NCBI GenBank assembly: GCA_963701025.1
Contig: OY969557.1
Span: 801,953-865,952, forward strand
DNA: 64,000 nucleotides
Direction: 5' to 3'
From: an uncultured bacterium
GTDB lineage: Bacteria > Patescibacteriota > Minisyncoccia > Phycocordibacterales > PALSA-1337
Part shown: positions 1 to 64,000 of the stretch, one piece after another
Layout of the letters: every line of letters begins with the position of its first letter
How positions within the stretch are numbered: position 1 is the first letter of the stretch
The notes under the pieces: model-generated
The model's database searches: none
What the model was told of the DNA's origin: nothing
The model's input: the letters and a program-made list of their open reading frames with translations, nothing else
Made by a program: the position numbers and the translations under genes

Positions 1-60
1 GCCGAGCCCCTGATTATATAAATGATATAATTAGGGTGATGGTATAGTCCACAAATCTTC

Positions 61-651
61 GTGATGAAAAAACACGTACAAAACATAATCATTGGTTCTC
101 TACTTGGTGATGGATGGCTTAATGCCCTATCCCCGACACAGAAATCTGTTTTCTGTATGAAGTGCCATGATAAGTCGATTGGGTATCTAGAATGGATGCG
201 AACCAAGATAGCCGAATTGGGGCCGTCTGAATTAAAGAGTATCTCGCGATATTCACAGCATTACTTCTATACTAGATCGAGTAAGGATTTAGGTGATCTG
301 CGAAAACTTTTCTATCCAAATGAGGGAAAGAAAAGAGTGCCGTCAAATATCAAGAATTTGCTTACTGACCCAGTGTCACTGGCAGTTTGGTATCAAGATG
401 ATGGGACTTTAGATTTTCGTTCAAAGTATCACAGAAATTCGTTGTTTGCGACGCATTGTTTTTCATTTGAAGACTGCTTTGTCTTAAAAGATACATTACA
501 GGAGAACTTTGGTATAAAAGTCTCTGTCTGTAAGTGTCAAATGCGTGGGAAAATGTATTATCGACTTTATGTATTTTCAGAAAGCATGGAACGCTTCGTG
601 AAAATAATCAGTCCTTTTATACATGAAAACCATGCATATAAAATAAGATAA
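61..651 (+). CDS. LAGLIDADG homing endonuclease encoded in 16S intron 1
   Basis: LLGDGWL and WYQDDGTL motifs are typical of a double-motif LAGLIDADG enzyme. The ORF lies entirely inside non-rRNA sequence that interrupts the 16S gene just upstream of the 515 region. Confidence 0.8.
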   Translation: MMKKHVQNIIIGSLLGDGWLNALSPTQKSVFCMKCHDKSIGYLEWMRTKIAELGPSELKSISRYSQHYFYTRSSKDLGDLRKLFYPNEGKKRVPSNIKNLLTDPVSLAVWYQDDGTLDFRSKYHRNSLFATHCFSFEDCFVLKDTLQENFGIKVSVCKCQMRGKMYYRLYVFSESMERFVKIISPFIHENHAYKIR

Positions 652-1299
652 TGTCAAGGCCAGCAGCAGCGGTAATACGAGTGCCTCGAGCGTTATCCGG
701 AATTATTGGGCGTAAAGGGTGCGTAGGCGGTTCCGTTAGTCTCGCGTTAAATTTCCCGGCTCAACCGGGAACCTGCGCGGGAAACGGCGGAACTAAGAGG
801 TTGGAAGGGGTTTGCGGAACTCATGGTGTAGCGGTGAAATGCGTTGATATCATGGGGAACACCAAAAGCGAAGGCAGCAAACTGGTCCAAATCTGACGCT
901 GAAGCACGAAAGCGTGGGTCGCGAATGGGATTAGATACCCCAGTAGTCCACGCCCTAAACGATGATCTCTCGCTTTGAGGAGTATCGACCCTCCTCGAGG
1001 CTTAGCTAACGCGTTAAGAGATCCGCCTGGGTAGTACGATCGCAAGATTGAAACTCAAAGAAATAGACGGGGACTTGCACAAGCGGTGGAACATGTGGTT
1101 CAATTCGACGATAAACGAAGAACCTTACCAAGGCTAGACATCCAGACGAAGATCCTGGGAAACCAGGGTCGCCGAAAGGCGGCTGGACAGGTGCTGCATG
1201 GCTGTCGTCAGTTCGTGGCTTGAGCTGTTCCCTTCAGTGGGGTAACGAACGCAACCCCTGTTGTCTGTTACAAGTATCAGACGAGACCGCCCAGCTTAG

Positions 1300-1392
1300 A
1301 GCGTGGAAGGTAGAGGGTAGAGGGTAGAGGGTAGAAATCGCATGTGCGATCGACTACTCTCCACTTTCTACTCTCCACTTTCTCCCTTCTAA
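1300..1392 (+). repeat. G-rich / CT-rich insertion in the 16S gene with (GGTAGAGG)x3 and a central ATCGCA-TG-TGCGAT hairpin
   Basis: Lies between the conserved cccagcttagag and cttctaagctggg helix arms. It shares the GGGTAGAG motif with 57112, 59236 and 59618. Confidence 0.7.
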
Positions 1393-1934
1393 GCTGGGAG
1401 GAAGGTGGGGATGACGCCAAGTCAGCATGGCCCTTTGACGCCTTGGGCTACACACGTGTTACAATCGGCGGGACAACGCGACGCAATGCCGTAAGGCGGA
1501 GCAAACCGTAATAAACCCGCCGCCAGTTCGGATTGAGGTCTGCAACTCGACCTCATGAAGCCGGAATCGCTAGTAATCGCAGGTCAGCTATACTGCGGTG
1601 AATACGTTCTCAAGTCTTGTACTCGGGTCGCCATGCGATCGAGTACGCTAGTTGGTGCAAATCCAACCCGGGCGATCAACAGCGTCCTGAAGCGAAATCA
1701 CAGTCTACTGTCCGTGAGGACTATAGATGAAGGGAGAAAGTAGCATTTCTTAGCTTGAATGCCAGTTATGGCACATATCATAGGTCATCCTGCGAGTACA
1801 TGGAGAAGCCTACTGTCGAAAAAAATGTGATATGTGTATCGTGGTATCGAGATGAGAAAAAAACAGTGTATTCGGTTACCGTGGGAGATCTTGCATAGGC
1901 TCTCGAATTATTTGAGAGTATAATATGAGTAATC

Positions 1935-2525
1935 ATGTTAAATAATATGCAAGAAGTCAGCAGAGTTCGTAGTACCATTAAGGTAGATGGTCGGTTAAAC
2001 CCGAAACTTTTTCTGCCTTTTGGGAAGGAACAAATTCAAAGGGAGAAACTAAACCCTCATTATGTTGGCGGTTTCATTGACGGAGAAGGTTCCTTCTCTG
2101 TCAGTATAGGCAAGCATAAGACTCTTCGACGAGGATATGAAGTTAGGCCGGAGTTTGAAATAGAACTTCGGAAAGACGATCAAGAAATTCTTGAACGTCT
2201 GCTCATAACTATCGGCACCGGAAGAATCTATGATTGCTCGTATGACCGTTACGGATGGTATCCTCATGTGAAGTATAAAATCACTAGTATTTGGGACATG
2301 AAAGAGTGTCTCTTTCCGTTTCTAGATGCATATCCGCTTCAGGCCAAGAAAGCCAAGTCGTATGTGCTATTCAAAGAAATAGTCTCTATGGTCTGTGATA
2401 AGAAGCATTTGAGTGATGCCGGTTTTGAGAGAATAGTGGAACTTCGCGACGAGCTCCGTGCTCTAGGGAAGAAAGCTAAAACTTATCGTGGCATGATAAG
2501 TGAATTCGATAAAAAAATCGAATGA
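1935..2525 (+). CDS. LAGLIDADG homing endonuclease encoded in 16S intron 2
   Basis: GGFIDGEGSF motif. The ORF sits between the exon ends cttgtac (1622) and accgcccgtca (2611). Confidence 0.8.
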   Translation: MLNNMQEVSRVRSTIKVDGRLNPKLFLPFGKEQIQREKLNPHYVGGFIDGEGSFSVSIGKHKTLRRGYEVRPEFEIELRKDDQEILERLLITIGTGRIYDCSYDRYGWYPHVKYKITSIWDMKECLFPFLDAYPLQAKKAKSYVLFKEIVSMVCDKKHLSDAGFERIVELRDELRALGKKAKTYRGMISEFDKKIE

Positions 2526-2932
2526 GCAACCTTTGGAAAACGCGAGGGTGCGGGAAAACCGCTTGCCCCGTGTTGAAGAGAATTATAATGGCAACATTAT
2601 AACACATCAAATACCGCCCGTCAACCCAAGGGAGTCGGAGGTGCCCGAAATCTCGCTTTATGCGGGCCTACGGCAAATTCGATGACAGGGGGTAAGTCGT
2701 AACAAGGCACGGGTAGCGGAAGCTGCTCGTGGAATATTTCAAGTGAAACAACGCTTTTGATCCTTCGGGGTCACTAGCTGAAATGTCGATATGCTCTCCT
2801 AGAGAGCATGAGTTATCGTCGCACAACTCAAAATGGCGACGCTTAGTCTCCGAAGATAGGGGACACACATGGGCACATCATCGATGAGTGCTCATGGGCG
2901 AACGGAACAAAATAAAGAGCGCTATACGAAAG

Positions 2933-2957
2933 AGCCGCCGCGAAGGCGGTTTTTTCG
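2933..2957 (+). terminator. Rho-independent terminator downstream of the 16S gene
   Basis: GC hairpin ccgccgcgaaggcgg followed by tttttt. Confidence 0.55.
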
Positions 2958-3039
2958 CGTAGGAAACGGCTTTAATAGGCCGTTATTTTGTTATACCTTT
3001 GCGTGCTTGTACAATGCGTGATGGTAAATTCTAACCTGA

Positions 3040-4115
3040 AACGCAACACCCCCGTGGTACTGTAGCGGTATACCATTACCAGCTAAATTACACACGAGGA
3101 TGTCGCACAAACAATTTAACAGAGATACTAGAGTAGAGCTAGCGATACTTTTAAGTGCAAGAAAGAGCCAGACTGAATGCGCCAGGATACTTGGCATGCA
3201 GAGAAGCAATGTCTGTCTTGAAATCAGTCGAAACAAAGATCCTGATGGTATATATCGAGGTGGTCATGCGCACAAAAGATATCTGGCAAGAAGAAGACGT
3301 GTAAAAATACTAGAGAGAAAGATCGAAAACGACAGGAAACTACGGCGTCACATCGTCCGCAAATTGAAGCGATTATGGTCACCCGAACAAATTGCAGGAA
3401 GACTGAAAATGATGACCGGAAGAACGATTGTATGTCACGAAACGATCTACACTTTTGTGTACGAGAAAAGACCGGACCTTGTAAAGTATCTGCGGCATCA
3501 GAAGTGCAAGTACCGGAAGAAAAGAGGTTCAAAAGCCCGTATGGAGCTTGCTAGAGCCATGAAAGTGAGAAGGATCGAGGAAAGACCAAAGGAAGTGGAC
3601 GAACGCTCACGCCTCGGAGATTGGGAAGATGATACTGTCATCGGCAAGGAAAGAGTTCAAAGGATCTGGAGCTGTGTTGAAAGAAAGAGCGGATACGCCA
3701 TGGCCGAGAAACTTGAGGTGGTGAGCGCAGAGATCATCAACAAAAAAGCAGTGTCTCGATTCGTAGCGTTGCCAAAATATTTACGAAGGACTCTAACCAG
3801 AGACAACGGAACTGAGGTCAGCGGATATGACAGTTTACTTGAAGAGAAAACCGGACTCGATGTATATCATGCGACCGCGTACCATTCGTGGGAGCGAGGG
3901 ACAAATGAAAACTGGAATGGATTGCTCAGGCAATTCTTTCCTAAAGGCACTTACTTTGCTACCATTACCCCATACCAAGTTCAACGTGCAGTACGAATGT
4001 TGAATGACCGGCCGAGAAAGCGGCTGGGCTACAGAACACCAAGGGAGGTATTCAGAGGGTGTATTGATTCAGATTAGAACTTGAGGATGTGGTATTGACA
4101 CAGGGACTACGGTGT
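3040..4115 (+). mobile_element. IS30-family insertion sequence; ends approximate
   Basis: A single transposase ORF of IS30 type. Weak imperfect inverted similarity between about 3045-3075 and 4084-4112. Confidence 0.5.
3100..4077 (+). CDS. IS30-family DDE transposase
   Basis: N-terminal HTH followed by an rve-like DDE core, with GDWEDDTV (IS30 G-WE-D motif) and the conserved C-terminal region. Confidence 0.8.
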   Translation: MSHKQFNRDTRVELAILLSARKSQTECARILGMQRSNVCLEISRNKDPDGIYRGGHAHKRYLARRRRVKILERKIENDRKLRRHIVRKLKRLWSPEQIAGRLKMMTGRTIVCHETIYTFVYEKRPDLVKYLRHQKCKYRKKRGSKARMELARAMKVRRIEERPKEVDERSRLGDWEDDTVIGKERVQRIWSCVERKSGYAMAEKLEVVSAEIINKKAVSRFVALPKYLRRTLTRDNGTEVSGYDSLLEEKTGLDVYHATAYHSWERGTNENWNGLLRQFFPKGTYFATITPYQVQRAVRMLNDRPRKRLGYRTPREVFRGCIDSD

Positions 4116-4542
4116 GCTATGATGTAGTCTGATTCAAATAAGTGCAGTGTAGTATCGTTCCGGCAAAAAACAGCGGAACGCAACAATCAAAAATCGTAAA
4201 CAACAAATGAACGCGAAATCACGACTGAAATATTCACGTGGGGACAGAGGTCCTTCACTGAAAGGCTTCGTCAGCTGGCTGGTCGGTCCGCCGTGCAGAA
4301 TGCCTCGGGAACGGTACAATCCCTCCTGGAAGACCGAGGTGCCCGGATGCCTTCTCTTTGCCCTTATGATTTACGGGCTACTGAAGTTGTTCTGAGCCAC
4401 CTGACCCTATTGTCTACGGGCGCCGGAGTATGTATCTCTCCGGCGCTTTCCCATTTCCGCTTCCGCTGATTTTTGCCTCTTTTTCATAATTGCTCTATAG
4501 TAGGGAAGTTCGCTTCAATTGCGGTCTGTACAATGTAAATTT

Positions 4543-4624
4543 GGGCATGTGGCGGAATTGGTATACGCGTACGCTTCAGGAGCGTATGGAGCAATCCTTG
4601 GGAGTTCGAGTCTCCCCATGCCCA
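4543..4624 (+). tRNA. tRNA-Leu(CAG)
   Basis: Hand-folded cloverleaf. Acceptor stem GGGCATG/CATGCCC, anticodon stem TACGC/GCGTA with loop TTCAGGA (anticodon CAG), a long variable arm and T-loop GGGAG-TTCGAGT-CTCCC. Confidence 0.75.
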
Positions 4625-4652
4625 CCGTGGGTTCAAGACGCTTTTAAATCAA

Positions 4653-4979
4653 ATGGATCTGACCAACAAAAAGTGCGTGCCGTGCGAAGTGGGCGGTTTG
4701 CCGCTCACCGGTAAACAGATTGTTTCTTACATGAAAGACATACCGAAATGGAAAGCCTCGCCCGACGATACCAAGATCTCGCGATCATTCAAGTTCGACG
4801 ATTTCAAAGAGTCGCTCGCATTCGTGAACAAGGTCGGTGGATTGGCGGAGAAAGAAGGACATCATCCGGACATGCACATCCATTACAACGAAGTGCTGGT
4901 CGAGCTATCGACGCATTCCGTCGGAGGTCTGTCGGAGAACGACTTTATCCTGGCGGCCAAGATAGATCTGATCGCGTAA
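4653..4979 (+). CDS. Pterin-4-alpha-carbinolamine dehydratase (PCD/DCoH)
   Basis: ~108 aa with the EGHHPD signature and overall PCD architecture. Confidence 0.75.
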   Translation: MDLTNKKCVPCEVGGLPLTGKQIVSYMKDIPKWKASPDDTKISRSFKFDDFKESLAFVNKVGGLAEKEGHHPDMHIHYNEVLVELSTHSVGGLSENDFILAAKIDLIA

Positions 4980-5031
4980 GCCATCAGCGCGACTGGCGTT
5001 CCCGGCCTTTTTTTGCTAGATTTCCTTCATT

Positions 5032-5104
5032 GCGCGCATAGCTCAGTTGGTAGAGCACACCACTGATACTGGTGGGGTCCTAGGTTCGAATCCTAGTGCG
5101 CGCA
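5032..5104 (+). tRNA. tRNA-Ile(GAT)
   Basis: Hand-folded cloverleaf. Acceptor stem GCGCGCA/TGCGCGC, anticodon stem CACCA/TGGTG with loop CTGATAC (anticodon GAT) and T-loop CTAGG-TTCGAAT-CCTAG. Confidence 0.85.
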
Positions 5105-5280
5105 CAATAGTTCGATATTGGCATTTTTAGGCACATTGGCGAGCTTCTGATATGGACTTTTGAATTGGTATTGAGCCACAGTTTTGTTTTTGATCGAAAC
5201 GTTCGAAAGTAGCTTTTCCGGCACTCGTTATAGACTATTGTCGCTATTGCAAATTTTGCTTAACATGAGATTATCATATT

Positions 5281-6108
5281 ATGAATATCGGAAAAAGAAT
5301 TGTAGTAAAGGACAGTAAAGTCAGTTTCATTTCTCGAAATGGAGATGATTATATTTCCTTGACTGATATTGCCCGTTATAAGAATTCTGAGGAACCCAAA
5401 GATATAGTAAAAAATTGGATGAGGAATAGAAGCACTATTGAATTCTTAGGCATATGGGAAAAAATCAATAATCCGAATTTCAAAGGGGTCGAATTCGACT
5501 CCTTTAGAAATGAAGCAGGAAGTAATGCTTTCGTATTATCACCACAGAAGTGGATCCAGACAACACAAGCTGTCGGTATGATTTCTAAATCAGGTCGTTA
5601 TGGTGGTGGTACATATGCTCATAAGGATATAGCATTCGAATTTGCGGCGTGGATAAGTTCAGAGTTTAGGTTTTATCTAATCAAAGAATTCCAACGGTTA
5701 AAAGTGGAAGAAAGCCAGAGAATAGCTATTAGTTGGGATGTTAAAAGAATATTATCAAAAATCAATTATAGGATACACACTGATGCAATAAAGGAAAAGC
5801 TTATTCCACCAGTAATCAGTAAGTCTAGAGAAGTGATCATTTATGCAAACGAAGCGGATGTTTTAAACATGGCATTATTTGGCATGACTGCAAAGAATTG
5901 GAGAGATGTAAATTCAAATAAAGAAGGTAATATTAGAGATTATTCTTCGGTTGAACAATTGGTTGTTTTGGCAAATCTGGAAAGTTTGAATGCCGAATTT
6001 ATTTTGCAAGGCATATCTCAAGGAGAACGTCTAAAAAAACTCAACGAAATTGCCATACGTCAAATGCGTTCACTTTTGGGTACCGATTCAATAAAAAAGT
6101 TAGTTTGA
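5281..6108 (+). CDS. KilA-N domain protein, phage-associated DNA-binding type
   Basis: N-terminal KilA-N-like region (SLTDIARY...). Markedly lower GC than the flanks. Confidence 0.55.
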   Translation: MNIGKRIVVKDSKVSFISRNGDDYISLTDIARYKNSEEPKDIVKNWMRNRSTIEFLGIWEKINNPNFKGVEFDSFRNEAGSNAFVLSPQKWIQTTQAVGMISKSGRYGGGTYAHKDIAFEFAAWISSEFRFYLIKEFQRLKVEESQRIAISWDVKRILSKINYRIHTDAIKEKLIPPVISKSREVIIYANEADVLNMALFGMTAKNWRDVNSNKEGNIRDYSSVEQLVVLANLESLNAEFILQGISQGERLKKLNEIAIRQMRSLLGTDSIKKLV

Positions 6109-6218
6109 TTTTGATATGCGCTAGACGCAAACAACATCCGTGGTGACGGGCGGAGGTCAACGCGCCCTTATCTGCCAAGCGTCTCGCGCACCACCTACCC
6201 TCCAAAGGCGGTAGCGGC

Positions 6219-6767
6219 ATGGGTATTTTCGGACAGATGTGTTCTGATCCTACTACATACTATTGTTCAGCCCTGCCTCTTTCTGATTCTCAGATGATGA
6301 ATAGCTATGGTCAGCAGATGACAAAGATTTCTGCACAGAGTATCTCAAGCACTTCGGTTGCTTGTGACGGATCATCGGTGGTGAAAAATACTTCTCTGCA
6401 GCAGTCGCAAGCCGCGGTCGCCTCTTCATCGAAGACTACTCAGAAAGTTGTTCATCTTACAGATCTGGAAAGAAAAAATATCTTAACGAATATTGTATTG
6501 AATCTGTCAAAAGATTATAGGTCTGCGCATAATCACTACGCCGGCTTTTGTGAAAGTAGCTCATTTAAGACACCTCAGGTTGAACAAGAAACACCACTTA
6601 CGTTTCTTTGCAATGATGCTTCATACCCGGACGAGTTTGGTGCATTAGTTCAAATGTCCGGAGATGGAACTACTGATGCAAAAAAATGGGCGCTGTTTTG
6701 TGGGGACAGCTCGGGATTTTTGGGGACCGCACACATGTTAAATGGCACTAGATGCCAAGTAAACTAG
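6219..6767 (+). CDS. Hypothetical Cys-rich protein
   Basis: ORF only; Ser/Cys-rich, no recognisable domain. Confidence 0.3.
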   Translation: MGIFGQMCSDPTTYYCSALPLSDSQMMNSYGQQMTKISAQSISSTSVACDGSSVVKNTSLQQSQAAVASSSKTTQKVVHLTDLERKNILTNIVLNLSKDYRSAHNHYAGFCESSSFKTPQVEQETPLTFLCNDASYPDEFGALVQMSGDGTTDAKKWALFCGDSSGFLGTAHMLNGTRCQVN

Positions 6768-6843
6768 GAGTAATGTCGTACTATTATTTACTAATAGCCG
6801 TTCTAATATCGTCCCACAGCGCGCACCGTGATATAATAGGCTC

Positions 6844-7836
6844 ATGAACGCCAGAACAGCCCCAAAGGATTTTTTCGTCCAATTGGGAGCGACGATCGCT
6901 CTATACGTTGCCGCAGGCGCTCTCATCAACCTGCTATTCAGCATTGTGAATGCCGTCAACCCCGACGCGTTGGCAGGCTACTTTAGCCCCAGTTCCATCG
7001 TCTGGCCAGTCTCTATGCTTATAGTCCTCACGCCCATCCTTTATGGGCTAGAATGGCTGGTCAATCGCGATGCCGCACAGATGCCGGAAAAGAAGGACAT
7101 ATGGATACGTCGGTGGCGCATATATCTGACTATCTTTCTCTCGGTAGTCCTCGTCGGCGGGGACCTCATCGCCCTCATCAACGTCTATCTGAACGGCGAG
7201 GTCACGGGACGATTTATATGGAAGGTATTGGCCATCCTGGTCGTGGCCGGCGTTATCGGCAAATATTATTTCTTCAGCATTTCAGAAAAATGGAAATGGG
7301 CCCGAATGATCCGTCGCGGCAATGCCTGGTTCGGCATCATATTGGTCGTTGCGGCCATCGTCGGCGGTTTCCTCATAGTAGGTTCGCCGGCAAAACAAAG
7401 GGCCATCCGCTTCGACGAACAGCGCATAAGCGATCTCATGTCTATACAGTATCAGATCATCAACTATTGGCAGTCAAAGGCGACGTTGCCGGCGAAGCTC
7501 GCCGATCTGAATGATCCCATTTCGAATTTCACTGTGCCTGTCGATCCGGAAACAGGATCAGCCTATCAGTATAGCGTGAAGGGGATTACGGACGTGAAAA
7601 ACCAGCCTGGCAGTCCGAGCGGACTGGTGTTCGAACTATGCGCGACTTTCGACTTGGATTCATCAGCTTTGCCCCAGAATTATGCCGGATCTCCCGTTTA
7701 TAATTCGCCCATGATACCGGCTGGCACCGGGACATCGGTCGCCACTGATTGGTCGCATGCCGCCGGCCGCGCTTGCTTCGACCGGACCATCGACTCGCAA
7801 AGATACCCTCCTTATCCCAAACCGCTCTCGCCCTAG
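6844..7836 (+). CDS. Hypothetical polytopic membrane protein, DUF5671-like
   Basis: Several hydrophobic helices in the N-terminal half and a soluble C-terminal domain. Confidence 0.5.
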   Translation: MNARTAPKDFFVQLGATIALYVAAGALINLLFSIVNAVNPDALAGYFSPSSIVWPVSMLIVLTPILYGLEWLVNRDAAQMPEKKDIWIRRWRIYLTIFLSVVLVGGDLIALINVYLNGEVTGRFIWKVLAILVVAGVIGKYYFFSISEKWKWARMIRRGNAWFGIILVVAAIVGGFLIVGSPAKQRAIRFDEQRISDLMSIQYQIINYWQSKATLPAKLADLNDPISNFTVPVDPETGSAYQYSVKGITDVKNQPGSPSGLVFELCATFDLDSSALPQNYAGSPVYNSPMIPAGTGTSVATDWSHAAGRACFDRTIDSQRYPPYPKPLSP

Positions 7837-7846
7837 TGGAGGCGCC

Positions 7847-8614
7847 ATGGAGCTTCATGCTATAATCTCCTCCATGCAGAAAAGCCATTACGTCATCAGC
7901 GACATGCCGTTCCTTCTCGACCGGTCTCCTTTCGATTGTGAGTATCCGCTCATGATCCGGGATCTGCCTCCGGACGAGAAGCCGCGCGAAAAGCTCCTGG
8001 CCCAGGGTCCGGACGCCCTCAATGTGCGCGAATTGACCGCTCTTCTGCTCGTCACCGGCACGACCAAGGAAGACGTGCTGGCGATGTCCAACCGCCTCGT
8101 GCGGGATTACGGAGAGAAGAGCATATTCGCCGAACGCAACGCGAACAAGCTGTCCAAAGACCTCGGCATCCCGATAGTCAAGGCATGCCAGATCATCGCC
8201 GCCGGAGAGCTCGGTCGGCGCTTCTACGGCAAGAGCCAGAGCGGCTTTACCACGCTCCGGAACGCGAGCGACGTCTACGAATATCTCTCCGACATGCGCG
8301 CCTTGCCCAAAGAGCAGATGCGCGGCCTCTATCTCAACAGCCATAGCCGCGTCATACGAGACGAGGTGATATCCATCGGCACGGTCAATTCCAATTTCGT
8401 CCATCCGCGGGAAGTCTTCCACCCAGCCATTGAGTCCTCTGCCTCCGCCGTCATTCTCGCCCACAATCATCCGTCTGGGGAGGTCACGCCGTCAGACGAG
8501 GACATCGAGATCACCAGACAGCTCATCCAGGCCGGCAAGATCCTCGGCATCCGTCTCCTCGACCACGTCATCATCACCAAAGACGCCTTCACCAGTGTGA
8601 AGGCCGACTATTAA
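7847..8614 (+). CDS. radC: RadC-family JAMM protein
   Basis: ILAHNHPSGEVTPSDED JAMM motif. ATG at 7847 has a GGAGG RBS; the longer ORF from 7757 overlaps the upstream gene. Confidence 0.8.
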   Translation: MELHAIISSMQKSHYVISDMPFLLDRSPFDCEYPLMIRDLPPDEKPREKLLAQGPDALNVRELTALLLVTGTTKEDVLAMSNRLVRDYGEKSIFAERNANKLSKDLGIPIVKACQIIAAGELGRRFYGKSQSGFTTLRNASDVYEYLSDMRALPKEQMRGLYLNSHSRVIRDEVISIGTVNSNFVHPREVFHPAIESSASAVILAHNHPSGEVTPSDEDIEITRQLIQAGKILGIRLLDHVIITKDAFTSVKADY

Positions 8615-8647
8615 CCGCCGCGCTCGCACGACGAGCGCGATACCATC

Positions 8648-8989
8648 ATGTTACGCGACTATTCCATAACGTCGCCGTCATTGGACGGCATCCTTCGGCA
8701 TGAGTCCATCGTCTATGAAGGCATAGATAGGCCGAGCGAGATCATCAGGGCCTTCGACAAGCCGTCGAGCCAGAAGATACGCGATCTCGACAATCCGGAG
8801 AACCGGAAGATATTACAAGACTATTGGAACGACCTCTATGGCCTGTTCATGAGAAAGTTATCCCAATTCATCACCGAACCACAGATAGACTCCAATACTG
8901 ACCTAAAATTGCTTGCCATGTTGCAGGAATTGATCAAGGTCAAGAAGCTCATGGCCCCGCCTGAAAACGGGGAAGAAGGGGAAGTATGA
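8648..8989 (+). CDS. Hypothetical protein
   Basis: ORF only. Confidence 0.3.
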   Translation: MLRDYSITSPSLDGILRHESIVYEGIDRPSEIIRAFDKPSSQKIRDLDNPENRKILQDYWNDLYGLFMRKLSQFITEPQIDSNTDLKLLAMLQELIKVKKLMAPPENGEEGEV

Positions 8990-9136
8990 TAAAGCAATTC
9001 ACGACGGGCAGAGAAACTAAAAGGAGAAATTCAATTCGAAAATCAGCCAGAGAATAAGGCCTAAAACGAACCCCCCGCATAAGCGGGGGAGAGAGTTAAC
9101 GGTGCAAGTATAGCGGATGGAGAGATGAAGTCAAGC

Positions 9137-9166
9137 TTGACAAATGGTGTTGGAGTGTGCTATACT
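9137..9166 (+). promoter_or_regulatory. Sigma70-like promoter (TTGACA-18-TATACT) upstream of the 9306 gene
   Basis: Consensus -35 and near-consensus -10 in an AT-rich intergenic region. Confidence 0.4.
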
Positions 9167-9305
9167 GAGTCTAGAGTTAAGTTGACAGCTGTAGAACCAA
9201 GCATGTGAAATTATTTGCATGTTTTGCTCTGCAGCTGATAAAAACCCTAGTTTTCTCACTCAAACTGGTGAGAAAGGTTGAATATTCAGATGCGGATTCT
9301 GTTCT

Positions 9306-9941
9306 ATGAAAGATATGACTACCCTCGGGGCGGTTAACGCCCTATTCGCCGATGCTGAAAACAATACGAGTCATCCCGGCCGTAGTCGGCTCGAAAGCGT
9401 ACCACCGCTCCTCGACCGGCTAACTCACATCCAGGTCAAAGTCGGTTTTTTCGAGGATGAACATCCGGACATGATCCCGAACGGCCTCCATGATCGCGCC
9501 AGGATTGATCCTGTCAAAGCCCAAGGCAAGAATTACCGGGACAATGGCAAGCAGATCATCGCCGTGAACCAAGTCTCTGTCTGGAATCTGTGCGTCGAAT
9601 TGCTGGCGCACGGACTAGCTCTGCAGGACGCCTTCTCCTACGTCAAGAGCGAGCGAGACCTGAGAAACCGCGACCGCCAGCGGATAAAGCGGACGGTAGT
9701 GTTCGACTTCGGCAAATCGGCCGATGCTCCTTCCAAGCTCATGCAGGACCCGATCATCCAGAGGCTTCTGAAGGCCACCTGGCGGGATTGCTTCGTTTGG
9801 GACAATACCCTGGTCTCGACAATGGTCCAGGAGAATCCGGATCGTTCGGTCACCATTAACTGCCGCAACCCCCAGTCAAGTCCTGCTGTAAAGGAATTGG
9901 CCATCGAGGATCGCGAATTGATTCATCGGAACGTGCGATAA
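9306..9941 (+). CDS. Hypothetical protein
   Basis: ORF only. Confidence 0.35.
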   Translation: MKDMTTLGAVNALFADAENNTSHPGRSRLESVPPLLDRLTHIQVKVGFFEDEHPDMIPNGLHDRARIDPVKAQGKNYRDNGKQIIAVNQVSVWNLCVELLAHGLALQDAFSYVKSERDLRNRDRQRIKRTVVFDFGKSADAPSKLMQDPIIQRLLKATWRDCFVWDNTLVSTMVQENPDRSVTINCRNPQSSPAVKELAIEDRELIHRNVR

Positions 9942-9986
9942 GGCATCACGCGTACACGGCACCGGGAGATTTTCTCTCGGTGCTTT

Positions 9987-11441
9987 TTAGTCTCTAATGA
10001 CAGGCTCGAAATGGGCCATAGTAGCGGCGCATGATCCCTCTCCGAGCGCCGACTTAACATCTAACTCCTCCTCGGATATAAATGGAGGAGGCGTCCCAGA
10101 TACGAGATTGAAAAGATGCGACAGGAATGTCGTCGCATATTGGCCTTTAGCCAGAGAAAAAGACACTATGATGCCGTTATTCGTCGCCGTCGAAGAGTGG
10201 ATATCGGGGATATCTTTGGTCGGAACGCTCCGTTTCATGAACCTGATGATCGAGAATTGACGCACATATTGAGTAGGGAGGGGATAAAGTTTGAGTGCCT
10301 CCAGGAATGGCTTATACAGGTCGATGTCTGATTGGTCAGTACTGAATATGAGAGGTAGTTGAGGTGGCGGCTTATTGCCAGATCCTAATTCCATCGATAT
10401 ATATTCATTGAACAAAAGGGAAGGGACGGAGTAGACCATGAGCGAGACTTTATCCATGAGTTGTTGTAACGCACCCTGCCAATGGCCAGGTTTTCTTTGA
10501 AGAAATCTAATGATCGCCGTCTCTTCTCTGAAAAGGAGCGGGACATCCTTGACGATCTCCGATGACGCGTTCCAGTCTCCCCATGTTTCCGTCAGCTTTT
10601 TGCGTATCTGTTGCGAGAACTGATTCTCGAGTGGCGATGTCTCGGTCAATATGCGGCGTATGGCTCTTTCATACTGACCTTGTATGATGTCTATGCCGCA
10701 TGCGACATTGATGAGGCGTGGCATACCAAATCGTTGCAGATAATAAAAATTATAGAAGCCATCGTCTTTGACCCTTTCCAAATTCCGAGCAAATTCGGCA
10801 GTATGTTCCGGTGTAAAGATATCTTGTCCCGTTCTGACATATATAGTGAAGCGATTTCCGCCTATGACACCCTTCTGCATTGGCTTGGTGGCCGTGGCTA
10901 TATCTTTGATAAAGAAATGAGATGATCGTATCGATTTTATTTTGTCGATCGGTATATTTTTGAATGATATCCGTTGCGCGGTTATGGCCTCTTTATCTTT
11001 TATTCCCCCATATCCTATGTCCGTCTTTTGACACTTTAATATAGCGACTATCTCGTCCACGGCTTCTATCGTGGACATGTTGCATTTAACAAGAGTAGCG
11101 TGGATAAACGGTCCAGTGATTTGACTAGCGTCTCGTTCATTCAATTCTATAGTGCATACTTTTCCATCGATTCCTATCTCTTCGACGATAAAATCCGAAG
11201 GTAGTCGCTTTATCATTCCTCGGACGAATTTTTCCTTTCCCGGGATATATATGCCCAGATTTCTAAGAAAATAAGCATCTTCTACGAGGGTTGGGCTACG
11301 GAACAGCTCTGGCGATATTTTTTTTAATGAGCTGATGTATTCGTTCTGCCGTCTCTTGGCTTCATTGATAGTATCCATATCATAATTGTATCCATTTTCA
11401 CCCATAAACACTAATTGTCTTTTGTCGTATACTATACCCAT
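9987..11441 (-). CDS. truD: tRNA pseudouridine synthase TruD/Pus7 family
   Basis: LPSDFIVEEI and GYGGIKDKEA motifs correspond to TruD motifs I/II. The length is archaeal/eukaryal-like. Confidence 0.7.
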   Translation of the reverse strand: MGIVYDKRQLVFMGENGYNYDMDTINEAKRRQNEYISSLKKISPELFRSPTLVEDAYFLRNLGIYIPGKEKFVRGMIKRLPSDFIVEEIGIDGKVCTIELNERDASQITGPFIHATLVKCNMSTIEAVDEIVAILKCQKTDIGYGGIKDKEAITAQRISFKNIPIDKIKSIRSSHFFIKDIATATKPMQKGVIGGNRFTIYVRTGQDIFTPEHTAEFARNLERVKDDGFYNFYYLQRFGMPRLINVACGIDIIQGQYERAIRRILTETSPLENQFSQQIRKKLTETWGDWNASSEIVKDVPLLFREETAIIRFLQRKPGHWQGALQQLMDKVSLMVYSVPSLLFNEYISMELGSGNKPPPQLPLIFSTDQSDIDLYKPFLEALKLYPLPTQYVRQFSIIRFMKRSVPTKDIPDIHSSTATNNGIIVSFSLAKGQYATTFLSHLFNLVSGTPPPFISEEELDVKSALGEGSCAATMAHFEPVIRD

Positions 11442-12756
11442 GACCTCCCGAGACTATTTTCAGGGCAAAAGGATCGCGGTCGTGGGCCTGGGGCCTCACG
11501 GGGAGATGGTGGCTGACGCGAAATTCTTGATCAAGGAGGATGCCCTGGTATCGGTCTACGACTTGCGGAGCGAGGCTAGAGTCAAAGAGCACATCGTCTT
11601 CCTGCGCTCGATCGGCTTGGCTAACTATGTCTGCGGCTCCATCCCGCCAGACGACCTGCTGGACATGGACCTCATCATACTGTCGCACGAATATCCGCGC
11701 GAGTCGTCATTCCTCAAAGCCGCCAAAGAAAAAGGCATACAGATCGAATATCCGGAGACGCTCTTCTTCCGCTTGGCTCCGCCGGTCACGGTGGTCGGCG
11801 TCATGGGCTCGGCCGGCAAGGCCTCCGTCGTCTCCATGCTTGCCCCTCTGCTTGAAGCGGCCTGCGAAGCCGATGGGGAACAAGCCTCCTTCACCCTCGA
11901 TCCTGAATCGGGCCGCGGTATCCTTGCGGTATTGAAGAAGATGAAGAGCGGCGATATCGCTCTAGTCAGGGTCATCGAGCCTCTGATGCGCGAAGTGCGC
12001 GACATGAGGATATCTCCGCATGTGGCCATATTCACGACCGTGCCGCCAGCGGGATGCTATGACGCGTCGCCTTTCGAGATCCTGGCCCATCAGACCTATA
12101 ACAATTTCATCGTGGCTCCCGACGAGGTCATCGACGCTATTCACGCTATCAAGTTCCAGCCAAAGGCTAAGATGCTCCGCACCAAGGAGTCGCTCATTCC
12201 CGCCGATTGGGATTTCGCCGGACGGGGCCGCGACCGCGAGAACGCGGCCCTGGCTCTCCAGGCGGCGCGTCTGTTCAAGGTATCCGATGAAGCGGCGGAG
12301 ATGGCCTTCAAGGAGTGGAAACCGCTCAAAGGCAGGCTTGAGCCTATCAAGAAGGTCAAGAATATCGAATTTTATAACGACACTGCCTCGGTCTCTCCCG
12401 ACTCGACGGTGGCGGCGGTGAAGTGCCTTTCCGATAATCGCAACCTAGTCCTCATCATGGGCGGTGCCGACGCCGGCAAGGATTATCATGAGCTCTACGG
12501 AGTCTTGCCGCAATGCGCCCATACGGTCGTTCTCTTGCCCGGGTCCGGTACCATGAAAGAGCGCAAGACTCTCCGCACGCTCGATCACGTGGAGATGCTC
12601 TCTGCTCCGTCGGTCGAGGAAGCCGTGCGTCTGGCGCGAGACCACGCCCACGCCGGCGACCGCGTCCTCTTCAGCCCGGCTTTCGCCGCGGCCGGCCTCG
12701 ACGCCTCGCGCGCCTTGCGCGGCGAACGGTTCGTCAGGGCGGTCAGATCTTTATAG
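11440..12756 (+). CDS. murD: UDP-N-acetylmuramoyl-L-alanine--D-glutamate ligase
   Basis: N-terminal GKRIAVVGLGPHG, Mur-ligase P-loop GVMGSAGKAS, and Mur ligase central and C-terminal domains. Confidence 0.75.
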   Translation: MTSRDYFQGKRIAVVGLGPHGEMVADAKFLIKEDALVSVYDLRSEARVKEHIVFLRSIGLANYVCGSIPPDDLLDMDLIILSHEYPRESSFLKAAKEKGIQIEYPETLFFRLAPPVTVVGVMGSAGKASVVSMLAPLLEAACEADGEQASFTLDPESGRGILAVLKKMKSGDIALVRVIEPLMREVRDMRISPHVAIFTTVPPAGCYDASPFEILAHQTYNNFIVAPDEVIDAIHAIKFQPKAKMLRTKESLIPADWDFAGRGRDRENAALALQAARLFKVSDEAAEMAFKEWKPLKGRLEPIKKVKNIEFYNDTASVSPDSTVAAVKCLSDNRNLVLIMGGADAGKDYHELYGVLPQCAHTVVLLPGSGTMKERKTLRTLDHVEMLSAPSVEEAVRLARDHAHAGDRVLFSPAFAAAGLDASRALRGERFVRAVRSL

Positions 12757-12788
12757 TGGTCGATAATCCTATTTTTCAGTCGCTTTTC

Positions 12789-13757
12789 TCACTCGCCGCC
12801 GATCACACAGACGATAGTAGGCGGTAGATCGAAGCCTGACGCGGCCGCTTTCATCGCTCCGGCCACGGGTAAAGCGCCGTTCGGCGAAAGGGAAAGGCCC
12901 GCATATTTCAAAGCCATCTCCTCGGCCGCTTGTATGTCGTCGTTCGAGACGATCCAACCATGGCCGCCAGTCTTCTTGATGAGAGGGACAAGGACGGATT
13001 TTCTTATGGCCATTGTATCGACTATGGCATCAGCCGTGGAACGCTCATCCGACCCGTCGTATGGTTCGAATCCGTCGGCGATGGCATGACATGACGATGT
13101 TTGGACGATGTGGATCTGTATGGGCAGTTTTTTTTCGCTGAAATACGCGGCCAGAGCTTGTGCCGTCGTTCCTGAAGAAGTGCCGATGAAAATCGCCGCT
13201 CCTTTTGAGATGAGCTTCGCATCCGTGGCTAATTCCTCTGCCAGCGATTTGTATCCCTCCAAAGCGGTGTCATCGGTCGATTGGCGCAAGCTCCTCACGC
13301 CATCGTTCACAGCCTGGGTCAATGCCTGGAGCGGCCGTTCCTTGACCAGAACGCGGATGTGGCTGCCACTCTCGGGTGACGCCGCCGTCGCCGCGGCGAT
13401 ATCCTTGAGCTTGCCGAGCTTGTGCGGCGCGATATGATGACCGACGAAAATGTCTAGTTCAATAAGTTGATTGCTTGTCGAATCTTGAATGATCTTCGAA
13501 CCATGTCGCTTTAGTTGACTAAAGTGCCTTGAATTGAGCTTCCTCACATACATAGCCGCCGCCAGGGCCGCATTGCCGGAAGACGACAGTGCGAAACGGC
13601 GCTCGCCTTTCCGCGCGTAATGATCGATCATGACCGGTATGGAACGGCCTTTGTGCGAGCCGTATGGGTGCATGTCCTCGCGTTTGAAAAGGAGGCGCGA
13701 GACGCCGACCGCCGCGGCCAGGTCGGGATATGATTCGATGGGTGTGACAGGCTTCAT
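12789..13757 (-). CDS. PLP-dependent fold-type II enzyme (TrpB/ThrC-like)
   Basis: GSHKGR lysine motif and a glycine-rich PLP-phosphate loop (GTSSGTT). Confidence 0.5.
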   Translation of the reverse strand: MKPVTPIESYPDLAAAVGVSRLLFKREDMHPYGSHKGRSIPVMIDHYARKGERRFALSSSGNAALAAAMYVRKLNSRHFSQLKRHGSKIIQDSTSNQLIELDIFVGHHIAPHKLGKLKDIAAATAASPESGSHIRVLVKERPLQALTQAVNDGVRSLRQSTDDTALEGYKSLAEELATDAKLISKGAAIFIGTSSGTTAQALAAYFSEKKLPIQIHIVQTSSCHAIADGFEPYDGSDERSTADAIVDTMAIRKSVLVPLIKKTGGHGWIVSNDDIQAAEEMALKYAGLSLSPNGALPVAGAMKAAASGFDLPPTIVCVIGGE

Positions 13758-13805
13758 GTCCGTGGAGATATTGCCATACTAACCCATTTCCTATATCATG
13801 GAAAG

Positions 13806-14000
13806 ATGATCCAAAAGAATATGAAAAAAGAAGACTCCCTGTGCGTCTGTCCCGAATGCAAGAACACAGTCGACATTTCCCGCTATCCGAACATCGCCCC
13901 CGGCATGGTCATAGAATGCGATCATTGCGGCATGACCCTCTCGGTCAAGGAGATCGCGAATGCGGAGATCAAGACGGAGATCGTCGATGAAGGTAAGTAG
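13806..14000 (+). CDS. Small zinc-ribbon protein, LysW-like
   Basis: CPEC...17 aa...CDHC zinc ribbon in 64 aa. Confidence 0.35.
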   Translation: MIQKNMKKEDSLCVCPECKNTVDISRYPNIAPGMVIECDHCGMTLSVKEIANAEIKTEIVDEGK

Positions 14001-15429
14001 CGCACTCCTCTATCATCCCTCGGAAGCCGTGTGAGCCTAGGAAGGCGATGACGTCTCTACGCTTTGCTTGCGACTGGAGAAAGATGACAAGTTTCTTGTC
14101 ATCTTCTACATAGACGGTATGAGGATGCGTCGCGCCTATCGTCGCCGCCAATTCATCGCCCTCAATCGGCGGGGTCGGTTCATCGTCCGCTTTTTTCAGC
14201 TTTGTCAGCCGGGGTATGACGACGATGTCGGCGTCCGCGAAAGCGCCATCGTATTTAGCCGCAGACTCGCGGCGCCTGCCGCCGATATTCGGCTCGAAGA
14301 CGACGATGATCTTGCCGTCGTATATATTCCGCAATTCTTTCAGCACGGAAGAGGCTTTTTCCGGCGAATGGGCGATGTCGTCGAGGACGGTGACGCCGGC
14401 ATTCAAAATGGAACCGTCCAGCCGCTTCTCGAGGCGGCGCTTCAATCCCTTGAACGATGCCATGGCCGCGACGATCTTTTCCGACGCGATGCCGATCTCG
14501 TGCGCCATAGCGAAACAGCCCGTGATATTCTCGGCTTGGAACGAACCCAATAGGGGTGATCTCACTTTGAATGTCTGTCCTTGGTGGACGATGCCGAACT
14601 CAAGACCATCTTTCGATTGATGGACATCGCGATAGGAATAGTCGGCACCGGAAGAACCATACCAGACGATCTTTTTCGAAGAGCCGGCGAGCGTTCGGAC
14701 GACACCCGGCTGATCTTTATTGGCTACGATAAGGCCGGAGTTGGGGACGATGAAGCCGGAGTCAGGTATGCCCGCGACTAATTTCTTGAAAGCGTCGAAA
14801 TAGTCCGCTTCGGTCGGATAGAGATCGGCATGATCCCAGGATACCGCCGATAGGAGCAGGTGCGTAGGCCGGTAATGGAAGAACTTGGCCCGCAGGTCGG
14901 TGGGCGAGCTTTTGTATTCGTCGCCTTCGAAGACGCTCCAATCGCTCCTGGAAAGCCGAGCTGGAGCTTCCGTCGACAGCGCTACGCCGCCGAACATGTA
15001 TGACGGGTCTAGTCCGGCCTCGGAGAGGATATGCGAAAGGAGGGCCGATTGGGAGGTCTTTCCCCATGTGCCGGTGCAGACGATGGAATGCTTTCTGACG
15101 AAATATCGGCCGATGGCTTCGGCGAACGAGCACGCCGGTATGCCGAACTGTTCGGCCGCGGCGGTCTCCGGGTTCTGCCTGCCGGAAGCCGTGCCGATGA
15201 CCACGAGATCCGGAGCGCCGCCAGCCACCATCTTTTCCGGATGCCAGCCGGCGTAAAAATCGATGCCGGCCCTCTCCAGCTCGGTCGAAACCGGCGGGAA
15301 GAAGCCCTTGTCGGAGCCGGTCACCTTGACGCCGGCCTTGTGGAAGGCGATGGCCAAGGCGCTGGTGGCCACGCCGGATATGCCGATGACGTGAATATGG
15401 CGCGGTAGTTTCGGCAGGCTTGCGTTCAT
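13969..15429 (-). CDS. murC: UDP-N-acetylmuramate--L-alanine ligase (MurC/Mpl family)
   Basis: HIHVIGISGVATSALA N-terminus, TGTWGKTS P-loop and the Mur ligase domains. Confidence 0.75.
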   Translation of the reverse strand: MNASLPKLPRHIHVIGISGVATSALAIAFHKAGVKVTGSDKGFFPPVSTELERAGIDFYAGWHPEKMVAGGAPDLVVIGTASGRQNPETAAAEQFGIPACSFAEAIGRYFVRKHSIVCTGTWGKTSQSALLSHILSEAGLDPSYMFGGVALSTEAPARLSRSDWSVFEGDEYKSSPTDLRAKFFHYRPTHLLLSAVSWDHADLYPTEADYFDAFKKLVAGIPDSGFIVPNSGLIVANKDQPGVVRTLAGSSKKIVWYGSSGADYSYRDVHQSKDGLEFGIVHQGQTFKVRSPLLGSFQAENITGCFAMAHEIGIASEKIVAAMASFKGLKRRLEKRLDGSILNAGVTVLDDIAHSPEKASSVLKELRNIYDGKIIVVFEPNIGGRRRESAAKYDGAFADADIVVIPRLTKLKKADDEPTPPIEGDELAATIGATHPHTVYVEDDKKLVIFLQSQAKRRDVIAFLGSHGFRGMIEECATYLHRRSPS

Positions 15430-15450
15430 AATCAGCTTAGTATAGCGTAT

Positions 15451-15837
15451 ATGCAGAACGGCGAAAACCGCCGAATCATGGCTCTAAGATATAATCTCAC
15501 CGCTCTTACACATATGAACGAAAATTCTCCGCACACGCTAGCCGACTTGGCCGCGGCGGCGCAGGAAGGCAAATACTTTTTCGAGTTCGAGAATCTCCCT
15601 ACAGGCATCAAGGACGAAGAAGTGTGGGATATATTCGGCGAATATGACGATATCCAGCTTATACCTCTGGGGGCCGAAGACTCTTATTTTGCCGGGCTGC
15701 TCGGCGAAGACCAAGCAGTCTGGACCGACGATGACAAGCTCTTGTTCACCATAGTGAAGAACAAGCGCCAACAGGAGGGGATCTTGGTCATCAGATTCGA
15801 GCCTGACGGCGTCAAACTGCTCAAAGGGATGGTATAA
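15451..15837 (+). CDS. Hypothetical acidic protein
   Basis: ORF only. Confidence 0.3.
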   Translation: MQNGENRRIMALRYNLTALTHMNENSPHTLADLAAAAQEGKYFFEFENLPTGIKDEEVWDIFGEYDDIQLIPLGAEDSYFAGLLGEDQAVWTDDDKLLFTIVKNKRQQEGILVIRFEPDGVKLLKGMV

Positions 15838-15911
15838 TTGCCAGAACCGAGCCAGCGTCTCTCTAACCCCCGCGCTTCATGTCGCGGGATTTTTAATTTT
15901 TCAGGACTACG

Positions 15912-16646
15912 TCATCTCTTCAAAAGATCCTTGATTGCCTCCGTGTCTTTTCGCCACGCGCCGGATTCTCCCCCGCCGACCGGCGGACCGCCGTCGAACC
16001 ATTCGAGGCCGGAAAATTGGAGCTTATAGGTGTCTCCTGGTCTTTGGAGGGAACCCAGATAAACAAATCGTTTACCGGTCTCTTTGGCGTGTTGTATAGC
16101 TTGTATCATCATGCCGAGGCCCATGTCTTTGGGCGCGGCGGCCAGATCGTAGAACGGATATGAATAGTGCAAAAGCGTCGCATTAGAATAGCAGATAGCA
16201 TATCCAAGCGGCTTGCTTTCTGCATCCCGGTCAGGCTTATATGTGAGCAGGGCGTTAAAATTGCTTTTGGCCGGGTCAGTCAGCATTTCCTTAACCTTTG
16301 CCGCGCTCATAATGCCAGCGCCGAATTTATTTTCATAGAAATCCTTGGCCATTTTGCCTATAGACCAGTCATACTCTTTGAGCGGCACTTTAGTCAAGTA
16401 AAGTGGCACTCCTTCAACGTTCGTGCTGACTGTGCCCGTGCCGCCCATATTCGCGCCGACTTTCTTCAATATACGCCTGTTCTCGCTCGACAATTCGAAC
16501 CGCGCCAGGTTGATCCGCACGCTCCGCGTCTGATGCATGACGCCCTTTCCTATCCTAGTGAAGACATAGCCGCGCGCGTACATATCGGCGACATTCTCCT
16601 CCGAGAAGTCGGTTATAGTTTTCTCATCCCAATGTAAGTAGTTCAT
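15912..16646 (-). CDS. Putative aminoacyl-tRNA:protein transferase-like protein (ATE/Bpt or FemAB-like GNAT fold); tentative
   Basis: YARGY...RSVRINLARFELSSENRRILKK resembles the R-transferase/Bpt core. Assignment is weak. Confidence 0.3.
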   Translation of the reverse strand: MNYLHWDEKTITDFSEENVADMYARGYVFTRIGKGVMHQTRSVRINLARFELSSENRRILKKVGANMGGTGTVSTNVEGVPLYLTKVPLKEYDWSIGKMAKDFYENKFGAGIMSAAKVKEMLTDPAKSNFNALLTYKPDRDAESKPLGYAICYSNATLLHYSYPFYDLAAAPKDMGLGMMIQAIQHAKETGKRFVYLGSLQRPGDTYKLQFSGLEWFDGGPPVGGGESGAWRKDTEAIKDLLKR

Positions 16647-16678
16647 GTTAAACCTTTTGACCCTTCCACCTTTTTATC

Positions 16679-17807
16679 TTAATGCAGCGCCAGCCAGAAT
16701 CCGAAGACCACGAAGATGAAGTGCACCACCCAGAATCTCATGACGGTCTTCTCCTCGCTCCAGCCCTTGAGCTCGAAATGATGGTGAAGGGGCGCCATGG
16801 CGAAGACTTTGCGGCCGAAGAGATAGCGCGAACCGACCTGGATGACGACGGACAGGGCCTCGATATAGAACATGAAGCCGAGGAAAGGGAGCGAGCCAAG
16901 CTCGCCGATGGCCAAGGCGTTCACGGCCAGCAGGGCGCCCAAGCCGAGCGAGCCGACGTCGCCCATCATGAATCGCGCCGGCTTGATATTGAAATAAGTG
17001 TACGCGGTGATGGCTCCGACGGCGGTGGCGTTCAGGATGGCGATCTCGCCGAAGCCGTTGATCCACGAGAGCAGGGTGAGAGCGCTGAAGGTCGTGATGA
17101 GCATGCCCCCGGCCAAGCCATCCATGCCGTCGGCGATGTTGACTGCGTTGGCCGTGAACATGACCACCAGGATGACGATCGGCACGATCATCCAGCCGGC
17201 GTCGATCGACCAGCCGAAGGGAAAGTAGATGAAATGCCAGGCTGGCCCGAGCTTGTCATAGACCCACCAGGCGGTGACCGCTCCGGCGATGAATTGCAGT
17301 ATGAGCTTCTCATGGACGAAGACGCCGCGCCGAGTCCGCGAACCGAACCAGACGGACATGCGCTTGAAGGCGGTCCATGGCAGAGTGACGAAGTACCAGA
17401 ACGCGCATAGTCCATTCTTTGTGGATATGGACGAGCGTCCAAACATGAGAGAGCTTGCGGGAACGCCGCTCGGCGCCATATATGCTCATGAGGTCATCCA
17501 CTGCGCCTAGGAGGGCGGAAAAAAGCATGACGCCGACAGGCACGTAGGTGAAAGAGCGGGACCAGTTGAAGAGATAGGTGATGACGGCCACGGTCACGAT
17601 GACCAAAAGGCCGCCCATGACCGGTGTAGTGGCCTTGTAGGCGTGCGAGCCGAGCATGGTGAGCTCGGTCTTCGGGCCTTTTATGACATGGAAGCGGTAG
17701 AGCAGGCGTATAAGAAACGGCGCCCAGATGAACGCCACGACGGCCCCGACGAGCATGAAACCGATGATATAGGCCAAGTCGGCCGTGCCTTGGAGGATGC
17801 TGATCAT
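16679..17807 (-). CDS. mraY: Phospho-N-acetylmuramoyl-pentapeptide transferase MraY, interrupted by one frameshift near 17350-17390
   Basis: N-terminal part (KATTPVMGG, VDD...RK) is in ORF 17310..17807. C-terminal part (NAVNIADGMDGLAGG, MGDVGSLGLGA, PLHHHFELKGW) is in ORF 16679..17479. The frame change lies in a CTCTCTC run. Confidence 0.8.
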
Positions 17808-17859
17808 GGGAGAACGATAGCATGAAAATAGGGCTATGTGGAGGCTTTATGGGGTGGTA

Positions 17860-17888
17860 TTGACATAGGTGTTGATTGGGTGTATAAT
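17860..17888 (+). promoter_or_regulatory. Consensus sigma70 promoter TTGACA-17-TATAAT driving the DGR target gene
   Basis: Perfect -35 and -10 hexamers with a 17-nt spacer, ~110 nt upstream of the ATG at 18002. Confidence 0.6.
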
Positions 17889-18001
17889 GTCGACAGGTTA
17901 GAGATAGTTCATTTCCAACCCGCTGTGGCGAAGAGCCCAGCACCAGTAAATCCGAGCATGCCTCTATGAGGCTCGCTCAAAACAAGAAAGGACACGCTAT
18001 T

Positions 18002-18634
18002 ATGAATAGCACGTTCGCAATGAGTCAGGGTGCAGGTCAAAAATTGGAATTCGCTTTCCAACGCAACGATGGGAGTACAGCCGATTTGGATTGGCTCTCC
18101 ACTGGCGACAACCTCAAGTCAGTTATGCTACTCGCCCGGGGCGAAGCGGAATTGATCCTCAAGGTCAAGCCTGCTCCCGAGCCGGGGCCGGTTATCGACT
18201 CCATCATCCGTGTGGACCGCTCGATTCGTCCCACGTATCCCGATTGGGTTAAGACTGTGATGCATCCGGAGCTGGAGCCTCTTGGTCCGGCCGAGTATGA
18301 CATCGCGGAAGTCGAGCAATGGCTCCACGAAGGCCAGAAGGACGGGAAGTGGATCGAAGGCAACAATATCTACGCCCATCTCAAGGAGATCGACACTCTG
18401 AAGACCTGCCTCGGACTGCGTGACCTTGAAGAGATCCAAAAGAAAGGCATTGCCTTCTTCCGGAAACACTTTGGCGGCAAAGCAGTCTTTGGTTGGTCCG
18501 GTGTCGTGCGGCTCCGCCATGGCGACCTCTGCGTCCCGTACCTCTGCGGGTTCGGTGACAGAGTGGTCCTCTACTGGAGCTGGCTCGGCCTCGGCTGGGA
18601 CGGCGACTACCCGGCTCTCCGCCACGCAAGTTAG
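18002..18634 (+). CDS. DGR target (variable) protein with a C-terminal variable region; alternative start 17966
   Basis: The last ~42 codons (18505-18629) form the variable region matching the template repeat. AAAGGA RBS before 18002. Confidence 0.7.
   Translation: MNSTFAMSQGAGQKLEFAFQRNDGSTADLDWLSTGDNLKSVMLLARGEAELILKVKPAPEPGPVIDSIIRVDRSIRPTYPDWVKTVMHPELEPLGPAEYDIAEVEQWLHEGQKDGKWIEGNNIYAHLKEIDTLKTCLGLRDLEEIQKKGIAFFRKHFGGKAVFGWSGVVRLRHGDLCVPYLCGFGDRVVLYWSWLGLGWDGDYPALRHAS
18505..18629 (+). repeat. DGR variable region (VR)
   Basis: 125 nt aligned to 19013-19137 with 21 mismatches, every one at a position where the other copy has A. Confidence 0.85.
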
Positions 18635-18732
18635 CGCTTAGGCCTTGGTCACTTTGCACTCTGTGCGCTTTGACCTTTGCCCTAAAAATTTGGTGGTCTA
18701 ACCACCCGGCATGGAATGAGCCGCTGACATTC

Positions 18733-18763
18733 AAAACCCACATGACGAAATCATGTGGGTTTT
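18733..18763 (+). terminator. Perfect hairpin AAAACCCACATGA-cgaaa-TCATGTGGGTTTT downstream of the VR; terminator and/or DGR-associated stem-loop
   Basis: 13-bp perfect stem with U-run, ~100 nt after the target-gene stop. Confidence 0.55.
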
Positions 18764-19012
18764 CGGCATATGGTAAACTATGTGCGGTAGTAGGCGAATC
18801 ATGCGGGCGGTCAAGGCTTCCCGCGGCCGAATCCAGTATCCATGAGCTGAGAACGAGAGCGGTTACGGCTTCTCTCGGAGGGCTTATGCAGACACTTCAA
18901 AAAATGAAGCTACTTGGTGCAGAATGTTATGGCATTATGATGCCGAATACGATTCAATCTCGAGATCGCGTAAGCTTCAAGGGATGGTGACATGGAAGAC
19001 ATTTTGCATATA

Positions 19013-19137
19013 CGTGCGGAACCGCCATGGCAACCTCAACGTCCCGTACCTCTACGAGAACGGTGACAAAGTGGTCCTCAACTGGAACTGGCTCGACAAC
19101 GACTGGAACAGCAACAACCCGGCTCTCCGCCACGCAA
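19013..19137 (+). repeat. DGR template repeat (TR)
   Basis: Adenine-rich and full of AAC codons in the target frame. Differs from the VR only at A positions. The overlapping 86-aa ORF is a translation artefact. Confidence 0.85.
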
Positions 19138-19143
19138 TTCGTA

Positions 19144-19497
19144 TCATTTCTCTCCTGTTTTTGCGGGAGAGTTTTGCTTTGTAAGCTGCCCGCTCCAGCC
19201 GCCGAGATTGGTGCCGATCTCCTCGAGCTTCACCGATAATGCGATATATTTCTTGTCGTCGAGTGACTTGGATTCCCAAAGTATCATAAGTAACACTTTA
19301 AGTGTGTCGAGCTTTCGTATGGCTAGGCGGACATAGGGCGATTTCTCTTCTCTGGAGAGGAATGTGGCCGCGGCGATAGCTTCTATGATTTCCACGAATA
19401 GGCAATCTATCCGCAGTCCTATAGAATATCTGTGTTCCTTCGGCAATTCCATATAATACCCATGCCACATCAGATACGCATCTTTGATCTTGCGCAT
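19144..19497 (-). CDS. avd: DGR accessory variability determinant Avd (four-helix-bundle family)
   Basis: The C-terminus LEEIGTNLGGWSGQL resembles BPP-1 Avd EVGRILGSWIARV. ~117 aa. The ORF-track TTG start at 19506 is replaced by the ATG at 19497. Confidence 0.65.
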   Translation of the reverse strand: MRKIKDAYLMWHGYYMELPKEHRYSIGLRIDCLFVEIIEAIAAATFLSREEKSPYVRLAIRKLDTLKVLLMILWESKSLDDKKYIALSVKLEEIGTNLGGWSGQLTKQNSPAKTGEK

Positions 19498-19514
19498 GAC
19501 CGGCAAAATTCCGT

Positions 19515-19525
19515 GGGGGGGGGGG
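19515..19525. repeat. G11 homopolymer between the divergent avd and RT starts
   Basis: ccgtGGGGGGGGGGGcttt seen directly. Confidence 0.9.
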
Positions 19526-19535
19526 CTTTCATAGC

Positions 19536-20530
19536 TTGCGACGGATCCGGTTTGCTCATATGTACGATGATATCATCTCCCTTGAAAATCTGCTCGAAGC
19601 ATGGAGAGAATTCGTAAGAGGGAAACGAAAAAGAAAAGACGTCCAAAATTTCGAGCGGGATCTGATGGCGAATATCATTTCGCTCCATCGAGACTTGGCA
19701 GCAATGACTTATGAGCATTTGGAATATGAATTCTTCAGGATTTATGATCCGAAGCTGCGAGACATCCATAAAGCCAGCGTCAGAGATCGTGTGCTTCACC
19801 GGGCCTTGCATAGAAAATTGTATCCATTCTTTGAGCGCACATTCATAGCAGATTCTTTTTCATGCCGGCTCGATAAAGGGACTCACAAAGCCTTAGATCA
19901 ATTCCGATCGTTCTCGTATAAAACGTCTTGCAACCGCACCAAGACGGCATGGATTTTGAAATGCGACATTAGGAAATTCTTTGCTTCAATAGATCAGACC
20001 GTTCTCATGGAGATCTTATCGATCTATATCCAAGACGAGAATGTCCTGGCTCTGGTGTCGAAGGTCGTCTCGAGCTTTTCTTCGACAGCAAAAGGGATTG
20101 GCTTGCCATTGGGCAATCTCACCTCTCAACTTCTCGTGAATATATATATGAATGAGTTCGATCAGTTCATGAAGCATAAGCTTAGGCGAAATATTATATC
20201 CGCTATGCCGATGATTTTGTCATCCTTTCAATAGATAGAGATTGGCTCTGCAACCTTATTCCAAAGATCAGCGATTTTCTCGAGACCAGGCTTAAGCTCA
20301 AGCTTCATCCGAACAAAATCAGCATTGAAACGTTCGCTTCAGGCGTTGATTTCCTCGGCTGGGTGCATTTTCCCGATCACAGGGTGCTCCGGACCAAGAC
20401 TAAACAGAGGATGTTCAGGAATATAAAAATAAAACAGGCCAAGTCTGAAACAATCCAGTCCTATCTCGGCCTACTGAGTCACGGAAACACCAAAAAGCTG
20501 CAGAATATCATAACCACTTCAATCTCCTGA
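19536..20530 (+). CDS. DGR reverse transcriptase, interrupted by a single -1 frameshift at about 20184-20189
   Basis: N-terminal LENLLEAWREFVRGKRKRKDVQNFERDL and motif IGLPLGNLTSQLLVNIYMNEFD are in frame 0 (19536-20189). AKYYIRYADDFVIL (YxDD) and KLKLHPNKISI continue in frame 2 (20186-20530). Restoring one G in aggcg joins them. Confidence 0.8.
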
Positions 20531-21284
20531 TTTCCGTTTTTGAATTTTGAGCCCGTGCAAAAATCCTATTATCAGCAGAAATCTTTCCATTTTCATTCCA
20601 CATTTGATCCAGAAGGCCGCCATTCGGCTTGACGACCTCGATCACCCCTTGCTTCACTCCGGTGCCGTATACGCCGTCTTCGGGATAGGCCATGACGTGG
20701 GAATAGTGGATCTTGATCGGGACGAAATTCTGATATTCGACTTGGTGGATAACGAGAATATGGTCCCGATCGTCGCTGTCTGGGCCGCCGATCATGATGA
20801 TCATGTCTCCCGGCGCCGTATCTTTGAGCGCCACGAGGACACTATTTTTTTCATGAGCCAAGGTAGCCACGTCGCAATTCTCTATCGGCCGCAGGGAACA
20901 GCGGATCTTGCCGACGATACCATGACAATTGACGAACGAGATGTGCCTGTCGAGAGGCCCCTTCTTTCTCTCCTCGCTTTCCGCGTTCAATGTGTAATAG
21001 GCAAAAGCGGAGCAATCGATGCCGATATCATCGTCCACGAGGAGCTTCTTCAGGGATTCGTTTGCCAGGGAATCCACGGCGATGTGTTTCTTTGCCGTTA
21101 TAGTTCGGACTTCTTCAAAAATGTCCGCCGGACTACCCTTACCGATGTCGGCTCGCAAGGCGGCACGGGCTTTGACCTTCTTGTTATTGAAATACGGGAT
21201 CGAACAAACCGCCCCACCCACCTTGAAATGGAAGTATTGGTCGATGACCGACAGGGCACGAGGTGTTATGGTTTTAGTGTTCAT
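20508..21284 (-). CDS. Hypothetical protein with a possible papain/NlpC-like Cys motif
   Basis: ORF; CSAFAYY motif only. Confidence 0.3.
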   Translation of the reverse strand: MNTKTITPRALSVIDQYFHFKVGGAVCSIPYFNNKKVKARAALRADIGKGSPADIFEEVRTITAKKHIAVDSLANESLKKLLVDDDIGIDCSAFAYYTLNAESEERKKGPLDRHISFVNCHGIVGKIRCSLRPIENCDVATLAHEKNSVLVALKDTAPGDMIIMIGGPDSDDRDHILVIHQVEYQNFVPIKIHYSHVMAYPEDGVYGTGVKQGVIEVVKPNGGLLDQMWNENGKISADNRIFARAQNSKTEIRRLKWL

Positions 21285-21290
21285 TAGAAA

Positions 21291-22586
21291 TTAGTCCGCC
21301 AGCTGGCGGAAATTAGAAATTATCTTTAGTATCTCCTTGCCTCTCGCATTGAACCTGCCATGCGTCTCCATGATGCCGCGCATGCTCTGGATGCGCAAGA
21401 GATCGGCGCCGAGTTCGGTGTTCGGATAAGGGATCGCCGTATATCCGGCGAGCTCGAAAGAACCCACGGCATCATCGGGCAGGCTTCGAATCTTCTCCGT
21501 CACGCGCTGAACGATCTGGGCTCCGTCGTTGATGGGAATGAGGGGGAGGCTGTCGTTTGATGCTGTTGCGTCGCGCGCCGAGGCACCCGTGGCGGCTTCG
21601 CCGAGCAGGGCAACGATATGCGCCTCAAAGACGATCGATCCGATGGCTCCCTGCCGGCGATTCTCTTCCTGGAGGAACGATTCAAATGAGGCGGAAGCGG
21701 GCTGACGGGCGTTTATCTCGATCAGGAATATCGCGTCACGGTCGTCGTCCCGCATGACGTCTATTCCGAAGAGCCCGCGCCAGCCGTCGGCGCGCATCTT
21801 CTCCCCGATGGCGCGCGCCATGTCCTCGATCCGGATGATCTCCGTTTCGCTCAAGAGGGAATGAGTCATGCTCCAGTCATTGCCGACCGTGGCGAACGGT
21901 TGGTCGGTGAAAGGCGGCAGGCCAGTCAACTGATAGCTCGGATTGCCGATGAGGATGTTGCCGGTCCCGATCCCGTCGGGCGCCACGACGATGTTGACGG
22001 TGAATGACGGTCCTCGGACGAAAGAGCTCGCTCTCGCCGGGCGGTCGGGGAATTTTCTTTGCAATGCGCGCAGCTCATTGGCCGAATTGACCAGGATGGT
22101 GCCGTCGCCGGTGTGGCCATGCGCCCATTGGACGACGAGAGGCTCCTTGTTCCAGACAAGCTCCTTTGCGGGGGCGACAGTATGCGCCGGGAGATATTGT
22201 TCAGCCAGCGGGCCGAGCCACTCTACTTGAGTTATCTTATTCTCGACTTTTTCTGCGAGGGCGCTCGAAGGATTGAGCAATTTCCAGCCATTCTCCATGG
22301 TTATTGCTTCGATCAGCGGATTGTTCTTGAAGACGAGCAGGGCGGCGTCCGGGCCCGACATCAATTCCTTGACGACGGTGCTTTTGAGTAGTTGGAGCGT
22401 GTCGAGGGTGTTTCCTTCCGTGGCACCCTCTTCTTCAACGAGATGGACGAAGTCAGGATATCGCCCTTTTATGATTTCGGCATACGGCGTCCTGTTCGAC
22501 ACGATGACGTATTCGGCGCATGGCGCCATGCCGAGCGCGCGCTCGATATCGCGGACGACATAGACAATCTTTCTCTTTTGAGACAT
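21291..22586 (-). CDS. ATP-grasp domain protein
   Basis: LFGIDVMRDDDRDAIFLIEINARQ matches the ATP-grasp C-terminal signature. Confidence 0.55.
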   Translation of the reverse strand: MSQKRKIVYVVRDIERALGMAPCAEYVIVSNRTPYAEIIKGRYPDFVHLVEEEGATEGNTLDTLQLLKSTVVKELMSGPDAALLVFKNNPLIEAITMENGWKLLNPSSALAEKVENKITQVEWLGPLAEQYLPAHTVAPAKELVWNKEPLVVQWAHGHTGDGTILVNSANELRALQRKFPDRPARASSFVRGPSFTVNIVVAPDGIGTGNILIGNPSYQLTGLPPFTDQPFATVGNDWSMTHSLLSETEIIRIEDMARAIGEKMRADGWRGLFGIDVMRDDDRDAIFLIEINARQPASASFESFLQEENRRQGAIGSIVFEAHIVALLGEAATGASARDATASNDSLPLIPINDGAQIVQRVTEKIRSLPDDAVGSFELAGYTAIPYPNTELGADLLRIQSMRGIMETHGRFNARGKEILKIISNFRQLAD

Positions 22587-22623
22587 GATGGAAGTCTAGT
22601 ATAATTTCCGCCGAATCACAATT

Positions 22624-23436
22624 ATGGCCACGCTCTATATCGTCGCTACGCCCATCGGAAATCTGGAGGACATCACCCTTCGGGCTCTTAAAGTTTTGGC
22701 CGCTGTCGATGTCATTCTCTGCGAAGATACGCGGATGACCGCCAAATTGTTGGCGAGGCACGGCATTTCAAAGAAGACCCTTTCATATCATATGCATAGC
22801 AAGCTGTCGCGGGTCGAAGAGATCATCGGGTTCTTGCGGGAAGGTAAAAATTTGGCCCTCGTCTCCGATGCTGGCACGCCTGGCATTTCAGATCCCGGCG
22901 CGGAATTGGTGGCGCGGATACGGGAAGCTTTTCATATGAATATTGGTGCCGCGTCGCATTCTCATTCACTCGGAGGACCCTCTCTTGGAGTGGTTGATGA
23001 AAGTGTCAAGAAAGTTGACGCTTTTGACTATACGGTAAAGGTAGAGTCTGTCCCCGGTCCATCCGCCATGACAGCGGCGCTCTCAATCGCCGGTGTCCCA
23101 TGTGCAGATTTCACATTCCTCGGATTTCTGCCGCACAAGAAGGGAAGGGAGACTTTATTCAAAGAAATAGTCGCTTCCGAACGCACCATGGTATTCTATG
23201 AATCGCCTCATCGGATCATGAAAACGCTCGAATCGCTCGTCGCGCACCTGCGGCCGTCTCTCTCGGAAAGTAATGCGCAAAGCAAAAACGCAACCCCAAA
23301 AAAAGTCACCGTGTGCCGCGAATTGACTAAGATATTCGAAGAAGTCGTCTCTGGGACGGCGGAGGAGGTGAGAAGCTATTTCAAATCCCATCCTGACAAA
23401 GTCAGAGGGGAGTTCGTGGTTATAGTGAGCGCATAA
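22624..23436 (+). CDS. rsmI: 16S rRNA (cytidine1402-2'-O)-methyltransferase RsmI carrying an internal ~35-aa insertion
   Basis: LYIVATPIGNLEDITLRALKVLAAVDVILCEDTR N-terminus, tetrapyrrole-methylase fold. The insertion (MNIGAAS...VKVE) coincides with a dispersed palindromic repeat. Confidence 0.75.
   Translation: MATLYIVATPIGNLEDITLRALKVLAAVDVILCEDTRMTAKLLARHGISKKTLSYHMHSKLSRVEEIIGFLREGKNLALVSDAGTPGISDPGAELVARIREAFHMNIGAASHSHSLGGPSLGVVDESVKKVDAFDYTVKVESVPGPSAMTAALSIAGVPCADFTFLGFLPHKKGRETLFKEIVASERTMVFYESPHRIMKTLESLVAHLRPSLSESNAQSKNATPKKVTVCRELTKIFEEVVSGTAEEVRSYFKSHPDKVRGEFVVIVSA
23000..23040. repeat. ~41-bp imperfect-palindrome dispersed repeat, copy 1 (inside rsmI)
   Basis: AAAGTGtCAAGAAAGTTGACgCTTTTG followed by actatacggtaaag. 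Similar copies at 27428 and 58045. Confidence 0.7.
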
Positions 23437-23470
23437 TGCTTTTCGGGGGATAAGGTTGGTGTATAAAAAT

Positions 23471-23500
23471 CCTCCGTTTCAGCCTGTGCCTAAACGGAGG
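23471..23500. terminator. Bidirectional hairpin CCTCCGTTT...AAACGGAGG between convergent genes
   Basis: 9-bp stem between rsmI (+) and the 23490 gene (-). Confidence 0.45.
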
Positions 23501-23852
23501 GTCTTGTCTCTTGAAATGTGATCTCTTCGATGAGGGATTCGATTATCCCTTTGTCCACCTCGTCGGAAGAGAGGATTATCCTGTCTCCTAACCTCGACAG
23601 GAATTCCCTCTTATGCGGACTATGCTGTTTGACGACATTGCATCCATCGAATTCGAATGAACATCTCGGCTGTAAAGTCGTCGGATGCCATCCGCGGGCG
23701 CTTGGATCGTTTTCAACGCCGACGATAGGCGCAACACCGATCTTCAGCGTATTGCCCGTGAAGGTGCATTCGGCGACTCGGCCGACATACCTGTCGTTAT
23801 TGATCGTATGGAGCCAGCAACAGGCGTAAGACTCCGGTATTTCTTTTTTCAT
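23490..23852 (-). CDS. Hypothetical protein
   Basis: ORF only. Confidence 0.3.
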   Translation of the reverse strand: MKKEIPESYACCWLHTINNDRYVGRVAECTFTGNTLKIGVAPIVGVENDPSARGWHPTTLQPRCSFEFDGCNVVKQHSPHKREFLSRLGDRIILSSDEVDKGIIESLIEEITFQETRPSV

Positions 23853-23911
23853 TGCAAATAGCCTCTTTTTAGCGGTTGGCCCTTGTTTCCTAGCATTATC
23901 CTAACACCTCG

Positions 23912-24181
23912 TTGTATAATGGCCAAGCTATGTCAAAACGCCAAATAATCATGATACTCGCCGCACTGATCATCGTCATTGCTCTTTTTTCCGGTCTTCC
24001 GTCCTGGTGGGATACGGTGCTCTATGTCGTCATGGCATTATTCATCATAGTGGCCGCGTACCTCATGAAGCCGGCGTCCGCCCCTGTCAAGCCGGCTGCG
24101 CCGTACGTCGATCACACCCCAGTCGCTCAAGCTCCTGAAACATCGACATCCGCCACTGAAGATACGTCGCCACTGCCTTGA
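23912..24181 (+). CDS. Small membrane protein
   Basis: Two predicted TM helices. Confidence 0.35.
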   Translation: MYNGQAMSKRQIIMILAALIIVIALFSGLPSWWDTVLYVVMALFIIVAAYLMKPASAPVKPAAPYVDHTPVAQAPETSTSATEDTSPLP

Positions 24182-24182
24182 A

Positions 24183-25385
24183 ATGCGACCGCGAATATAC
24201 ATCTTCGGCGCTCTACTCATCGTCGTCTGCGCCGCTTTTATCCTGTGGGCCATGCCCGTCCGTCGCGTGGCTTATTCGAATGACATAGGTAATGCCATGG
24301 CGGCCACGAGCACGGCACCGGTTCCAGCTGTCCCTGCGACGACGACCCCCGTTTTTGTCGTCAAACATCTTCCGACGCCGGATTCGGTCAAGGCAGTATA
24401 TTTCACCAGCTGGGCGGCAGGCAGCCCTTTATTCCAGGATGAGCTCTGGAGCATGTTCGATGGCAGTACGGAGCTGAATTCTATCGTCATCGACGTCAAA
24501 GACTGGAGCGGTCGCATCGGATATGTCGTAGACGATCCGCGATACGCCGACCCTTCGATCACGGCCATGGGTTCGTATGAGAATCGCATCCCCAACATCG
24601 AGCAGTTCATCGGCAAGCTCCATGACAAGGGCGTTTACGTCATCGGTAGGATCCAGGTGTTCCAGGATCCATATGCTGTAACAATCCATCCGGAATGGGC
24701 CGTGCGGGATGACCGCACAGGCAAGCCATGGAAAGACGCAGGCGGGGCGTATTGGCTCGACCCTGATTCGCGCGACGCCTGGGCTTATATCGCCGCCATC
24801 GCTAAGCAAGCCTACGCCGTCGGTTTCGACGAGATCAATTTCGACTATGTCCGCTTCCCGTCGGACGGAGATATCGGCGACGCCGTCTTCGCCAAATACG
24901 CTTCGACGACCAGAGCGAGCGTCATCAAGGACTTTTTCTCATATCTCCACGACACTTTGTCGCCCATGGGCATACCTATCTCCGCCGATCTATTCGGCCA
25001 GACGACCTCCGAACTGACGGACATGGGCATCGGCCAGGTCATCGAGGATGCTTTTTCGTATTTCGATTTCGTAGATCCGATGGTCTATCCGTCCCATTTC
25101 GCTGACGGCTTTATCGGCTACGCCCATCCGGCTCTGCATCCATATGAAGTGGTCAAGTATTCCATGGACCAGGGCGTAGCCAGAGCCATAGCCGCGTCGT
25201 CCACACCGTCGAAGTTGCGCCCGTGGCTCCAGGCCTTCGATCTTGGCGCGACCTATACGCCGGCCATGGTAGAGGCGCAGAAGCAGGCGACATACGATGC
25301 CGGCCTGTACAGCTGGCTCCTGTGGAACGCCGGGGCGGTGTATAACAAGGAGGAGTTATGCACAGGCGCTTGTGATTTTCCATAA
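24183..25385 (+). CDS. Putative glycoside-hydrolase-like TIM-barrel protein (DUF4015/GHL family) with an N-terminal anchor
   Basis: GFDEINFDYVRFP motif typical of the DUF4015 family; signal anchor. Confidence 0.5.
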   Translation: MRPRIYIFGALLIVVCAAFILWAMPVRRVAYSNDIGNAMAATSTAPVPAVPATTTPVFVVKHLPTPDSVKAVYFTSWAAGSPLFQDELWSMFDGSTELNSIVIDVKDWSGRIGYVVDDPRYADPSITAMGSYENRIPNIEQFIGKLHDKGVYVIGRIQVFQDPYAVTIHPEWAVRDDRTGKPWKDAGGAYWLDPDSRDAWAYIAAIAKQAYAVGFDEINFDYVRFPSDGDIGDAVFAKYASTTRASVIKDFFSYLHDTLSPMGIPISADLFGQTTSELTDMGIGQVIEDAFSYFDFVDPMVYPSHFADGFIGYAHPALHPYEVVKYSMDQGVARAIAASSTPSKLRPWLQAFDLGATYTPAMVEAQKQATYDAGLYSWLLWNAGAVYNKEELCTGACDFP

Positions 25386-25909
25386 AAGTGGTACTATTTA
25401 TCCTCGGAGGATCGTGTTTGGCATCGATACATCATTTTTTCAGGGCGGACGCCCTGGGTCATGCCGAACATGTTCTTTTTTTTGTTTCAAAACCACATAT
25501 AAAGTTATGACAAGAAGATGCGGAATCACACTCGGAGATGGGCAAAGAGTTCCAGTGCCAGTAGAAAAAATCGGCACGGTTCAGAGCTTCCTTGCCCAAA
25601 CAGGCCGTCGTTTCCAGAACACGACTGAAGTTCACCAATTCCTCAACGGCGTCTTGCCGCCGGGGATCATCAAACAAGGATCGAACTTCGTCGCCCAGCA
25701 ACAAGCACCCGCTTGATTGCCTTGCATAACAAAGCGCCCTGAAAGGAGCGCAAAATATGTAAAACACCCGGCGTCTCATGTAGGCGTCGGTTGTTCTGTT
25801 TTTATGCTATATTCGCTTCGCTCATATATCGCCTGCGCTCGGACTTCATGTAAGCGAGCTTCCATAAGTCCTCACTTGGCGCTATAATTGACCTAAACTC
25901 TTTTATCCT

Positions 25910-27783
25910 ATGGACGACAATCGCGTCACATATTTCGCCGAGACCGATGCCCGCAACAAACGGGTCAAATTCGGCATCAAAGCCAAAGACCGCACCACGC
26001 ACGTCTACGTCATCGGCAAGACCGGCATGGGCAAGTCCACCATGCTCGAGAACATGGCCGTCCAGGACATCCAGAACGGCGAAGGCATGGCTTTCATCGA
26101 CCCGCACGGCAAGACCGCCGACCTCCTGCTCGAATACGTGCCCAAGGAGCGCATCCGCGATGTCATACACATCGCTCCTTTCGATACGGATTATCCCATC
26201 TCGTTCAACGTCCTCGAATCAGTCGATCCCGGCCAAGCGCCACCTGGTCGTCTCGGGCCTGATGAGCACCTTCAAGAAGATCTGGGAGGACGCATGGTCG
26301 GCCCGCATGGAATACATCCTGACCAATACCTTGCTGGCGCTTTTGGAAGCGCCTGGCTCCACTCTTGCTCGGCGTCAATCGCATGCTCTCCGACAAGGAC
26401 TACCGCAAGGAGATCGTCTCGCAGATCAAGGATCCGTCGGTCAAAGCTTTCTGGACGAAAGAATTCGCCAATTATAGCGAGCGCATGGCCGCACGAAGCC
26501 GTGCCTGCGATCCAGAACAAAGTCGGACAATTCACCGCCAATCCTCTTATCAGAAATATGATCGGCCAGCCGGTATCGTCGTTCGATTTCAGGAAGGCCA
26601 TGGACGAGCGCAAGATCATCATCATCAACCTGTCCAAAGGCCGCGTCGGCGACGAGAACATGAAGCTCCTCGGCGGCCTTCTGGTGACCAAGATATATCT
26701 CGCCGCCATGTCGCGCGCCGACATGCCCGACCGGGTGGTGCAAGACTCTGCCGAATTTCTATCTATTCGTGGACGAATTCCAGAACTTCGCCAATGCCTC
26801 GTTCGCGGACATCCTGTCCGAGGCCCGCAAATACAAGCTCAATCTGACCATTGCCCACCAATACGTAGAGCAGATGGACGAGAATGTCTCGGCCGCCGTC
26901 TTCGGCAACGTCGGCACCATGGTCGTCTTCCGGGTCGGCGCCACTGACGCCGAAGTCTTGGAAAAGGAGTTCGCCCCGCAATTCACCATCGAAGACCTCG
27001 TCAACCTCGGCTCAATATCAGATATACCTCAAGCTGATGATCGACGGATTGACTTCGGCGCCGTTCTCCGCCACCAATATGCCGCCGATCGCACAGCCGA
27101 CGGTCCATTACGTCGACGAAATCATCGCCGCATCGCGCGAGCAGTTCGCCCGGTCGCGCGCGGAGGTCGAAGAAGGCATCGTCAAGTTCCACGAGCCGAC
27201 GCCGAAAACGCCTGCTGCGGCGAAACCTGCCTCTGCGCCGAAGGCTCCGGTTGCCGCCGCGCCGAAAAAAGCCGAGATGCCGGTCGCACCGAAAGCGGTG
27301 GTAGTGCCGAAAGCGGTAACGGCACCGCCCGCTCCCGCCGCGAAGCCGCCGGTTCATCAGCCTTTTAAGGTCGCTTTTAAAGCGGTCCCGCAGGATGTCA
27401 CTCTAGCGTCACTAGGACAAAGTGACAAGAAAGTTGACACTTTTGCATATACGGCAAAACAATCACCCCCGCTCCCTCAAGCCGCGAAACCCGCTACTCC
27501 CGTGTCTGCGCTTTTGCCGCTTTCATCCCTGAATAAGACCAGACCCGCGCCGAAAGTCGACCCGAAAGTCCCGACCGCCGAGAATGTCAATCAATTGAAG
27601 AACGCGCTGGCGGCGGCATTAAACAAGCACAAAAATTCAGCAGCACCCGAGGCTCCCAAGGCAGCGCCGGCATCCGTTCCCCAAACTTTCCCTAAAGGAA
27701 CGTCCCACATTACGAAAGAAACCAGCTCCACGCCGAAAGAAGTACCGGAAGACGTCCTGAAGAAGATATTGAAAATCGACTGA
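25910..27783 (+). pseudogene. VirD4/TraD/TraG-like type IV secretion coupling ATPase, disrupted by at least 4 frameshifts, with a Pro/Ala/Lys-rich C-terminal tail
   Basis: Walker A VIGKTGMGKST and Walker B YLFVDEFQNF. Conserved segments are spread over ORFs 25910, 25947, 26365, 26769 and 26884 in different frames. Confidence 0.65.
27428..27470. repeat. Palindromic dispersed repeat, copy 2 (inside the TraD-like C-terminal tail)
   Basis: caAAGTGACAAGAAAGTTGACACTTTTG then catatacggcaaaac. Confidence 0.7.
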
Positions 27784-27803
27784 AGGCGTGTCAGGATGAA
27801 GAC

Positions 27804-28985
27804 ATGAACACTTCCGCTCGCCCCGCCGGGCCTCGCAGCATCCTCATATTTTCCCTCGTCTATTACCCGCGTTTTGTCGGCGGGGCCGAAGTGGCCGTGA
27901 AAGAGATAACCAACCGCTTGGCCGCATATGACACGTTATCGTCTCAGGACGGATTTGAATTCGACATGGTCACATTGAACGGAGGAGGCGAGGCCGTATC
28001 GGAACGAGTCGGATCGGTCAACGTCCATCGCGTCTTTAACAAAGTCGGACCGCTTCAGAAATTGTTCTTTCCGTTCGCCGCTCTTTTCAAGGCGATCGCT
28101 CTTCATCGCCGACGGAAATATGACGCCACCTGGTCCATCATGGCCAATTATGCCGGTTTTGCCGCCCTCTTCTTCAAGATGAAAAACCCGAATATCCCTT
28201 TTATCCTGACTCTCCAGGAAGGGGATCCGTTCTCGCATATCCGAAAGCGCGTCGGCATATTCTATCCTTTGTTCAAAAAGATATTCCGGCGCGCCGACAA
28301 GATCCAAGCCATTTCCAATTATCTGGCCGATTGGGCCAAAGACATGGGCGCGACATGTCCGGTCACGGTCGTGCCGAATGCCGTCGATTACGGTCGCTTC
28401 TCCAAGGAAATGGATCCGGCGAAGAGGGATGCCTTGCGCGTGAAGCTCGGATTTTCCGACACGGACATCGTCTTGGTGACGGCCGGCCGGCTGGTGAAGA
28501 AAAACGGCGTCAAGGATATCGTTTCCTCATTGCAGTACCTTTCCCCGGCTTGCAAATTCCTTTCCATAGGCGACGGGGAAGACCTGGCCGCGCTCCAAGA
28601 GCAAGTCAAAGAGCTGAAGCTCGATGGCCGCGTCGTCTTCAACGGATTCATCGCGCATTCAGAACTGCCTGACTACCTGAAAGCGTCTGACATATTCGTC
28701 AGACCGTCGCTCTCTGAAGGCCTCGGCAACTCGTTCCTCGAGGCTATGGCCGCCGGTATTCCCGTCATCGCCACACCCGTCGGCGGTATCCCAGATTTTC
28801 TCGTAGACGGCGAGACCGGACTTCTCTGCGAAGTCGGTAATCCCAAGTCGATCGCCCAGAAAGCCGAGAAGTTGATCAAAGACGGAGAGTCGCGCGACTA
28901 CATAGTCGGCCGAGCGAAAGCCATGGTCAAAGAGAAGTATCAGTGGGACAAAGTCGCGGCGGAGATGAGGCGCTTATTCGTGTGA
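27804..28985 (+). CDS. Glycosyltransferase family 4
   Basis: EGLGNSFLEAMAAGIPVIAT E-x7-E motif. Confidence 0.7.
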   Translation: MNTSARPAGPRSILIFSLVYYPRFVGGAEVAVKEITNRLAAYDTLSSQDGFEFDMVTLNGGGEAVSERVGSVNVHRVFNKVGPLQKLFFPFAALFKAIALHRRRKYDATWSIMANYAGFAALFFKMKNPNIPFILTLQEGDPFSHIRKRVGIFYPLFKKIFRRADKIQAISNYLADWAKDMGATCPVTVVPNAVDYGRFSKEMDPAKRDALRVKLGFSDTDIVLVTAGRLVKKNGVKDIVSSLQYLSPACKFLSIGDGEDLAALQEQVKELKLDGRVVFNGFIAHSELPDYLKASDIFVRPSLSEGLGNSFLEAMAAGIPVIATPVGGIPDFLVDGETGLLCEVGNPKSIAQKAEKLIKDGESRDYIVGRAKAMVKEKYQWDKVAAEMRRLFV

Positions 28986-28997
28986 TAGACTAAAGAA

Positions 28998-30119
28998 ATG
29001 AGGATCCTCATCGCCAGCGGCATATACCCACCCGACATAGGCGGTCCGGCCCAGTACGCGCGCAACCTCTTCGAGACGTGGAGTAGGCAGGGCCACTCGG
29101 TCAAAGTCGCGGCGTACCGCTGGGAACGCGTCGCGCCGCCGGGGTTTCGTCACCTGCTCTATCTCACCAAGATCATACGCAAGGGCTGGAAGGCTGATCT
29201 CATCCTAGTTCTCGATACCTGGTCGGCGGCCGTACCGACCATGATCGCTTGCGCCCTCATGGGAAAGAAGTACGTCATCCGCACGGGCGGCGATTTCCTA
29301 TGGGAATCGTACATCGAACGGACCGGCGACATGGTACTGTTCAGGGATTTTTACGGCCAGTCCAGCGGGGATTTCCTTTCGAAGCGATGGCCGAAGCTTT
29401 CCCGCAAAGAGCATCTCGTTTTCAGACTGTCAGGAGCCGTCCTGCGGCGCGCCAAGGCCGTAATTTTCAGCACCGAGTGGCAGAAAGGCATATTCGAAAA
29501 GGCCTACGGGCTTGATCCGAAGAGAAGCGCCATCGTCGAGAATTATTGCGGAACGAGGCATGTGTCGCCAGGGACTGAAGATGCGCTAGCCGCGCCCGAA
29601 GACGCGACGTTCGTTCTCGAGGGAAGGGATTTCGTCGCCGGCACGCGCTCTCTCAAGTGGAAGAACATCGACGCCATAAAAGCGTCTTTCGAGGACGCCC
29701 GTGCGGAGGTGAAGCGCCGCGGCTTGGCTGACATACATCTCGACACCGGCAAGGCCGTCTACAACAGTTTCGTGGAAAAGATAAGCCGCTCGTACGCGGT
29801 CATCCTCGCGTCCATAGGCGACATAAGCCCCAACATGATATTCGACGCTATCGCCGCCGGCACGCCATTCATCCTGACCAAAGAAACCGGCATCGCTGAC
29901 CGGGTCAAGGATGCGGCTATTTTCGTTGATCCGCTCGACCGCAGAGACATCGCCGACAAGATCGTCTGGCTTTCCGACCCGGCCAATCGCGCGGCACAGG
30001 CGGAGAAAGTGCGGAAGATAACATTCGTCCATTCATGGGAGGATATCGCCGGGGAGATAGTAAAAATATGGAAGATGGTGGAATCGAAGAAGGCGGAATC
30101 GAAGAAGGCGAGAAAATAA
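28998..30119 (+). CDS. Glycosyltransferase (GT4-like)
   Basis: GT-B architecture; C-terminal nucleotide-sugar binding region. Confidence 0.55.
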   Translation: MRILIASGIYPPDIGGPAQYARNLFETWSRQGHSVKVAAYRWERVAPPGFRHLLYLTKIIRKGWKADLILVLDTWSAAVPTMIACALMGKKYVIRTGGDFLWESYIERTGDMVLFRDFYGQSSGDFLSKRWPKLSRKEHLVFRLSGAVLRRAKAVIFSTEWQKGIFEKAYGLDPKRSAIVENYCGTRHVSPGTEDALAAPEDATFVLEGRDFVAGTRSLKWKNIDAIKASFEDARAEVKRRGLADIHLDTGKAVYNSFVEKISRSYAVILASIGDISPNMIFDAIAAGTPFILTKETGIADRVKDAAIFVDPLDRRDIADKIVWLSDPANRAAQAEKVRKITFVHSWEDIAGEIVKIWKMVESKKAESKKARK

Positions 30120-30120
30120 C

Positions 30121-31203
30121 ATGGTCAAGCGGCTGCTCATGATATCGACCGACCGGAAGATCTTCGACGAAGGGAGCGCCGTTCGCGCCCGCCAGGCCGA
30201 ATACGCTAAGAGCTGGGATGAGGTTCATATAATCGTCTTCTCCGGCAGGGGATTTTTCGAGCAGGCGATAAGCCAGAATTGCTGGGCATACCCGACGCGT
30301 TCTTGGACAAAGTGGCTTTATACTTTTGACGCCATGCGCCTCGGCCGATTCATCGTCGAAAATAAAGGTATAACCGACATCACCTGTCAGGACTCATCGT
30401 TGACGGCTATGGTCGGCGTCTCTCTGAAAAAGAGCGCGGCGAAGCGCGGCAAGGCACTGTCGCTCGAGATCCAGGTCCATGAAGACATCGGCGCGATGCA
30501 TTATGCATTCAATATCTCGAATAGGATTCGCAAAGCTCTAGCTCTTTCATATATTCCCAAGGTTGATCATATTAGGGTCGTTTCCGAAAGGATCAAAAAA
30601 TATATCGAATCGATTCTCCCCGTTTCTGGATTTCTGCCCGTTCGGCAGACAGGATTACCCCGTACTCCTACCATCGAGGTGCGGCCGATCAATGTAGACA
30701 TCGAAGCGGTCAAGAATGCTCCGATCATGACTGGGGCCGATCTTCATAAGAAGTATCCGCAGTTCGATAATATAATCCTCGTCGTCGGGCGGCTCGAGCC
30801 GGAGAAGAATGTCTCTCTGGCAGTGGACGCATTCGCCCTAGTCATGGCTAGGGCGCCGAAGATAGGTCTTATTATAGTGGGTCGCGGGTCGCAATTGAAC
30901 TCATTGAAAGACGCCGCTTCTAGAATCACGCCGCGAAGCTCGATTATCTTTGAAGGTTGGGCCGATAAAGCCACCCTTTATTCATATTACAAGACCGCCG
31001 ATTTGCTCCTTAATACATCTCTTTTTGAAGGCTATGGTATGGCTCTGGTCGAGGCTCATGCGGCGGGATGCCCGATCGTCTCTACGGATGTTGGCGTGGC
31101 GAGGGAAATGAGCGCGACCATCATTGATTGGGATGCACGGAGCGTGGCGGATGGCATTGTCGATGTCCTGGCTCGAATGAGTGGCGCGCGGGCATTGAAA
31201 TGA
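30121..31203 (+). CDS. Glycosyltransferase family 4
   Basis: FEGYGMALVEAHAAGCPIVSTDVG. Confidence 0.65.
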   Translation: MVKRLLMISTDRKIFDEGSAVRARQAEYAKSWDEVHIIVFSGRGFFEQAISQNCWAYPTRSWTKWLYTFDAMRLGRFIVENKGITDITCQDSSLTAMVGVSLKKSAAKRGKALSLEIQVHEDIGAMHYAFNISNRIRKALALSYIPKVDHIRVVSERIKKYIESILPVSGFLPVRQTGLPRTPTIEVRPINVDIEAVKNAPIMTGADLHKKYPQFDNIILVVGRLEPEKNVSLAVDAFALVMARAPKIGLIIVGRGSQLNSLKDAASRITPRSSIIFEGWADKATLYSYYKTADLLLNTSLFEGYGMALVEAHAAGCPIVSTDVGVAREMSATIIDWDARSVADGIVDVLARMSGARALK

Positions 31204-31204
31204 T

Positions 31205-32317
31205 ATGAAACTGCTCATCATCACCCAGAAGGCCGATATCAACGATCCGATACTCGGCTTTTTCCATCGTTGGATAGAGGAGTTCTCCAGGAATTTCGAA
31301 GCGGTCACGGTCATATGCCTGGAGGAAGGTCGGCATGAGCTTCCGGCGAACGTGAAAGTCTTGTCGCTGGGAAAAGAGAAAGCTCCGAAATCCAAAGCGA
31401 CGGGCAGATTTTTATACACAGTTAGATTTTTCCGGCATATATGGCGCGAGAGGAAGAATTATGACGCGGTGTTCGTGCATATGAATCCTATATACGCGGT
31501 CGGGGGTGGCTGGTTCTGGAAGATGTCTGGAAAAAAGATCGCCCTCTGGTACACACACAGGGCGGTTGACGTCAAATTACGCGTGGCGGAAAAATTCGCC
31601 GACGTCATTTTCACGGCCTCGGCGGAGGGTCTCACCCTGAAGACGGCAAAAAAACGGGTAGTGGGTCACGGTATCGACGTGGAACGGTACACTTCCGCGC
31701 GACACGCTTCCGAGGCGCGAATGAAGCGACTCGGCACCGAACCGATTTCCATCATCAGCGTCGGCCGCATTACGCCCATAAAGAACTGCGACACGCTCGT
31801 CGAAGCCGCGCGCGTTTTGAAAGAGAAATATGGTGCACGATTCACCGTGACCTTTATCGGCTCTTCGGTCACGGCTGGCGATAGGGGATATTCGGCCAAA
31901 GTAAAAAGCCTGGTGGAAAAATACGCTTTGGGAAGCATCGTCTCATTCGCCGGCGATATGAAACCGGTAGACATGCCCGCCGCGTACGCCTCTGCCGACA
32001 TTTCCATAAATCTCACCCCGACCGGCGGTCTCGACAAAGCTGTTCTCGAATCGATGGCCGCGGGCGTTCCGGTCTTGACCTCGAACGCGGCCTTCAAGAG
32101 CTACTTCGAATCCGCGTCGGCGGGTCTCGCGGATAAGCTCATATTCAGGGAACGCGACGCGAAAGATCTGGCGGAGAAGATCGCCGCTCTGTTCGGCCCG
32201 ACCCTGCGCAAGGATAACCTGCGGGACATCGGGCTTGCCCTTCAGAAGACGGTGAGAGAGAAAGCGGATGTCGGCGTTCTCATCGATAAGATCAGTGAAA
32301 GCATTAAAAATATATGA
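31205..32317 (+). CDS. Glycosyltransferase family 4
   Basis: GGLDKAVLESMAAGVPVLTS. Confidence 0.65.
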   Translation: MKLLIITQKADINDPILGFFHRWIEEFSRNFEAVTVICLEEGRHELPANVKVLSLGKEKAPKSKATGRFLYTVRFFRHIWRERKNYDAVFVHMNPIYAVGGGWFWKMSGKKIALWYTHRAVDVKLRVAEKFADVIFTASAEGLTLKTAKKRVVGHGIDVERYTSARHASEARMKRLGTEPISIISVGRITPIKNCDTLVEAARVLKEKYGARFTVTFIGSSVTAGDRGYSAKVKSLVEKYALGSIVSFAGDMKPVDMPAAYASADISINLTPTGGLDKAVLESMAAGVPVLTSNAAFKSYFESASAGLADKLIFRERDAKDLAEKIAALFGPTLRKDNLRDIGLALQKTVREKADVGVLIDKISESIKNI

Positions 32318-33393
32318 TTTATAATATCTATTCCATACCGTATGAGATGCGCGGTTCGAAATATCTTGATCTACTTAAAAAAAGTATAGAAGACGGTATA
32401 CAGAAGGATACAGTCTTCAAAGTCAAAAGATTCTCTTGGAAAGAGCTTTTATTCGTAGCACGCGCTCCTAGCGAACGTCGCTTGGTGCAGATCCATTGGG
32501 AGACGAACATATATGGTAGCGAGTACGCGCTCGTCTCCCTCATACGGATGGCCTATCGATTTCCAGGCCTGCTTCTGTTGAAGCTTCGCGGAGTCAAGAT
32601 CGTCTGGACTATCCACAACCTCTCCGCCCACGATTACCCGCACCCATGGATAGATTCCATGGGAAGATCTCTCATGTGGCATATAGTTGACGCAGTAACT
32701 ATACAGCAAAAGAGATTTGCCGAGATTAAAAAAAAAGAGAGGAAAGGTCAAAAGTCGCCGCACATATATTATATACCCCATCCGAACTTCGTGGGAGTGT
32801 TCGGTCCGCCGTGGACTGGCGATAGGAAAAAGCTCCGCACCAAGCACGGTATAAGTCCAACGAGCATAGTCCTCTTAGCCTTTGGCAGCGTTCGTCCTTA
32901 CAAGGAATTGCCCACACTCATAGATGCAGTCACGGTTGCGCGCGGGAAGGGAGCTGATGTCGTTCTCCTTATTGCCGGTAAAGCGACCGAAGAATATGGC
33001 CAGGAAATATTGAAAAAATCCTATGGTAATCCGGCAGTCATAGCAAGGTTGGGCTTCGTGAACGACGCTGAAGTCCCAGAATTCATGGCCCTGAGCGACT
33101 ACTCGGCCCTTTATTACTCGGATTCATCCCTCAATTCCGGTCCTCTTCTCGTATCCTTATCTTACGGCATACCTGTCATAACCAGAGATATGCCGGCATC
33201 AGAGATCATTGTATCCGGCACAAACGGCCTTGTCTTCCATGATGAGCGTGAACTCATTAAGATTCTGCTCAACCTTAGTACAGTTCACATTTCCGGTAGA
33301 GATGATATCATCAGGACGTCCGGTCCGGATTGGCTGACTATGGCGGTAGAGCTTCGACGAGCGTATGTCGAGCTTTGGCAGGATCGGCCGTAA
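32314..33393 (+). CDS. Glycosyltransferase (GT4-like)
   Basis: GT-B fold with a C-terminal GTNGLV motif region. Confidence 0.5.
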   Translation: MIYNIYSIPYEMRGSKYLDLLKKSIEDGIQKDTVFKVKRFSWKELLFVARAPSERRLVQIHWETNIYGSEYALVSLIRMAYRFPGLLLLKLRGVKIVWTIHNLSAHDYPHPWIDSMGRSLMWHIVDAVTIQQKRFAEIKKKERKGQKSPHIYYIPHPNFVGVFGPPWTGDRKKLRTKHGISPTSIVLLAFGSVRPYKELPTLIDAVTVARGKGADVVLLIAGKATEEYGQEILKKSYGNPAVIARLGFVNDAEVPEFMALSDYSALYYSDSSLNSGPLLVSLSYGIPVITRDMPASEIIVSGTNGLVFHDERELIKILLNLSTVHISGRDDIIRTSGPDWLTMAVELRRAYVELWQDRP

Positions 33394-33400
33394 TACATGC

Positions 33401-34435
33401 ATGAAATATCCATTATCAGAATTAATCGACCGCTATTCCATTTTGCATCTGAAGGTGAAACGATTGCCTGAAGATAAAGCCGTCCTGGCCGAATACGAGA
33501 AGTTCAGGAAGGCTATCGATGAATTCGGTGTCCAATGCGACGAGTTCGTGCAAGCCATGATCCAGGCGAACGGCAGGATCTGGGATCTTGAGTTCGACAT
33601 ACGCAACGGCAAGGATCTTCCTTTGGAAGAGGTCGGCAGGAGGGCCTTGCGGATACGCGAGATAAACGGCGAACGGATTGCCATCAAGAATCAGATTGCC
33701 AAAAAGTTCGGCGGTTTTCAAGAGATCAAGGTCGGTCACCACAGCTCTCGGCCCAAACAGACGGGATTTTTCGCCCGAGTGTTTCGGTTCGTCAAGGCTC
33801 GCTATGCTCCTCGCGGGGCCCGGTTGACTTATTCCCAATCAGGTGAGGACTTGACTATGCACGATATATTACTCAATGCAGAGATAAAAAAAGCCCGGTA
33901 TGTTGATATTGGTGCCCATCATCCGATTTTTGGCAATAACACTTATCTTTTCTATAGGAAAGGAGGTTTGGGAGTCCTCGTAGAGCCCAATCCAGACATG
34001 TGCCAGCTCATTAGGAAGCTTCGGCCGCGGGATATATGTGTCAATGCTGGCGCTGGAGCACGGAACGGTAAAGCTAATTTCTTCGTCTTTCCTCAAAGCA
34101 CCCGTAGCACCTTCTCCGCAGATCAGGCTTCATCCTGGGAGAAGTCTTCCGGACAACGATTCACCAATGAGAAACGCGATATCATCACCCTCGATACCAT
34201 CATACAGGATCATTTCCACGGCGATGCACCGGACATCATATCGATCGATGCGGAAGGCCTCGATGCAGAGATACTATCTGGATTCAGCTGGAAGGTCAGG
34301 CCGAAGATATTTTGCGTCGAATCTGGCGGCATGGCTGAAGCCGTCATGGAAGCCCACGACTATGTATTGAAAGCGAGGATATTTCAGAATGTTATCTTCG
34401 TGGATAAGGGATTCTTCGATAAGAAAAGATCATGA
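33401..34435 (+). CDS. FkbM-family methyltransferase
   Basis: C-terminal ISIDAEGLDAEILSG FkbM signature; the ORF may start at 33365. Confidence 0.55.
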   Translation: MKYPLSELIDRYSILHLKVKRLPEDKAVLAEYEKFRKAIDEFGVQCDEFVQAMIQANGRIWDLEFDIRNGKDLPLEEVGRRALRIREINGERIAIKNQIAKKFGGFQEIKVGHHSSRPKQTGFFARVFRFVKARYAPRGARLTYSQSGEDLTMHDILLNAEIKKARYVDIGAHHPIFGNNTYLFYRKGGLGVLVEPNPDMCQLIRKLRPRDICVNAGAGARNGKANFFVFPQSTRSTFSADQASSWEKSSGQRFTNEKRDIITLDTIIQDHFHGDAPDIISIDAEGLDAEILSGFSWKVRPKIFCVESGGMAEAVMEAHDYVLKARIFQNVIFVDKGFFDKKRS

Positions 34436-35226
34436 AGCTCGCGGCTATCCTGCGCATCAAGGATCAGATCCTTACCATAGACGAATGCATGTCCAAGCTC
34501 TCAACGATAGCGGACGATATCATCGTGGTCGACAACGGCTCGACTGACGGGACTCTCGATGCCTATGGCGCATATCCAAAGATAAGAAAGGTCCTCCATA
34601 CTGTTGGTTTCGACGAAGGCAGAGATAAGATCATGGTTCTCAATGAAGCCAAGAAGCTCGACCCGGAATGGATCCTCTGGATAGACGCCGATGAGATATT
34701 CGAGAAGCATTTCACCAGGGAGATCGCCGAAAGATACATGCGATCAAAGTATAATCGCGTCGTCTTTCGCATGTGTAATTTTTGGCTCGACCGAGTGCAT
34801 TGCCGCTATGATGGGCCATATTATCTATATACCCTTCATCCACAGAGAAGCATGTGGAGGAATATGCCGTCGGCCTATTTCATAGACAAAAAGATCCATA
34901 ACGGCGATATCCGGGGTGTGCCGGGAAAAACATTCATTTCTGCCTACCGTCTCAAGCATTACGGCTATTCCGATCCGGAGAAGATGCGGCAGAAGAGGGA
35001 ACTCTATATGAAAACGGATCCCAACGGCAGCCGCGATTATCCGGACCTTGACCCGAATAAGCCATTCAAGTCTTTCGTGTTCAGAGAATTCCAGTCGCCC
35101 ATTCTCAATGATGCGTATATACTGTTCTACAAGTACGCGTGCAATATCGTTTGGCTCGTCCTACGGGTCCGGTTGAAATTGGAAAAGATCCTTTCTCGCC
35201 GCGCCTTTCACATAAAACCATCATGA
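34432..35226 (+). CDS. Glycosyltransferase family 2
   Basis: IIVVDNGSTDGT and DADE (DxD). Confidence 0.65.
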   Translation: MKLAAILRIKDQILTIDECMSKLSTIADDIIVVDNGSTDGTLDAYGAYPKIRKVLHTVGFDEGRDKIMVLNEAKKLDPEWILWIDADEIFEKHFTREIAERYMRSKYNRVVFRMCNFWLDRVHCRYDGPYYLYTLHPQRSMWRNMPSAYFIDKKIHNGDIRGVPGKTFISAYRLKHYGYSDPEKMRQKRELYMKTDPNGSRDYPDLDPNKPFKSFVFREFQSPILNDAYILFYKYACNIVWLVLRVRLKLEKILSRRAFHIKPS

Positions 35227-36122
35227 AGCCCCTCTGCCACATCTGCTCGACTCCGGCTGATTTCCTCATGAACAAGGACGGTTTCGACGAATATTCCTGT
35301 CCATACTGCGGGCTCTCGTTCGTATTCCCGCAACCGACGGCCGAATGGTTGAAAGATCACGTATACTCCTACGAATCCGGATATCAGGGTAATAAGCGGC
35401 CGGATCTCTCGGTTACGTCTCCAAATGAGCGGACGGGCAAAGCTCTTGACTTCCTTGTTCGGACGAAGCCCGGAGGCGTCCTGCTCGATGTCGGCTGTTC
35501 CAACGGCCAGCTCATGTACTGGGCGAAACAGAGAGGATTCTCTCCGAGCGGCGTCGAGATCAACAAGCGCACCGCGGATATGGCCGCCGACAATGGATTC
35601 CAGATATATCATGGATTTTTGGAAACATGTCCATTCAAAAGAGGGAGCTTCGACGCCATATATCTCGGCGACGTTATCGAGCATGCCAACAGTCCGCGCG
35701 ATCTCATACGGACCTGCGCGAGCTTCCTCAAGAGGGACGGCGTCATCGCCATATCGACGCCCAATGTCGACTGCTGGTGGTCTAAGGCGATACTCGTCCT
35801 CTATAAAATATTCGGCATACCGTGGTCGTCGGCCACGCCGCCACATCACCTGTTCCAGTTCAATTCCGGTAATCTGACCATGCTCATGGCTGAACAGGGC
35901 TTCAAGCCGGTTCGGATCATATTCACCGGACCGTCCAGTCTGCGCTATGAGCTCGGCTCGCTCCATCTTTTTGGCGCTTTGAAAAAACACAAGACTATCG
36001 GAAACCTCTTTTTCATGCTATTTTCCTTCAGCACCTACGCTCTCGTCTATGCCATATCAAGGGTCGTCGGTCCATTCCTGAAAAAGCGCTTCGAAATGGT
36101 TGTGATATATACACGAACATGA
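35223..36122 (+). CDS. Class I SAM-dependent methyltransferase with N-terminal Cys4
   Basis: LLDVGCSNG motif I. ATGA overlap with the upstream gene. Confidence 0.6.
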   Translation: MKPLCHICSTPADFLMNKDGFDEYSCPYCGLSFVFPQPTAEWLKDHVYSYESGYQGNKRPDLSVTSPNERTGKALDFLVRTKPGGVLLDVGCSNGQLMYWAKQRGFSPSGVEINKRTADMAADNGFQIYHGFLETCPFKRGSFDAIYLGDVIEHANSPRDLIRTCASFLKRDGVIAISTPNVDCWWSKAILVLYKIFGIPWSSATPPHHLFQFNSGNLTMLMAEQGFKPVRIIFTGPSSLRYELGSLHLFGALKKHKTIGNLFFMLFSFSTYALVYAISRVVGPFLKKRFEMVVIYTRT

Positions 36123-36898
36123 AAGATCGTCTCTCAATGAAAAACCCCGCCCCCGTCTCCAATGCGGAACAGTACAGATCCAATGCGGACCGCTATAGCC
36201 GCGAATGGTTCGAAAAACAGCAGAAGGGTGCCTTGACGTCAGCCGAGATCATCCTGCCTATCGTCATCGACATGGTCTCGCCCAGATCGGTCGTCGATGT
36301 CGGCTGCGGCGTCGGCGCATGGCTTGAATTCTTCTTGAAGAATGGCGTGAGCGACATTCTCGGCGTTGACGGCCATTGGGTGGACGCGTCGCAATTGCGC
36401 ATATCGACACGATCATTTAGGAAAGTAGATATCAGTAAGCCATTTATCGTCGGTAAGAAAGCCGACTTGGCGATATGTCTCGAAGTAGGCGAGCATCTCG
36501 ACGGTTCCGCAGCGGAAAGCCTAGTCAGCGCTCTAGTTGAGGTCGCCCCCGTCGTCCTCTTTTCCGCCGCCATACCGAGCCAGCCGGGGACCGGACATGT
36601 GAACGGCCAATGGCCGGAATATTGGGCCGCACTTTTCAAGAAACATGGATATGTTCCGGTTGACTGCATCCGTAGGAGAGTCTGGATGAATCCGGCCGTC
36701 GAATATTGGTATGCACAGAACGCTCTCATCTATGTGAAGGAAAGCGAGCTCGGCGGATATCCCAAGCTCGCGAAAGAGGTCGAATGCGGATATTCCCAGG
36801 CGCTTCCCCTAGTACACCCGAGGAGATATTATTACGCTCTCAAACCGCCGTCGACGATCATGTTCAGGATCGTAAGGAAATTGAAGTCGATATGGTAA
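36119..36898 (+). CDS. Class I SAM-dependent methyltransferase
   Basis: VVDVGCGVGAW. Confidence 0.6.
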   Translation: MKDRLSMKNPAPVSNAEQYRSNADRYSREWFEKQQKGALTSAEIILPIVIDMVSPRSVVDVGCGVGAWLEFFLKNGVSDILGVDGHWVDASQLRISTRSFRKVDISKPFIVGKKADLAICLEVGEHLDGSAAESLVSALVEVAPVVLFSAAIPSQPGTGHVNGQWPEYWAALFKKHGYVPVDCIRRRVWMNPAVEYWYAQNALIYVKESELGGYPKLAKEVECGYSQALPLVHPRRYYYALKPPSTIMFRIVRKLKSIW

Positions 36899-36995
36899 TA
36901 CCCATGTCATGAAGAGTTCGCGTGATGAATTCTCCGAAACACTGATATAATGTTTTTATTGTAAGATTACTGTTATTAGTATTGAGCCATCATTA

Positions 36996-37937
36996 ATGCC
37001 ATCCGAGGACATAGTCGCATATCTGAAGAGATGCTTTTTTACGAGAGCCTTTTTCCATCGTGACCCATTGAGGCATCGCATAGCTGCTTTTACGGCTTGT
37101 AGGGAAAAAGCCTTTTCCGTGCGCGAGCTTCTTATCCTGTTATTGCCGACGAGGCTTATGTCGGTCAAAAAGGCCTTGCTGGAACGATATTATGTATATA
37201 TGCGCAGAAAATCAAGAGCAGAAACGGAGAGATACGCGCCGAATAACGGCGCTTTCAATCTGTTCGGCCAGAGCTTTTCATACCCCGATCAATCCGAGGC
37301 GGTCGTCCTCATAGACCAGATCATATCTTCCGATCAATATCAAGCGAGGCAATTCATTAAAAAAGACACCATCGTCATAGACGCCGGGGCTAATATCGGT
37401 GTCTTTGCTATATTCGCCGCCGCCTTGGCGCCCGCGGGCCGTGTATTCGCCTTCGAACCGGCAAAGAAGACATTCGATCTTCTCAAACGCAATACGGCGC
37501 CGTACGCGCAGATTGTCTGTCTCTCATCTGCTCTTGGGGTCGAGCGTTCCAGGAAGAATATCCTAGTTAGGGAAGGCACATCTGCGGAGAACATAATGGA
37601 AGATAGCCCGATGTTCGACCGAGGAGGAAATTCAAAAGGCGTGTGGGAAAAGGTCGATATGACGACCATAGACTCGTTCGTGTCGGAGAAAGGCCTGCCG
37701 CGGGTCGATTTCATAAAGATCGACAGTGAAGGATACGAGGCGAACATATTGCGCGGAGCCGAGAAGACGATACGAATCTTCGAACCAGTTATCGCCATGT
37801 CCGCGTATCATAACCGCGGTGACAAGGAAGAATTGCCTCGTATACTCAAAAAGATCGATGATAAATACGAATGCAAGCTCTATACCGATTGCGAACAGGA
37901 TCTCGTCTGCCGCGTTCCGTCGCGCGCATCTCTATGA
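36996..37937 (+). CDS. FkbM-family methyltransferase; start uncertain
   Basis: IDAGANIGVF and IKIDSEGYEANIL. Confidence 0.55.
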   Translation: MPSEDIVAYLKRCFFTRAFFHRDPLRHRIAAFTACREKAFSVRELLILLLPTRLMSVKKALLERYYVYMRRKSRAETERYAPNNGAFNLFGQSFSYPDQSEAVVLIDQIISSDQYQARQFIKKDTIVIDAGANIGVFAIFAAALAPAGRVFAFEPAKKTFDLLKRNTAPYAQIVCLSSALGVERSRKNILVREGTSAENIMEDSPMFDRGGNSKGVWEKVDMTTIDSFVSEKGLPRVDFIKIDSEGYEANILRGAEKTIRIFEPVIAMSAYHNRGDKEELPRILKKIDDKYECKLYTDCEQDLVCRVPSRASL

Positions 37938-39799
37938 AGATATTATATCTTGCCAACATACGTCTGCCGACGCAAAGGGCCCACGGTGTGCAGATCATGG
38001 AAACCTGCGCCGCCATGGCCGCGGCAGGCCATGAGGTCACGCTCGCCGTATCCTCTTGGAAATCTGACGATGAGGACGCAATATTTTCTTACTATAATCT
38101 GCCAAAAAGCTTCGCTATAGTAAAGGTTGCCGGAGTCGGGCTCGTATCGTGGGGTAGAGTCGGCTTCTTCGCGAGATCTTTGCTTTTTTCCCTGAATGTG
38201 CGCAGAACGATTGATACCGGTCTATATGACGCAGTCTACACCCGTGATGAGTCGCTCGTGCGGCGCGGCTTTTTCTATGAGATCCATGATGTGCGCAGGG
38301 GTTCGTTTCAGCGTCATGCTCTCGCTCGTGCGGCTGGCATCGTGGCCATCACTCGCGGATTGGCGGACTATTGCCGTTCGGCAGGCGTCGGAGAGGATAG
38401 GCTGATAGTAGCCCCCGGCGGCGTCGATATTTCGAAATTCGATGTTCCGGAAGGTAAGGAAGCATGCCGTGCCAAGCTCGGCCTGCCTTCAGACGGCAAG
38501 ATCGTCCTCTATCTGGGTCATTTATTCTCTTGGAAAGGAGCCAGTATGTTAACGGAGGCCGCCTCATTGATCTCCGGTAAAGTGTCATTTCTATTTGTAG
38601 GTGGCACGGATTCAGATGTCTCGTTATTCAACGGCAGATTTGGCTCTGATCATCGCATCAAGCTCGTTGGCTATCAGCCGCGCTCCCGTGTACCGTATTA
38701 TATGCGCGCCGCCGACGTCTTGGTCTTGCCGAATAGCGGGAGAGAGGCCGTCTCGCGCCTCTATACGTCGCCGATGAAGATTTTCGAATACATGGCCAGC
38801 GGCACACCCATCGTCGCTTCCGACCTGCCCTCCTTGCGGGAGATACTGGACGGATCGAATGCCGTCTTGGCGGCGCCGGATGATCCCAAAGATCTCGCCA
38901 GAAACATAACCAGACTTATCGGCGATCCTGGTCTGGCCGGAAAGATATCGGAAAAAGCGAGGACGGACGTAGAACGATACACATGGTCGGCTCGAGTCTC
39001 GAGCATTATCGCTCTAATGAAAGACCGTCGTCCGGCGCTCAAAGACACCGCTTTCTATAATAAGGCGAGCGATACATATTCGAGTCGGCGTTATCCGGAG
39101 AAAAGCACTGATTACAATCATTTCTTCTTCAAGCGGCGCTTGGATGTAGTGATCGATATCTTGGAAGACGTCGTACCGCGGATGCAGAACCCTTCGCTTC
39201 TCGAGGTCGGCTGTGCCGATGGGGTGGTCTTGAGACGGGTCTTCGAGAAATTCGGCATGGGCATATCTTCATATGCTGGCATAGACATCGCTCCGCGCAT
39301 GATAGAGGTCGCCCATAAAAAGCATGCCGGTACCCCGCTTAGATTCTCGATACGCGATCCGAAAAAATGTTTCGGCGGCAAGGGTGGGAGCAGTTGGGAT
39401 ATCCTGATCGAGATCGGTGTGCTCAACTATGCCGACTTTGATCTGGAAATAGAGTGCGTAGAGCGGTCTCTTTCTGTTGCAGGTTACTACATCTGTTCCG
39501 TTGCCGGGAATGGCTCGCTTTGGGACCGCCTAGTCAGGGTCGACAAAAGATTCGAGAATTTCATGTCATATGCGGAATATGAAACGAAGATCCGTCGGTC
39601 ATTTGATATCGTGCGAGCGTATCCAGTCGGCCTTTATCTGCCCAAACTTTGGCGCGTACCAGCCATAGCGAGAATTATGCAACCGATATCTGAATCATGT
39701 ATTAGGCCGTTCTTACCGGGGTTGTTCCATGAGAAAGTCTATCTCCTGAAACGGTTTTCTCGTCCATCTCTCATATCTGTATCCAGCCATCGGGGATGA
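37934..39799 (+). CDS. Bifunctional GT4 glycosyltransferase / SAM methyltransferase fusion
   Basis: N-terminal GT4 region and C-terminal LLEVGCADGVV methyltransferase motif. Confidence 0.6.
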   Translation: MKILYLANIRLPTQRAHGVQIMETCAAMAAAGHEVTLAVSSWKSDDEDAIFSYYNLPKSFAIVKVAGVGLVSWGRVGFFARSLLFSLNVRRTIDTGLYDAVYTRDESLVRRGFFYEIHDVRRGSFQRHALARAAGIVAITRGLADYCRSAGVGEDRLIVAPGGVDISKFDVPEGKEACRAKLGLPSDGKIVLYLGHLFSWKGASMLTEAASLISGKVSFLFVGGTDSDVSLFNGRFGSDHRIKLVGYQPRSRVPYYMRAADVLVLPNSGREAVSRLYTSPMKIFEYMASGTPIVASDLPSLREILDGSNAVLAAPDDPKDLARNITRLIGDPGLAGKISEKARTDVERYTWSARVSSIIALMKDRRPALKDTAFYNKASDTYSSRRYPEKSTDYNHFFFKRRLDVVIDILEDVVPRMQNPSLLEVGCADGVVLRRVFEKFGMGISSYAGIDIAPRMIEVAHKKHAGTPLRFSIRDPKKCFGGKGGSSWDILIEIGVLNYADFDLEIECVERSLSVAGYYICSVAGNGSLWDRLVRVDKRFENFMSYAEYETKIRRSFDIVRAYPVGLYLPKLWRVPAIARIMQPISESCIRPFLPGLFHEKVYLLKRFSRPSLISVSSHRG

Positions 39800-40670
39800 G
39801 GTCACTCGTATCGGTGCCGATGAGGAACCATCGCTTGGGCGCGATCACAACCGAGCCGGGCTTACTATCGAGCCAGGATCCCCACCAAGAAAAAGTGCTG
39901 TTCGCGATTATATGATGGTGGCACAAGCTCATTAGGATCATTTCTTCGATGTCGGTCGCCCCCTGTCCGGAGACAATGACGCGGGGAAAAAGCGAAGATA
40001 GATTCTCCTCGACCCATGGCGCATCGTCGGAGAAGATGTAGTACACCGGGTCTTTGACAAACTCGGCGATCTTCGCGACGGCAGCTATGTAATATCCGGT
40101 CGGAGGCGTCCCGTATTTCTTGGCGGAATGTGGCACACTCACATTGTCCCCCCGACGCACATGCAGCGATATCGGCGTGCCGCGCTTCTCGCCGTCGATC
40201 AGACCTCTCAATGCCAAGCCGCTCTCGGTCCAGCTACTGAGCGAGAATTCCTCGCGCATCGTTTCGGCGGCATCGACAAAATATTTTTCCGATTGCCAGT
40301 CTCCGATGAATAGGACGTCATCACCCGCATCCAAGATTTCCGGGCAATACGTGAAGCGCGGCTCCAGGATGATCCGCTTCTTGGAGAGCGGCAGGCGCGA
40401 TTCCCACATGCGAAATAGCCTCCTCCGGATGCGGGATAATATGTCCGCCGCATCGAACGGCGGCAGGCCGAGCTGGCGCATCTCCCGAGGCGATATCAGA
40501 TCCGCGGATATTCTGAAAGCGTCCAGTTGATATTTTCTGAATTCCGGATGAGTGCCGTATCTAGAAACATCGATTTTTAGCTCGGTGCCACGGCGCATGG
40601 AGAGAGCCTTGCCAAAGGCGTATTGGAACATCTGATTGCCGAGCCCTCCGGATAGTCTGACGATGATCAT
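39771..40670 (-). CDS. GT11-family alpha-1,2-fucosyltransferase-like protein
   Basis: GGLGNQMFQYA and HVRRGD GT11 motifs. Confidence 0.65.
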   Translation of the reverse strand: MIIVRLSGGLGNQMFQYAFGKALSMRRGTELKIDVSRYGTHPEFRKYQLDAFRISADLISPREMRQLGLPPFDAADILSRIRRRLFRMWESRLPLSKKRIILEPRFTYCPEILDAGDDVLFIGDWQSEKYFVDAAETMREEFSLSSWTESGLALRGLIDGEKRGTPISLHVRRGDNVSVPHSAKKYGTPPTGYYIAAVAKIAEFVKDPVYYIFSDDAPWVEENLSSLFPRVIVSGQGATDIEEMILMSLCHHHIIANSTFSWWGSWLDSKPGSVVIAPKRWFLIGTDTSDLIPDGWIQI

Positions 40671-40674
40671 GGCA

Positions 40675-41673
40675 TTATGCTGTTTTAGGTTTGAGCATGG
40701 CTTCGTCCTCATTACTCCATGGCCGCCGGTAATATTCCTTGTATTGATGATCGAACGCCGAAGCGGGACCCCAATTGCCCTCGGCTTCCTCGCTCAGATC
40801 GAACCATCGCCTGACCGTATAGCCATTCGCCATGAAAAGGAATGCCAGGGCCGTGTCCATGGACCAGTGCATGCGCGAATCAAGAGCGTCCGCGAGCTTA
40901 TGTAGATTCTTCGCCACATCGCTCCGCATGCACTCCAAGAACGATTCAGTATGAAATATGGATCCTCCGGAGCCGGCAAAGCCGTTCCATTCCGTTCCCG
41001 GAAAGCGCTTGTTGACGTACTCGCGGACGGATGTCACTAGCTGTTTCCGGTATCTCCGCATCGGCGCCCCGCCCCCTTGTCCCGCGAGGTGAGCGTTCGG
41101 GTACTTGCTTATGCGGTCGCGCGTCCTGATATCGTCCTCCATGATCAGCATCCATTGAGGGTTTTTGCAGGCCGCGCATGCATCGGCCACCCGGGCGAAC
41201 CAATCCATGATGTCAGTAGCCTCATAGCCGAGCTCTTTTTCCGCATATTGGTAATGGCAATTGAAATGGGCCGCTATATCGACCAGATCTACTCCGTGAT
41301 CCGAGACGAGATACACAGGCGTTTTTGGATACAGAGCCCTGAAGGATCTCAAACATTCAAAAGTGGCTTTTTTGTGGTCGAACGTTTGGTAGAAGACCCC
41401 GAAATCTAAGTCTATGTATGATTTCTGCTCATTTCCCCGATCTTTTGAATATTCCTCGAACTTCTGGTGCTTCGAAAGGTAATACCTCTCTTGGGCGAGA
41501 TATGTCTCCCGGTCGACAAACTTCAAACCGCCTTTGTATTCCGCGTACTTCGGTTCGGGAAGCTTGAGACTGGCACCGACGATGGTATTGCGCAACCGTC
41601 TCAAAACAGGCCATGGGTCCGGCCCGAATCTCCTCTTGACGAAGCCCGTTGCCTTTTTTATGAAAGTTAACAT
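40675..41673 (-). CDS. Hypothetical protein, possibly glycosyltransferase-related
   Basis: ORF extends to 41763; the internal Met was chosen to avoid a long overlap. Confidence 0.35.
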   Translation of the reverse strand: MLTFIKKATGFVKRRFGPDPWPVLRRLRNTIVGASLKLPEPKYAEYKGGLKFVDRETYLAQERYYLSKHQKFEEYSKDRGNEQKSYIDLDFGVFYQTFDHKKATFECLRSFRALYPKTPVYLVSDHGVDLVDIAAHFNCHYQYAEKELGYEATDIMDWFARVADACAACKNPQWMLIMEDDIRTRDRISKYPNAHLAGQGGGAPMRRYRKQLVTSVREYVNKRFPGTEWNGFAGSGGSIFHTESFLECMRSDVAKNLHKLADALDSRMHWSMDTALAFLFMANGYTVRRWFDLSEEAEGNWGPASAFDHQYKEYYRRPWSNEDEAMLKPKTA

Positions 41674-43739
41674 TTTTTTCTGGTCCCGTTCCGCTTGAAG
41701 AATTCCCGGTATCTCTCCTTGTTTTCCATAAGGTATCTCGGCAATCCACGCTCGCTGACCCACAGTTTCACGTTTCGCCCTTTGTAATCATAATTATTCT
41801 CGACCGCAATGTCTATCTTTTTGATTGTCTCGGGTGTCCCGTAGAACGGATGGTCTGACTCATTGAGCTTCCGTCTTGCCCCTTCAAGCCCCCCCTGAAA
41901 AGTAAAATGCCAACCTCCGTCTGATAGGATCACGTGGCGGGTCTTCTTCCTTCTCTTGAGGTCATCCAAGTACCCGTCCTTGATGTTCTTATATTTTGTT
42001 ACGATGGTGCCGGTCCAACCGCTCCAATGCTCGTCTGATCGGTTGTTGAGGTAGTACATGTATCCCTTTTGTCTCAACTTGAAAATATCGTCGCTAGAAT
42101 AGTCTATGAGGAGCTCCGGGTTCCAGATCTCGTCTAGGTCGGAGACATAGCATATATCGTTGTCATCCAGGCCGACCAGCGCTTTCCTTACGGATTCTTT
42201 TATATAACCTTCCCTGATCCAATGATAAGGGATCGTATCCGCGTTATCCACCGAGAGTAAGCATTCCATGATATGCCGATCTATCTTAGCCAGATCGCGG
42301 CCCTCGCTGAGCCTCCTTCTCATGTCATCCACGCTTTTGGGGATATTTGTTACCGCTAGATAGATTATCTTATGCTTCCATTTTTCAAATCGTGCCTCAT
42401 TTTCTTTGAAATATAGCGGTTTAGGGCGTCCGGAGTGAGTCTCCGAAGCTTCTACGATAACGAAAAAGTCGACATATGGGTCAAGTATGGATAATCGTAT
42501 CTCGAGTAGGTCTAGTTCATTGAAAAAAGTGAATATATCGTATATTTTGATCTTTTTCCTGTATTCCGCGATTTCCTCCGGAGCATGCCATGTCTTTTTC
42601 GTCCGGTATTCATCAATGAGTTCCGGTATCGTCTCTCTAAGGTGTAGGATTTTCTTGGCGATCCTTTTTACGTTCTTCGTCAGCTTAAAAATCGATATTT
42701 TGAGCGCCCTCATGCATAAGGCGTCCATACGGTCCTTGATCCATATCGCTCCGCGCAATCCTCTGGTGCGAACTATCCAGCCGAACGCGTAGACCGCGGA
42801 TGTGTCTTTGCGGATGGTGTTGAATATGTTCCAAATATTTCGTATCCCCCTAGCGACCGGTCTGGCAGGAGTCGATCCGTCCGGAGATGTCGCGTACATG
42901 CCCTTATGTGCCAGCATATATTGGTCGAGCTCCTTTATGCATTGATCGTAGTCATACAAATTTCCCTTGCGGTCAAGGTACATCCATCCCTTGGTGACGT
43001 TATATCCCAGGCTCCAGAAGCCGTCGGAGATGTTATGTCTGCCCCAATATTTTGGTGCTATACAATATTTCAGCCTGGTGCTCGTCCATGCAGGGAACCA
43101 GGCGAAGCTAGAATTCGACAGGATCAAATAATGCGCGTTCTTGATAACGGAATAATCCTTGCCGATGCTCCAATGGAATACCTCGAAATTGGGAAAGAAC
43201 CTCCTGGCGGTCTTCACATCATCGGTGACGACTATGAATCTGAAGCTAGGGTTCACGGCGCGCATCAGCGCTATGGCGTTCTTCCAATATCTGCGTGGCA
43301 GGAAAAAATCCACATCGAAGATATATCCGCCACCCCTGAAGTTTATGACGCAGATATCGTCGCCAGAATAGTCCGTGCAATCGTATGCCTTTCTTACGCT
43401 GAGCCACTGTCTGATCTCGCCCTTCCTATGGGCGATGTATCGCTCATCCTGCATATAGCCTTCGATCTCGGTGCGGTCCGGCACATTCACCAGCTTCTCA
43501 TCGTACGTGCGTATATCGGATCTGTTCAAAGGATGGATGATCGACTGCTCCGAATAGCGGTGCCTAATGCCCTCGACTGGCTTACCGAAATCGATATCCA
43601 TGAAACTGTCGCCCTTGAACCTTTCCGGTGATTTGATGCCGAAGTCATAGCCTTTGTCCTTGGCTATGACCCTCGTCGCTATGTAACACCAGAGCTGGTT
43701 ACCGAGGCCCTGGCCGTCATGCAGCTCGGTGATGATCAT
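41667..43739 (-). CDS. GT11 fucosyltransferase-like / GT17 bisecting-GlcNAc-transferase-like fusion protein
   Basis: N-terminal GQGLGNQLW (GT11). C-terminal IYDIFTFFNELDLLEIRLSILDPYVDFFVIVEASETHSG (GT17). Confidence 0.55.
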   Translation of the reverse strand: MIITELHDGQGLGNQLWCYIATRVIAKDKGYDFGIKSPERFKGDSFMDIDFGKPVEGIRHRYSEQSIIHPLNRSDIRTYDEKLVNVPDRTEIEGYMQDERYIAHRKGEIRQWLSVRKAYDCTDYSGDDICVINFRGGGYIFDVDFFLPRRYWKNAIALMRAVNPSFRFIVVTDDVKTARRFFPNFEVFHWSIGKDYSVIKNAHYLILSNSSFAWFPAWTSTRLKYCIAPKYWGRHNISDGFWSLGYNVTKGWMYLDRKGNLYDYDQCIKELDQYMLAHKGMYATSPDGSTPARPVARGIRNIWNIFNTIRKDTSAVYAFGWIVRTRGLRGAIWIKDRMDALCMRALKISIFKLTKNVKRIAKKILHLRETIPELIDEYRTKKTWHAPEEIAEYRKKIKIYDIFTFFNELDLLEIRLSILDPYVDFFVIVEASETHSGRPKPLYFKENEARFEKWKHKIIYLAVTNIPKSVDDMRRRLSEGRDLAKIDRHIMECLLSVDNADTIPYHWIREGYIKESVRKALVGLDDNDICYVSDLDEIWNPELLIDYSSDDIFKLRQKGYMYYLNNRSDEHWSGWTGTIVTKYKNIKDGYLDDLKRRKKTRHVILSDGGWHFTFQGGLEGARRKLNESDHPFYGTPETIKKIDIAVENNYDYKGRNVKLWVSERGLPRYLMENKERYREFFKRNGTRKKC

Positions 43740-45016
43740 GCGCGACTTTCAGCGAACGAGCAAGGGACAAGGTGCGAAGGGGTATGCTTGTCCGGCATCG
43801 ATGACAGGCCGAAAGCCCCATGGTCGTCTCCGACATCGATCTCGCACGCTTGTTTGACTTCATCCTGGCTGGAGCCATTCGCGGACAGGAAAATATCGAC
43901 GGAATATCTGCCAGCCTTGAGATCGATCGCACCGGTCTCGCAGACGATAGTTCCTTTCTCTCCGAGTGCGTCCCCTATGGTCTTTTGAGTGAGCTTGCTA
44001 TCGAACCGGAGCGCGGTCTGTTGGGATGCAGTGAATATGGATATGGCGGTTTGCGGCGAATGCATAGGCTTTCCGCTCCGGTTCTCATAGTCCAGCTCTA
44101 TCCTCAAGCGGCAAGCACTGGATATCGATGCCGTGGTATCGGCGTTAGACACGCGGATAGCAGTGAATCGAGCTGCTCCGGCTCCCATGCGGCTCTCTTT
44201 GTTCCAATCCGCGTCCGTGGCCTTGTTAAAGTTTGATCCGCTATTCAGATATGCCCCTACGATCTGGTTCGTTTCGCCGATATCCTTGATCCTGCCGTTT
44301 TCGAGCCAGATCGTCTTTTTGCACAGGCTCTCAATAGCCGCCATGTTATGGCTGACGAAGAGTATAGTCCGGCCGTCCTTCTGGGTGACTTCCTGCATCT
44401 TGCCGAGGCATTTCTTTTGGAATTCGGCGTCGCCCACGGCTAGGACCTCGTCGATGATGAGGATGTCAGGCTCCATGTGGGCCGCCACGGAGAAAGCCAG
44501 ACGGACGTACATGCCGCTCGAGTATCGCTTGACGGGGGTGTCGAGGAATTTTCCTATGCCGGAGAACTCGACGATGGCGTCGAACTTCTTGGCTATCTCG
44601 CCGCGCCTCATGCCGAGGATCGCGCCGTTCAGAAATATGTTCTCTCGGCCGGTCAATTCCGGATGGAAACCGGTGCCGACTTCGAGGAGCGACCCGACGC
44701 GCCCGCGCAGGACGATCTCGCCCTCCGTCGGTGGGGTGATCTGGCTCAATATCTTGAGCAGAGTCGACTTGCCGGCGCCGTTCCGGCCTATGATGCCGAT
44801 GACCTCGCCCTTATCGACTTTGAAACTGACATTCTTGAGCGCCCAGAAATCCTCGCGTTTCTCCAATCCCACCGCTCGCTTTGCTTTGGTCTTGGCGAAA
44901 GCGAACGGCCGACGCATGACGTTCGCCAGGACATCGCGCAAGGTCACGTATCTGCCGCGCTCATGAGAGATGAGGTATCGCTTACCCAGGTTCTTGACTT
45001 CTATTATAGGTTGCAT
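43736..45016 (-). CDS. ABC transporter ATP-binding protein, Wzt/TagH type, with a C-terminal glycan-binding domain
   Basis: Walker A GRNGAGKST, signature YSSGMYVRLAF, Walker B ILIIDE, and a C-terminal extension. Confidence 0.75.
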   Translation of the reverse strand: MQPIIEVKNLGKRYLISHERGRYVTLRDVLANVMRRPFAFAKTKAKRAVGLEKREDFWALKNVSFKVDKGEVIGIIGRNGAGKSTLLKILSQITPPTEGEIVLRGRVGSLLEVGTGFHPELTGRENIFLNGAILGMRRGEIAKKFDAIVEFSGIGKFLDTPVKRYSSGMYVRLAFSVAAHMEPDILIIDEVLAVGDAEFQKKCLGKMQEVTQKDGRTILFVSHNMAAIESLCKKTIWLENGRIKDIGETNQIVGAYLNSGSNFNKATDADWNKESRMGAGAARFTAIRVSNADTTASISSACRLRIELDYENRSGKPMHSPQTAISIFTASQQTALRFDSKLTQKTIGDALGEKGTIVCETGAIDLKAGRYSVDIFLSANGSSQDEVKQACEIDVGDDHGAFGLSSMPDKHTPSHLVPCSFAESRA

Positions 45017-45022
45017 GGCTTT

Positions 45023-45868
45023 TTACACGACATCGGCGAAATAGCGTTCGACTCTCTTGAAGACGTATATGCCGATGAAAAGCAGGACCCCACAGCCGAT
45101 GACGGATCCGCCGATCTGCAGCCAGTTGACCTGTGCCGTGCCGAGGAGTACCGCCCGGGCATTATTGACCACGCCGGTCATCGGGTTCAGTGCCAGGAGT
45201 TTCGACCATTTTCCGGCTATAGATGAAGGATATATGACCGGAGTCAGGAATATGAGCATCTGCATGAAGTACGGCAGGACATAACGGACGTCGCGATATT
45301 TGACGTTTATGGCCGCCAGGAACAGGCCCAGTCCCTCAGCGCACATGGCGGTGATGATGAGCAGTATCGGGACGACGACGAGGCTTTCCCAGCTGGGGGC
45401 TATATGATAGTAGACCATCAGGCCAGCCAAGATGACCGCGGAAATAGCGAAGTCTACGAACTTAGTGACGACCGCCGCCACTGGTATGATCAAGCGTGGG
45501 AAGTAGACCTTGGTGATGATGGCTTGATTGCCCACCAGAGAATTGCTGACGTCGCCGAGAGAGTCGGAGAACAGTTGCCAGAAAAGAAGGCCGGTGTAGA
45601 CGAATATCGGATAAGGAACGTTGTCGGAAGGCATTTTGGCCAGACTGCCGAAGAATACGGAGAATATGACCATGGCCACGAAGGGTTGTATGACCGCCCA
45701 CATTATGCCGATGAATGTCTGCTTGTAGCGCACCTTGAGGTCGCGCCAGCTGAAAAAGTACAATAGCTCGCGGTAGAGCCATATTTCCTTGAGGTCCCGT
45801 ATATGGAAAAGTTTTTTTGGCCTGATGACCGTTACGGTAGCAGTCGAGGAGTCTGACATACCGGCCAT
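45023..45868 (-). CDS. ABC-2 type polysaccharide export permease (Wzm/TagG type)
   Basis: Six-TM ABC-2 permease adjacent to the Wzt ATPase. Confidence 0.7.
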   Translation of the reverse strand: MAGMSDSSTATVTVIRPKKLFHIRDLKEIWLYRELLYFFSWRDLKVRYKQTFIGIMWAVIQPFVAMVIFSVFFGSLAKMPSDNVPYPIFVYTGLLFWQLFSDSLGDVSNSLVGNQAIITKVYFPRLIIPVAAVVTKFVDFAISAVILAGLMVYYHIAPSWESLVVVPILLIITAMCAEGLGLFLAAINVKYRDVRYVLPYFMQMLIFLTPVIYPSSIAGKWSKLLALNPMTGVVNNARAVLLGTAQVNWLQIGGSVIGCGVLLFIGIYVFKRVERYFADVV

Positions 45869-46033
45869 ACTAGCATGAAGCGTGCGTTTTGTTGAGAGAT
45901 TGCGGCGAAGCGCCTATGCTGATACAATTCTTCGCATTCCTGTCTCTCCATGGTTTGCGACCAAGAGAGTTCCTGCCCAGGAGAGGTTATCATCTACCTA
46001 AGAGGCTTCAAGCTTGATTGAAGTAAACTGAAT

Positions 46034-46579
46034 ATGCCAGATAAATTGCGGCACGTGAACCGTGCCCTTTGGTTGTACGCGCTTTGCGCGTTGGCCATTA
46101 TACCGATAACGACTTTTGCCACAGCCAGACATTATGATTCCAAATTCAGAATCATTTATTCGTTAGATAAGAGAAATAACGACCAGGAAATCATCCGCCT
46201 CATCAACGGCGCCGACCGTTATGTCTATTTTGCCGTCTATTATTTCACCAAGACCGACATCGCCGACGCTCTGATCAGGGCCAAGCAGCGGGGCGTGGTC
46301 GTCTGGGGTATCACCGACGCGGCCGCCGGCCTCGACAGCAACAAGAATGTCATGGATCTCCTGCGCGCCGCCGGCATCAGCGTGGAGACGCAGAAGCACC
46401 AAGACGGCATTATGCACATAAAGGCCGTCGTGACCGACAAAGCTTATGCCTCCGGCAGCTACAATTGGACGGATTCTGCCACGGAAGCCAACGATGAGAT
46501 CCTGGAGATCGGCACCGACAAGGCCGTGCACGATCAGTATCTCGCCATTATCAAAAAAGTATTAACGGTCAATCAATGA
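46034..46579 (+). CDS. Phospholipase D / Nuc-family protein
   Basis: HxK(x)4D motif MHIKAVVTD. Confidence 0.55.
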   Translation: MPDKLRHVNRALWLYALCALAIIPITTFATARHYDSKFRIIYSLDKRNNDQEIIRLINGADRYVYFAVYYFTKTDIADALIRAKQRGVVVWGITDAAAGLDSNKNVMDLLRAAGISVETQKHQDGIMHIKAVVTDKAYASGSYNWTDSATEANDEILEIGTDKAVHDQYLAIIKKVLTVNQ

Positions 46580-46585
46580 ATATCA

Positions 46586-47023
46586 ATGAATATGAAGTAT
46601 ACTTTGATCGTGATACCCGCGGCTGTCGTCTTGCTGGCGATCGGATATTGGTTAGTATCCGGCAGAGGTGACGACGGAGCCATGATCCGTCCATCGGTCA
46701 ATAGATCCGCCGCGGGTTCCGGCGCTTCCGCTTCAGGTACGGTAAATGAATACGACTATACTGAAGCGCCCGATCATATCGGCGAGCGCGCTACTATCAT
46801 CGGCACAGTAGTAAGGACCTTCACCGCCAAAAGCGGGGTGACCTTCTTCGATTTCTGCCAGAGCTTCGACGATTGTCCCTTCTCCGCCGTGATCTTTGCG
46901 TCAGACTTAGAAAAGTTCGGAGACTTGACGCGATATGAGCGCGCCGTCAAGATCACCGGTGTCATTAGATCCTACCAGGGCAAGGCGGAAGTAGCGCTGA
47001 ATGATCCGGATCAGATTGAGTAA
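46586..47023 (+). CDS. Hypothetical membrane-anchored protein
   Basis: N-terminal TM helix. Confidence 0.3.
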   Translation: MNMKYTLIVIPAAVVLLAIGYWLVSGRGDDGAMIRPSVNRSAAGSGASASGTVNEYDYTEAPDHIGERATIIGTVVRTFTAKSGVTFFDFCQSFDDCPFSAVIFASDLEKFGDLTRYERAVKITGVIRSYQGKAEVALNDPDQIE

Positions 47024-47071
47024 GAAGCTTGATGTTTCGGCCCATGATTGAGTATTTGCGGGGAATCTTGT

Positions 47072-49372
47072 ATGATGTCCTTCATCATGCCCATAAAGTC
47101 CATAACCCGATTCATGTCGCTCGCCGCCCTGTTCCTCGTCCCGTTCTTCTCGCTCATAGTCGCCAATTCGTTCTTCTTCCCGTTCATCACCGGCAAAGCC
47201 TTCTATTTCCGGGCTCTGGTGGAGATCGCTTTCGCTTCATGGGTCGTCCTGGCCTTCCTCGACGCCAAGTACCGTCCGAAGCTGAATGCTCTTACCGTCG
47301 GCATCACCGTGTTCGCCCTGGTCACGCTCGTCGCGGACCTCCTCGGCGTCAACCCGATCCGCAGCCTCTGGTCCAACTTCGAGCGCATGGAAGGCTGGAT
47401 CACGGTCGTCCATCTCTGGATGTTCTTCATGGTGGCAAGCGGCGTCCTCGGCGCGATGTCCTCCGACGGCCCGGAAGGCAAGAAGCTCTGGCACCGTTGG
47501 ATGAACGTTGAACTGGCCGTGGCGTTGCTCGTGGCCGGCTACGGCCTCTTCCAGCTCTTCGGCTGGGCGGCCATACACCAGGGCTCTTCGCGCATCGACG
47601 CCTCTCTCGGCAATGCCGCCTACATGGCCGTGTACATGCTCCTAAACGCCGGCATCGCCGTATATCTATTCTGCGAATCGAATCTAAAAGCTAGGTGGGT
47701 CTATGTCGTTCTGGCCGTTCTCTTCTCTTTCGAGCTCTACGAGACCGCCACCCGCGGCACTATACTCGGCCTTGTCGGCGGCATCATGGTGGCTCTGGCC
47801 GCTTATGCCGTATTCGCCCGGAATAAGAGTACAAATGGCGTCGCAGGCGCGAATGGCACCTCCGGCCAGCCGGCGATCAGCCGATCGCGATGGATATCCG
47901 GAAGCATCGTCGCCGTGGTCGTCGTGCTCATACTGGCTTTCATCGGTCTCCGCCACCAACCGTTCATAGAGAATAATCCCGTCCTCGGCCGCCTGGCCAG
48001 CATATCCCTCTCATCGAGCGAAACAACCGCCCGTCTCTATATCTGGCAGTCGGCTCTTACGGGCTGGAGCCAGAGACCGGTGCTCGGCTGGGGCCAGGAG
48101 AATTTCAACTATATCTTCAACGCCAATTACAATCCGGCCATGTGGAGCCAGGAACAGTGGTTCGACCGGGCACACAGCGTCTATCTCGACTGGTTGACAG
48201 CCTCTGGCGTTGTCGGTCTCATCTCGTATCTCGCCCTGTATGTTCTCTTCCTGTTCGCCGTCTGGAAGTCGACGCTCACGGTCGCGGAGAAGAGCGCCCT
48301 TACAGGACTTCTCGCCGGCTACGCCATACATAACATTTTTGTTTTCGACAACTTGGCGAGTTATGTCCTCTTCTTCGCCTTGCTGGCTTTCGCCGCATCT
48401 CTTGCTGGAAAAATGCCGGCATCGCCAGGCGCCTCGGCTGGCGCTTCATCCATGATGCCGAAGATCCTCGGCGGCACGCGAGCCATAGGCGCCGAAGTCA
48501 TCGAGTATGTCGTCGCTCCGGCCGCCATCATAGTCCTTATCGCCGGTCTCTACTGGTTCACCTGGCGACCGATACAGGAGAATACTCGCCTGATCGCCGC
48601 TCTAATATCCTGCTCGGGCAGTTCGTCCGGATCCCTGCCAGATCCATCCTTTTTCCAGAACGCCTTGGACGTCGGTGCCTATGTCGGCGATCAAGAGATA
48701 CGCGAACAGCTCCTGTCATGCGCCGGCAGTGTCATCCCGAGCCAGGCTGTCCCTGATCCGACCAAGCAAGCCTTCTTCACCCTCGCCATGGATGCCATAG
48801 CGGCCCAAGTCGCCGCTACGCCGAAAGACGCCCGCATATACACGTTGGCAGGATCTTTCCTAGACCAAGTCGGCGCTTTCTCCCAAGCGGAGCCTATCCT
48901 GATCGATGCCCATCTCCTCTCCCCGGCGAAGCAGACCATCGACTTCGAGCTCGGCAATGATTACATAAATGAAGGCAAGATAAGCCAGGCGGTGGAGATA
49001 TTCAAGCAAGCATACGAGTCCGCCACCGACGATACCGATGCCAGGACCGGCTATGCCACCGTCCTCGTCATAGCGGGCCAAGATGCCCAAGCTCACGCTC
49101 TCTTCGGCGACGATCCGTCGCTGTTCGAGACGCCCGGCATGGCCCAAGCCTATGCCGCCGCCAGGGAGTATCCGAAAGCCATCGCCATATATCAGTCTCT
49201 CATCGGCACTTCCACCGACAATATCGATCTCCAACTCAAGCTGGCCCAGACGCAATATGCCGCCGGCATGGTCAGCGCCGCCGTGGCCACCCTGAAGCTC
49301 ATAGAAAAGAACCATCCCGAATATACGACCCAGCTCGACGCCGCTATCCAACAGGCAGAAACCGGGAAATAG
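47072..49372 (+). CDS. O-antigen ligase/polymerase-family membrane protein with C-terminal TPR repeats
   Basis: About 10 TM helices, a Wzy_C-like region (RLYIWQSALTGW...) and a C-terminal TPR-like soluble domain. Confidence 0.55.
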   Translation: MMSFIMPIKSITRFMSLAALFLVPFFSLIVANSFFFPFITGKAFYFRALVEIAFASWVVLAFLDAKYRPKLNALTVGITVFALVTLVADLLGVNPIRSLWSNFERMEGWITVVHLWMFFMVASGVLGAMSSDGPEGKKLWHRWMNVELAVALLVAGYGLFQLFGWAAIHQGSSRIDASLGNAAYMAVYMLLNAGIAVYLFCESNLKARWVYVVLAVLFSFELYETATRGTILGLVGGIMVALAAYAVFARNKSTNGVAGANGTSGQPAISRSRWISGSIVAVVVVLILAFIGLRHQPFIENNPVLGRLASISLSSSETTARLYIWQSALTGWSQRPVLGWGQENFNYIFNANYNPAMWSQEQWFDRAHSVYLDWLTASGVVGLISYLALYVLFLFAVWKSTLTVAEKSALTGLLAGYAIHNIFVFDNLASYVLFFALLAFAASLAGKMPASPGASAGASSMMPKILGGTRAIGAEVIEYVVAPAAIIVLIAGLYWFTWRPIQENTRLIAALISCSGSSSGSLPDPSFFQNALDVGAYVGDQEIREQLLSCAGSVIPSQAVPDPTKQAFFTLAMDAIAAQVAATPKDARIYTLAGSFLDQVGAFSQAEPILIDAHLLSPAKQTIDFELGNDYINEGKISQAVEIFKQAYESATDDTDARTGYATVLVIAGQDAQAHALFGDDPSLFETPGMAQAYAAAREYPKAIAIYQSLIGTSTDNIDLQLKLAQTQYAAGMVSAAVATLKLIEKNHPEYTTQLDAAIQQAETGK

Positions 49373-49521
49373 CGTCGATTTAACTCGGCTCTCCGCCAGC
49401 CGGCGGATCCACCATTTGAGCCGAGTTTCTCCACAGCGCGGCTTGATTTCCGGACAAAAAGGCGCTATACTCGGGCCGTGAGTACCCAGGTGGGCACTCT
49501 CCAATAAATGTCTCGCAAAGT

Positions 49522-49542
49522 GCCGCCCTCGGCGGCCTTTTG
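49522..49542 (+). terminator. Rho-independent terminator
   Basis: GCCGCC-ctc-GGCGGC followed by CTTTTG. Confidence 0.45.
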
Positions 49543-49735
49543 CGTTAAGCCCCTCTCATTCATTGCGCCGCCGGAAGGCCGCGAGTATAATGGACGCAGA
49601 TTGCTCCTAGTGACGGCGAGCGGCTGTACTCACATTATATTTAGACATATTATTTGGAGCTCACACCCGCTCGCCATCATTCGGCGCAATCGCGCGTGAG
49701 ACAGGATGGCAGACCAGGCATCGGGGCAGATTTCG

Positions 49736-50785
49736 ATGAAGATACAAGAAAACATATCGCTGGCCCAATACACGACATTCAAGATCGGGGGACCCGCCCG
49801 CTTTTTTTGTTCGGTGACTTCGAAAGAGGAAGTGCGCCAAGCCGTCTCGTTCGCCAAGAAAAGAGGTTTGCCTTTCTTCGTTTTAGGCGGCGGTTCTAAT
49901 ATCCTTGTCTCCGACAATGGATTCCCCGGCTTGGTCATAAAAGTAGAGATCATGGGAATAAGGGAGGAAGGAATAGAGAATAAAGGGGAAAGAAAAGAGG
50001 ATGTCGACGAGCACGTTCTCATTTCCGTTGGGGCAGGCGAGATGTGGGATTCATTCGTCGAATATACGGTCTCGCGCGGCCTGTCCGGCCTTGAGAATCT
50101 TTCCGCCATACCGGGCAGTGTCGGGGCGGCTCCCATACAGAATATCGGCGCTTACGGAGCTGAAGCCCGGCAGTTTATATCATCAGTCCGCGCTTTTGAC
50201 GCGAGAAGGATGGCCTTTGTCGAATTATCGAACAAAGAGTGTGAGTTCGCCTACCGCGACAGCATGTTCAAGCGAAAGAAGGGCAGATACATCGTCACTA
50301 GGGTAGATTTCAGATTGAAGAAGGGCGGTCCGGTGAACATAGTATACAATGATCTGCGGGATCATTTCGCCTCGAGAGGCATAGCCGTTCCGACGCCGGA
50401 CGAAGTCCGCCGGGCAGTCATCGACATACGCTGGAGCAAGTTGCCGGACTGGAAGCTCTGGGGCACCGCGGGATCATTCTTCAAGAATCCGGTCGTTTCC
50501 GCCCGCAAGTACGCGTCGCTCAAGAAGAGATATCCGGGCCTGCCCGGCTTTCCCGAGCCGCGAGGCAAAGTCAAAATACCTTTAGGCTGGATACTGGATA
50601 ATGTCTGTCACGCCAGAGGCATGCGCAAAGGCGGCGTCGGCACATATGAAAAGCAAGCGTTAGTTTTCGTCGCCCGGCCCGGCGCCGCCTCTGCTGAGGT
50701 CGTCGAACTGGCGCAAGAGCTCATGAAAAAAGTCAAAGACGCTACCGGCATCACCATCGAAGGCGAAGTGGAGTGGGTCAATTAG
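49736..50785 (+). CDS. murB: UDP-N-acetylenolpyruvoylglucosamine reductase
   Basis: FAD-binding FFVLGGGSNIL and the MurB C-terminal domain. Confidence 0.7.
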   Translation: MKIQENISLAQYTTFKIGGPARFFCSVTSKEEVRQAVSFAKKRGLPFFVLGGGSNILVSDNGFPGLVIKVEIMGIREEGIENKGERKEDVDEHVLISVGAGEMWDSFVEYTVSRGLSGLENLSAIPGSVGAAPIQNIGAYGAEARQFISSVRAFDARRMAFVELSNKECEFAYRDSMFKRKKGRYIVTRVDFRLKKGGPVNIVYNDLRDHFASRGIAVPTPDEVRRAVIDIRWSKLPDWKLWGTAGSFFKNPVVSARKYASLKKRYPGLPGFPEPRGKVKIPLGWILDNVCHARGMRKGGVGTYEKQALVFVARPGAASAEVVELAQELMKKVKDATGITIEGEVEWVN

Positions 50786-50836
50786 CCTTGTTACAAGTTT
50801 TTTTATCGCTCAAAATATGCTAAAGTGGCCATTATC

Positions 50837-53497
50837 ATGTCCATTTTCGGCAAATTATTCGGCAATAGCAACCATACCTCGAGCGTCAAGGCGTTCGAGC
50901 CAGTAGTTGCACAAATCAATGCTCTTGAAGATGCCACCAAGGCGCTATCTGATGAAGAGTTGAAAGGTAAAACAGTCGAATTCAGATCTAAACTCGCCGG
51001 CAAAACTGGTGCTGAAGAGAAGTCGGCGCTCGACGAGATCCTTCCCGAAGCTTTCGCCGTCGTCCGTGAGGCGGCGCGACGCACGCTCGGCCAAAGGCAT
51101 TTCGACGTACAATTAATCGGTGGAATGGTCTTGAATTCAGGTGCTATCGCGGAGATGAGGACCGGCGAAGGAAAGACGCTCGTGGCCACCCTGCCGCGTA
51201 TTTGAATGCTCTTACCGGCAAAGGCGTCCATGTCGTCACGGTCAACGACTATCTCTCCCGCCGCGACGCGGCATGGATGGGCCAGATATACGATGCGCTC
51301 GGTTTGTCCGTAGCCGTGATCAATCACGAATCTTCTTTCATGTACGATCCGAAGCATCAGAACAAGGAGCAGGGAACAGGCAGTAAGGAGGGAATCGCAA
51401 CAGATCCTCTTGATAAAGAGCGCGACCAGCTCGGCTCGTTCAAGGTCGTCCATGAATTCCTCCGGCCGATTTCGCGCCGCGAAGCATACGCCGCCGACAT
51501 CACCTACGGCACGAACAATGAATTCGGCTTCGACTATCTGCGCGACAACCTGGAATATAATCCGGCCGATCTGCGCCAGCGCGAGCCGCACTACGCCATC
51601 GTGGACGAGATCGACTCGATTCTCATCGACGAAGCGCGCACGCCCGCTTATCATTTCCGCGCCGACCCGCGATGCGGAGAGCGTCTATAAGCAGTTCGCT
51701 TCGCTGTCGTCTTCTTTCAAAGACAAGACGAAGACTACACCGTCGATGAAAAGCACGAAACGCCATCTCGCTCACGCCCGCCGGCATCGACCAAGGCCGA
51801 GAAGGCTCTGGGCATCGACAATATATACACCGACGCCGGCATCAAGTCCGTCCATCACTTGGAGACCGCCGTCAAGGCCAAGGCGCTCTATCACAGAGAC
51901 AAGGAATACGTGGTCAAGACAATGAAGTCGTCATCGTGGACGAATTCACCGGCCGTCTCCAGCCCGGCCGGCGCTGGTCCGAAGGCTTGCATCAGGCCAT
52001 CGAAGCCAAGGAAGGCGTGACCATCCAGCAGGAATCGCGCACCTACGCCTCCATCACTTTCCAGAATTTCTTCCGCATGTATCCGAAGCTCTCCGGCATG
52101 ACCGGCACGGCCGCCACCTCCAGCGAGGAATTCTACAAAGTCTACGGCCTGGACGTCTATCGCGTGCCGACGAACGTGCCCGGCGTGCGCAAAGACTAGC
52201 AATGACCAGATCTTCCGGACCGAGACCGGCAAATTCAAGGCCATCGCCCGCAAGGTCAAGGAGCTCCATGACAAAGGGCCAGCCGGTCCTCGATCGGCAC
52301 GGTCTCGATCGAGAAGAATGAGCTCCTGTCGCAATTCCTGAAAGGCGAGGGCATACCGCACGACGATCTTGAACGCCAAGAATACACCGAGCGCGAAGGC
52401 GAGATCATCGCCCAAGCCGGCAGGCCCGGCGCCGTGACCATAGCCACGAACATGGCCGGCCGCGGCGTGGACGTCAAGCTCGGCGGCAACCCGAGCACGT
52501 CGGAGGCATATCGAAGAAGTCAAAAGCTACGGGCGGACTGTTCGTCCTCGGCACCGAGCGCCACGAAGCCCGGCGCATCGACAACCAGCTGCGCGGCCGC
52601 TCCGGCCGCCAGGGCGATCCCGGCGAGACGCAGTTTTTCGTCTCCCTGGAAGATACCCTCATGCGCGTCTTCGCCTCGGACACCATGAAGTCCATGATGG
52701 GCAAGCTCGGCATGGCCGAAGACGAAGCCATCGAGCATCGCATGATATCCCGTGCCCTCGAGAGCGCCCAGGAGAAGATCGAGGGCTTCAATTTCGACGC
52801 CCGCAAGCACGTCCTCGAGTTCGACGATGTCATCAATACCCAGCGTCGGAGCGTCTATGGCAGACGCCGCAAGTTATTGCTTGGCTCTATCGACGACGTG
52901 GAGAGAGAGTTGAATGATGTCGTCGGCGAGGATGCTCCGGCTGGCGCGCCGGATGGCAGCGCTTCGAATGAAGTCGCCGCCTTCAAAAAGATAGTCGCCG
53001 CGAAGATAGCTGACTTCGGCCGCGAAGCATTCCTGAACGCCGTGAGGATCATTTTATTGCAGACCATAGATATGTACTGGGTTGAGCACCTCGAAGTCAT
53101 GGACTATACCCGTTCAAGCGTCAATCTTCGCGCTTACGGCCAGCGCGATCCGTTGGTAGAGTACAAGAAGGAAGGTCTGCGGCTATTCAAAGAGATGGAA
53201 GCCGCCATGCGCGGTCAGGTCATGAGGATAGTGCCGAACATCACGCCGATGGTCAATGGTCAGCCGGTTGCGTCAAGAAATCAAGCTGGCGAAACGGGCC
53301 GATTGAAAGAAGTCCATGAGAATGCGCGCGTGATCGGCGCCGGCGACGGTTCGGCCGGGGGGCAGCCGGCCGTTGGAGTTGGTAAAAAGTCGGAAGTTGG
53401 CAGGAACGACCCGTGCCCGTGCGGCTCGGGAAAGAAGTGGAAAAACTGCGGGTTGAAGAATACGGAGGAGCATCAGCGGCTCATGTCTGGAAGATAA
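50837..53497 (+). pseudogene. secA: Preprotein translocase SecA; the reading frame is broken by roughly 8-10 single-base indels between 51190 and 52540
   Basis: SecA segments are found in six listed ORFs (50825, 51202, 51410, 51936, 52434, 52661) plus unlisted frames. Examples: MSIFGKLFG and LVATLPRI|[18 protein letters not shown] in the first two, and the C-terminal CPCGSGKKWKNCG in the last. Each junction is repairable by one G or C indel. Confidence 0.7.
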
Positions 53498-53873
53498 GCC
53501 TGTTCAGGTCGGTCTCTTTGAAGTCAGTCAGAGTTTTGGCGATGACTTCCCAATATTTCTCAAGCTCACTGAGATGTTCTTTGCCCTTGTCGGTCAGGCA
53601 ATAATATTTCCGTGCCTTGCCAATATCAGATTGCTCGAAACCACTGATCACGAGGCCTTCTTTACGGATCTTTGATAACAGGGGATAAAGTGCTTCTTCT
53701 TTAGTGATGAATTCTGTTTTTGCCAATGTCTCATAGATTTCTTTTATAGAAAAAGTCGGATCCGCAGATCCTATGATGATGAGCACAGCAAATTCCAATA
53801 GACCCCTGCGCATCTGCACGGTCTTTCTCAAGGTCAGGAAATGTGTTGTATGTGAAGTGCTCATGAGTGACAT
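53481..53873 (-). CDS. PadR-family transcriptional regulator
   Basis: Winged-HTH PadR pattern (GLLEFAVL...YPLLSKIRKEGLV). Confidence 0.6.
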   Translation of the reverse strand: MSLMSTSHTTHFLTLRKTVQMRRGLLEFAVLIIIGSADPTFSIKEIYETLAKTEFITKEEALYPLLSKIRKEGLVISGFEQSDIGKARKYYCLTDKGKEHLSELEKYWEVIAKTLTDFKETDLNRLIFQT

Positions 53874-54039
53874 AGTATACCTCTTTCGGGGAAGGTGATT
53901 TTTGACCTAGCCATGACTAGGGGGAAATTTGGGGTATGGCAAGCAACACCTCTTTCCCCACTACGCTACGAATGCACGCACTCATTTTTATTGTATAATT
54001 ACCCTCTATTAAGCTAAAGATTAAGCTCGGATCAACGAT

Positions 54040-54246
54040 ATGCTCAAACTCGGCAAATACAAGCATTATAAAGGTCACTCATATGAAGTGATCGGCGTGG
54101 CGAAGCATAGCGAAACTCTCGAAGAGATGGTCGTATACAAGGCGCTGTACGGTGAGCATGATACCTGGGTAAGGCCGCTGAAGATGTTTACTGAAGAGGT
54201 CACGGTCGATGGCAAGAAAGTGCCGAGGTTTGAATATGAAGCCTAA
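54040..54246 (+). CDS. DUF1653-like small protein
   Basis: [11 protein letters not shown] motif. Confidence 0.45.
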
Positions 54247-54308
54247 ACAAAAAGAGAACCTGTTCAAAAGTTGAGTAAACAACAGATTTAGCATATGATG
54301 AGCCGACT

Positions 54309-55283
54309 ATGGCCCTCATCGACGAGATAAAATTCCACGCCAAAGCGGGCGACGGCGGCCCGGGCGTGGTGCGCTGGCGGCACGAGCGCGGCAAGGAATT
54401 CGCCGGGGCGGCGGGCGGCAATGCCGGCGCCGGCGGCGACGTGTACGTGCGGGCCGTGCGCGACATCAACATATTGGCTCGGCACAAAGCCGTAAAGGAA
54501 TTCAGAGCAGAGAACGGCAAGGCGGGAGAGAATTGGAGCAAGCATGGCAAGACCGGCACTGACCTTTACATAGACTTGCCGATCGGCTCGCTCGTGACCA
54601 ATGCGGCCTCCGGCCGCGTCGTCGAGCTAGTCAAAGACGGCCAGATATCCAAAATCCTCCACGGCGGCAGAGGCGGCCTCGGCAACGAACATTTCAAGGC
54701 CTCGACCAATGTCAAGCCTGAACAATCGACGGAAGGTATGGAAGGAGAGGAAGCTGATTTCACCGTCGAACTCAATCTGATCGCCGACGCCGGTCTCATC
54801 GGCTTGCCCAATGCCGGCAAATCCAGTCTCTTGAACGCCCTCACTCGCGCCAACGCCAAGGTTGCCAGCTACGCTTTCACTACACTTGATCCGAACCTCG
54901 GTGCTCTCGCCGGCGGGTATATCCTGGCCGACATTCCCGGTCTCATTGATGGTGCCGCGCAAGGAAAAGGCCTCGGCTATAAATTCCTCAAGCATGTAAA
55001 GCGGACGAAGATGCTCCTGCACCTGGTCTCATTGGAGAATGAAGATATCGCCGCCGCGTATTCTTCCGTCCGCGGCGAGCTCGAGAAATACGGCAATGGC
55101 CTGCCGGAAAAGGAAGAGGTCATCGTGCTTTCGAAGACCGACCTTGCCGACGCGAAACGGGTTAGCGCCGCCCGCAAAGTCTTGAAGAGATACGGCCGCG
55201 ATATCCTGGAGGTCTCGGTCCTCGACGACGCTTCGGTCAAGAAGGCCGGCGACGATATTTCGCGACTATTGCGCAAGCTCTAG
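54309..55283 (+). CDS. obg: GTPase Obg
   Basis: Gly-rich N-terminal Obg fold followed by GLPNAGKSS, DIPGLI and SKTD G-motifs. Confidence 0.8.
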   Translation: MALIDEIKFHAKAGDGGPGVVRWRHERGKEFAGAAGGNAGAGGDVYVRAVRDINILARHKAVKEFRAENGKAGENWSKHGKTGTDLYIDLPIGSLVTNAASGRVVELVKDGQISKILHGGRGGLGNEHFKASTNVKPEQSTEGMEGEEADFTVELNLIADAGLIGLPNAGKSSLLNALTRANAKVASYAFTTLDPNLGALAGGYILADIPGLIDGAAQGKGLGYKFLKHVKRTKMLLHLVSLENEDIAAAYSSVRGELEKYGNGLPEKEEVIVLSKTDLADAKRVSAARKVLKRYGRDILEVSVLDDASVKKAGDDISRLLRKL

Positions 55284-55402
55284 ACATATGCTATCCTCTC
55301 CACCGTGTACGTTTCTCGTCACGTACGCGTTAGCAATTTTAATGAACGAGAGCTCCGCTAGCGCGTTACGCATAGTGATTCGTTGCGGGTAATACAAAGA
55401 AA

Positions 55403-55654
55403 ATGTCAAAGAGACTTTTCGTAGGCAGCATTGCCTGGGGCACGACCGACGCCACCCTGAAGACACACTTCGAACAGGCCGGTCAGGTTGAGTCAGCCGC
55501 CGTTATCATCGACAAGATGTCGGGCCGCTCCAAGGGCTTCGGCTTCGTGGAGATGGCGAATGACGCCGACGCGCAGACCGCGATCGACAAGCTCAATGGT
55601 TCGGATCTCGATGGTCGCAAGATCGTCGTCTCCGAGGCCCGACCGAAGCAGTAA
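55403..55654 (+). CDS. RRM-type RNA-binding protein
   Basis: RNP-2 LFVGSI and RNP-1 KGFGFVEM. Confidence 0.75.
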   Translation: MSKRLFVGSIAWGTTDATLKTHFEQAGQVESAAVIIDKMSGRSKGFGFVEMANDADAQTAIDKLNGSDLDGRKIVVSEARPKQ

Positions 55655-55679
55655 TACTGTCACGGCCCGCTTACGCAGA

Positions 55680-55700
55680 AACGCCCCATACGGGGCGTTT
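55680..55700 (+). terminator. Rho-independent terminator after the RRM gene
   Basis: AACGCCCC-atac-GGGGCGTT followed by a T-rich tail. Confidence 0.5.
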
Positions 55701-55720
55701 CTGTCGTCACATTTCCGTTC

Positions 55721-56421
55721 CTAATTGATATTTCTCCACCACTCCGATACGGGCGCCTTCTTTATGATCTCCATGGCGCGATCGATGGAATCGGTGATCT
55801 CGAATATCTTCATGTCACGGGCGTCTATGGCCGCGTAGGTTTCGAGCATGTTCTTTTCCATGAAAGCTTTCAGAGGGTTCCAGTAACGCGAATCCATCAG
55901 GATGATCGGCACGCGCGGGATCTTGCCCGTCTGGATGAGGGTGAGGATGCTGAAGAGCTCGTCAAAAGTTCCGAAACCGCCGGGAAAGAAGACGTACGCC
56001 TCCGCCGCGAAAGTAAGCATGGTCTTCCGTGAAAAGAAATAAGCGAACTTGAGTGAATGGGTGACATAGGCGTTCGTGGTGTGCTCGTGCGGCAAGCTGA
56101 TGTTGAGGCCGAGGGAGACGCCGCCCGCGTCGTATGCGCCTTTGTTAGCTGCCTCCATGGTGCCCGGTCCGCCGCCGGTCACCACGGCATAGCCGAGATC
56201 GCGGACGACTCTCTGGCCTAGCTCGTAAGCTTTGGCATAGGCGGCTCCGTCCCGAGGGGCGAGCGACGAGCCGAAGACGCTGACCGACTTCGGATATTTC
56301 GCCAGAAAATCGAATCCCTCTGCGAACTCCCGGCTGATGCGATCGAGATGTTCTCCGACTTCCCGCGCGTGGATGTCGGATCGGATGAGAGGGCCGATGT
56401 CGTTCTTCTTTTGGGAATTCA
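55721..56421 (-). CDS. LOG-family protein (cytokinin riboside 5'-monophosphate phosphoribohydrolase-like)
   Basis: TGGGPGTMEA and PGGFGTFDEL. The ORF-track start at 56680 was rejected for the internal Met at 56421. Confidence 0.7.
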
Positions 56422-56449
56422 TGCCGATAGTGTAACACACGAAGTATGA

Positions 56450-57727
<1,278 letters not shown>

Positions 57728-57736
57728 TCAGCTTTT

Positions 57737-57997
57737 TCATTTGAGTCGTGCGATATTTCTGTCCACATAGTCGAGTTTCCTGTCGTACATCCATAGGTAT
57801 CTTTTTCCGGAAAGGACTTTCCGCGTGAGACCTCGTTTTTCGAATTTCCTCAGAATATATAGGGCGGTTGATCGAGGAAGTTTTGCTTGACTGGCGATCG
57901 CTGAAACGCTTCTGGCCATTTTAAGGCGCAGAAGGACGTCAAGAAAGGCACTCTCTTTTGGTGACAGATCCAATATATTTCGTAGAGGTGGAAGCAT
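57737..57997 (-). CDS. Small winged-helix transcriptional regulator
   Basis: 86-aa HTH pattern (LPRSTALYILRKFEKRGLTRK). Confidence 0.45.
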   Translation of the reverse strand: MLPPLRNILDLSPKESAFLDVLLRLKMARSVSAIASQAKLPRSTALYILRKFEKRGLTRKVLSGKRYLWMYDRKLDYVDRNIARLK

Positions 57998-57998
57998 T

Positions 57999-58023
57999 GG
58001 GGGGAGGGGGGAGAGAGAGGAGA
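57999..58023. repeat. Homopurine tract GGGGGGAGGGGGGGAGAGAGAGGAGAC
   Basis: Seen directly; it encodes the LPPLPP start of the minus-strand regulator. Confidence 0.8.
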
Positions 58024-58044
58024 CATATCATTGTATCACTTCCC

Positions 58045-58089
58045 AAAAGTGACAAGAAAAGTTGCCACTTTTCCCAGGCATAGCAAAGG
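58045..58089. repeat. Palindromic dispersed repeat, copy 3 (intergenic, ~50 bp upstream of the wHTH regulator start)
   Basis: AAAAGTGACAAGAAAAGTTGCCACTTTTC then ccaggcatagcaaagg. Confidence 0.7.
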
Positions 58090-58186
58090 TATGTCGGTCC
58101 TCCGCCAGGCAATATGGATGAGAAAAATACGCCCACAAAAAACCGCACTAGACCCAAGCCAGCCGCCTAGACACTTTCTTATTTGA

Positions 58187-59215
58187 CTAGATCTCCCTCG
58201 GCTTATACTCCTCCGGCGCGCGGCGGAGCCACCATTCCAATTGTTCGAGCGTCAGCAATCCTTCCTGGGCGCCGATGAATTGAGCCACTGACATGGGATT
58301 TACAGGAGCCCAGATCAAAGCCTCTAAAGGGGCTTTGCCCATGGCTAGGGCCGAAACGAAAGTGGACGCCCAAGCGTCGCCGCAGCCTGTGCGTTCGAAG
58401 GCCGGCCGCGGATCGGGATACATGGGTATATGGTATGAGCGCTCGCCGTCAAAGAAATACGCGCCGTCGGTATTGTCGGTGATGGCCACCATCTTAGGCC
58501 CGTAGGCGGCGATCTTCTTCATCATCTCTTTGACGCTACCGGCCCGGCCTACGGCTGGATCCGTATTTTTGCTCGGATCGATCTTCAGTATCCTCTCCGC
58601 CTCCTCGACATTGACCACGAAGAGGTCGGTCCTAGCGTATATTCGCTTCAATTCTTCGAATCCTAATTGCATCTGGAAAGTGCCGGGCTGGAAAGCCAGC
58701 TTGACTTCCGGGTTCCGCTCAAGATAATCGGCTATCATCATGTGATACGGGAATGTATTGGCGGCCAGGGAAGTGAGGTATATCCATTTCGGCGGCGGGA
58801 ACTCGGGCAGGCGATAGTCATAATCGGCATGCTTTACCAATATGGTCCTATCCACGTCATACCACAGGACGAAATGATAATTGGTCGGCTTGTTCTTGTG
58901 TGTCTTGACGAAAGAGGTCACGACTGCGTTCCTCTGCAGTTCCGCCATACAATCTCTGCCGTTCTGGTCGTCGCCGATGTTGGCCACGAGAGCCGTGCGC
59001 AAGCCGAGCCTCGCCCCGGCCACGGCGGCATTGGCCGCATTGCCCACGGCCTTAATCACCTTGACGTATTCAAATGGTATCTTATCGCCGAAAGGCATGC
59101 ATATCTCGCAGTCGCTCATATTGACTTTGCAATGGACATCGGCTTTTTCCAAGCGGATGAAAGCGTCGGTGGTGATATCGCCTATGGCCAGGATGTCAAT
59201 TTGTCTTTTGAGCAT
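58187..59215 (-). CDS. PfkB-family carbohydrate kinase
   Basis: Ribokinase-like fold with C-terminal TGCGDAWASTF (GAGD-type) motif. Confidence 0.65.
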   Translation of the reverse strand: MLKRQIDILAIGDITTDAFIRLEKADVHCKVNMSDCEICMPFGDKIPFEYVKVIKAVGNAANAAVAGARLGLRTALVANIGDDQNGRDCMAELQRNAVVTSFVKTHKNKPTNYHFVLWYDVDRTILVKHADYDYRLPEFPPPKWIYLTSLAANTFPYHMMIADYLERNPEVKLAFQPGTFQMQLGFEELKRIYARTDLFVVNVEEAERILKIDPSKNTDPAVGRAGSVKEMMKKIAAYGPKMVAITDNTDGAYFFDGERSYHIPMYPDPRPAFERTGCGDAWASTFVSALAMGKAPLEALIWAPVNPMSVAQFIGAQEGLLTLEQLEWWLRRAPEEYKPREI

Positions 59216-59615
59216 GAGAATGAGGGTATTGAGAAGGGTAGAGGGTAGAGGGTAGAGGACTAACTTTTAATTTTCTCAGAAGGCCGCATAGCATTTTCTG
59301 GATTTCAGTAGTCAATGACTCTACCTTAGATAAATCAATTTTCGGATAGATCATTTTTGAAATGATTGTCTGGGTCTCCAATTCTGCTGAAGAGCCATCC
59401 GCGATGCTTAGGAATTGAATGTATTCTTTGCGATTCTTCCTCTTATATCCCTCTGCGATATTTGAAGGTATAGACACGGAAGACCTTCTCATCTGGGAAA
59501 CTATGCCGTAAAGCTCAGATTTCGGGAACGATTCAGTTGCCTGGTATACCTCCTTGACCAGTTCAATCGATTTCTGCCAAACTGTTAATTCTTTGAACGA
59601 TTGCATATGTGCCAT
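59196..59615 (-). CDS. Four-helix-bundle protein (23S rRNA intervening-sequence protein family)
   Basis: LTVWQKSIELVKEVYQATESFPKSELYGIVSQMRRSSVSIPSNIAEGY family signature. The C-terminal tail is encoded by the GGGTAGAG repeat. Confidence 0.75.
   Translation of the reverse strand: MAHMQSFKELTVWQKSIELVKEVYQATESFPKSELYGIVSQMRRSSVSIPSNIAEGYKRKNRKEYIQFLSIADGSSAELETQTIISKMIYPKIDLSKVESLTTEIQKMLCGLLRKLKVSPLPSTLYPSQYPHSHAQKTN
59236..59258. repeat. (GGGTAGAG)x3 repeat at the 3' end of the four-helix-bundle gene
   Basis: gggtagagggtagagggtagagg. Encodes PSTLYPSQYP in the minus-strand ORF. Confidence 0.8.
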
Positions 59616-59617
59616 TT

Positions 59618-59645
59618 CTATACCCTATACCCTATACCCTAAAAC
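59618..59645. repeat. (CTATACCC)x3 repeat just upstream of the four-helix-bundle gene start; a near inverted partner of 59236-59258
   Basis: ctataccctataccctataccctaaaac. Confidence 0.75.
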
Positions 59646-59660
59646 AGTTATAATCATATC

Positions 59661-60539
59661 ATGCTCTCTCTCAAGAATCACATAATCGAAGCCCAGAAGA
59701 AAGGAGTTGCCATCGGCCATTTCAATGTCTCCACCCTCGACGGCATCTGGGCCGTGGCCGACGCCGCCCAAACATTGAAAGTTCCGGTCATCATAGGCGT
59801 ATCGGAAGGCGAACGGGACTACGTCGGCGTACGCGAGGCGGTAGCGATCGTGAAGTCCATCCGCGAAGAACGCAATCAACCCATATTCTTGAACGCCGAC
59901 CATACTTATTCTTTCGATAAGGTGAGAGAAGCCATAGACGCCGGATTTGATGCCGTGATCTTTGACGGAGCCCAATTGTCTTTTGATGATAATGTTGCCG
60001 CCACCAAGAAATGCGTCGAGTACGCCCGATCCGTCTCAAAAAAGTCCGGCCGTGACATCTTGGTGGAAGGGGAGTTGGGGTATATAGGAAAATCATCAGA
60101 AGTCATGGCGTCCGTGCCGGCCGGCGTTCAGCTCACCAGCGTGGAAGATGCCGCGAAGTTTGCGAAAGAAACGGGCATAGATATGCTGGCCCCGGCGGTC
60201 GGTAATTTTCACGGACTTCTGGAAGGCGATCGCGAACTCACTCTGGCCGCAAAGAGGATAGATCCGGCGCGCGTTTCGGATATAAGCCAGGCTACCGGCT
60301 TGCCGCTGGTATTGCACGGCGGTTCCGGACAAGGAGATGAATCAGTCATGAAAGCCATCAAAGCCGGCGTGGCCATCGTACATGTGAATACGGAATTGCG
60401 CGTCGCCTACCGTTCCGGCCTGATGAGGTCCCTTTCCGGGAATCCAGATGAGATAGCGCCGTACAAATACCTGAAACCCGCCAAGCTGGCTATGCAGAAG
60501 GTGGTTGAGGAAAAGCTCAAGATTGTCAACAGCCTCTGA
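59661..60539 (+). CDS. fba: Class II fructose/tagatose-bisphosphate aldolase
   Basis: Zinc and substrate ligand pattern HFNVST...NADH..., GELGYIG, LHGGSG. Confidence 0.75.
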   Translation: MLSLKNHIIEAQKKGVAIGHFNVSTLDGIWAVADAAQTLKVPVIIGVSEGERDYVGVREAVAIVKSIREERNQPIFLNADHTYSFDKVREAIDAGFDAVIFDGAQLSFDDNVAATKKCVEYARSVSKKSGRDILVEGELGYIGKSSEVMASVPAGVQLTSVEDAAKFAKETGIDMLAPAVGNFHGLLEGDRELTLAAKRIDPARVSDISQATGLPLVLHGGSGQGDESVMKAIKAGVAIVHVNTELRVAYRSGLMRSLSGNPDEIAPYKYLKPAKLAMQKVVEEKLKIVNSL

Positions 60540-60541
60540 TT

Positions 60542-60805
60542 TTGCGTGATATACTTAATCCCATGTCTGATGTAGAATTCGATACGGATATCCAGGGCAA
60601 TCCGGCATATGGTTCGAGATCCGGATTGAGCCAAAGCCAGATCCCCAGAGGGCAGGGCCAATCCGTCGGTTCCGTGGGCATGGCCCGTTGGCTCATGCGC
60701 CATGGCATTATCGACAGCGAGTCCGGCGCCAAGGCCGTGCTCATCGGCATCGTCTGCGTCAACTTCGTCGCCATGGCGCTCATCCTGTATTTCTTCGTTT
60801 TATAA
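60542..60805 (+). CDS. Small membrane protein
   Basis: C-terminal TM helix. Confidence 0.3.
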   Translation: MRDILNPMSDVEFDTDIQGNPAYGSRSGLSQSQIPRGQGQSVGSVGMARWLMRHGIIDSESGAKAVLIGIVCVNFVAMALILYFFVL

Positions 60806-60897
60806 GCATCAATGTCTATCAATATACATGAAAACATATCACTCGCAGAAATTGCCATGTCGGTCTATATCGTTATTCGTAGCGGTGATCATTTCCA

Positions 60898-61824
60898 ATG
60901 TCATCGCCGCCATCTTTATCCTTAAACAGCTTTCATAAACATGACCGAATACTCTCTTTTAAACGTCGTGGCTTCACTCTCGTCGAGCTCCTGGTGGTCA
61001 TCTCCATCATCGGCCTTTTGTCGTCGGTCATTCTGGCGGCGTTGAATGGGGCAAGAGCAAAAGGACAGATAGCATCGGTTCAAGAATTCGCTAACGCCAA
61101 TTATCACGCCATAGGGGATAATCTGCTGTTCTTCTATAAGTTCGATAACGCTAATCTTGGACAGGACTCATCGGGGAATAACAATAATGCTAATCCCGTC
61201 GGCCTCTCTTCGCCGACGCTAGTCCCTTCTTATAATGGTTCAGCCAGTAACGCTCTTAAATTGAATGGAAGCTCGCAGTATCTCACTACAACTGCTACTT
61301 TTCCACAGACAATGAATGGAATAACGATATCCATATGGGTGAATATAGGCAACAACACCGGGTATATACCATTAGTCGTTGATGCCAGTAGTAACTATAA
61401 TTACACTCTGTCTTTAGGGGCTAATCCCGCGTCGGAGAGTGTTTCAAGTACCTATTCTTGCCAAGCATCATTTTATGGTGCTGGTGGTTCTGATTATGTG
61501 GCCCGGAGTCAGAATCTATGCGATAACAGTTGGCATAATATAACAGTTACACAAAATCTTACCGGGAAAGTTGTCATGTATATTGACGGAAAAAATGGTT
61601 CATATTCTATTTCATCTATTAATACTAGTATTACACCGTCTAATTTTTTGGTTCCCTCGGGATTATCGACGTGGATCGGTGGAGATAATGGTGATGGTAT
61701 AACCAGCGGTTATGCTATCGCCAGTATCGATGATGTCATGCTCTTTAGCTCTAGTTTACCCTTGTCCGAAGTTCAACAGCTCTATGCTATGGGTGCCGCC
61801 AGACACGGTATTGCTTTGAAGTAG
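60898..61824 (+). CDS. Type IV pilin-like protein with a C-terminal LamG/concanavalin-like domain
   Basis: Prepilin motif KRRG|FTLVELLVVISIIG, then an Asn/Ser/Thr-rich beta-rich domain. Confidence 0.65.
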   Translation: MSSPPSLSLNSFHKHDRILSFKRRGFTLVELLVVISIIGLLSSVILAALNGARAKGQIASVQEFANANYHAIGDNLLFFYKFDNANLGQDSSGNNNNANPVGLSSPTLVPSYNGSASNALKLNGSSQYLTTTATFPQTMNGITISIWVNIGNNTGYIPLVVDASSNYNYTLSLGANPASESVSSTYSCQASFYGAGGSDYVARSQNLCDNSWHNITVTQNLTGKVVMYIDGKNGSYSISSINTSITPSNFLVPSGLSTWIGGDNGDGITSGYAIASIDDVMLFSSSLPLSEVQQLYAMGAARHGIALK

Positions 61825-61886
61825 AAGCCTTGCACAATTGGGTATAATTGGGTACTATTAGGTAAAGCTAATAATAACCAATTAAT

Positions 61887-62978
61887 ATGCCTCAAGATAT
61901 GGATGAGAATCGCTTCAATAAGCGCATAAAAATCACTCCGGAGATTCTTTCCAAGATCGCCAAGATAGATGAATTCAAGGGACTATGGAAAGGAAGCATC
62001 AGTCTGAACCCGCAGATTCTGAAACGACTGAAGTCCACAGTCATTATCACCTCGACCGGCGCTTCGACCAGAATCGAAGGAGCAAAAATGAGCGATGAAG
62101 AGATCGCGCGCCTTTTGCGCGGATTAAAGTCCATACCCCCAAAGAATAGAGACGAGCAAGAAGTCGCCGGATATGCCGATCTCATAGGCCGAATGTTCGA
62201 TCATTATCGGGATTTGAAACTGACGGAGAACAATATCTTGCAATTCCACGATATTCTCTTGAACTATTCTGAAAAAGACAAGGACCATAAAGGCAAGTAT
62301 AAAGATCATGACAATGTGGTCGCGGCCATAAATGAAAAAGGCGAGAGCGTGGTCGTATTCAAAGCCACTCCGCCATATCTGGTAAAACCGGAAATGGAAG
62401 CGGCAGTCGCATGGACGACGGCTGAATTCGATAAGAAGGAATTACATCCAATCCTTGTCATTGCCAACTTTATTTTCGAGTTTTTGGCAATACACCCGTT
62501 CAATGACGGAAACGGGCGTCTTTCGCGTGCTCTTACTAATCTGCTTTTACTGCGGGCCGGTTATGCATATGTCCCATATGTCTCTCTCGATGAGATCATT
62601 GAGGATACCAAGGCTGAATATTATATGGCTCTGCACAAGACCCAGAATAATCACAAGACTGACCATGAAGACATTACGCTTTGGGTCAATTATCTGCTGG
62701 ATTCTCTTGTTGTCCATGCCAATAAGGCAAAGGCATTGATGGTGGGCGAACAGCCGGAGAAGCTTTTGGCCGAGAGCCAGGAAAAGATTTTGGAGCTCTT
62801 TACGCATGGCTATAGTTTGAGTATCTCTGATATAAAGCGAAAATTAGACGATGCGCCCAGAGAAGCTATAAAGAAGAACCTGGCGCGTCTGGTTAAACTC
62901 CGATTGCTTGAATTGATTGGTCGCGGCAGAGGCGCTCGATACAGAAAGTTTAAGTCAGACCAAAGAATGGGGAGCTGA
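61887..62978 (+). CDS. Fic-family protein (putative AMPylase) with a C-terminal winged-helix domain
   Basis: HPFNDGNGRLSR Fic motif. Confidence 0.75.
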   Translation: MPQDMDENRFNKRIKITPEILSKIAKIDEFKGLWKGSISLNPQILKRLKSTVIITSTGASTRIEGAKMSDEEIARLLRGLKSIPPKNRDEQEVAGYADLIGRMFDHYRDLKLTENNILQFHDILLNYSEKDKDHKGKYKDHDNVVAAINEKGESVVVFKATPPYLVKPEMEAAVAWTTAEFDKKELHPILVIANFIFEFLAIHPFNDGNGRLSRALTNLLLLRAGYAYVPYVSLDEIIEDTKAEYYMALHKTQNNHKTDHEDITLWVNYLLDSLVVHANKAKALMVGEQPEKLLAESQEKILELFTHGYSLSISDIKRKLDDAPREAIKKNLARLVKLRLLELIGRGRGARYRKFKSDQRMGS

Positions 62979-63016
62979 AAGTTGCCTTTTACGGCGTTTC
63001 GTGTAAGATACCACCC

Positions 63017-63811
63017 ATGTTGTCATTGACCGTCGAACGGCGCGGAAAGGCCAAAAACGAGGTATTGAGGAAAGCCGGAGTCATGCCGGCGGTCTTTTAC
63101 GGTCCCAAAGAGACCACGACGCCGATCTCCATCCCCCTCGTCGAATTCAAGAAAGTCTGGAAAAAGGCTGGCGAATCGTCCGTTATCGTACTCAAGGAGG
63201 GTTCGGCCGAGCATGAAGCCCTCATCCACGAAGTCGATCGCCATCCCTTGACCGGCGAGCCGCGTCACGCCGATTTTTACGTCATCGAGAAAGGCAAGAA
63301 GGTCACCGTCCACGTGCCGCTCATATACGCGGGCGTCTCCCCGGCCGTGAAAGATAAAGGCGGCATTTTGGTCAAAGTGCACCGCGAAGTCGAAGTCGAA
63401 GCCGCTCCGAGAGATTTGCCGCACGAGCTCTCCGTCGATATCACCAAGCTTGTCGAATTGACCGACGTCATACACGCAAAAGATATCGCTCTGCCGAAAG
63501 GCGTCGATCTCAAGATCAATCCCGAGGAAGTCGTCACCTCTATCGCCGAGGCCAAGGAAGAAGTCGTCGAAGCCCCGGTCGCCATAGACATGTCAGCCAT
63601 CGAAGTCGAAGCCAAGGGCAAAGAGGCCAAGGAAGGTGAAGCGCCTGCCGGTGTCGCCACGGGCGCTACCGGATCCGCCGGAGGCGACGCGAAAGGATCG
63701 GCTACCGCCAAGGGCGGCACCGATGCCGGAAAGGGTGGTGCCGATGCCGGAAAATCCTCTGGAGGCAAGCCTGCGGGCGATGCCAAGAAAGGTCAAGAAG
63801 GGAAGAAATAA
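63017..63811 (+). CDS. rplY: 50S ribosomal protein L25 / general stress protein Ctc with a Lys/Gly/Ala-rich C-terminal tail
   Basis: N-terminal L25 beta-barrel pattern (ERRGKAKNEVLRKAGVMPAVFYG) and central Ctc domain. Confidence 0.7.
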   Translation: MLSLTVERRGKAKNEVLRKAGVMPAVFYGPKETTTPISIPLVEFKKVWKKAGESSVIVLKEGSAEHEALIHEVDRHPLTGEPRHADFYVIEKGKKVTVHVPLIYAGVSPAVKDKGGILVKVHREVEVEAAPRDLPHELSVDITKLVELTDVIHAKDIALPKGVDLKINPEEVVTSIAEAKEEVVEAPVAIDMSAIEVEAKGKEAKEGEAPAGVATGATGSAGGDAKGSATAKGGTDAGKGGADAGKSSGGKPAGDAKKGQEGKK

Positions 63812-64000
63812 GCCCGGCGTACGCCGGGTTTTTTAGTCAAAGTAGCGGATGCCGTTAGGATATAGCATTGACATTATCTCACCGTATCCGTTTCTTCGAT
63901 TGCAGATTTGTTTTGATATACGAGCTATCGTCGCAGAGCTCAGACCAGTAACATTGCTTACAAGTGCATATGGGGTTGCCATAGAAAGCATGTGAACCGC

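Follow-up and report, generated by a model that had tools for sequence, protein, structure and literature searches.

[quoted passage not shown]

A 16S rRNA gene at the window edge

The window, the whole 64-kb stretch of DNA that was analysed, opens inside a bacterial 16S rRNA gene. Positions 1-2744 hold the 3' two-thirds of the gene and correspond to E. coli positions 517-1542; the 5' third (E. coli 1-516) lies upstream. In a covariance-model search of the window, this region matched Rfam RF00177 with 786 bits (gathering score 50). Genuine rRNA begins at position 659, the equivalent of E. coli G517, and the part of the RF00177 alignment that runs over 482-658 is spurious. A sequence-only reading of this DNA had described a CPR 16S gene with two insertions encoding LAGLIDADG proteins. 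This was borne out by the RF00177 match and by the Pfam matches of the two open reading frames, the first to LAGLIDADG_2 (PF03161; E = 6.3e-32, profile positions 2-168 of 168) and the second to LAGLIDADG_1 (PF00961; E = 1.1e-19). The features of the gene are collected in Table 1.

Table 1. Features of the 16S rRNA gene, in window coordinates. A slash marks an insertion junction.
Feature	Position	Strand	Basis
3' part of group I intron (intron 1) at E. coli U516/G517	1..658	+	empty versus occupied alleles; the window start cuts the intron
Group I core remnant: P3' strand, P8 hairpin, J8/7-P7' motif (GAUGGUAUAGUCC)	1..52	+	alignment with L088 3939-3990
Intron 1 ORF, 196 aa, two-motif monomeric LAGLIDADG homing endonuclease, I-SceI-like	61..651	+	Pfam and PDB matches
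16S rRNA exon, E. coli 517-1397	659..1624	+	RF00177 alignment; alignment to E. coli rrsA and relatives
Hairpin extending 16S helix 40, 105 nt	1292..1396	+	fold, TRF arrays, relatives
Group II intron (intron 2), IIC-like, 988 nt, at E. coli C1397/A1398	1625..2612	+	Rfam group II models; empty site; homologous introns
8-nt 5' linker (GGGUCGCC), then AUGCG, a GUGYG-like motif	1625..1637	+	5' ends conserved across loci
EBS1 loop GAGUAC	1794..1799	+	complement of GUACUC, the six bases that close the exon (IBS1, 1619-1624)
Intron 2 ORF, 196 aa, domain IV, single-motif LAGLIDADG homing endonuclease	1935..2525	+	Pfam and PDB-family matches
Domain V: CGC triad, one bulged A, 2-nt bulge (UY) on the 3' strand, GAAAA loop	2541..2572	+	covariation
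Domain VI hairpin, GCAA loop, 3' end ...AU	2577..2612	+	homologous tails
16S rRNA 3' exon, E. coli 1398 to ~1542	2613..2744	+	alignments; 3' end approximate

The universal motifs are intact in the exons, and the pairing of h28 and h45 is preserved. A921:U1396 replaces the U921:A1396 pair of E. coli in every locus in which both strands were seen, and U1396 is therefore exonic. The exons are 96.6% identical to those of a relative, L001, and 95% identical over 604 nt to a Ca. Taylorbacteria locus; the relatives were all Patescibacteria. The host is, as judged by sequence, a Patescibacterium of the class Paceibacteria, with Ca. Taylorbacteria as its nearest named relative. Independent assemblies showed this gene architecture again, as did dozens of species. 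CPR genomes carry one rRNA copy as a rule (PMC11270868), and the gene is probably of the single-copy type, in an organism with one rRNA operon. No 23S gene linked to it was found within the 64-kb window. The 16S gene is followed, at a distance of 350 nt, by an IS30-family transposase gene; no terminal inverted repeats were found flanking the latter.

Two introns, probably of different class

The insertion points had been put near E. coli positions 515-530 and 1395-1400, and they lie at U516/G517 and C1397/A1398, respectively. Each intron had been estimated at ~1 kb. This holds for intron 2 and was seen directly there alone, because the window start truncates the gene: 658 nt of intron 1 are visible, and exon 1 and about 265 nt of the intron are absent from the window. 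An exact-sequence search with the intron 1 ORF returned no contig, and relatives stood in for the missing upstream part. The complete intron of the same variant in L088 is 924 nt long (3672-4595). In the covariance-model comparison neither intron folds as rRNA helices, so the objection that these segments might be ordinary rRNA fails for both.

The site of intron 1 is occupied in L001, L088 and L089, and is without an intron in L005, which reads CTCGT/GCCAGCAGC. The termini are those of a group I intron. Relatives have an exon ending in CUCGU, the window reads UCAAG(658)/GCCAGC and the empty allele is CTCGTGCCAGC, so that U closes the exon and G the intron, the last base (G658) being the terminal (omega) G. 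In the Rfam search the window itself gave no match to Intron_gpI (RF00028), because the group I core is mostly cut off by the window start. The L088 intron scored 41.9 bits with this model (E = 1.5e-9), under the gathering score of 50; L089 had the same score, and L092, at 54.5 bits, exceeded the threshold. The core remnant of the window aligns with a segment of L088 that occupies model positions ~152-232 in the Rfam alignment, and its GAUGGUAUAGUCC motif recurs in L001 (8650-8695). Intron 1 is classed as group I by way of its same-variant relatives, the ORFs of which are 87% and 72% identical to that of the window; the nearest of them has the score of 41.9 bits, under the threshold. Group I structure, which had been raised for both insertions, finds support in the relatives' scores for intron 1 and does not apply to intron 2, which is group II.

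The ORF of intron 1 follows the ribozyme core and ends shortly before the 3' splice site, its stop codon lying 7 nt upstream of that site. Its top PDB match was I-SceI (E = 4e-8, residues 11-195), both acidic motifs are readable (GSLLGDGWL and WYQDDGTL), and all 171 homologues belonged to PF03161.

Intron 2 was recognized by two Rfam models, group-II-D1D4-1 (RF01998; 49.8 bits, gathering score 35, at 1918-2030) and group-II-D1D4-3 (RF02001; 32.4 bits, gathering score 32, at 1708-1873). The empty site, CTTGTACTC/ACCGCCCGTC, is found in L088 and L089, and homologous introns at C1397/A1398 were present in 82 sequences, made up of 81 loci and the window itself. The AUGCG motif, which alternates with GUGCG among loci, stands 8 nt inside the intron, away from the 5' splice site. 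The GAGUAC loop, at intron position ~170, is almost unchanged across some 80 loci, falls within the D1D4-3 match and is flanked by a stem that covaries. The IBS1 exon is invariant, so the EBS1-IBS1 pairing is shown by complementarity, with no covariation score attached. Four observations put the junction at 1397/1398: the A921:U1396 pair, the unvarying GUACUC, the empty site and the EBS1 loop. They speak against a 5' splice site behind C1395 and against a second exon that begins with AU, and both alternatives were rejected. A second GAGUAC, at 1643-1648, was rejected as EBS1: it is not kept in distant members and is part of the base of domain I.

The 12 pairs of domain V were 100% paired in 47 distinct sequences, five of them compensatory; no shuffle did as well, and slid controls gave 30-57% pairing. 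The Rfam model of domains V and VI, RF00029, did not match this domain V, which is slightly unusual in its bulged A and 5-nt loop. Domain VI was seen in 70 distinct tails as GNRA-loop hairpins with covarying stems. In ~28 of these tails one bulged A was predicted, at -8 or -7, and in the subgroup of the window the A lies in an internal loop; A2606 (position -7) may tentatively be put forward as the candidate branch point. The ribozyme measures ~397 nt without the ORF. By its CGC triad, its small ribozyme and the published classification, intron 2 is assigned to an IIC-like type.

The intron 2 ORF comes after the D1-D4 match, and the intron is without a reverse transcriptase. The protein matched single halves of the I-PnoMI, I-PanMI and I-OnuI family (E ~1e-34). 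Its homologues (n = 595) come mostly from Patescibacteria, and the GFIDGEGS motif is invariant. The conserved ribozyme motif AGAAGUCAGCAGAG..GUAGUAC doubles as the coding sequence of the N-terminus, QEVSRVRST. Having one LAGLIDADG motif, the enzyme is expected to act as a homodimer.

The helix 40 hairpin and the 3' end

A repeat-containing insertion of ~90 nt had also been noted. It was recovered as the 105-nt hairpin of Table 1, which is a plain extension of helix 40 and not an intron. The predicted fold of the surrounding 126 nt has an energy of -70.7 kcal/mol, with z = -7.7 relative to shuffled sequences, and the hairpin has 44 pairs, seven of them G-U. The 5' arm consists of four to five tandem GGTAGAG heptamers and the 3' arm of a complementary 14-nt repeat (CTACTCTCCACTTT, twice); TRF reported arrays at 1297-1335 and 1354-1383. 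Matches to microRNA families in Rfam were far under their gathering scores and reflect nothing more than a long hairpin. At the same site relatives have anything from a canonical loop of ~10 nt to hairpins of ~190 nt and unrelated sequence.

The GGGTAGAG motif of the hairpin had been reported from three other sites in the window, and all three were found. It occurs eight times against 1.2 expected, a count reached by no shuffle: at 1315/1322 in the hairpin, and at 38152, 57111/57118 and 59236-59250. Outside the hairpin, two sites are intergenic arrays of tandem heptamers (GGGTA[G/T]A); the third, at 38152, is a lone copy that could easily be due to chance. The tandem units of the relatives' h40 hairpins were not found elsewhere in their loci, which span only 2-20 kb.

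The hairpin would be a fast-evolving, repeat-built extension of an rRNA helix that either stays on the surface of the ribosome or is trimmed away by RNase III. A real possibility, which we hold at somewhat short of even, is that it is instead a small mobile or RNase III-excised element and no retained rRNA expansion. The near-perfect duplex of ~44 bp is an ideal RNase III substrate, the presence, length and sequence of the hairpin vary between close relatives, and its heptamer unit is also arrayed at two intergenic sites of the window, all of which is in keeping with such an element. However, no terminal repeats, target duplication or sequence shared between genomes were seen for the h40 hairpins, the arms resemble locally expanded tandem repeats, and the hairpin is in every case continuous with the native h40 stem, as expected of a helix extension. 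In its strongest form the reading as a helix extension has the hairpin persist in the mature ribosome, where it would form a bacterial expansion segment of very fast turnover that grows by slippage of short tandem repeats, here of the GGGTA[G/T]A heptamer that is also arrayed between genes. We consider this form unlikely. If true, it would make h40 a hotspot at which a genome-wide microsatellite process writes into structural RNA.

At the 3' end of the gene h45 is intact (2708-2731, GGAA loop), and is followed by GAAUAUUUCAAG instead of GAUCACCUCCUUA, with no CCUCC anti-Shine-Dalgarno (anti-SD) sequence. The sequence after GTCGTAACAAGG had been called non-canonical, possibly owing to a small third insertion. 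The first part of this stands and the second does not. A GAAUAUUUCAAG-type tail is present also in L001, L005, L008-L035 and others, dozens of related genomes in all, and the loci of Magasanik-, Uhr- and Falkowbacteria retain GGATCACCTCCTT. A third small intron after h45 was rejected, the same tail being found clade-wide and CCUCC being restored nowhere downstream. The non-canonical 3' end is explained by the loss of the anti-SD sequence that has been published for a subgroup of the Parcubacteria (Tsurumaki et al., 2022; PMC9297842). SD-like motifs were not enriched upstream of genes (4 of 63, as compared with 12.7% at random positions).

Reading of the gene and comparison with known systems

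Gene identity, the exact intron borders, the intron class (by way of relatives for intron 1), the conserved and covarying RNA elements and the intact endonuclease ORFs were established here. We conclude that the region is very probably a CPR 16S gene with a group I intron and a group II intron, both encoding LAGLIDADG proteins, and a long extra hairpin. The whole gene would yield a long precursor transcript, and repair would take place in the RNA, by splicing. Intron 1 is predicted to fold as a P3-P9 core and to excise itself by guanosine-initiated two-step transesterification. Its enzyme would cut intron-less alleles (ACTCGT/GCCAGCAGC), and repair of the cut allele by homologous recombination would copy the intron in (homing). 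Recognition of the 5' exon by intron 2 would rest on pairing of its GAGUAC loop (EBS1) with the terminal GUACUC (IBS1). The lack of a reverse transcriptase and the presence of a LAGLIDADG enzyme in domain IV suggest that it spreads by DNA-level homing into CTTGTACTC/ACCGCCCGTC sites and not by retrohoming. A related CPR enzyme, I-ShaI, is described in the 2024 CPR survey as cleaving its own insertion site (PMC11270868).

Two other accounts of the insertions fare poorly. According to the first, which we regard as very improbable, the large insertions are intervening sequences (IVSs) that are cut out and left unligated, giving a fragmented 16S rRNA. RNase III-processed IVSs occur in some 23S genes. 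Among CPR rRNA insertions, unligated insertions of the IVS type are likewise thought to be present (PMC11270868). Ribozyme hallmarks were seen in both insertions, however: a group I core in one, and domain V covariation, an EBS1 match and two Rfam group II matches in the other. Moreover, a break at 1397/1398 would sever the strand that links h28 to h44 in the decoding centre. Least probable of all is a dead 16S copy wrecked by mobile elements, with a clean functional copy elsewhere in the genome: an IS30-family transposase gene adjoins, no 23S gene is linked and the view is limited to 64 kb of the genome, but the exons remain close to those of L001, compensatory pairs are retained in h28, neither h45 nor the universal motifs are damaged, the architecture is common to independent assemblies and dozens of species, and CPR usually have a single rRNA copy (PMC11270868).

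The intron-bearing gene is the preferred reading, and genes like it will be missed or mis-sized in 16S surveys. The site of primer 515F is presumably split by intron 1, with one further mismatch, and that of 1391R/1392R, we assume, by the 988 nt of intron 2. A full-length 16S amplicon would run about 2 kb over length. The locus offers a clean, fully delimited case of two ribozyme classes, each with a LAGLIDADG enzyme, in the most conserved parts of SSU rRNA. Current understanding is unchanged by these findings; CPR 16S genes of this kind are already described and catalogued (PMC11270868, PMC9297842).

The first mention of a group II-like insertion near position 1400 of a CPR 16S gene is said to date from 2015 (Brown and colleagues), and an intron at rns-1396 of Thiomargarita was reportedly described in 2012 (Salman and colleagues). 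Intron 2 is closest to the CPR insertion '16IS9' (Tsurumaki et al., 2024; PMC11270868), with which it shares host clade, gene, site, the Rfam group II signal, a single-domain LAGLIDADG_1 ORF and the lack of a reverse transcriptase; that survey reports LAGLIDADG_1 in the group II-like insertions of CPR 16S genes at ~1400. Nothing substantive sets intron 2 apart from '16IS9'. New for the lineage are the exact border at 1397/1398, the IBS1-EBS1 pair, the domain V covariation and the 8-nt 5' linker.

The rns-1396 group IIC-LHE family has a 5' terminal linker, an LHE in domain IV, no EBS2, a CGC triad and a small ribozyme, and was reported only from Thiotrichaceae (Liu et al., 2026; PMC13190283). 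Likened by published description, the Thiomargarita/Thiotrichaceae intron shares with intron 2 the IIC-type backbone (CGC triad, small size), the 5' linker and the single-motif LHE in domain IV. The 16S site is the same or adjacent, alignment giving 1397/1398 here rather than 1396, and the host is a Patescibacterium here and a gammaproteobacterium there. Set against a report confined to Thiotrichaceae, the ~80 Patescibacteria loci at 1397/1398 suggest that the known bacterial reservoir of the group II-LHE family is much larger, and the 2024 survey had already recorded group II-LHE introns in CPR (PMC11270868). The enzyme of intron 2 has one motif, in contrast to its solved relatives I-OnuI, I-PnoMI and I-PanMI, which are two-motif monomers.

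The S516 group I introns of eukaryotic nuclear SSU rDNA lie in a stretch of rRNA that is conserved universally, with exon U and intron G at the ends and a peripheral endonuclease gene. Intron 1 has these features in common with them. It shares them, and probably the group I ribozyme, also with the CPR 16S group I introns that carry LAGLIDADG_2 or LAGLIDADG_3 ORFs (Tsurumaki et al., 2024); in CPR, LAGLIDADG_2 ORFs cluster at the recurrent sites 16IS5 and 16IS10, both of which that survey lists as sites of group I introns (PMC11270868). It differs from both in that its enzyme is I-SceI-like, similar to I-SceI across the full length, and follows the core, beside the 3' splice site. Even in L001, with its closely similar exons, the intron at 516/517 has an ORF of just 39% identity, placed ahead of the P3'-P8-P7' core. 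The 3' tail without CCUCC, by comparison, is like that of the anti-SD-less Parcubacteria 16S genes (PMC9297842) and shows no difference from them.

Intron 2 of the 16S gene

The insertion between C1397 and A1398 (E. coli numbering), intron 2, matched two Rfam group II models, D1D4-1 at 1918-2030 (score 49.8, gathering score 35) and D1D4-3 at 1708-1873 (32.4, gathering score 32). The sequence-only reading had proposed two LAGLIDADG-encoding introns, with group I structure to be sought; the ORFs were found in both, while group I structure did not hold for intron 2. Its protein had 595 homologues, and a profile scan that took a single genome for each species gave 80 loci, all in Patescibacteria save for a few apparently mislabelled bins. 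Several public bins labelled Saccharibacteria, Bathyarchaeia, Gammaproteobacteria or Hodarchaeales carry this Paceibacteria-type 16S intron (loci L013-L015, L068 and L074; protein P0072), and are probably mis-binned or mislabelled contigs.

Four independent observations set the borders. The flanks are the same in every locus (5' TTGTACTC, 3' A[C/T][C/T]GCCCGTC), with variable sequence directly inside. Every locus in which both strands of helix 28 were visible has the pair A921:U1396, a compensatory swap of U921:A1396 in E. coli, indicating that U1396 and C1397 are exonic. A GAGUAC hairpin loop at about intron position 170, near-invariant across loci on a covarying stem, is the exact complement of the exon end GUACUC (IBS1-EBS1 pairing). 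The related loci L088 and L089, which lack intron 2, read CTTGTACTC/ACCGCCCGTC at the empty site.

Domain V (2541-2572) was paired in 100% of 564 cells representing 47 distinct sequences. Five of its 12 pairs were altered on both sides; no shuffle matched this, and slid controls were 30-57% paired. Its triad is CGC, as class IIC introns typically have, which is also consistent with Liu et al. (2026) and suggests that intron 2 is IIC-type. Domain VI forms a hairpin with a GNRA cap and a covarying stem. About 28 of the 70 homologues are predicted to have a lone bulged A at -8/-7; the window's subgroup has an A in an internal loop, where A2606 is the candidate branch point, so that splicing may proceed either by branching or by hydrolysis. 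At the 5' end, an 8-nt linker (GGGUCGCC) precedes AUGCG/GUGCG.

The intron 2 ORF product is similar to one half of the I-OnuI/I-PnoMI family. Its N-terminus is encoded by the conserved ribozyme motif AGAAGUCAGCAGAG…GUAGUAC (positions 1935-1975 and 1918-2030), and the first ~12 codons (QEVSRVRST) were near-invariant in 18 aligned homologues, so the same bases are under both RNA and protein constraint. No reverse transcriptase was found in intron 2, and its mobility must therefore be DNA-based homing. For both introns, splicing, its chemistry, ligation and endonuclease activity are predicted from sequence.

Features of the 16S gene and of the window, with window coordinates
Feature	Position	Strand	Remarks
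Intron 1 ORF	61-651		complete LAGLIDADG_2 domain, 6e-32
~90-nt insertion	1292-1396		near-perfect hairpin prolonging native helix 40
Intron 2	1625-2612		988 nt, group II
Intron 2 ORF	1935-2525		single-motif LAGLIDADG_1 protein
IS30-family transposase gene	3100-4077	+	NCBIfam NF033563, 3e-70; between 16S and tRNA genes
Two tRNA genes	4543-4624, 5032-5104		downstream of 16S; one with long variable arm
Pterin-4a-carbinolamine dehydratase gene	4653-4979		between the two tRNA genes
KilA-N domain protein gene	5281-6108		after tRNA/dehydratase genes
Tandem GGGTA[G/T]A arrays	57104-57125 (+), 59236-59257 (+), 59619-59639 (-)		intergenic

Intron 1 and its turnover

The window was aligned to E. coli rrsA (locus L007) and three related metagenomic loci. 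The bacterial SSU model of Rfam scored 786 bits on the region; its alignment of 482-658 as rRNA was spurious. Genuine rRNA begins at 659, which corresponds to E. coli G517, so the window start truncates the 16S gene, leaving positions 1-516 and the first portion of intron 1 upstream.

The related locus L005, which has no insertion at this site, reads CTCGT/GCCAGCAGC; the insertion in L001, L088 and L089 lies between U516 (the T before the slash) and G517. Both group I splice-site rules are satisfied at intron 1, since the exon before it ends in U and the last insertion base is G (G658 in the window). Since the window holds no more than the final ~55 nt of the core, the Rfam group I model found no match in it. 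Window 1-52 (GCCGAGCCCC…GGGUGAUGGUAUAGUCC) aligned with the P3'-P8-J8/7-P7' segment of same-variant relatives, in which the intron 1 ORF is 87% and 72% identical and Intron_gpI matches sit directly upstream of it. L088 and L089 scored 41.9 bits (E 1.5e-9), below the gathering score of 50, and L092 scored 54.5 bits, above it; the complete intron is 924 nt in L088. These relatives argue for assigning the window's intron 1 to group I. Its ORF product most resembles I-SceI, a monomeric, two-motif protein, and both acidic motifs are legible in the translation.

The exons of L001 and the window are 96.6% identical, yet the ORF of the L001 intron at site 516 is only 39% identical to the window's and precedes the P3'-P8-P7' core, where the window's ORF follows it. 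Introns at this site thus evidently turn over between close relatives, in agreement with the published view that rRNA insertion elements are repeatedly acquired (PMC11270868).

Helix 40, the 3' end and the surroundings

The helix-40 hairpin has 44 pairs, of which seven are G-U, and the fold of a 126-nt stretch enclosing it reaches -70.7 kcal/mol (z = -7.7). One arm holds four to five copies of GGTAGAG and the other a complementary 14-nt repeat. Across relatives the site ranges from the ~10-nt canonical loop up to ~190 nt, a hairpin every time; these hairpins are unrelated in sequence and frequently made from other short repeats. We read the insertion as a hypervariable helix extension, which could be either kept in the ribosome or trimmed by RNase III. 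The recurrence of GGGTAGAG in the window, noted from the sequence alone, was borne out (8 matches in all, 1.2 expected). The lone copy at 38152 may be due to chance. The array heptamers, GGGTAGA and GGGTATA, are the unit that makes up the 5' arm of the hairpin. The array at 57100-57150 lies within a small hairpin of its own (TAGGGCATAG…CTATGCCCTA).

Helix 45 is intact (CACGGGUAGC-GGAA-GCUGCUCGUG), and the 16S tail reads GAAUAUUUCAAG where GAUCACCUCCUUA is canonical. The canonical tail is retained in Magasanik-, Uhr- and Falkowbacteria loci, whereas L001, L005 and about thirty loci of Taylor-, Zambryski-, Nomura- and Kaiserbacteria type end in one like the window's. A Parcubacteria subgroup has already been described as having lost the anti-SD motif (PMC9297842). 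With the tail common to the clade, the small third insertion that the sequence-only reading had allowed for here is absent. The window's genes showed no excess of SD-like motifs upstream (4/63, against 12.7% at random positions), and TATAAT-like boxes often lie 5-15 nt ahead of the start codon (e.g. 6844, 13969-15429, 22624, 56480). This suggests short or absent leaders, which would fit the missing anti-SD.

No 23S or 5S rRNA gene was found anywhere in the 64-kb window. In L005 the 23S gene starts ~4.8 kb past the 16S 3' end, after three protein genes; its Rfam LSU match is interrupted (15596-18424, with a separate fragment at 19417-19598) and includes a tRNA-like match at 17321-17406. The transposase gene lies within a stretch (~2925-5006) where the DNA match to L001 stops at 2924 and restarts at 5007; the matching spacer of L001 is without it, and no terminal inverted repeats were found around it. 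A run of ~11 C/G occupies the short spacer (~19507-19535) between divergent ORFs at 19144-19506 (-) and 19536-20234 (+). In the closest relatives, L001 and L002, a DUF3800-IX RNA motif (Rfam RF02968, 55 bits; 566-629, minus strand) adjoins a DUF3800 gene ~6.7 kb upstream of the 16S gene; the counterpart region is beyond the window.

Comparison with known elements

Tsurumaki et al. (2024) surveyed 380 CPR 16S genes and found insertions in 48% (PMC11270868). Group II-like insertions were confined to the vicinity of position 1400 and in most cases encoded LAGLIDADG_1; LAGLIDADG_2/_3 ORFs concentrated at the recurrent sites 16IS5 and 16IS10, counted among group I intron sites; short insertions without an ORF were common, and there were no reverse transcriptases (PMC11270868). 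From giant sulfur bacteria, Salman et al. (2012) and Liu et al. (2026; PMC13190283) describe an intron of the IIC-LHE type at position 1396 of the 16S gene. By its published description the Thiomargarita rns-1396 intron resembles intron 2, and the bacterial rns-1396 LHE family likewise has a 5' linker (PMC13190283). Given these matches, we conclude that the window's 16S gene is a well-preserved further case of kinds already known. To what was known, the analysis adds nucleotide-exact borders, the IBS1-EBS1 pair and domain V covariation, together with evidence that introns at site 516 have been replaced between near-identical hosts, and the range over which helix 40 varies.

What the first reader, a model, noticed from the sequence alone, without database searches (positions are those of the whole stretch)
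1300..59645. GGGTAGAG / CTATACCC repeat family: in a 16S insertion, an in-frame hairpin in tgt, and as inverted flanks around the four-helix-bundle gene
The family occurs at four sites. At 1309-1335 it forms (GGTAGAGG)x3 inside the 16S insertion. At 57101-57152 it sits between the hairpin arms TTAGGGCATAG/CTATGCCCTAA and adds about 17 aa in-frame to Tgt. Copies at 59236-59258 and 59618-59645 bracket the four-helix-bundle gene as near-inverted repeats, and the left copy supplies the protein's C-terminal tail. That protein family was first seen inside rRNA intervening sequences. The motif appearing both in a 16S insertion and flanking this gene suggests a small mobile or IVS-like cassette that seeds rRNA and protein genes.
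Basis: partly seen in the sequence, partly recalled or inferred. Interest (0 to 1): 0.6.

Follow-up and report, generated by a model that had tools for sequence, protein, structure and literature searches.

The report
Heptamer hairpin cassette with four-helix-bundle gene
A small gene of unknown function sits between two mirror-image runs of a 7-base repeat, and gene-less hairpins of the same repeat sit inside the 16S rRNA gene and the tgt gene; this layout recurs around the gene family in many bacterial phyla, matches the gene-carrying "intervening sequences" of rRNA, and links them to orphan heptamer repeats described in Xanthomonas and cyanobacteria.

Summary
The unit is a heptamer (GGGTAGA / GGGTATA), not an 8-mer. 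Five of the six period-7 GGG arrays in the 64 kb lie at the three named loci, against 0.33 expected.

The bracketed gene is a PF05635/TIGR02436 four-helix-bundle (4HB) protein, a relative of Avd. Most of 81 homologous loci from many phyla have a G-rich heptamer or octamer array upstream and its complement downstream. By a strict test this holds for 38/81, against 0/526 random positions and 1/215 other genes.

Unit sequence differs between genomes but is shared by arrays within a genome. In Xanthomonas the flanks are the published GGGAATC "G4" repeats.

Relatives have the pfkB|fba site empty, with no repeats, so gene plus arrays is one inserted unit. In Patescibacteria (CPR) Tgt, the tgt site is a hot spot for such hairpins. 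The 16S element replaces the loop of helix 40.

The layout matches the ORF-bearing 23S IVS of Coxiella, which has heptamers and an RNase III-cut stem.

The best reading is an IVS-type cassette plus ORF-less hairpins of one genome-specific family. RNase III processing and mobility are inferred, not shown. Only 1 of 80 metagenomic (GGGTAGA)3 loci adjoins a 4HB gene.

The parts
1297..1393 (+). ORF-less hairpin at the tip of 16S rRNA helix 40. G-array (GGGTAGA-type) at 1297-1335, inner palindrome UCGCAUGUGCGA at about 1338-1349, C/U-rich arm at 1354-1397 pairing through several G-U pairs.
   Evidence: The Rfam SSU alignment shows 97 nt where the model has a 3-nt loop, in the hairpin at model positions 1149-1172. 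TRF. Fold -70.7 kcal/mol, z -8.5. Inverted repeat I1.
57101..57152 (+). In-frame ORF-less hairpin inside tgt. G-units GGGCATA GGGTAGA GGGTAGA (57104-57124), then C-units CTATGCC CTAAACC CTACACC (57126-57146).
   Evidence: Sequence. Fold -32.9, z -4.7. The tgt ORF 56480-57727 stays open. Orthologs show this position is a variable insertion hot spot.
59618..59641 (-). 5' (G-rich) array of the cassette on the gene's sense strand: (GGGTATA)x3.4, ending 2 nt before the 4HB start codon.
   Evidence: TRF 100% identity. Sequence. Pairs with the 3' array in the MFE and centroid folds of the whole cassette RNA.
59196..59615 (-). Four-helix-bundle protein gene (139 aa). The domain spans about aa 4-117. 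The 22-aa tail is read-through of the 3' array. The ORF overlaps the pfkB start by 20 nt.
   Evidence: PF05635 E 1.2e-35; TIGR02436 E 9e-36; NF008911 above its cutoff. PDB 2gsc E 7e-22. PHROG 'Avd protein of DGR' E 1.7e-8.
59235..59258 (-). 3' (C-rich on the sense strand) array of the cassette: (TCTACCC)x3.4, which reads as (GGGTAGA)x3.4 on the + strand.
   Evidence: TRF 100%. Sequence.
59216..59646 (-). The whole inserted unit (array-gene-array plus short spacers), between the pfkB start codon and the fba promoter-like 'gttataat'.
   Evidence: Compared with the empty sites in L082 (38-nt intergenic) and L085 (17-nt intergenic) and the filled sites in L083 and L004.

Best explanation
The window holds one ORF-bearing and two ORF-less members of a widespread class of hairpin elements. 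Their arms are inverted arrays of tandem heptamers, G-rich arm first and C-rich arm second.

The ORF-bearing member (59216-59646, minus strand) is a promoterless PF05635/TIGR02436 four-helix-bundle gene, an Avd relative whose solved homologs crystallise with five chains. It is inserted between pfkB and fba.

Its build is that of the ORF-containing rRNA intervening sequences. On a read-through transcript the two arrays pair into a stem of about 21 bp that closes off the ORF. In the Coxiella, Leptospira and Salmonella IVSs such a stem is the RNase III substrate that cuts the element out of the host RNA.

The ORF-less members are continuous hairpins of the same genome-specific unit. One replaces the loop of 16S helix 40, and is either an expansion segment or an excised IVS. 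The other is tolerated in frame in a surface loop of Tgt.

Shown here: family membership, the family-wide array-gene-array layout and its polarity, the unit shared within a genome, presence/absence at a syntenic site, and the positions in 16S and Tgt.

Inferred: RNA-level pairing, RNase III cleavage, spread of the hairpins, and any role of the 4HB protein in that spread. The relation of one gene to many gene-less copies resembles REPIN-RAYT.
For: Family membership and relatives:
-.

Layout around the gene:
- 70/81 homolog loci have a 5-mer at least twice upstream and its reverse complement at least twice downstream, against 52/261 random positions.
- The strict lag-7/8 test gives 38/81 against 0/526 random positions and 1/215 other genes in the same loci.
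- Period 7 dominates; period 8 occurs in Bacteroidota and Opitutales.
- Polarity: G-C skew is positive upstream and negative downstream in 64/81 loci, and the reverse in 0.
- ORF-less pairs in metagenomes are G>C 18 times against C>G 2 times.

Operon embedding:
- The gene is co-oriented with both neighbours in 52/74 loci. Median gaps are 56 and 62 nt, mostly filled by the arrays.

One unit per genome:
- The window has the GGGTAGA-like unit at three loci.
- L004 has a solo array 2.6 kb from its cassette.
- Own-unit arrays elsewhere in the 6-kb loci number 7, against 0.52 using another locus's unit.
- The Xanthomonas 4HB gene, between accB and accC, is flanked by GGGAATC-type arrays. This is the repeat reported at about 185 sites per genome, 70-75 of them as convergent pairs.
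- In Anabaena CCY 9910, TAGGGGTG arrays flank the gene and recur four more times in 12 kb.

Insertion as a unit:
- Empty sites L082 and L085, filled sites L083 and L004.

IVS parallel:
- The Coxiella 23S IVS has 2-3 tandem GACAGAT heptamers just before the S23p ORF, with copy number varying by strain. It has a 28-bp terminal stem, and the RNase III 5' cut falls at the first repeat.
- 23S_rRNA_IVP ORFs occur in CPR 16S and 23S insertions.

Folding and position:
- The fold of the whole cassette RNA closes with the two arrays paired, in both MFE and centroid.
- The 16S element sits at a helix tip.
Against: - No transcript or cleavage data exist for this organism. No RNase III gene turned up among the roughly 20 window ORFs scanned.
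- The cassette is not in an rRNA gene. 0 of 40 homolog loci scanned are in rRNA.
- The two arms in the window mismatch once per heptamer. Each arm is internally perfect, which points to slippage within arms rather than selection for pairing.
- Flank duplex energy shows no sense/antisense bias (40/81), so RNA-level selection is not demonstrated.
- The whole-cassette fold is only z -1.96.
- No target-site duplication, no near-identical cassette copies, and no nuclease or recombinase domain were found.
- 4HB protein identity does not track unit type.
- 22 ORF-less loops contain no 4HB remnant.
- Starting from the motif, only 1 of 80 metagenomic loci has an adjacent 4HB gene.
Confidence: 0.6

Rival explanations
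1. The arrays are ordinary heptamer microsatellites made by polymerase slippage, and hairpins that grow by intrastrand template switching. 4HB genes land in, or survive in, hairpin loops. The 16S and tgt hairpins are independent local products of the same genome-wide slippage bias, not derivatives of the cassette.
For: - Each array in the window is a perfect tandem (100%), while the two arms differ from each other.
- (GGGTAGA)3 is common in metagenomes (at least 120 stretches) and almost never adjoins a 4HB gene (1/80).
- ORF-less hairpins have their own inner palindrome and no 4HB remnant.
- Protein identity does not track the unit.
- The tgt site carries hairpins of other kinds in L004 and L087.
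- Copy number varies between Coxiella strains.
Against: - Slippage alone does not explain why 38/81 4HB genes, against 1/215 other genes, sit exactly between inverted arrays.
- It does not explain why the orientation is always G>C (64:0 and 18:2).
- It does not explain why empty syntenic sites lack arrays altogether.
Confidence: 0.25
2. The G-rich arrays are G-quadruplex-forming regulatory or insulator elements, as proposed for GGGAATC in Xanthomonas and GGGGA(C/T)T in Nostoc. The 4HB gene is simply one of many genes next to them.
For: - Rehm et al. 2015 report G4 formation in vitro, a preference for four units, and enrichment between co-oriented ORFs.
- The window's units have GGG tracts spaced by 4 nt.
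Against: - Many lineages' flank units have no G-run: AGGCAAT, TAGCGTC, TAGCCAA, GTTGACAA, CACAAAGG and GACAGAT in Coxiella.
- The window's arrays have only three GGG tracts each.
- The arrays come as complementary pairs, which favours duplex formation over G4.
Confidence: 0.07
3. The arrays are iterated binding sites for the pentameric 4HB protein, serving autoregulation or nucleoprotein assembly. The dispersed arrays are a regulon of that protein rather than mobile copies.
For: - Solved homologs 2gsc and 2rld have five chains per entry.
- Arrays typically have 3-5 units, and four is the preferred number in Xanthomonas.
- Arrays abut the start codon.
- Avd, the characterised relative, binds nucleic acid and RT (established knowledge of DGRs).
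Against: - Protein sequence does not covary with unit sequence.
- Arrays occur inside rRNA and coding sequence, where a regulatory site makes little sense.
- No binding data exist.
Confidence: 0.08

Closest known systems
ORF-containing 23S rRNA intervening sequences (Leptospira, Ralph & McClelland 1993; Coxiella burnetii, Warrier et al. 2016, PMC4990558)
   Same: - Same protein family (PF05635 is named after them).
- The ORF is enclosed by terminal inverted repeats that form a stem.
- In Coxiella, tandem heptamers lie directly before the ORF, with strain-variable copy number.
- The element sits at a helix tip, as the window's 16S hairpin does.
   Different: - The window's ORF-bearing copy lies between protein genes, not in rRNA.
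- The window's rRNA copy is in 16S helix 40 and has no ORF.
- RNase III excision is not shown here.
- The family-wide heptamer-array rule is not stated in that literature.
Heptamer repeats of Xanthomonas (GGGAATC) and Nostoc (GGGGA(C/T)T; cyanobacterial STRR), Rehm et al. 2015, PMC4692102
   Same: - Tandem G-rich heptamers of 2-26 units, dispersed and mostly intergenic.
- Often found as convergent inverted pairs.
- Function unknown.
- The Xanthomonas 4HB gene is flanked by exactly this unit.
   Different: - That paper does not mention the 4HB/S23 gene and interprets the repeats as G-quadruplexes.
- The window's unit is GGGTAGA/GGGTATA.
- Copies also occur inside rRNA and a coding sequence.
REP/REPIN-RAYT systems
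   Same: - One gene flanked by inverted copies of a short repeat.
- The same repeat is dispersed through the genome as gene-less hairpins.
- The repeat sequence is genome-specific.
   Different: - RAYT is a HUH/Y1 transposase. The 4HB protein has no catalytic domain.
- The repeats here are tandem heptamer arrays, not single palindromes.
- No mobility has been shown.
Rickettsia palindromic elements (RPE) and similar in-frame palindromic insertions (Ogata et al. 2000; from my own knowledge)
   Same: - A short hairpin-forming repeat inserted in frame in a conserved protein gene at a surface loop, and also in RNA genes, without destroying function.
   Different: - RPEs are 100-150 bp single-copy-type palindromes with no associated gene.
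- Here the arms are heptamer arrays tied to a 4HB gene.
Avd of diversity-generating retroelements
   Same: - Homologous four-helix-bundle fold (PF22296 E 2e-6; NF033474 E 4e-5; PHROG 3206).
- The pentameric state is suggested by five chains per entry in the related solved structures 2gsc and 2rld.
   Different: - No adjacent RT, TR or VR.
- The window has a separate, genuine DGR with its own Avd at 17966-20234, and that avd has no heptamer arrays.

Membership tests
PF05635 / TIGR02436 four-helix-bundle (23S rRNA IVS protein) family | Profile match above the curated cutoff over the whole ~110-aa domain | tested here: met
   PF05635 122.4 bits (cutoff 33.8). TIGR02436 122.4 bits (cutoff 24). NF008911 142.9 bits (cutoff 137).
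PF05635 / TIGR02436 four-helix-bundle (23S rRNA IVS protein) family | Four-helix-bundle fold, pentameric assembly | not tested
   Inferred only from sequence similarity to 2gsc (E 7e-22) and 2rld, each deposited with 5 chains. No structure was predicted.
rRNA intervening sequence (IVS) | Extra sequence at the tip of a conserved rRNA helix, absent from the consensus rRNA | tested here: met
   For the 16S element: 97 nt in place of a 3-nt loop at the hairpin at model positions 1149-1172 (helix 40). For the 4HB cassette itself this is not met: it lies between pfkB and fba.
rRNA intervening sequence (IVS) | Termini pair into a long stem | tested here: met
   16S hairpin -70.7 kcal/mol, z -8.5. The cassette arrays pair in the MFE and centroid folds.
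rRNA intervening sequence (IVS) | Excised by RNase III without religation, giving fragmented rRNA | not testable with these tools
   Needs RNA data or an enzyme assay. Shown for Coxiella in PMC4990558.
MITE / transposon-derived element | Target-site duplication and multiple near-identical copies | tested here: not met
   No duplication at the cassette or tgt junctions when compared with empty sites. The copies share only the heptamer unit. 4HB homologs are at most 63% identical.
REPIN-RAYT system | Associated gene is a HUH/Y1 (IS200/IS605-like) transposase | tested here: not met
   The only domains found are PF05635 and bAvd.
REPIN-RAYT system | Gene flanked by inverted copies of a repeat that is dispersed in the same genome | tested here: met
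   Window. L004. Xanthomonas. Anabaena. Own-unit against foreign-unit test: 7 against 0.52.
G-quadruplex repeat (Rehm et al. 2015) | At least four consecutive G3 tracts | tested here: not met
   The window's arrays have three GGG tracts each. Many family units lack G-runs.
Diversity-generating retroelement accessory gene (avd) | Adjacent RT and TR/VR pair | tested here: not met
   Neighbours are pfkB and fba. NF033474 gives 23.9 bits against a cutoff of 80. The window's real DGR is 40 kb away.

The most novel reading that the evidence does not exclude
The PF05635 four-helix-bundle (Avd-like, probably pentameric) protein is the dedicated trans-acting partner of a pan-bacterial class of heptamer/octamer-array hairpin elements. 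The ORF-bearing copy would act as the 'master', and dozens to hundreds of ORF-less arrays and hairpins per genome would be its dependants. This single system would unite the ORF-containing rRNA intervening sequences, the cyanobacterial STRR repeats, the Xanthomonas 'G4' repeats, and in-frame hairpin insertions in CPR proteins. It would be a REPIN-RAYT-like relationship run by a non-enzymatic nucleic-acid-binding bundle, perhaps together with host RNase III or a reverse transcriptase.
Probability: 0.27. Interest if true: 0.85.

Novelty: new variant of a known kind. Interest (0 to 1): 0.68.

Why it matters
PF05635/TIGR02436 is a very large family; thousands of hits were scored. It has no known function. 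rRNA intervening sequences and bacterial heptamer repeats (STRR, GGGAATC) have lacked an explanation for decades.

If the gene is almost always bracketed by inverted arrays, and those arrays share their unit with the genome's dispersed heptamer repeats, the three puzzles become one testable system. Possible tests include deleting the single Xanthomonas gene, testing RNase III on the stems, and testing protein binding to the arrays.

It also explains a source of odd insertions in CPR 16S rRNA and conserved proteins that can disturb rRNA-based surveys and gene calling. It may also explain why the family scored as 'CRISPR-associated' in a repeat-based screen.

Tried and rejected
1. Chance or low complexity. 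Rejected by shuffles.
2. RNA-strand-specific pairing through a G-U asymmetry. Sense and antisense duplex energies across 81 loci split 40:41. The 16S hairpin gives -70.7 against -64.6 and the tgt hairpin -32.9 against -32.8. This is uninformative.
3. ORF-less hairpins as decayed cassettes. A permissive HMM search of 22 loops found nothing. The only hint is 'GAAATGGCA' directly after the G-array in both the window's cassette and the L084 tgt hairpin.
4. Protein-unit coevolution. Within-unit-type identity is barely above between-type identity.
5. 4HB loci inside rRNA genes. 0 of 40.
6. 16S relatives. No 16S sequence is present in any fetched locus, so the helix-40 insert could not be compared.
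7. Defence-system membership. No PADLOC hit.
8. RNase III gene in the window. Not found among about 20 ORFs scanned. The window was not fully annotated.
9. Literature. Searches for any paper linking the 4HB/S23/IVP family to heptamer repeats found only the Coxiella IVS paper. A search for 'GGGAATC' was swamped by primer sequences.
10. A link between the cassette and the window's DGR. The DGR avd has no arrays and lies 40 kb away.


Full report
**Context.** The window comes from a Patescibacteria (CPR) genome. Its Tgt is 100% identical to a protein on an 876-kb NCBI contig, and the nearest named relatives are Paceibacterota, Parcubacteria and Taylorbacteria. It starts inside a 16S rRNA gene interrupted by LAGLIDADG-ORF introns.

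**1. The observation.** All four sites are present.
- The repeat period is 7, not 8. Tandem Repeats Finder reports TAGAGGG x5.6 at 1297-1335, AGGGTAG x2.3 at 57110-57125, AGGGTAG x3.4 (100%) at 59235-59258 and CTATACC x3.4 (100%) at 59618-59641.
- GGGTAGAGGGTAGAG with up to 3 mismatches occurs 11 times against 0.79 expected.
- Arrays of the form (GGGNNNN)>=2GGG occur 6 times against 0.33 expected, and five of them are at the three loci.
- The right flank of the gene is (GGGTATA)n on the minus strand, so the flanks are 6/7 complementary per unit.
- The tgt element is three G-units followed directly by three C-units. It is the same G-array then C-array layout as the gene's flanks, but with nothing in between.

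**2. The gene.** ORF 59196-59615 (minus strand, 139 aa) is a PF05635/TIGR02436 four-helix-bundle protein.
- E-values are about 1e-35, and it scores above the NF008911 cutoff.
- It is weakly related to DGR Avd.
- It is similar to PDB 2gsc (Xanthomonas XCC0516, E 7e-22) and 2rld, each deposited with five chains.
- The domain ends near residue 117. The 22-residue tail is read-through of the array, and the ORF overlaps the pfkB start. Most homologs stop within 0-6 residues of the domain end, so the tail is probably incidental.

**3. The layout is a property of the family.** I fetched 80 homolog loci from one-genome-per-species contigs. They come from Patescibacteria, Bacteroidota, Acidobacteriota, Planctomycetota, Elusimicrobiota, Omnitrophota, Cyanobacteria, Verrucomicrobiota and others.
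- Reading the flanks shows a degenerate tandem array upstream and its complement downstream in nearly every locus.
- Units differ by lineage: GGGTNNA, TAGCGTN, TAGCCAN, AGGCART, GGGACTA, GGGGTTA, and octamers such as GTTGACRA, CACAAAGG and TCAAGGAT.

| Test | 4HB loci | Control |
|---|---|---|
| 5-mer at least 2x upstream, reverse complement at least 2x downstream | 70/81 | 52/261 random positions |
| Same non-low-complexity 5-mer recurring at lag 7/8 on both sides | 38/81 | 0/526 random positions |
| Same strict test on other genes in the same loci | 38/81 | 1/215 |
| G-C skew positive upstream and negative downstream | 64/81 | reverse pattern 0/81 |

- The best period is 7 in most loci and 8 in a minority.
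- The gene is co-oriented with both neighbours in 52/74 loci, with median gaps of 56 and 62 nt that are largely the arrays. It therefore looks promoterless and embedded in operons.

**4. One unit per genome.**
- In the window the same unit appears at three loci.
- In L004, the syntenic ortholog of the cassette with units GGGTGCA/GGGTACA, a solo array of the same type lies 2.6 kb away.
- Across the loci, arrays built on the locus's own unit occur 7 times away from the gene, against 0.52 when another locus's unit is used.
- In Xanthomonas campestris the XCC0516 ortholog lies between accB and accC. It is flanked by CGGGAAT x4.4 upstream and CCCATTC x4.3 downstream.
- That unit is the GGGAATC repeat that Rehm et al. 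2015 found at about 185 sites per genome. They found 70-75 of them as convergent pairs, interpreted them as G-quadruplexes, and assigned no function. The paper does not mention this gene.
- In Anabaena sp. CCY 9910 the gene sits between COX3 and COX1. TAGGGGTG arrays flank it and recur four more times in 12 kb.
- A Nostoc plasmid-like contig shows GGGTGTA arrays on both sides of the gene.

**5. Insertion as a unit.** Relatives share the order LOG-tgt-pfkB(-)-fba(+).

| Locus | State of the pfkB/fba site |
|---|---|
| L082, L085 | pfkB and fba starts 38 and 17 nt apart; no repeat, no gene |
| L083 (closest Tgt, 76%), L004 | Cassette at the same point |
| L087 | ORF-less palindrome of about 190 nt |
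| L084 | Contig ends in an AGGATTC-type array |
| L081 | Unrelated ORFs |

The arrays therefore come and go with the gene, and the site is a hot spot. I found no target-site duplication.

**6. The tgt hairpin.**
- Alignment of 120 CPR Tgt homologs shows that the position between 'WAERCLxxHKK' and '[13 protein letters not shown]' carries insertions of 0 to about 100 residues.
- DNA at this position: L084 has a GGGTAGA-type G-array, a 45-nt loop and a C-array. L085 has GTAAGGA-type arrays (-37.8 kcal/mol). L086 has GGTATAG-type arrays. L087 has a complex 198-nt palindrome. The closest relatives L081-L083 have no hairpin.
- L004 has a different palindrome with a 17-bp stem.
- Unit type does not follow Tgt phylogeny, so the site has been hit or remodelled repeatedly.
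- The net gain in the window is +11 aa against L083 and +8 aa against Z. mobilis Tgt.

**7. The 16S hairpin.**
- The Rfam alignment puts 97 nt where the model has a 3-nt loop, in the hairpin at model positions 1149-1172. From my knowledge of the E. coli 16S secondary structure, this is helix 40.
- It folds at -70.7 kcal/mol (z -8.5), with several G-U pairs and an inner palindrome.
- Tsurumaki et al. 2024 report 23S_rRNA_IVP ORFs in CPR 16S and 23S insertions, and many short ORF-less insertions that remain uncharacterised.

**8. Link to known IVSs.**
- In Coxiella burnetii the 23S helix-45 IVS carries an S23p ORF (this family).
- The ORF is preceded by two or three tandem GACAGAT heptamers whose number varies by strain.
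- The termini form a 28-bp stem, and RNase III cuts at the start of the first repeat.
- The fold of the window's whole cassette RNA closes with the two arrays paired, in both MFE and centroid.
- This is the basis for proposing that the arrays form an RNase III stem that releases the element from a read-through transcript. That step is inferred, not shown.

**9. Limits.**
Only one of 80 loci (L142) has an adjacent 4HB gene, with the array 13 nt upstream on the sense strand.
- That ratio fits a 'one gene, many arrays' picture, as in Xanthomonas. It also fits arrays that are independent of the gene.
- Adjacent opposite-type arrays are G>C in 18 cases and C>G in 2. This is the same configuration as around the gene, which argues for a common origin or mechanism.
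- ORF-less loops hold inner palindromes and no 4HB remnants.
- Protein identity does not track unit type.
- Flank duplexes show no strand bias.
- None of 40 homolog loci scanned is inside rRNA.
- No paper in the searchable library links this family with heptamer arrays beyond the single Coxiella case.

**10. Verdict.**
- 'Mobile' and 'seeds rRNA and protein genes' remain plausible but unproven.
- The thing in the window is a variant of a known kind: an IVS-type 4HB cassette outside rRNA, plus ORF-less hairpins.
- The family-wide rule and the tie to orphan heptamer repeats appear undescribed and can be tested directly.

Noticed in passing
window 17966-20234: A diversity-generating retroelement. 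The target gene is 17966-18634 with VR at 18505-18629. TR lies at 19013-19137 (84% identical), and every difference is a TR adenine changed in VR. Avd is at 19144-19506 on the minus strand (NF033474 E 9e-15). An RT ORF of only 232 aa lies at 19536-20234 (RVT_1 E 1e-10) and may be truncated or frameshifted. No heptamer arrays lie next to this avd.
   Followed up: partly
window 57737-58186: A small HTH (TrmB/MarR-like) ORF at 57737-57997 (minus strand) and a 35-nt polypurine tract (57990-58025, GGGGGGA x2) lie between tgt and pfkB. In relatives L081-L084 the ends of tgt and pfkB overlap, so this ~460-bp segment is a separate insertion.
   Followed up: partly
window 49594-49697: A strong intergenic hairpin with 29-nt arms (83% complementary). 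The 151-nt stretch 49550-49700 that contains it folds at -61 kcal/mol (z -4.9). It lies just upstream of a 359-aa ORF, 49706-50785, which was not scanned against any family library. It is not heptamer-based and has no Rfam family.
   Followed up: partly
window 1-651 and 1620-2610: The 16S gene carries two further insertions with LAGLIDADG-type ORFs (61-651 and 1935-2525). The second is near E. coli position ~1400 and has a group-II D1-D4 Rfam hit at 1918-2030. This matches the 16IS9 site described for CPR.
   Followed up: no
L087 5650-5835; L004 5090-5215 (minus strand): Other palindromic elements occupy the same two hot spots in relatives. L087 has a ~190-nt hairpin between pfkB and fba. L004 has a palindrome with a 17-bp stem (GGCCGGCGGAAGCAAAG) inside its tgt. 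The sites attract hairpins of several kinds.
   Followed up: partly
L084 tgt hairpin loop compared with window 59600-59620: Directly after the G-array, both the window's cassette and the L084 tgt hairpin read GAAATGGCA, which is the 4HB start-codon context. This may be a remnant of a deleted ORF, or it may be chance.
   Followed up: no
Literature: PMC10910872, figure legend: '23S rRNA IVP' is listed among proteins with a CRISPR-association score in a repeat-based screen. The flanking heptamer arrays could produce such a signal without any CRISPR function.
   Followed up: no
L082 13756-14212: A second, divergent 4HB gene in a relative has GAAGCAG-type heptamers upstream only. Its 3' end overlaps a NUDIX gene with no complementary array, so the downstream arm can be lost.
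   Followed up: no

Follow-up and report, generated by a model that had tools for sequence, protein, structure and literature searches.

The 64,000-nt stretch of DNA analysed here (the window) carries a diversity-generating retroelement (DGR), which we consider, with a probability of about 80%, to be a chromosomal Patescibacteria (CPR) element of the B3 architecture, with a discrete RNA of ~395 nt, a BPP-1-like copying process and a reverse transcriptase (RT) broken by a 1-nt deletion. The core proposed by the first-pass annotation, namely a template repeat (TR), a C-terminal variable repeat (VR), Avd and RT, is supported (Table 1), and 28 related loci agree with it. The forward-strand TR (19013-19137) is followed by a reverse-strand avd (19144-19506) and a forward-strand RT gene (19536-20530), which is the B3 order.

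Table 1. Features of the retroelement, in positions of the window
Feature	Position	Strand	Details
Target gene promoter, sigma-70, TTGACA-17-TATAAT	17860-17888	+	12/12 match; start codon ~113 nt downstream
DGR target gene, 210 aa	18002-18634	+	Open reading frame; database gene call begins at 17966
Variable repeat (VR)	18505-18629	+	Target gene, final 42 codons; alignment with TR
Intrinsic terminator of the target gene	18733-18763	+	Perfect 13-bp stem, 5-nt loop
Predicted DGR RNA promoter, extended -10 box TGgTAAACT	18771-18779	+	6 nt separate its end from the invariant GG (18786)
Structured 5′ leader of the DGR RNA, 227 nt	18786-19012	+	At least 6 helices with compensatory changes; 29-locus alignment
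Template repeat (TR)	19013-19137	+	34 adenines, many in AAC codons; alignment with VR
Predicted 3′ end of the DGR RNA	19138-19181	+	Linker, 9-bp stem with tetraloop (19150-19171), U-tract (19172-19181)
avd	19144-19506	-	Not on the TR/RT strand; overlaps the RNA terminator by its last 11 codons
G11 homopolymer	19515-19525		Divergent avd-RT spacer; RT start codon 10 nt further on
RT gene, N-terminal part	19536-20186	+	TTG start, ATG at 19560; LGNLTSQ; Pfam RVT_1; reading frame stops at 20234
RT gene, C-terminal part, -1 frame	20186-20530	+	AKYYIRYADDF..., catalytic YADD box

Repeat pair and target gene

TR and VR form a gapless alignment with 20 mismatches. The annotated length of 125 nt stands, while the count of 21 does not, the 21st being the first base beyond the repeat. 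The claim that the TR carries an adenine at every mismatch is borne out (20/20), the VR having G (11), T (7) or C (2) at these places. The differences, limited to TR adenines as in other DGRs, affect 20 of the 34 adenines and none of the 91 non-A positions, and each occupies the first or second position of its codon. The hypergeometric probability that every mismatch lands on an A is ~2e-14. Homology is abrupt at either end, and the flanks of VR and TR part right after GCAA. An ordinary duplication or gene-conversion remnant with a coincidental A bias would explain that a direct repeat exists and nothing more; given this chance value, the Avd and DGR-type RT genes adjoining the repeat pair, and the same pattern in 28 independent loci, we regard it as having virtually no chance of being correct. 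Across these 28 distinct related loci, the VR was changed at 463 of 922 TR-A cells versus 41 of 2578 non-A cells.

The 3′ boundary of mutagenesis lies at a GC-rich, IMH-like element common to the two repeats, another feature expected of a DGR. In the VR this element comprises 21 nt (18609-18629, CCCGGCTCTCCGCCACGCAA), identical to the TR. Its three A-bearing positions were changed in 0/8, 1/25 and 2/27 loci, and the adenines within the last 8 nt of the TR were practically unchanged across the 28 related loci. The existence of additional VRs matching this TR, raised in the annotation, was not confirmed in the 64-kb window: a scan of both strands with the 91 non-A TR positions recovered the known VR only, the next-best site matching 46/91 positions, which corresponds to background. 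Of 50 motif-recovered loci tested, a VR was found in 34; in 32 cases it shared the strand of the TR and lay 440-560 nt ahead of it.

As annotated, the VR forms the final ~42 codons of the target gene, according to the reading-frame coordinates. Neither Pfam nor NCBIfam yielded a domain in the target protein, whose 340 homologues are every one of Patescibacteria-type source. Within the family alignment, hypervariability coincides exactly with the AAC codons of the TR; the 90% cluster of the window protein has one member. An AF2 model (pLDDT 91.7) shows a weak resemblance to C-type-lectin folds, which weakly suggests a divergent C-type-lectin-like fold. The consensus promoter predicted ahead of the gene was confirmed, and most relatives harbor an 11-12/12 promoter ~100-160 nt upstream of theirs.

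The hairpin at 18733-18763 begins 104 nt past the VR and is followed by a T-run. Its stem includes a 9-bp GC-containing core between A4 and T4 (-18 kcal/mol, z = -4.1). It had been interpreted as the homing-enhancing cruciform of BPP-type DGRs, and its perfect stem and its distance of ~100 nt from the VR were both verified. The cruciform role is ruled out by the relatives, which display at the equivalent place hairpins unrelated in sequence, with T-runs and, right behind them, the promoter of the TR-containing RNA; the hairpin is therefore assigned as the terminator of the target gene. In BPP-1, the GC-rich cruciform comes directly after the IMH; the window has none immediately downstream of its VR, this terminator being the sole strong hairpin. 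A 6-bp hairpin at 18692-18706 is restricted to a subset of close relatives, and no tandem repeats were detected by TRF after the VR.

The template RNA and its 5′ leader

The conservation of a promoter and of a terminator on either side of the TR suggests that the latter sits inside a discrete RNA of ~395 nt. On the promoter side, a TAnnnT box ends 4-7 nt before the GG in 28/28 target-family loci (6-7 nt in 26), and collection scans placed it 5-7 nt ahead of the GG in 90 of the 91 loci recovered with the leader 5′ motif. The box is preceded by TG in 23 and 72 of these loci, respectively. The leader carries an invariant 5′ end, GGUAGUAGG, and an invariant 17-mer, CCGAAUCCAGUAUCCAU (18827-18843), the latter being present in at least 120 metagenome stretches. 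Analysis of the 29-locus alignment with RNAalifold revealed double changes at 38 of 72 pairs. Pairing was retained in 96.2% of cells versus 37-45% in slid controls, and changes on both sides, counted at 36 pairs and in 238 cells, were reached by none of 500 shuffles. The TR-leader RNA was recovered in at least 90 loci.

Downstream of the TR, a short linker (consensus CUCUUCAUUUC, UUCGUAUCAUUU in the window) leads to the stem at 19150-19171, which received a terminator-like call, folds with z = -4.2 and covaries across loci. Transcription of the DGR RNA most likely ends at this 9-bp stem-loop and its U-tract. The synonymous sites of avd are free up to codon 108 and frozen at codons 110-120 alone, where the gene overlaps the hairpin and the U-tract, which indicates that no conserved RNA extends past the terminator and, therefore, that the accessory RNA is on the 5′ side of the TR. 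The same synonymous-site entropy rules out an Sp-like RNA concealed in the antisense of avd.

Several pairings were considered within this RNA. The linker segment UCAUUU (19144-19149) is able to pair with AAAUGA of the leader (18902-18907), forming a candidate long-range helix of moderate support, with a central mismatch in 14 loci. A local leader hairpin, CUUCA/UGAAG, was discarded since it showed no covariation and more broken cells, the long-range partner CUUCAUUU fitting better, with moderate support. A primer duplex between leader nt 8-11 and the 3′ end of the TR, proposed by RNAalifold, was likewise rejected, as it displayed one-sided changes only and failed in other leader/VR variants.

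These elements could be assembled into a permuted layout, which we put forward tentatively, at somewhat less than an even chance. The ~395-nt transcript would be an autonomous small-RNA gene in which a 227-nt multi-helix domain located 5′ of the TR recruits RT and Avd and serves in priming. The TR would be looped by a leader helix, AAAUGAAG:CUUCAUUU, together with a 12-bp helix abutting its 5′ end, and the 9-bp terminator stem-loop would overlap the avd stop codon. In BPP-1, by contrast, the 140-nt Sp located 3′ of the TR provides the priming A56, the cPRT stop strand, the thumb ring and the bRT-binding stem, and only 20 nt of upstream RNA are required (bioRxiv 10.1101/2023.10.23.563531). At the window locus, there is no structured Sp of ~140 nt 3′ of the TR: conservation on this side stops ~45 nt on, at the terminator, and the structured domain lies on the 5′ side. 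The ~9-bp stem-loop that closely follows the TR resembles the ‘Avd-binding stem-loop’ of Handa et al., predicted in 207 of 278 DGRs (bioRxiv 10.1101/2023.10.23.563531).

No Rfam 15 family matched positions 18600-19600, even at E ≤ 10, and a whole-window scan at the gathering threshold gave no relevant match in the DGR RNA region. The Rfam families RT-1 to RT-19 are likewise structured non-coding RNAs beside bacterial RT genes, and the window RNA matches none of them; RT-10 sits between TR and brt in BPP-1, and at least one RT motif belongs to a DGR (Weinberg et al. 2017, PMC5737381). Neither an autonomous DGR RNA nor the conserved G7-14 tract described below is found in Rfam 15 or in the searchable DGR literature. 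In particular, no description was found there of a 227-nt covarying leader with its own promoter, a terminator right after the TR and a conserved G tract, an earlier account in the main CPR DGR paper (Paul et al. 2017, Nat Microbiol) being possible.

Avd, the G tract and the interrupted reverse transcriptase

The presence of Avd and RT genes beside the repeats is borne out by domain matches. The avd product has NF033474 (DivGenRetAVD) as its sole NCBIfam match (E = 9.4e-15, covering positions 1-102 of a 104-position profile, under the curated cut-off) and also matches Pfam bAvd (E = 1.3e-8). The divergent orientation of avd, described as unusual in the annotation, turned out to be the rule: its position and strand are constant in all relatives, and the layout TR(+)-avd(-)-RT(+) was observed in every related locus having both genes, with ~30 target-family loci sharing order and strands. 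Among 79 loci selected with the leader 17-mer and having enough downstream sequence, 56 carry RT(+) and 55 avd(-). This layout has been published as B3, TR-(avd)-RT, and makes up 90% of the CPR DGR set of Wu et al. 2018 (PMC5758913).

The spacer between avd and RT contains a tract in nearly all relatives, either G8-G14, (GT)n or (TGGC)n. Of the 60 motif-recovered loci having avd and RT, 58 show a run of G, in most cases of 7-12 nt, and one assembly has a gap within the tract. Simple-sequence contingency loci are known from the poly-G tracts of Campylobacter and from the (TA)n repeat in the divergent hifA-hifB promoter of Haemophilus. The present tract is similar in that its 7-14 G have a constant location within a short control region between divergent genes, vary in length between loci and are swapped for (GT)n or (TGGC)n in some relatives; conserved and presumably hypermutable, it could act as an on/off switch of the element. 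It differs from these loci in being located upstream of the RT start codon, outside the open reading frame, in 62 of 75 loci, so a simple frame switch of RT is unsupported. A frame switch of avd was also discarded, an upstream in-frame start existing in just 10 of 26 loci. The location of the tract 10-13 nt before the start codon is compatible with a Shine-Dalgarno site, and one of the two loci without a G-run (L111) has GGAGG in that place. This role was rejected for the window, whose own 16S 3′ end is apparently GGAATATTTCAAG, without CCUCC.

Both halves of the RT match RVT_1, and homologues are found by the thousands in Patescibacteria. The residues through HKLR are encoded in one frame and those from AKYYIRYADDF onward in the -1 frame. 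The join at ~20186, just upstream of YADD, implies a 1-nt deletion in CTT-A(A/G)G-GCG. The designation of the DGR as ‘complete’ is hence not upheld, since all 22 related loci carrying the motif are in frame at this site and the deletion is present identically in the Logan contig L073. The RT is unbroken in 43 of 49 metagenome relatives. Homologues of the N-terminal part are 76-79% identical, the two halves show 79% and 68% identity to P0121 without internal stops, and the product obtained by re-reading in the -1 frame at 20186 shows exact colinearity to RT homologues.

This preservation of both halves, like the absence of any non-A difference between TR and VR, would be expected if the DGR were fully active, the A-only pattern reflecting ongoing retrohoming and the frameshift being a minority allele, an artefact of the sequencing or the consensus, or a lesion bypassed by ribosomal -1 frameshifting. 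The source assembly does have indels, as the essential gene mraY is frameshifted in the window and not in the Logan contig. However, this contig, which corrects the mraY indel, retains the RT deletion, and an assembly error was rejected on these grounds, the two assemblies possibly coming from one sample. The site itself, CTTAGGCG, is not a long homopolymer, and it lacks the canonical slippery heptamer X-XXY-YYZ, which disfavors programmed frameshifting; CUU-AGG-C is similar to the +1 site of Ty1, whereas a -1 frame is needed. Together with the 22 in-frame loci, the VR of the Logan contig speaks against full activity: it is identical to that of the window, and the contig crosses it unbroken, making a strongly heterogeneous VR less likely in those reads. 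We therefore consider a fully active DGR fairly unlikely. The ‘very recent activity’ claimed in the annotation is compatible with the lack of non-A mismatches, yet is called into question by the broken RT and the unbroken contig.

A diversifying VR could also be maintained in trans, the dead RT being replaced by a second DGR RT-Avd pair of the same genome. P0202, encoded outside the window, is an intact RT of 356 aa, 69% identical to that of the window, and appears to belong to the same genome. Its N-terminal extension reads RGGGGD, on which basis its locus seems to have the same G-tract layout. Moreover, the leader is highly conserved in the lineage, with invariant 9- and 17-mers, which makes cross-recognition conceivable. 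Against this, the placement of P0202 in the same genome is uncertain, and 69% identity is distant for a tightly fitted ribonucleoprotein, the RNA-protein contacts of BPP-1 being extensive and specific (bioRxiv 10.1101/2023.10.23.563531). We judge such service in trans quite improbable. Given the 1-nt deletion before YADD, the cassette has most likely been switched off very recently; otherwise it would depend on the second DGR RT.

Proposed mechanism and significance

In the mechanism we propose for the element, the target gene would be expressed from its own strong promoter and end at its own terminator, right after which the extended -10 promoter would start the separate ~395-nt RNA, consisting of the 227-nt leader, the 125-nt TR, the short linker and the 9-bp stem-loop with its U-tract. 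Avd would be produced from the other strand, and RT divergently from it across the short spacer bearing the G11 tract. Following the BPP-1 paradigm, RT and Avd would bind this RNA, the TR would be copied into cDNA with misincorporation opposite adenines, and the cDNA would replace the VR up to its GC-rich 3′ end. The 20 rewritten positions out of 34 adenines, in the C-terminal lectin-like tail, would be the outcome of this retrohoming.

The element shares with the DGRs of CPR/Patescibacteria (B3; clade 2) the succession of TR, reverse-strand avd and RT, an upstream target with a C-terminal VR, a chromosomal setting, confinement to Patescibacteria and a target without transmembrane segment or known domain. 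Clade-2 DGRs of CPR are indeed cell-encoded, with targets lacking recognisable domains (Roux et al. 2021, PMC8144416). The gene order is the same, and the RT frameshift is a difference here. With the BPP-1 DGR (mtd-avd-TR-Sp-brt), it has in common the A-specific transfer from an AAC-rich TR to the VR, the C-terminal position of the VR in a lectin-like fold (here a weak model resemblance) and a GC-rich 3′ block with unmutated adenines. The two differ in the strand of avd, which is the opposite one in the window.

The occurrence of a DGR in a CPR genome is expected, as these bacteria are known for DGR enrichment and the gene order is the published norm. More consequential is that a large lineage (at least 90 loci) would carry its template within a separate RNA that covaries strongly, the accessory structure being 5′ of the TR instead of 3′ as in BPP-1, the only mechanistically understood DGR. 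The finding suggests that surveys confined to the downstream side of the TR overlook the RNA that matters in such elements. The single-base lesion of the RT next to a pristine TR/VR pair offers a natural case for addressing the rate of DGR loss or service in trans, and the 5′ leader gives testable predictions on the priming and termination of cDNA synthesis outside the phage model.

Structure and state of the diversity-generating retroelement

The element in the window is a true diversity-generating retroelement (DGR) of a well-described CPR type, and its reverse transcriptase (RT) gene is broken. The variable repeat (VR, 18505-18629) and the template repeat (TR, 19013-19137) aligned over 125 nt without gaps and differed at 20 positions, not 21 as first counted; as the first-pass annotation had stated, the TR base was always A, replaced in the VR by G (11), T (7) or C (2). 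These sites represent 20 of the 34 TR adenines and fell only on the first or second codon position. The probability that 20 out of 20 mismatches hit A by chance is about 2e-14, and homology stopped abruptly at both repeat edges. TR/VR pairs of related loci also differed almost exclusively at TR adenines, with 463 of 922 TR-A cells changed against 41 of 2578 non-A cells (28 distinct loci pooled). Within the last 8 nt (ACGCAA), the As were essentially never changed in these loci, which points to an IMH-like 3′ boundary. In the protein alignment of the target family, hypervariability coincided exactly with the TR AAC codons. The A-only differences, the presence of Avd and RT and the same pattern in 28 related loci uphold the identification as a DGR. 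The further VRs for which a search had been proposed were not found in the 64-kb window on the basis of non-A TR positions, the next-best site matching 46 of 91, a background value.

Features of the DGR locus (window positions)
Feature	Position	Strand	Description
Target-gene promoter	17860-17888	+	12/12 match
VR	18505-18629	+	Final 42 codons of ORF 18002 (or 17966)-18634
Target terminator hairpin	18733-18763	+	Perfect 13-bp stem
Promoter box TGgTAAACT	18771-18779	+	TAnnnT, usually with TG in front; directly after the target terminator
Leader	GG at 18786 up to TR, 227 nt	+	Conserved, structured
Predicted RNA 3′ end	Linker, then stem 19150-19171, then U-tract	+	Consensus linker CUCUUCAUUUC; 9-bp stem with tetraloop; UUUUGYUUU
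avd	19144-19506	-	NCBIfam 'diversity-generating retroelement protein Avd', whole profile; Pfam bAvd
G11	19515-19525		In the 54-bp avd-RT spacer
RT	TTG start 19536 (ATG at 19560)	+	RVT_1 domains, LGNLTSQ motif, YADD; split frame

The consensus promoter previously assigned to the target gene is real. The target protein carries no Pfam or NCBIfam domain and is identical to one database protein; its 340 homologues, for which 70 genomic loci were fetched, all come from Patescibacteria MAGs (Taylorbacteria, Nomurabacteria, Paceibacterota, Parcubacteria and others). For many homologues (loci L011-L013, L015, L016, L020, L028, L032, L033 and others), the surrounding 4 kb contain neither a TR nor avd or RT; these may serve as distant targets for a DGR that lies elsewhere in the respective genome, or may be non-diversified paralogues. 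Behind the near-consensus promoter, the 5′ UTR is long (~100-160 nt; 17889-18001 in the window and its equivalent in relatives), and many relatives share a short GTAGTTCTTTG-like motif just past the -10 box; this UTR may be a regulatory leader.

The hairpin downstream of the VR has the perfect stem described earlier, but its interpretation as a homing cruciform did not hold: every locus compared displayed, ~100 nt past the VR, a hairpin of locus-specific sequence followed by a T-run. The window hairpin corresponds to this element and is thus the intrinsic terminator of the target gene. The preceding 3′ UTR (18630-18735) is predicted to fold strongly (-38.7 kcal/mol, z = -4.0). It includes a 6-bp hairpin, GGTGGTctaACCACC (18692-18706), whose conservation is limited to the closest relatives (L003-L005, L008-L010, L018), and other loci harbor pyrimidine-rich CTTTG/CTTAG-like repeats there, below TRF detection.

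The NCBIfam match of avd (E = 9.4e-15) lies below the curated cut-off and was the sole hit. The divergent orientation of avd, previously regarded as unusual, is the norm for the lineage: all of the ~30 loci with avd and RT nearby show the order target(+), TR(+), avd(-), RT(+), and TR-(avd)-RT is architecture B3, found in 90% of the CPR set (Wu et al. 2018, PMC5758913). Roux et al. 2021 (PMC8144416) describe a clade 2 that is limited to Patescibacteria and encoded by cells, and in which no recognisable domains are seen in the targets. The avd-RT segment (19200-20600) has a GC content of 43-48%, compared with a window mean of 52% and up to ~58-62% in flanking genes, and the genomic neighbourhoods of the cassette in relatives are unrelated, which fits a mobile or horizontally exchanged module.

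The RT is split: residues up to ...MKHKLR lie in the first frame, whose product is without the catalytic box, and AKYYIRYADDF... onward lies in the -1 frame from 20186. At this break the window reads CTT AGG CGA AAT, one base short, while the 22 related loci bearing the YIRYADD motif are in frame (...AAG GCG AAA TAC TAT... or similar); the DGR is therefore not complete, contrary to what had been proposed. Very recent activity had also been claimed. The zero non-A differences between TR and VR agree with it, yet an independent Logan contig, L073 (run ERR11718638), shares the RT deletion and is 100% identical to window 17772-21318, a stretch that covers VR, frameshift and G tract. L073 spans the VR unbroken, which speaks against a strongly heterogeneous VR in the underlying reads. 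Nor is L073 simply the same consensus as the window, since over mraY (16771-17771) the two differ by 26 substitutions (16 synonymous, 9 conservative) and L073 lacks the extra G at 17403 that splits this essential gene (16679-17807) into two frames in the window; the MraY encoded by L073 is intact. This G probably reflects a minority allele or an erroneous indel in the source assembly. The sharp switch in identity between mraY and the following 3.5 kb, which hold the entire DGR, suggests that the DGR segment has recombined or swept between strains, or else that one of the assemblies carries a chimeric strain consensus. Split or degenerate RTs were observed in 6 of 49 metagenome relatives, so that decayed RTs or broken assemblies are not uncommon for the lineage. 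A second, intact RT outside the window (database protein P0202, 69% identical) appears to belong to the same genome. We interpret the RT lesion as a real and recent one, and the cassette as now off or reliant on P0202. Overall, the core call of the first-pass annotation was kept and four of its embellishments were not.

A putative RNA gene around the template repeat

Taken together, the terminator, the promoter box, the leader and the linker/stem define, at the sequence level, a putative discrete RNA gene of ~395 nt (18786 to ~19180) in which the TR sits. First, the TAnnnT box ended 4-7 nt before an invariant GG in all 28 target-family loci (6-7 nt in 26) and 5-7 nt before it in 90 of the 91 leader-bearing loci from collection scans. 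Secondly, the leader fold obtained with RNAalifold on 29 loci contains 72 pairs, 38 with compensatory double changes. In 65 curated pairs, the paired share of cells was 96.2%, versus 37-45% with slid partners, and changes on both sides affected 36 pairs (238 cells) versus 11-23 pairs (24-58 cells) in slid controls; none of 500 shuffles matched any of the covariation measures. A 12-bp helix of this leader ends 5-6 nt before the TR. Thirdly, the 9-bp stem 3′ of the TR covaries across loci, and the avd stop codon and last 11 codons overlap the linker/stem/U-tract element. Third-position entropy of conserved avd codons was high through codon 108 and collapsed only in codons 110-120 (Q111 is CAA in 65 of 66 cases, N112 AAC in 77 of 78), which indicates that the plus-strand element ends at the U-tract. 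The synonymous freedom through codon 108 rules out an Sp-like conserved RNA hidden in antisense avd.

Counterparts were sought of the duplexes that draw the two TR ends towards each other in BPP-1. A candidate long-range helix, of 6 bp in the window, would join leader AAAUGAAG (18902-18909) to the complementary linker CUUCAUUU. Across the 29 aligned loci, 92.9% of its cells were paired and 3 pairs showed double changes; a wider set revealed four further kinds of compensatory change and a central mismatch in 14 loci. Pairing predicted between leader nt 8-11 and the 3′ end of the TR (4 bp) was rejected, as it breaks in loci whose leader or VR is of another variant.

The leader/TR region matched no Rfam 15 family and none of the RT-associated motifs of Weinberg et al. 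2017 (PMC5737381), which include one for BPP-1. BPP-1 requires the 20 nt preceding the TR and, downstream, a 140-nt spacer that contains an Avd-binding stem-loop, the priming A56 strand, a stop-duplex strand, a thumb ring and an RT-binding stem; the same study screened other DGRs, CPR ones among them, but took in no more than 40 nt before and 100 nt after the TR (bioRxiv 10.1101/2023.10.23.563531). The 9-bp tetraloop stem of the window fits the 'Avd-binding stem-loop' class, whereas, unlike in BPP-1, the remaining accessory RNA appears to lie on the 5′ side of the TR.

The leader 17-mer CCGAATCCAGTATCCAT, which occurs once in the window, was recovered in at least 120 metagenome stretches and 3 IMG/VR contigs, and the following statistics pool these 123 loci. 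Where downstream sequence sufficed, a same-strand RT was present in 56 of 79 loci and an opposite-strand avd in between in 55 of 79; neither gene adjoined the 17-mer in the 3 IMG/VR contigs. The 5′ end GGUAGUAGG was found in 59 of 60 loci with avd and RT. A VR was detected in 34 of 50, always upstream on the same strand, and in 32 of the 34 the TR lay 440-560 nt away. The window-type target N-terminal domain occurred in only 8 of 84 loci, indicating that the leader tracks the cassette type and not this target.

The G tract between avd and RT

Relatives carry G7-G14 at the site of the G11 tract, or (GT)n or (TGGC)7 in a few cases; such a spacer tract was found in loci L003-L070 and L074-L193, with an assembly gap inside it in L034. 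A G-run, in most cases of 7-12 nt, was present in 58 of 60 leader-selected loci. The usual distance from the tract to the RT start codon that follows is 10-13 nt; a role as a reading-frame switch was not supported, a start codon being downstream of the tract in 62 of 75 loci. It is possibly a Shine-Dalgarno site, although this is doubtful given that the apparent 16S 3′ end of the window (2700-2740) reads ...GTAGCGGAAGCTGCTCGTGGAATATTTCAAG, not ...GGATCACCTCCTT, and seems to lack the anti-Shine-Dalgarno CCUCC. Other possible roles are those of a contingency tract or of an unusual element for regulation or ribosome binding. Our literature search returned no paper tying DGRs to such G tracts.

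Insertions are known in CPR 16S genes. The 16S rRNA gene of the window (regions 482-1649 and 2578-2731) is broken near E. coli position ~1390 by a ~930-nt insertion (1650-2577) with group II intron domain matches (1708-1873, 1918-2030) and a 196-aa ORF (1935-2525), and resumes at ~2578 with its 3′ exon.

To a DGR of a known type, this analysis adds a conserved TR-RNA gene with a structured 5′ domain and a conserved G tract, which are undescribed in the literature as far as checked and are lineage-wide.

Follow-up and report, generated by a model that had tools for sequence, protein, structure and literature searches.

In 79 of 81 related genomes (Paceibacterota, Taylorbacteria and similar), secA is a long open reading frame (ORF), almost always of 830-1030 aa, and the shorter ORFs among these 81 loci lie on short contigs. 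A naturally split SecA in this lineage, to which the short fragments at the top of a first protein search had pointed, was rejected in view of these 79 long ORFs; a second protein search returned full-length SecA proteins of 600-870 aa, and the protein search appears to favor matches of a length similar to that of the query. Comparison with related genomes, as raised in a preliminary description of the locus studied here, thus places the broken secA frame described below outside the traits of the lineage.

Real bacterial gene decay is biased to deletions, and a cell that has a Sec pathway and a wall should not survive losing SecA and MraY jointly. Indel-only alignments are used by several long-read methods for overlap and consensus. 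For raw PacBio-type reads, 8% insertions versus 3% deletions have been reported. Where a population is locally heterogeneous, parts of a long-read metagenome assembly can resist polishing and retain frameshifts (bioRxiv 10.1101/2021.08.23.457338), and indels are a leading reason for broken marker genes in assemblies of this kind (PMC8302730).

The secA gene as deposited and after repair

The secA gene examined here (50837-53497, + strand) is preceded by a gene for a Wzy/TPR membrane protein and by murB and followed by a PadR-like gene and obg, within a 64-kb stretch of DNA that we analyzed in full and refer to as the window. As deposited, it has no single reading frame, and the ORF list contains it as at least seven pieces spread over three frames, with lengths of 126, 162, 53, 87, 39, 84, and 278 aa, in agreement with the preliminary description. 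In a protein-to-DNA alignment that allows for frameshifts, run with six intact SecA proteins from related genomes, five of the six references, including the closest (L002), gave 10 frame changes and the other gave 8, all of them within 51194-52518, so that the one continuous reading frame characteristic of SecA is missing from the deposited gene. The same alignment found zero frame changes in the first 358 nt and in the last 973 nt of the gene, with 50837-51190 and 52525-53497 both free of them, and no in-frame stop along the stitched path. Over the whole protein, the stitched SecA is 84% identical to L002, the closest relative (MFD01223.bin.2.47).

To call the lesions at base level, the DNA was aligned by MAFFT with that of 12 intact relatives; this resolved about 14 events, comprising 12 insertions (14 nt in total) and two one-base deletions. 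All lie on the + strand; the first deletion listed was read from a contig of the same organism (L082, described in the next section) and the individual sites below it from the DNA alignment.

51193..52524, +, indel-riddled stretch of about 14 events (frameshift-aware alignment and DNA alignment, 12 relatives)
51193..51195, +, one-base deletion with loss of the wobble base of a Leu codon: CT-GCC versus CTAGCC in L082
51643, +, extra C: ACGCCCGCT versus ACG-CCGCT in relatives
51722..51723, +, extra GA dinucleotide: TTCAAA-GA-CAAGAC
51757..51758, +, extra GA dinucleotide: AAGCAC-GA-AACGCC
51789..51792, +, one extra base in ATCGACCAAG (placed at 51792)
51916..51917, +, one-base deletion with loss of the wobble base of a Lys codon: GTCAA-GAC
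52197, +, extra T: GAC-T-AGC (GAC/GAT)
52273, +, one extra base in GACAAAGGGCC (AAA/AAG or a GGG run)
52292, +, extra G: CTC-G-ATC (CTC/CTG)
52364..52388, +, three single extra bases: C at 52364, A at 52384, and C at 52388
52512..52524, +, two single extra bases: C at 52512 (TAT/TAC) and A at 52524 (AAAA run)

The DNA-level count exceeds the protein-level count because the insertions at 52364, 52384, and 52388 cancel one another and those at 52512 and 52524 were scored as one +2 shift. The first three jointly restore the frame but garble the peptide HEILNAKNHE, and the extra T at 52197 is the source of an in-frame TAG in the raw secA sequence. The preliminary description had put the number of lesions at 8-10 single-base indels; the indels are real features of the deposited sequence, but that count was slightly low, and two of the approximately 14 events are GA dinucleotides. 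Their density is about one per 95 nt in the broken stretch and zero in the other half of the gene, a clustering that is far beyond chance.

Repair guided by the relatives, with 14 nt removed and 2 nt added, yielded one stop-free ORF of 882 aa. Its product has the five-domain architecture of the SecA preprotein translocase ATPase, with all five Pfam families above their gathering cut-offs:

PF07517, SecA_DEAD, the DEAD-like motor
PF01043, SecA_PP_bind, the preprotein cross-linking domain
PF21090, P-loop_SecA, the second P-loop lobe
PF07516, SecA_SW, the wing/scaffold
PF02810, the SEC-C zinc motif

Over its central 499 aa, the repaired protein shares 87% identity with an intact SecA of 869 aa (P0125). 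The claim that the stitched protein is almost canonical and shows no stop-codon decay therefore holds for the 882-aa, five-domain product, which has no in-frame stop, and the SecA peptides quoted in support of it are present in the ORFs at 51936..52199 and 52434..52688. A second intact secA, offered earlier as an alternative, gained no support, as tblastn with the repaired SecA found no further copy within the 64-kb window.

Strain-variant islands in the window

ORF maps, with a self-trained codon-usage HMM run over the whole window as a pointer only (it flagged secA and the TraD/TraG-like gene, but also ordinary overlapping gene boundaries, and wrongly called low-GC genes non-coding), indicated two broken genes besides secA:

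25910..27783, +, TraD/TraG-like coupling-protein gene with five single-base insertions: T at 26227, G at 26367, G at 26491, G at 26740, and T at 27012
16679..17807, -, mraY, with one extra G at 17403

The earlier statement that roughly 35 kb of other coding sequence in the window is free of indels needs the correction that the rest of the window carries one event in mraY and five in the TraD/TraG-like gene. Frameshifts suspected at 6844/7757 and at 11386-12827 were rejected, as these positions hold separate genes (DUF5671, RadC, and a Mur ligase). For a 426-aa ORF at 43739-45016, a look-up found no record.

For an independent comparison, we used six Logan contigs from run ERR11718638, likely the sample behind the deposit, which were retrieved by exact-product look-ups of intact neighbor genes and overlap the window by 21,508 nt. 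Exact-product look-ups of the window fragments P0001 and P0124 gave no matches. The contigs compare with the window as follows:

14902-16763 (L085), 6 SNPs within 16527-16715, at the start of the mraY island
16736-21318 (L086), 26 SNPs within 16771-17771 and the extra G at 17403; 17772-21318 (3,547 nt) 100% identical
26054-33330 (L084), 25 SNPs and 5 insertions within 26087-27180; 27181-33330 (6,150 nt) 100% identical
49487-51513 (L082), identical up to 51158, followed by 5 SNPs and 1 indel
52816-55429 (L083), SNPs at 52867, 52910, and 53065, and none beyond 53065
55527-58699 (L087), no differences

The differences fall into three islands of 1.1-1.9 kb each, which coincide exactly with the three frameshifted genes. 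Inside them, 65 SNPs and 7 indels were counted in the 2,944 nt covered, compared with 0 differences in 18,564 nt outside. The secA island is delimited by identical sequence on both sides:

51159..53065, +, secA strain-variant island; flanks 49487-51158 and 53066-55429 100% identical to L082 and L083, respectively

It shows 8 SNPs and 1 indel in the 605 nt that the Logan contigs cover. The TraD/TraG-like gene accounts for 25 SNPs and all 5 insertions versus L084, every one of them inside 26087-27180, and the mraY island (16527-17771) for approximately 32 SNPs. At all seven covered indel sites (one in secA, five in the TraD/TraG-like gene, and one in mraY), the Logan frame is open: the secA frame in L082 runs across the lesion at 51193 (225 aa), the coupling-protein gene in L084 is one open frame of 574 aa from 26054, cut by the contig start, and mraY in L086 is one open frame of 357 aa that reaches up to the start codon and is cut by the contig end. 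The contig ends at 51513, 52816, 26054, and 16763 fall within an island or next to one. The proposal of a localized assembly error, for example from collapsed strain variants, is supported by these data, with Logan differences confined to three islands and open frames at seven of seven sites.

Within the islands, the two alleles diverge by about 1.3-2.6%, and the SNPs comprise 42 synonymous and 17 nonsynonymous changes. By gene, the counts are 6 synonymous and 2 nonsynonymous in secA and 17 and 9 in mraY; in the TraD/TraG-like gene, 22 of the 25 SNPs fall on the third codon position and 19 leave the amino acid unchanged. Because the island SNPs are mostly synonymous, they are true evolutionary variants rather than noise, and the window sequence in the islands represents a distinct, selected, and functional allele, and the islands are most likely recombination tracts between co-existing strains.

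Origin of the indels

Across the three genes, insertions outnumber deletions by 18 to 2. Error of the homopolymer type, as in 454, Ion Torrent, or Nanopore data, was rejected as the only cause, since homopolymers hold fewer than half of the indels and none of the six insertions for which a truth sequence is available. All six of these adjoin a wobble base, and each writes out another codon for the same amino acid (extra base in brackets):

TraD/TraG-like gene, GA[T]C (GAT/GAC); CTT[G] (CTT/CTG); GCC[G] (GCC/GCG)
TraD/TraG-like gene, GT[G]C (GTG/GTC); GGC[T] (GGC/GGT)
mraY, minus strand, CG[C]G (CGC/CGG)

Random insertions simulated in the same ORFs gave this pattern with a probability of about 0.335 per site, which extends to about 1.4e-3 for six of six by chance. 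The six insertions, together with the covered deletion in secA, thus appear to sit at variant sites where both alleles were kept or dropped, and all seven checked indels are inside the 2,944 nt of islands. The insertions in secA can mostly be read as allele pairs as well (ACG/ACC or CCC/CCG, GAC/GAT, AAA/AAG, CTC/CTG, GAC/GAG, and TAT/TAC), with the placement at codon boundaries being partly a product of the repair itself and not independent evidence. At 51789..51792, ATCGACCAAG can be taken to combine the alleles GAC and ACC, each of which is found in relatives. Two GA dinucleotides and three homopolymer extensions in secA are misfits to a model in which both alleles are kept.

We consider it probable, at roughly 85%, that the indels in secA, mraY, and the TraD/TraG-like gene of this member of the Paceibacterota (Patescibacteria/CPR) are errors of a deposited consensus derived from mixed strains. 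The sample would have contained at least two nearly identical strains differing in short islands only, three of which, in secA, mraY, and the TraD/TraG-like gene, would fall in the window. Reads of both haplotypes, which we infer to co-occur in the data behind the deposit, would have been merged, and a consensus step would have treated each substitution as an insertion plus a deletion. Where both alleles were kept side by side, a 1-nt insertion would result, and where neither was kept, a 1-nt deletion; the outcome would be a burst of frameshifts that stays within the islands. The cause would presumably be an algorithm for alignment or consensus that works with indels only, and the true secA of either strain would be a normal single ORF of 882 aa.

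The Logan contigs cover secA up to 51513 and again from 52816; for 13 of the 14 secA indels, which lie in or beside 51514-52815, the assessment draws on analogy and on the alignment with relatives from other species. By that reasoning they would probably share the origin of the covered indels. A search for a near-identical independent fragment of central secA with a short PPXD query found none, the best match having 73% identity.

A different technical artifact, in which low coverage or gaps were bridged with poorly corrected long reads and random errors arose with no merging of alleles, is unlikely as the overall explanation, although it may be the cause of part of the indels. In its favor, the errors do occur in discrete patches of 1-2 kb with perfect flanks, and insertions dominate, as reported for raw PacBio-type reads; the four breaks in the Logan contigs fall where a short-read graph would need bridging, and the GA and homopolymer insertions suit random error better than allele merging. 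However, random errors would not place six of six insertions next to wobble bases in synonymous codons, and the overwhelmingly synonymous substitutions show the patch sequence to be otherwise accurate and not of raw-read quality. Indel density also varies widely between islands, with the broken secA stretch at about 1 per 95 nt, the TraD-like island at about 1 per 220 nt, and the mraY island at about 1 per 1,245 nt, while SNP density is broadly similar.

The reading as mixed-strain consensus errors carries the caveat that the Logan contigs might, in principle, represent just a sister strain with intact genes. The indels would then be real, with secA, mraY, and the TraD-like gene freshly inactivated in one co-existing strain, which we regard as very improbable. 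The frameshifts do stand in the public record, where gene calls include the fragments, the window allele is separated from the Logan allele by genuine SNPs and so is a distinct haplotype, and the central 1.3 kb of secA lies outside the independent coverage. Yet twenty events would be needed in three recombinant islands only, with none in 18.6 kb of identical flanks, and at the covered sites none of the seven lesions is reproduced in L082, L084, or L086. There is no nonsense mutation and no excess of nonsynonymous change (42 synonymous versus 17 nonsynonymous, with a stop-free stitched frame), so relaxed selection is not apparent. The ratio of 18 insertions to 2 deletions is opposite to the deletional bias of gene decay, the wobble/synonymous signature has no mutational rationale, tblastn found no second secA in the window, and losing SecA and MraY together should kill the cell. 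A variant of this reading, in which recombination tracts imported into the three genes were copied by highly error-prone, frameshift-generating synthesis and the indels are genuine in one strain, is slightly less probable still; if true, it would imply a defective lineage surviving only beside an intact sister strain. Programmed recoding, in which ribosomal frameshifting, transcriptional slippage, or RNA editing would restore the SecA frame, has a negligible chance of being correct even though the stitched SecA is conserved and stop-free and secA is also split in Parcubacteria bacterium GW2011_GWA2_49_9, as the approximately 14 sites within 1.3 kb have no sequence motif in common (extra bases C, GA, GA, C, T, A, G, C, A, C, C, and A) and include no conserved slippery motif at a conserved position, the gene is one uninterrupted ORF in 79 of the 81 relatives, and the indels are missing at every covered site from contigs of the same organism (L082, L084, and L086).

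Implications and comparison with known systems

The secA frameshifts are most probably an artifact of the deposited sequence; their biological interest is low, and their value is a practical one, as a warning. The genome as deposited would score as lacking an intact SecA, MraY, and type-IV coupling protein, a loss that would be an artifact, and such absences in CPR/Patescibacteria genomes are readily over-read as reductive evolution. The error signature, bursts of 1-nt insertions at wobble sites limited to SNP-dense islands, can be used elsewhere. As a by-product, the comparison reveals strains that are identical over many kilobases and differ in recombination-like islands in conserved genes, which is ordinary population structure.

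Intact SecA proteins of Paceibacterota (P0125, L002, and those of Candidatus Taylorbacteria MAGs) have the same five-domain architecture as the repaired SecA, but each is encoded by a single ORF, whereas secA in the window is split by about 14 indels. A parallel to a split gene is found in Parcubacteria bacterium GW2011_GWA2_49_9 (LCQF01000006.1; L001), which has the same neighborhood as the window, with a Wzy/TPR protein followed by MurB and then SecA, and whose secA is likewise divided, there into three ORFs (121, 396, and 281 aa). That gene, however, has only two frame changes, at positions other than those in the window, and the genome is a distant one, with approximately 51-71% amino-acid identity depending on the region.

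Pseudogenes of reductive decay share with the secA of the window the presence of multiple frameshifts in a once-functional gene. In contrast to them, the window gene shows neither stops nor any sign of relaxed selection, its indels are biased to insertions, and seven of seven covered indels are absent from an independent assembly. The residual frameshifts of long-read or mixed-strain metagenome-assembled genomes, the problem that proovframe addresses (bioRxiv 10.1101/2021.08.23.457338), are similar to those of the window in that indels of 1-2 nt break conserved genes whose stitched protein is canonical, in that they gather where heterogeneity within the population stands in the way of a clean consensus or of polishing, and in that protein guidance corrects them, as was done here for secA. 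They differ in that the errors in the window are limited to three short strain-variant islands and, where a truth sequence is available, show the two alleles side by side at a wobble position.

Strain-variant islands at mraY and the coupling-protein gene

All five single-base insertions in the TraD/TraG-like coupling-protein gene (25910–27783, + strand), at positions 26227, 26367, 26491, 26740 and 27012, fall within one SNP island of 1.1 kb, and the portion of this gene covered by L084, an independent Logan contig from the same organism, is a single open frame of 574 aa. The patch at mraY (16679–17807, − strand) is a third strain-variant island, after those at secA and the coupling-protein gene, and had not been listed in the preliminary description. 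This gene carries a single frameshifting insertion, an extra G at 17403, and differs from two further Logan contigs of the organism, L085 and L086, by approximately 32 SNPs.

A diversity-generating retroelement identical in independent sequence

We observed a diversity-generating retroelement at window positions 17966–20530, with the following components.

Components of the diversity-generating retroelement
17966–18634: target gene with C-terminal variable region
within 18924–19184: Asn-rich template-like copy
19144–19506, − strand: bAvd
19536–20234: reverse transcriptase

The reverse transcriptase frame breaks at about 20170–20190, immediately 5′ of the YADD motif, and the coding sequence carries on in a different frame to 20530. 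In contrast to the secA lesions, the retroelement stretch is 100% identical between the window and Logan contig L086, and the frameshift in the reverse transcriptase is therefore reproduced in independent sequence.

Composition of the left end

The first 6,000 nt of the window have a G+C content of 0.37–0.50, lower than the approximately 0.55 found elsewhere, and do not match a codon model trained on the remainder of the window; this segment is possibly foreign or mobile DNA. An ORF at 3100–4077 had a weak HTH_23 hit as its sole match.

Split secA genes in other genomes and assemblies

Protein homology searches recovered six short fragments of the SecA cross-linking domain (P0249, P0252, P0253, P0255, P0260 and P0265; 115–164 aa), whose source contigs are long (54–686 kb) and come from ENA, NCBI and Logan assemblies. 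These fragments suggest that secA may be broken up in other assemblies too. Match length in these searches approximated query length, with short queries returning short fragments and a 499-aa query returning full-length SecA; these length-matched results initially made a split SecA look common in this lineage, which proved false. In the distant Parcubacteria genome GW2011_GWA2_49_9 (LCQF01000006.1; 4417–6846 of the locus), secA is also called as three ORFs, of 121, 396 and 281 aa; the frame changes twice, once near 4740–4770 and once near 5926.
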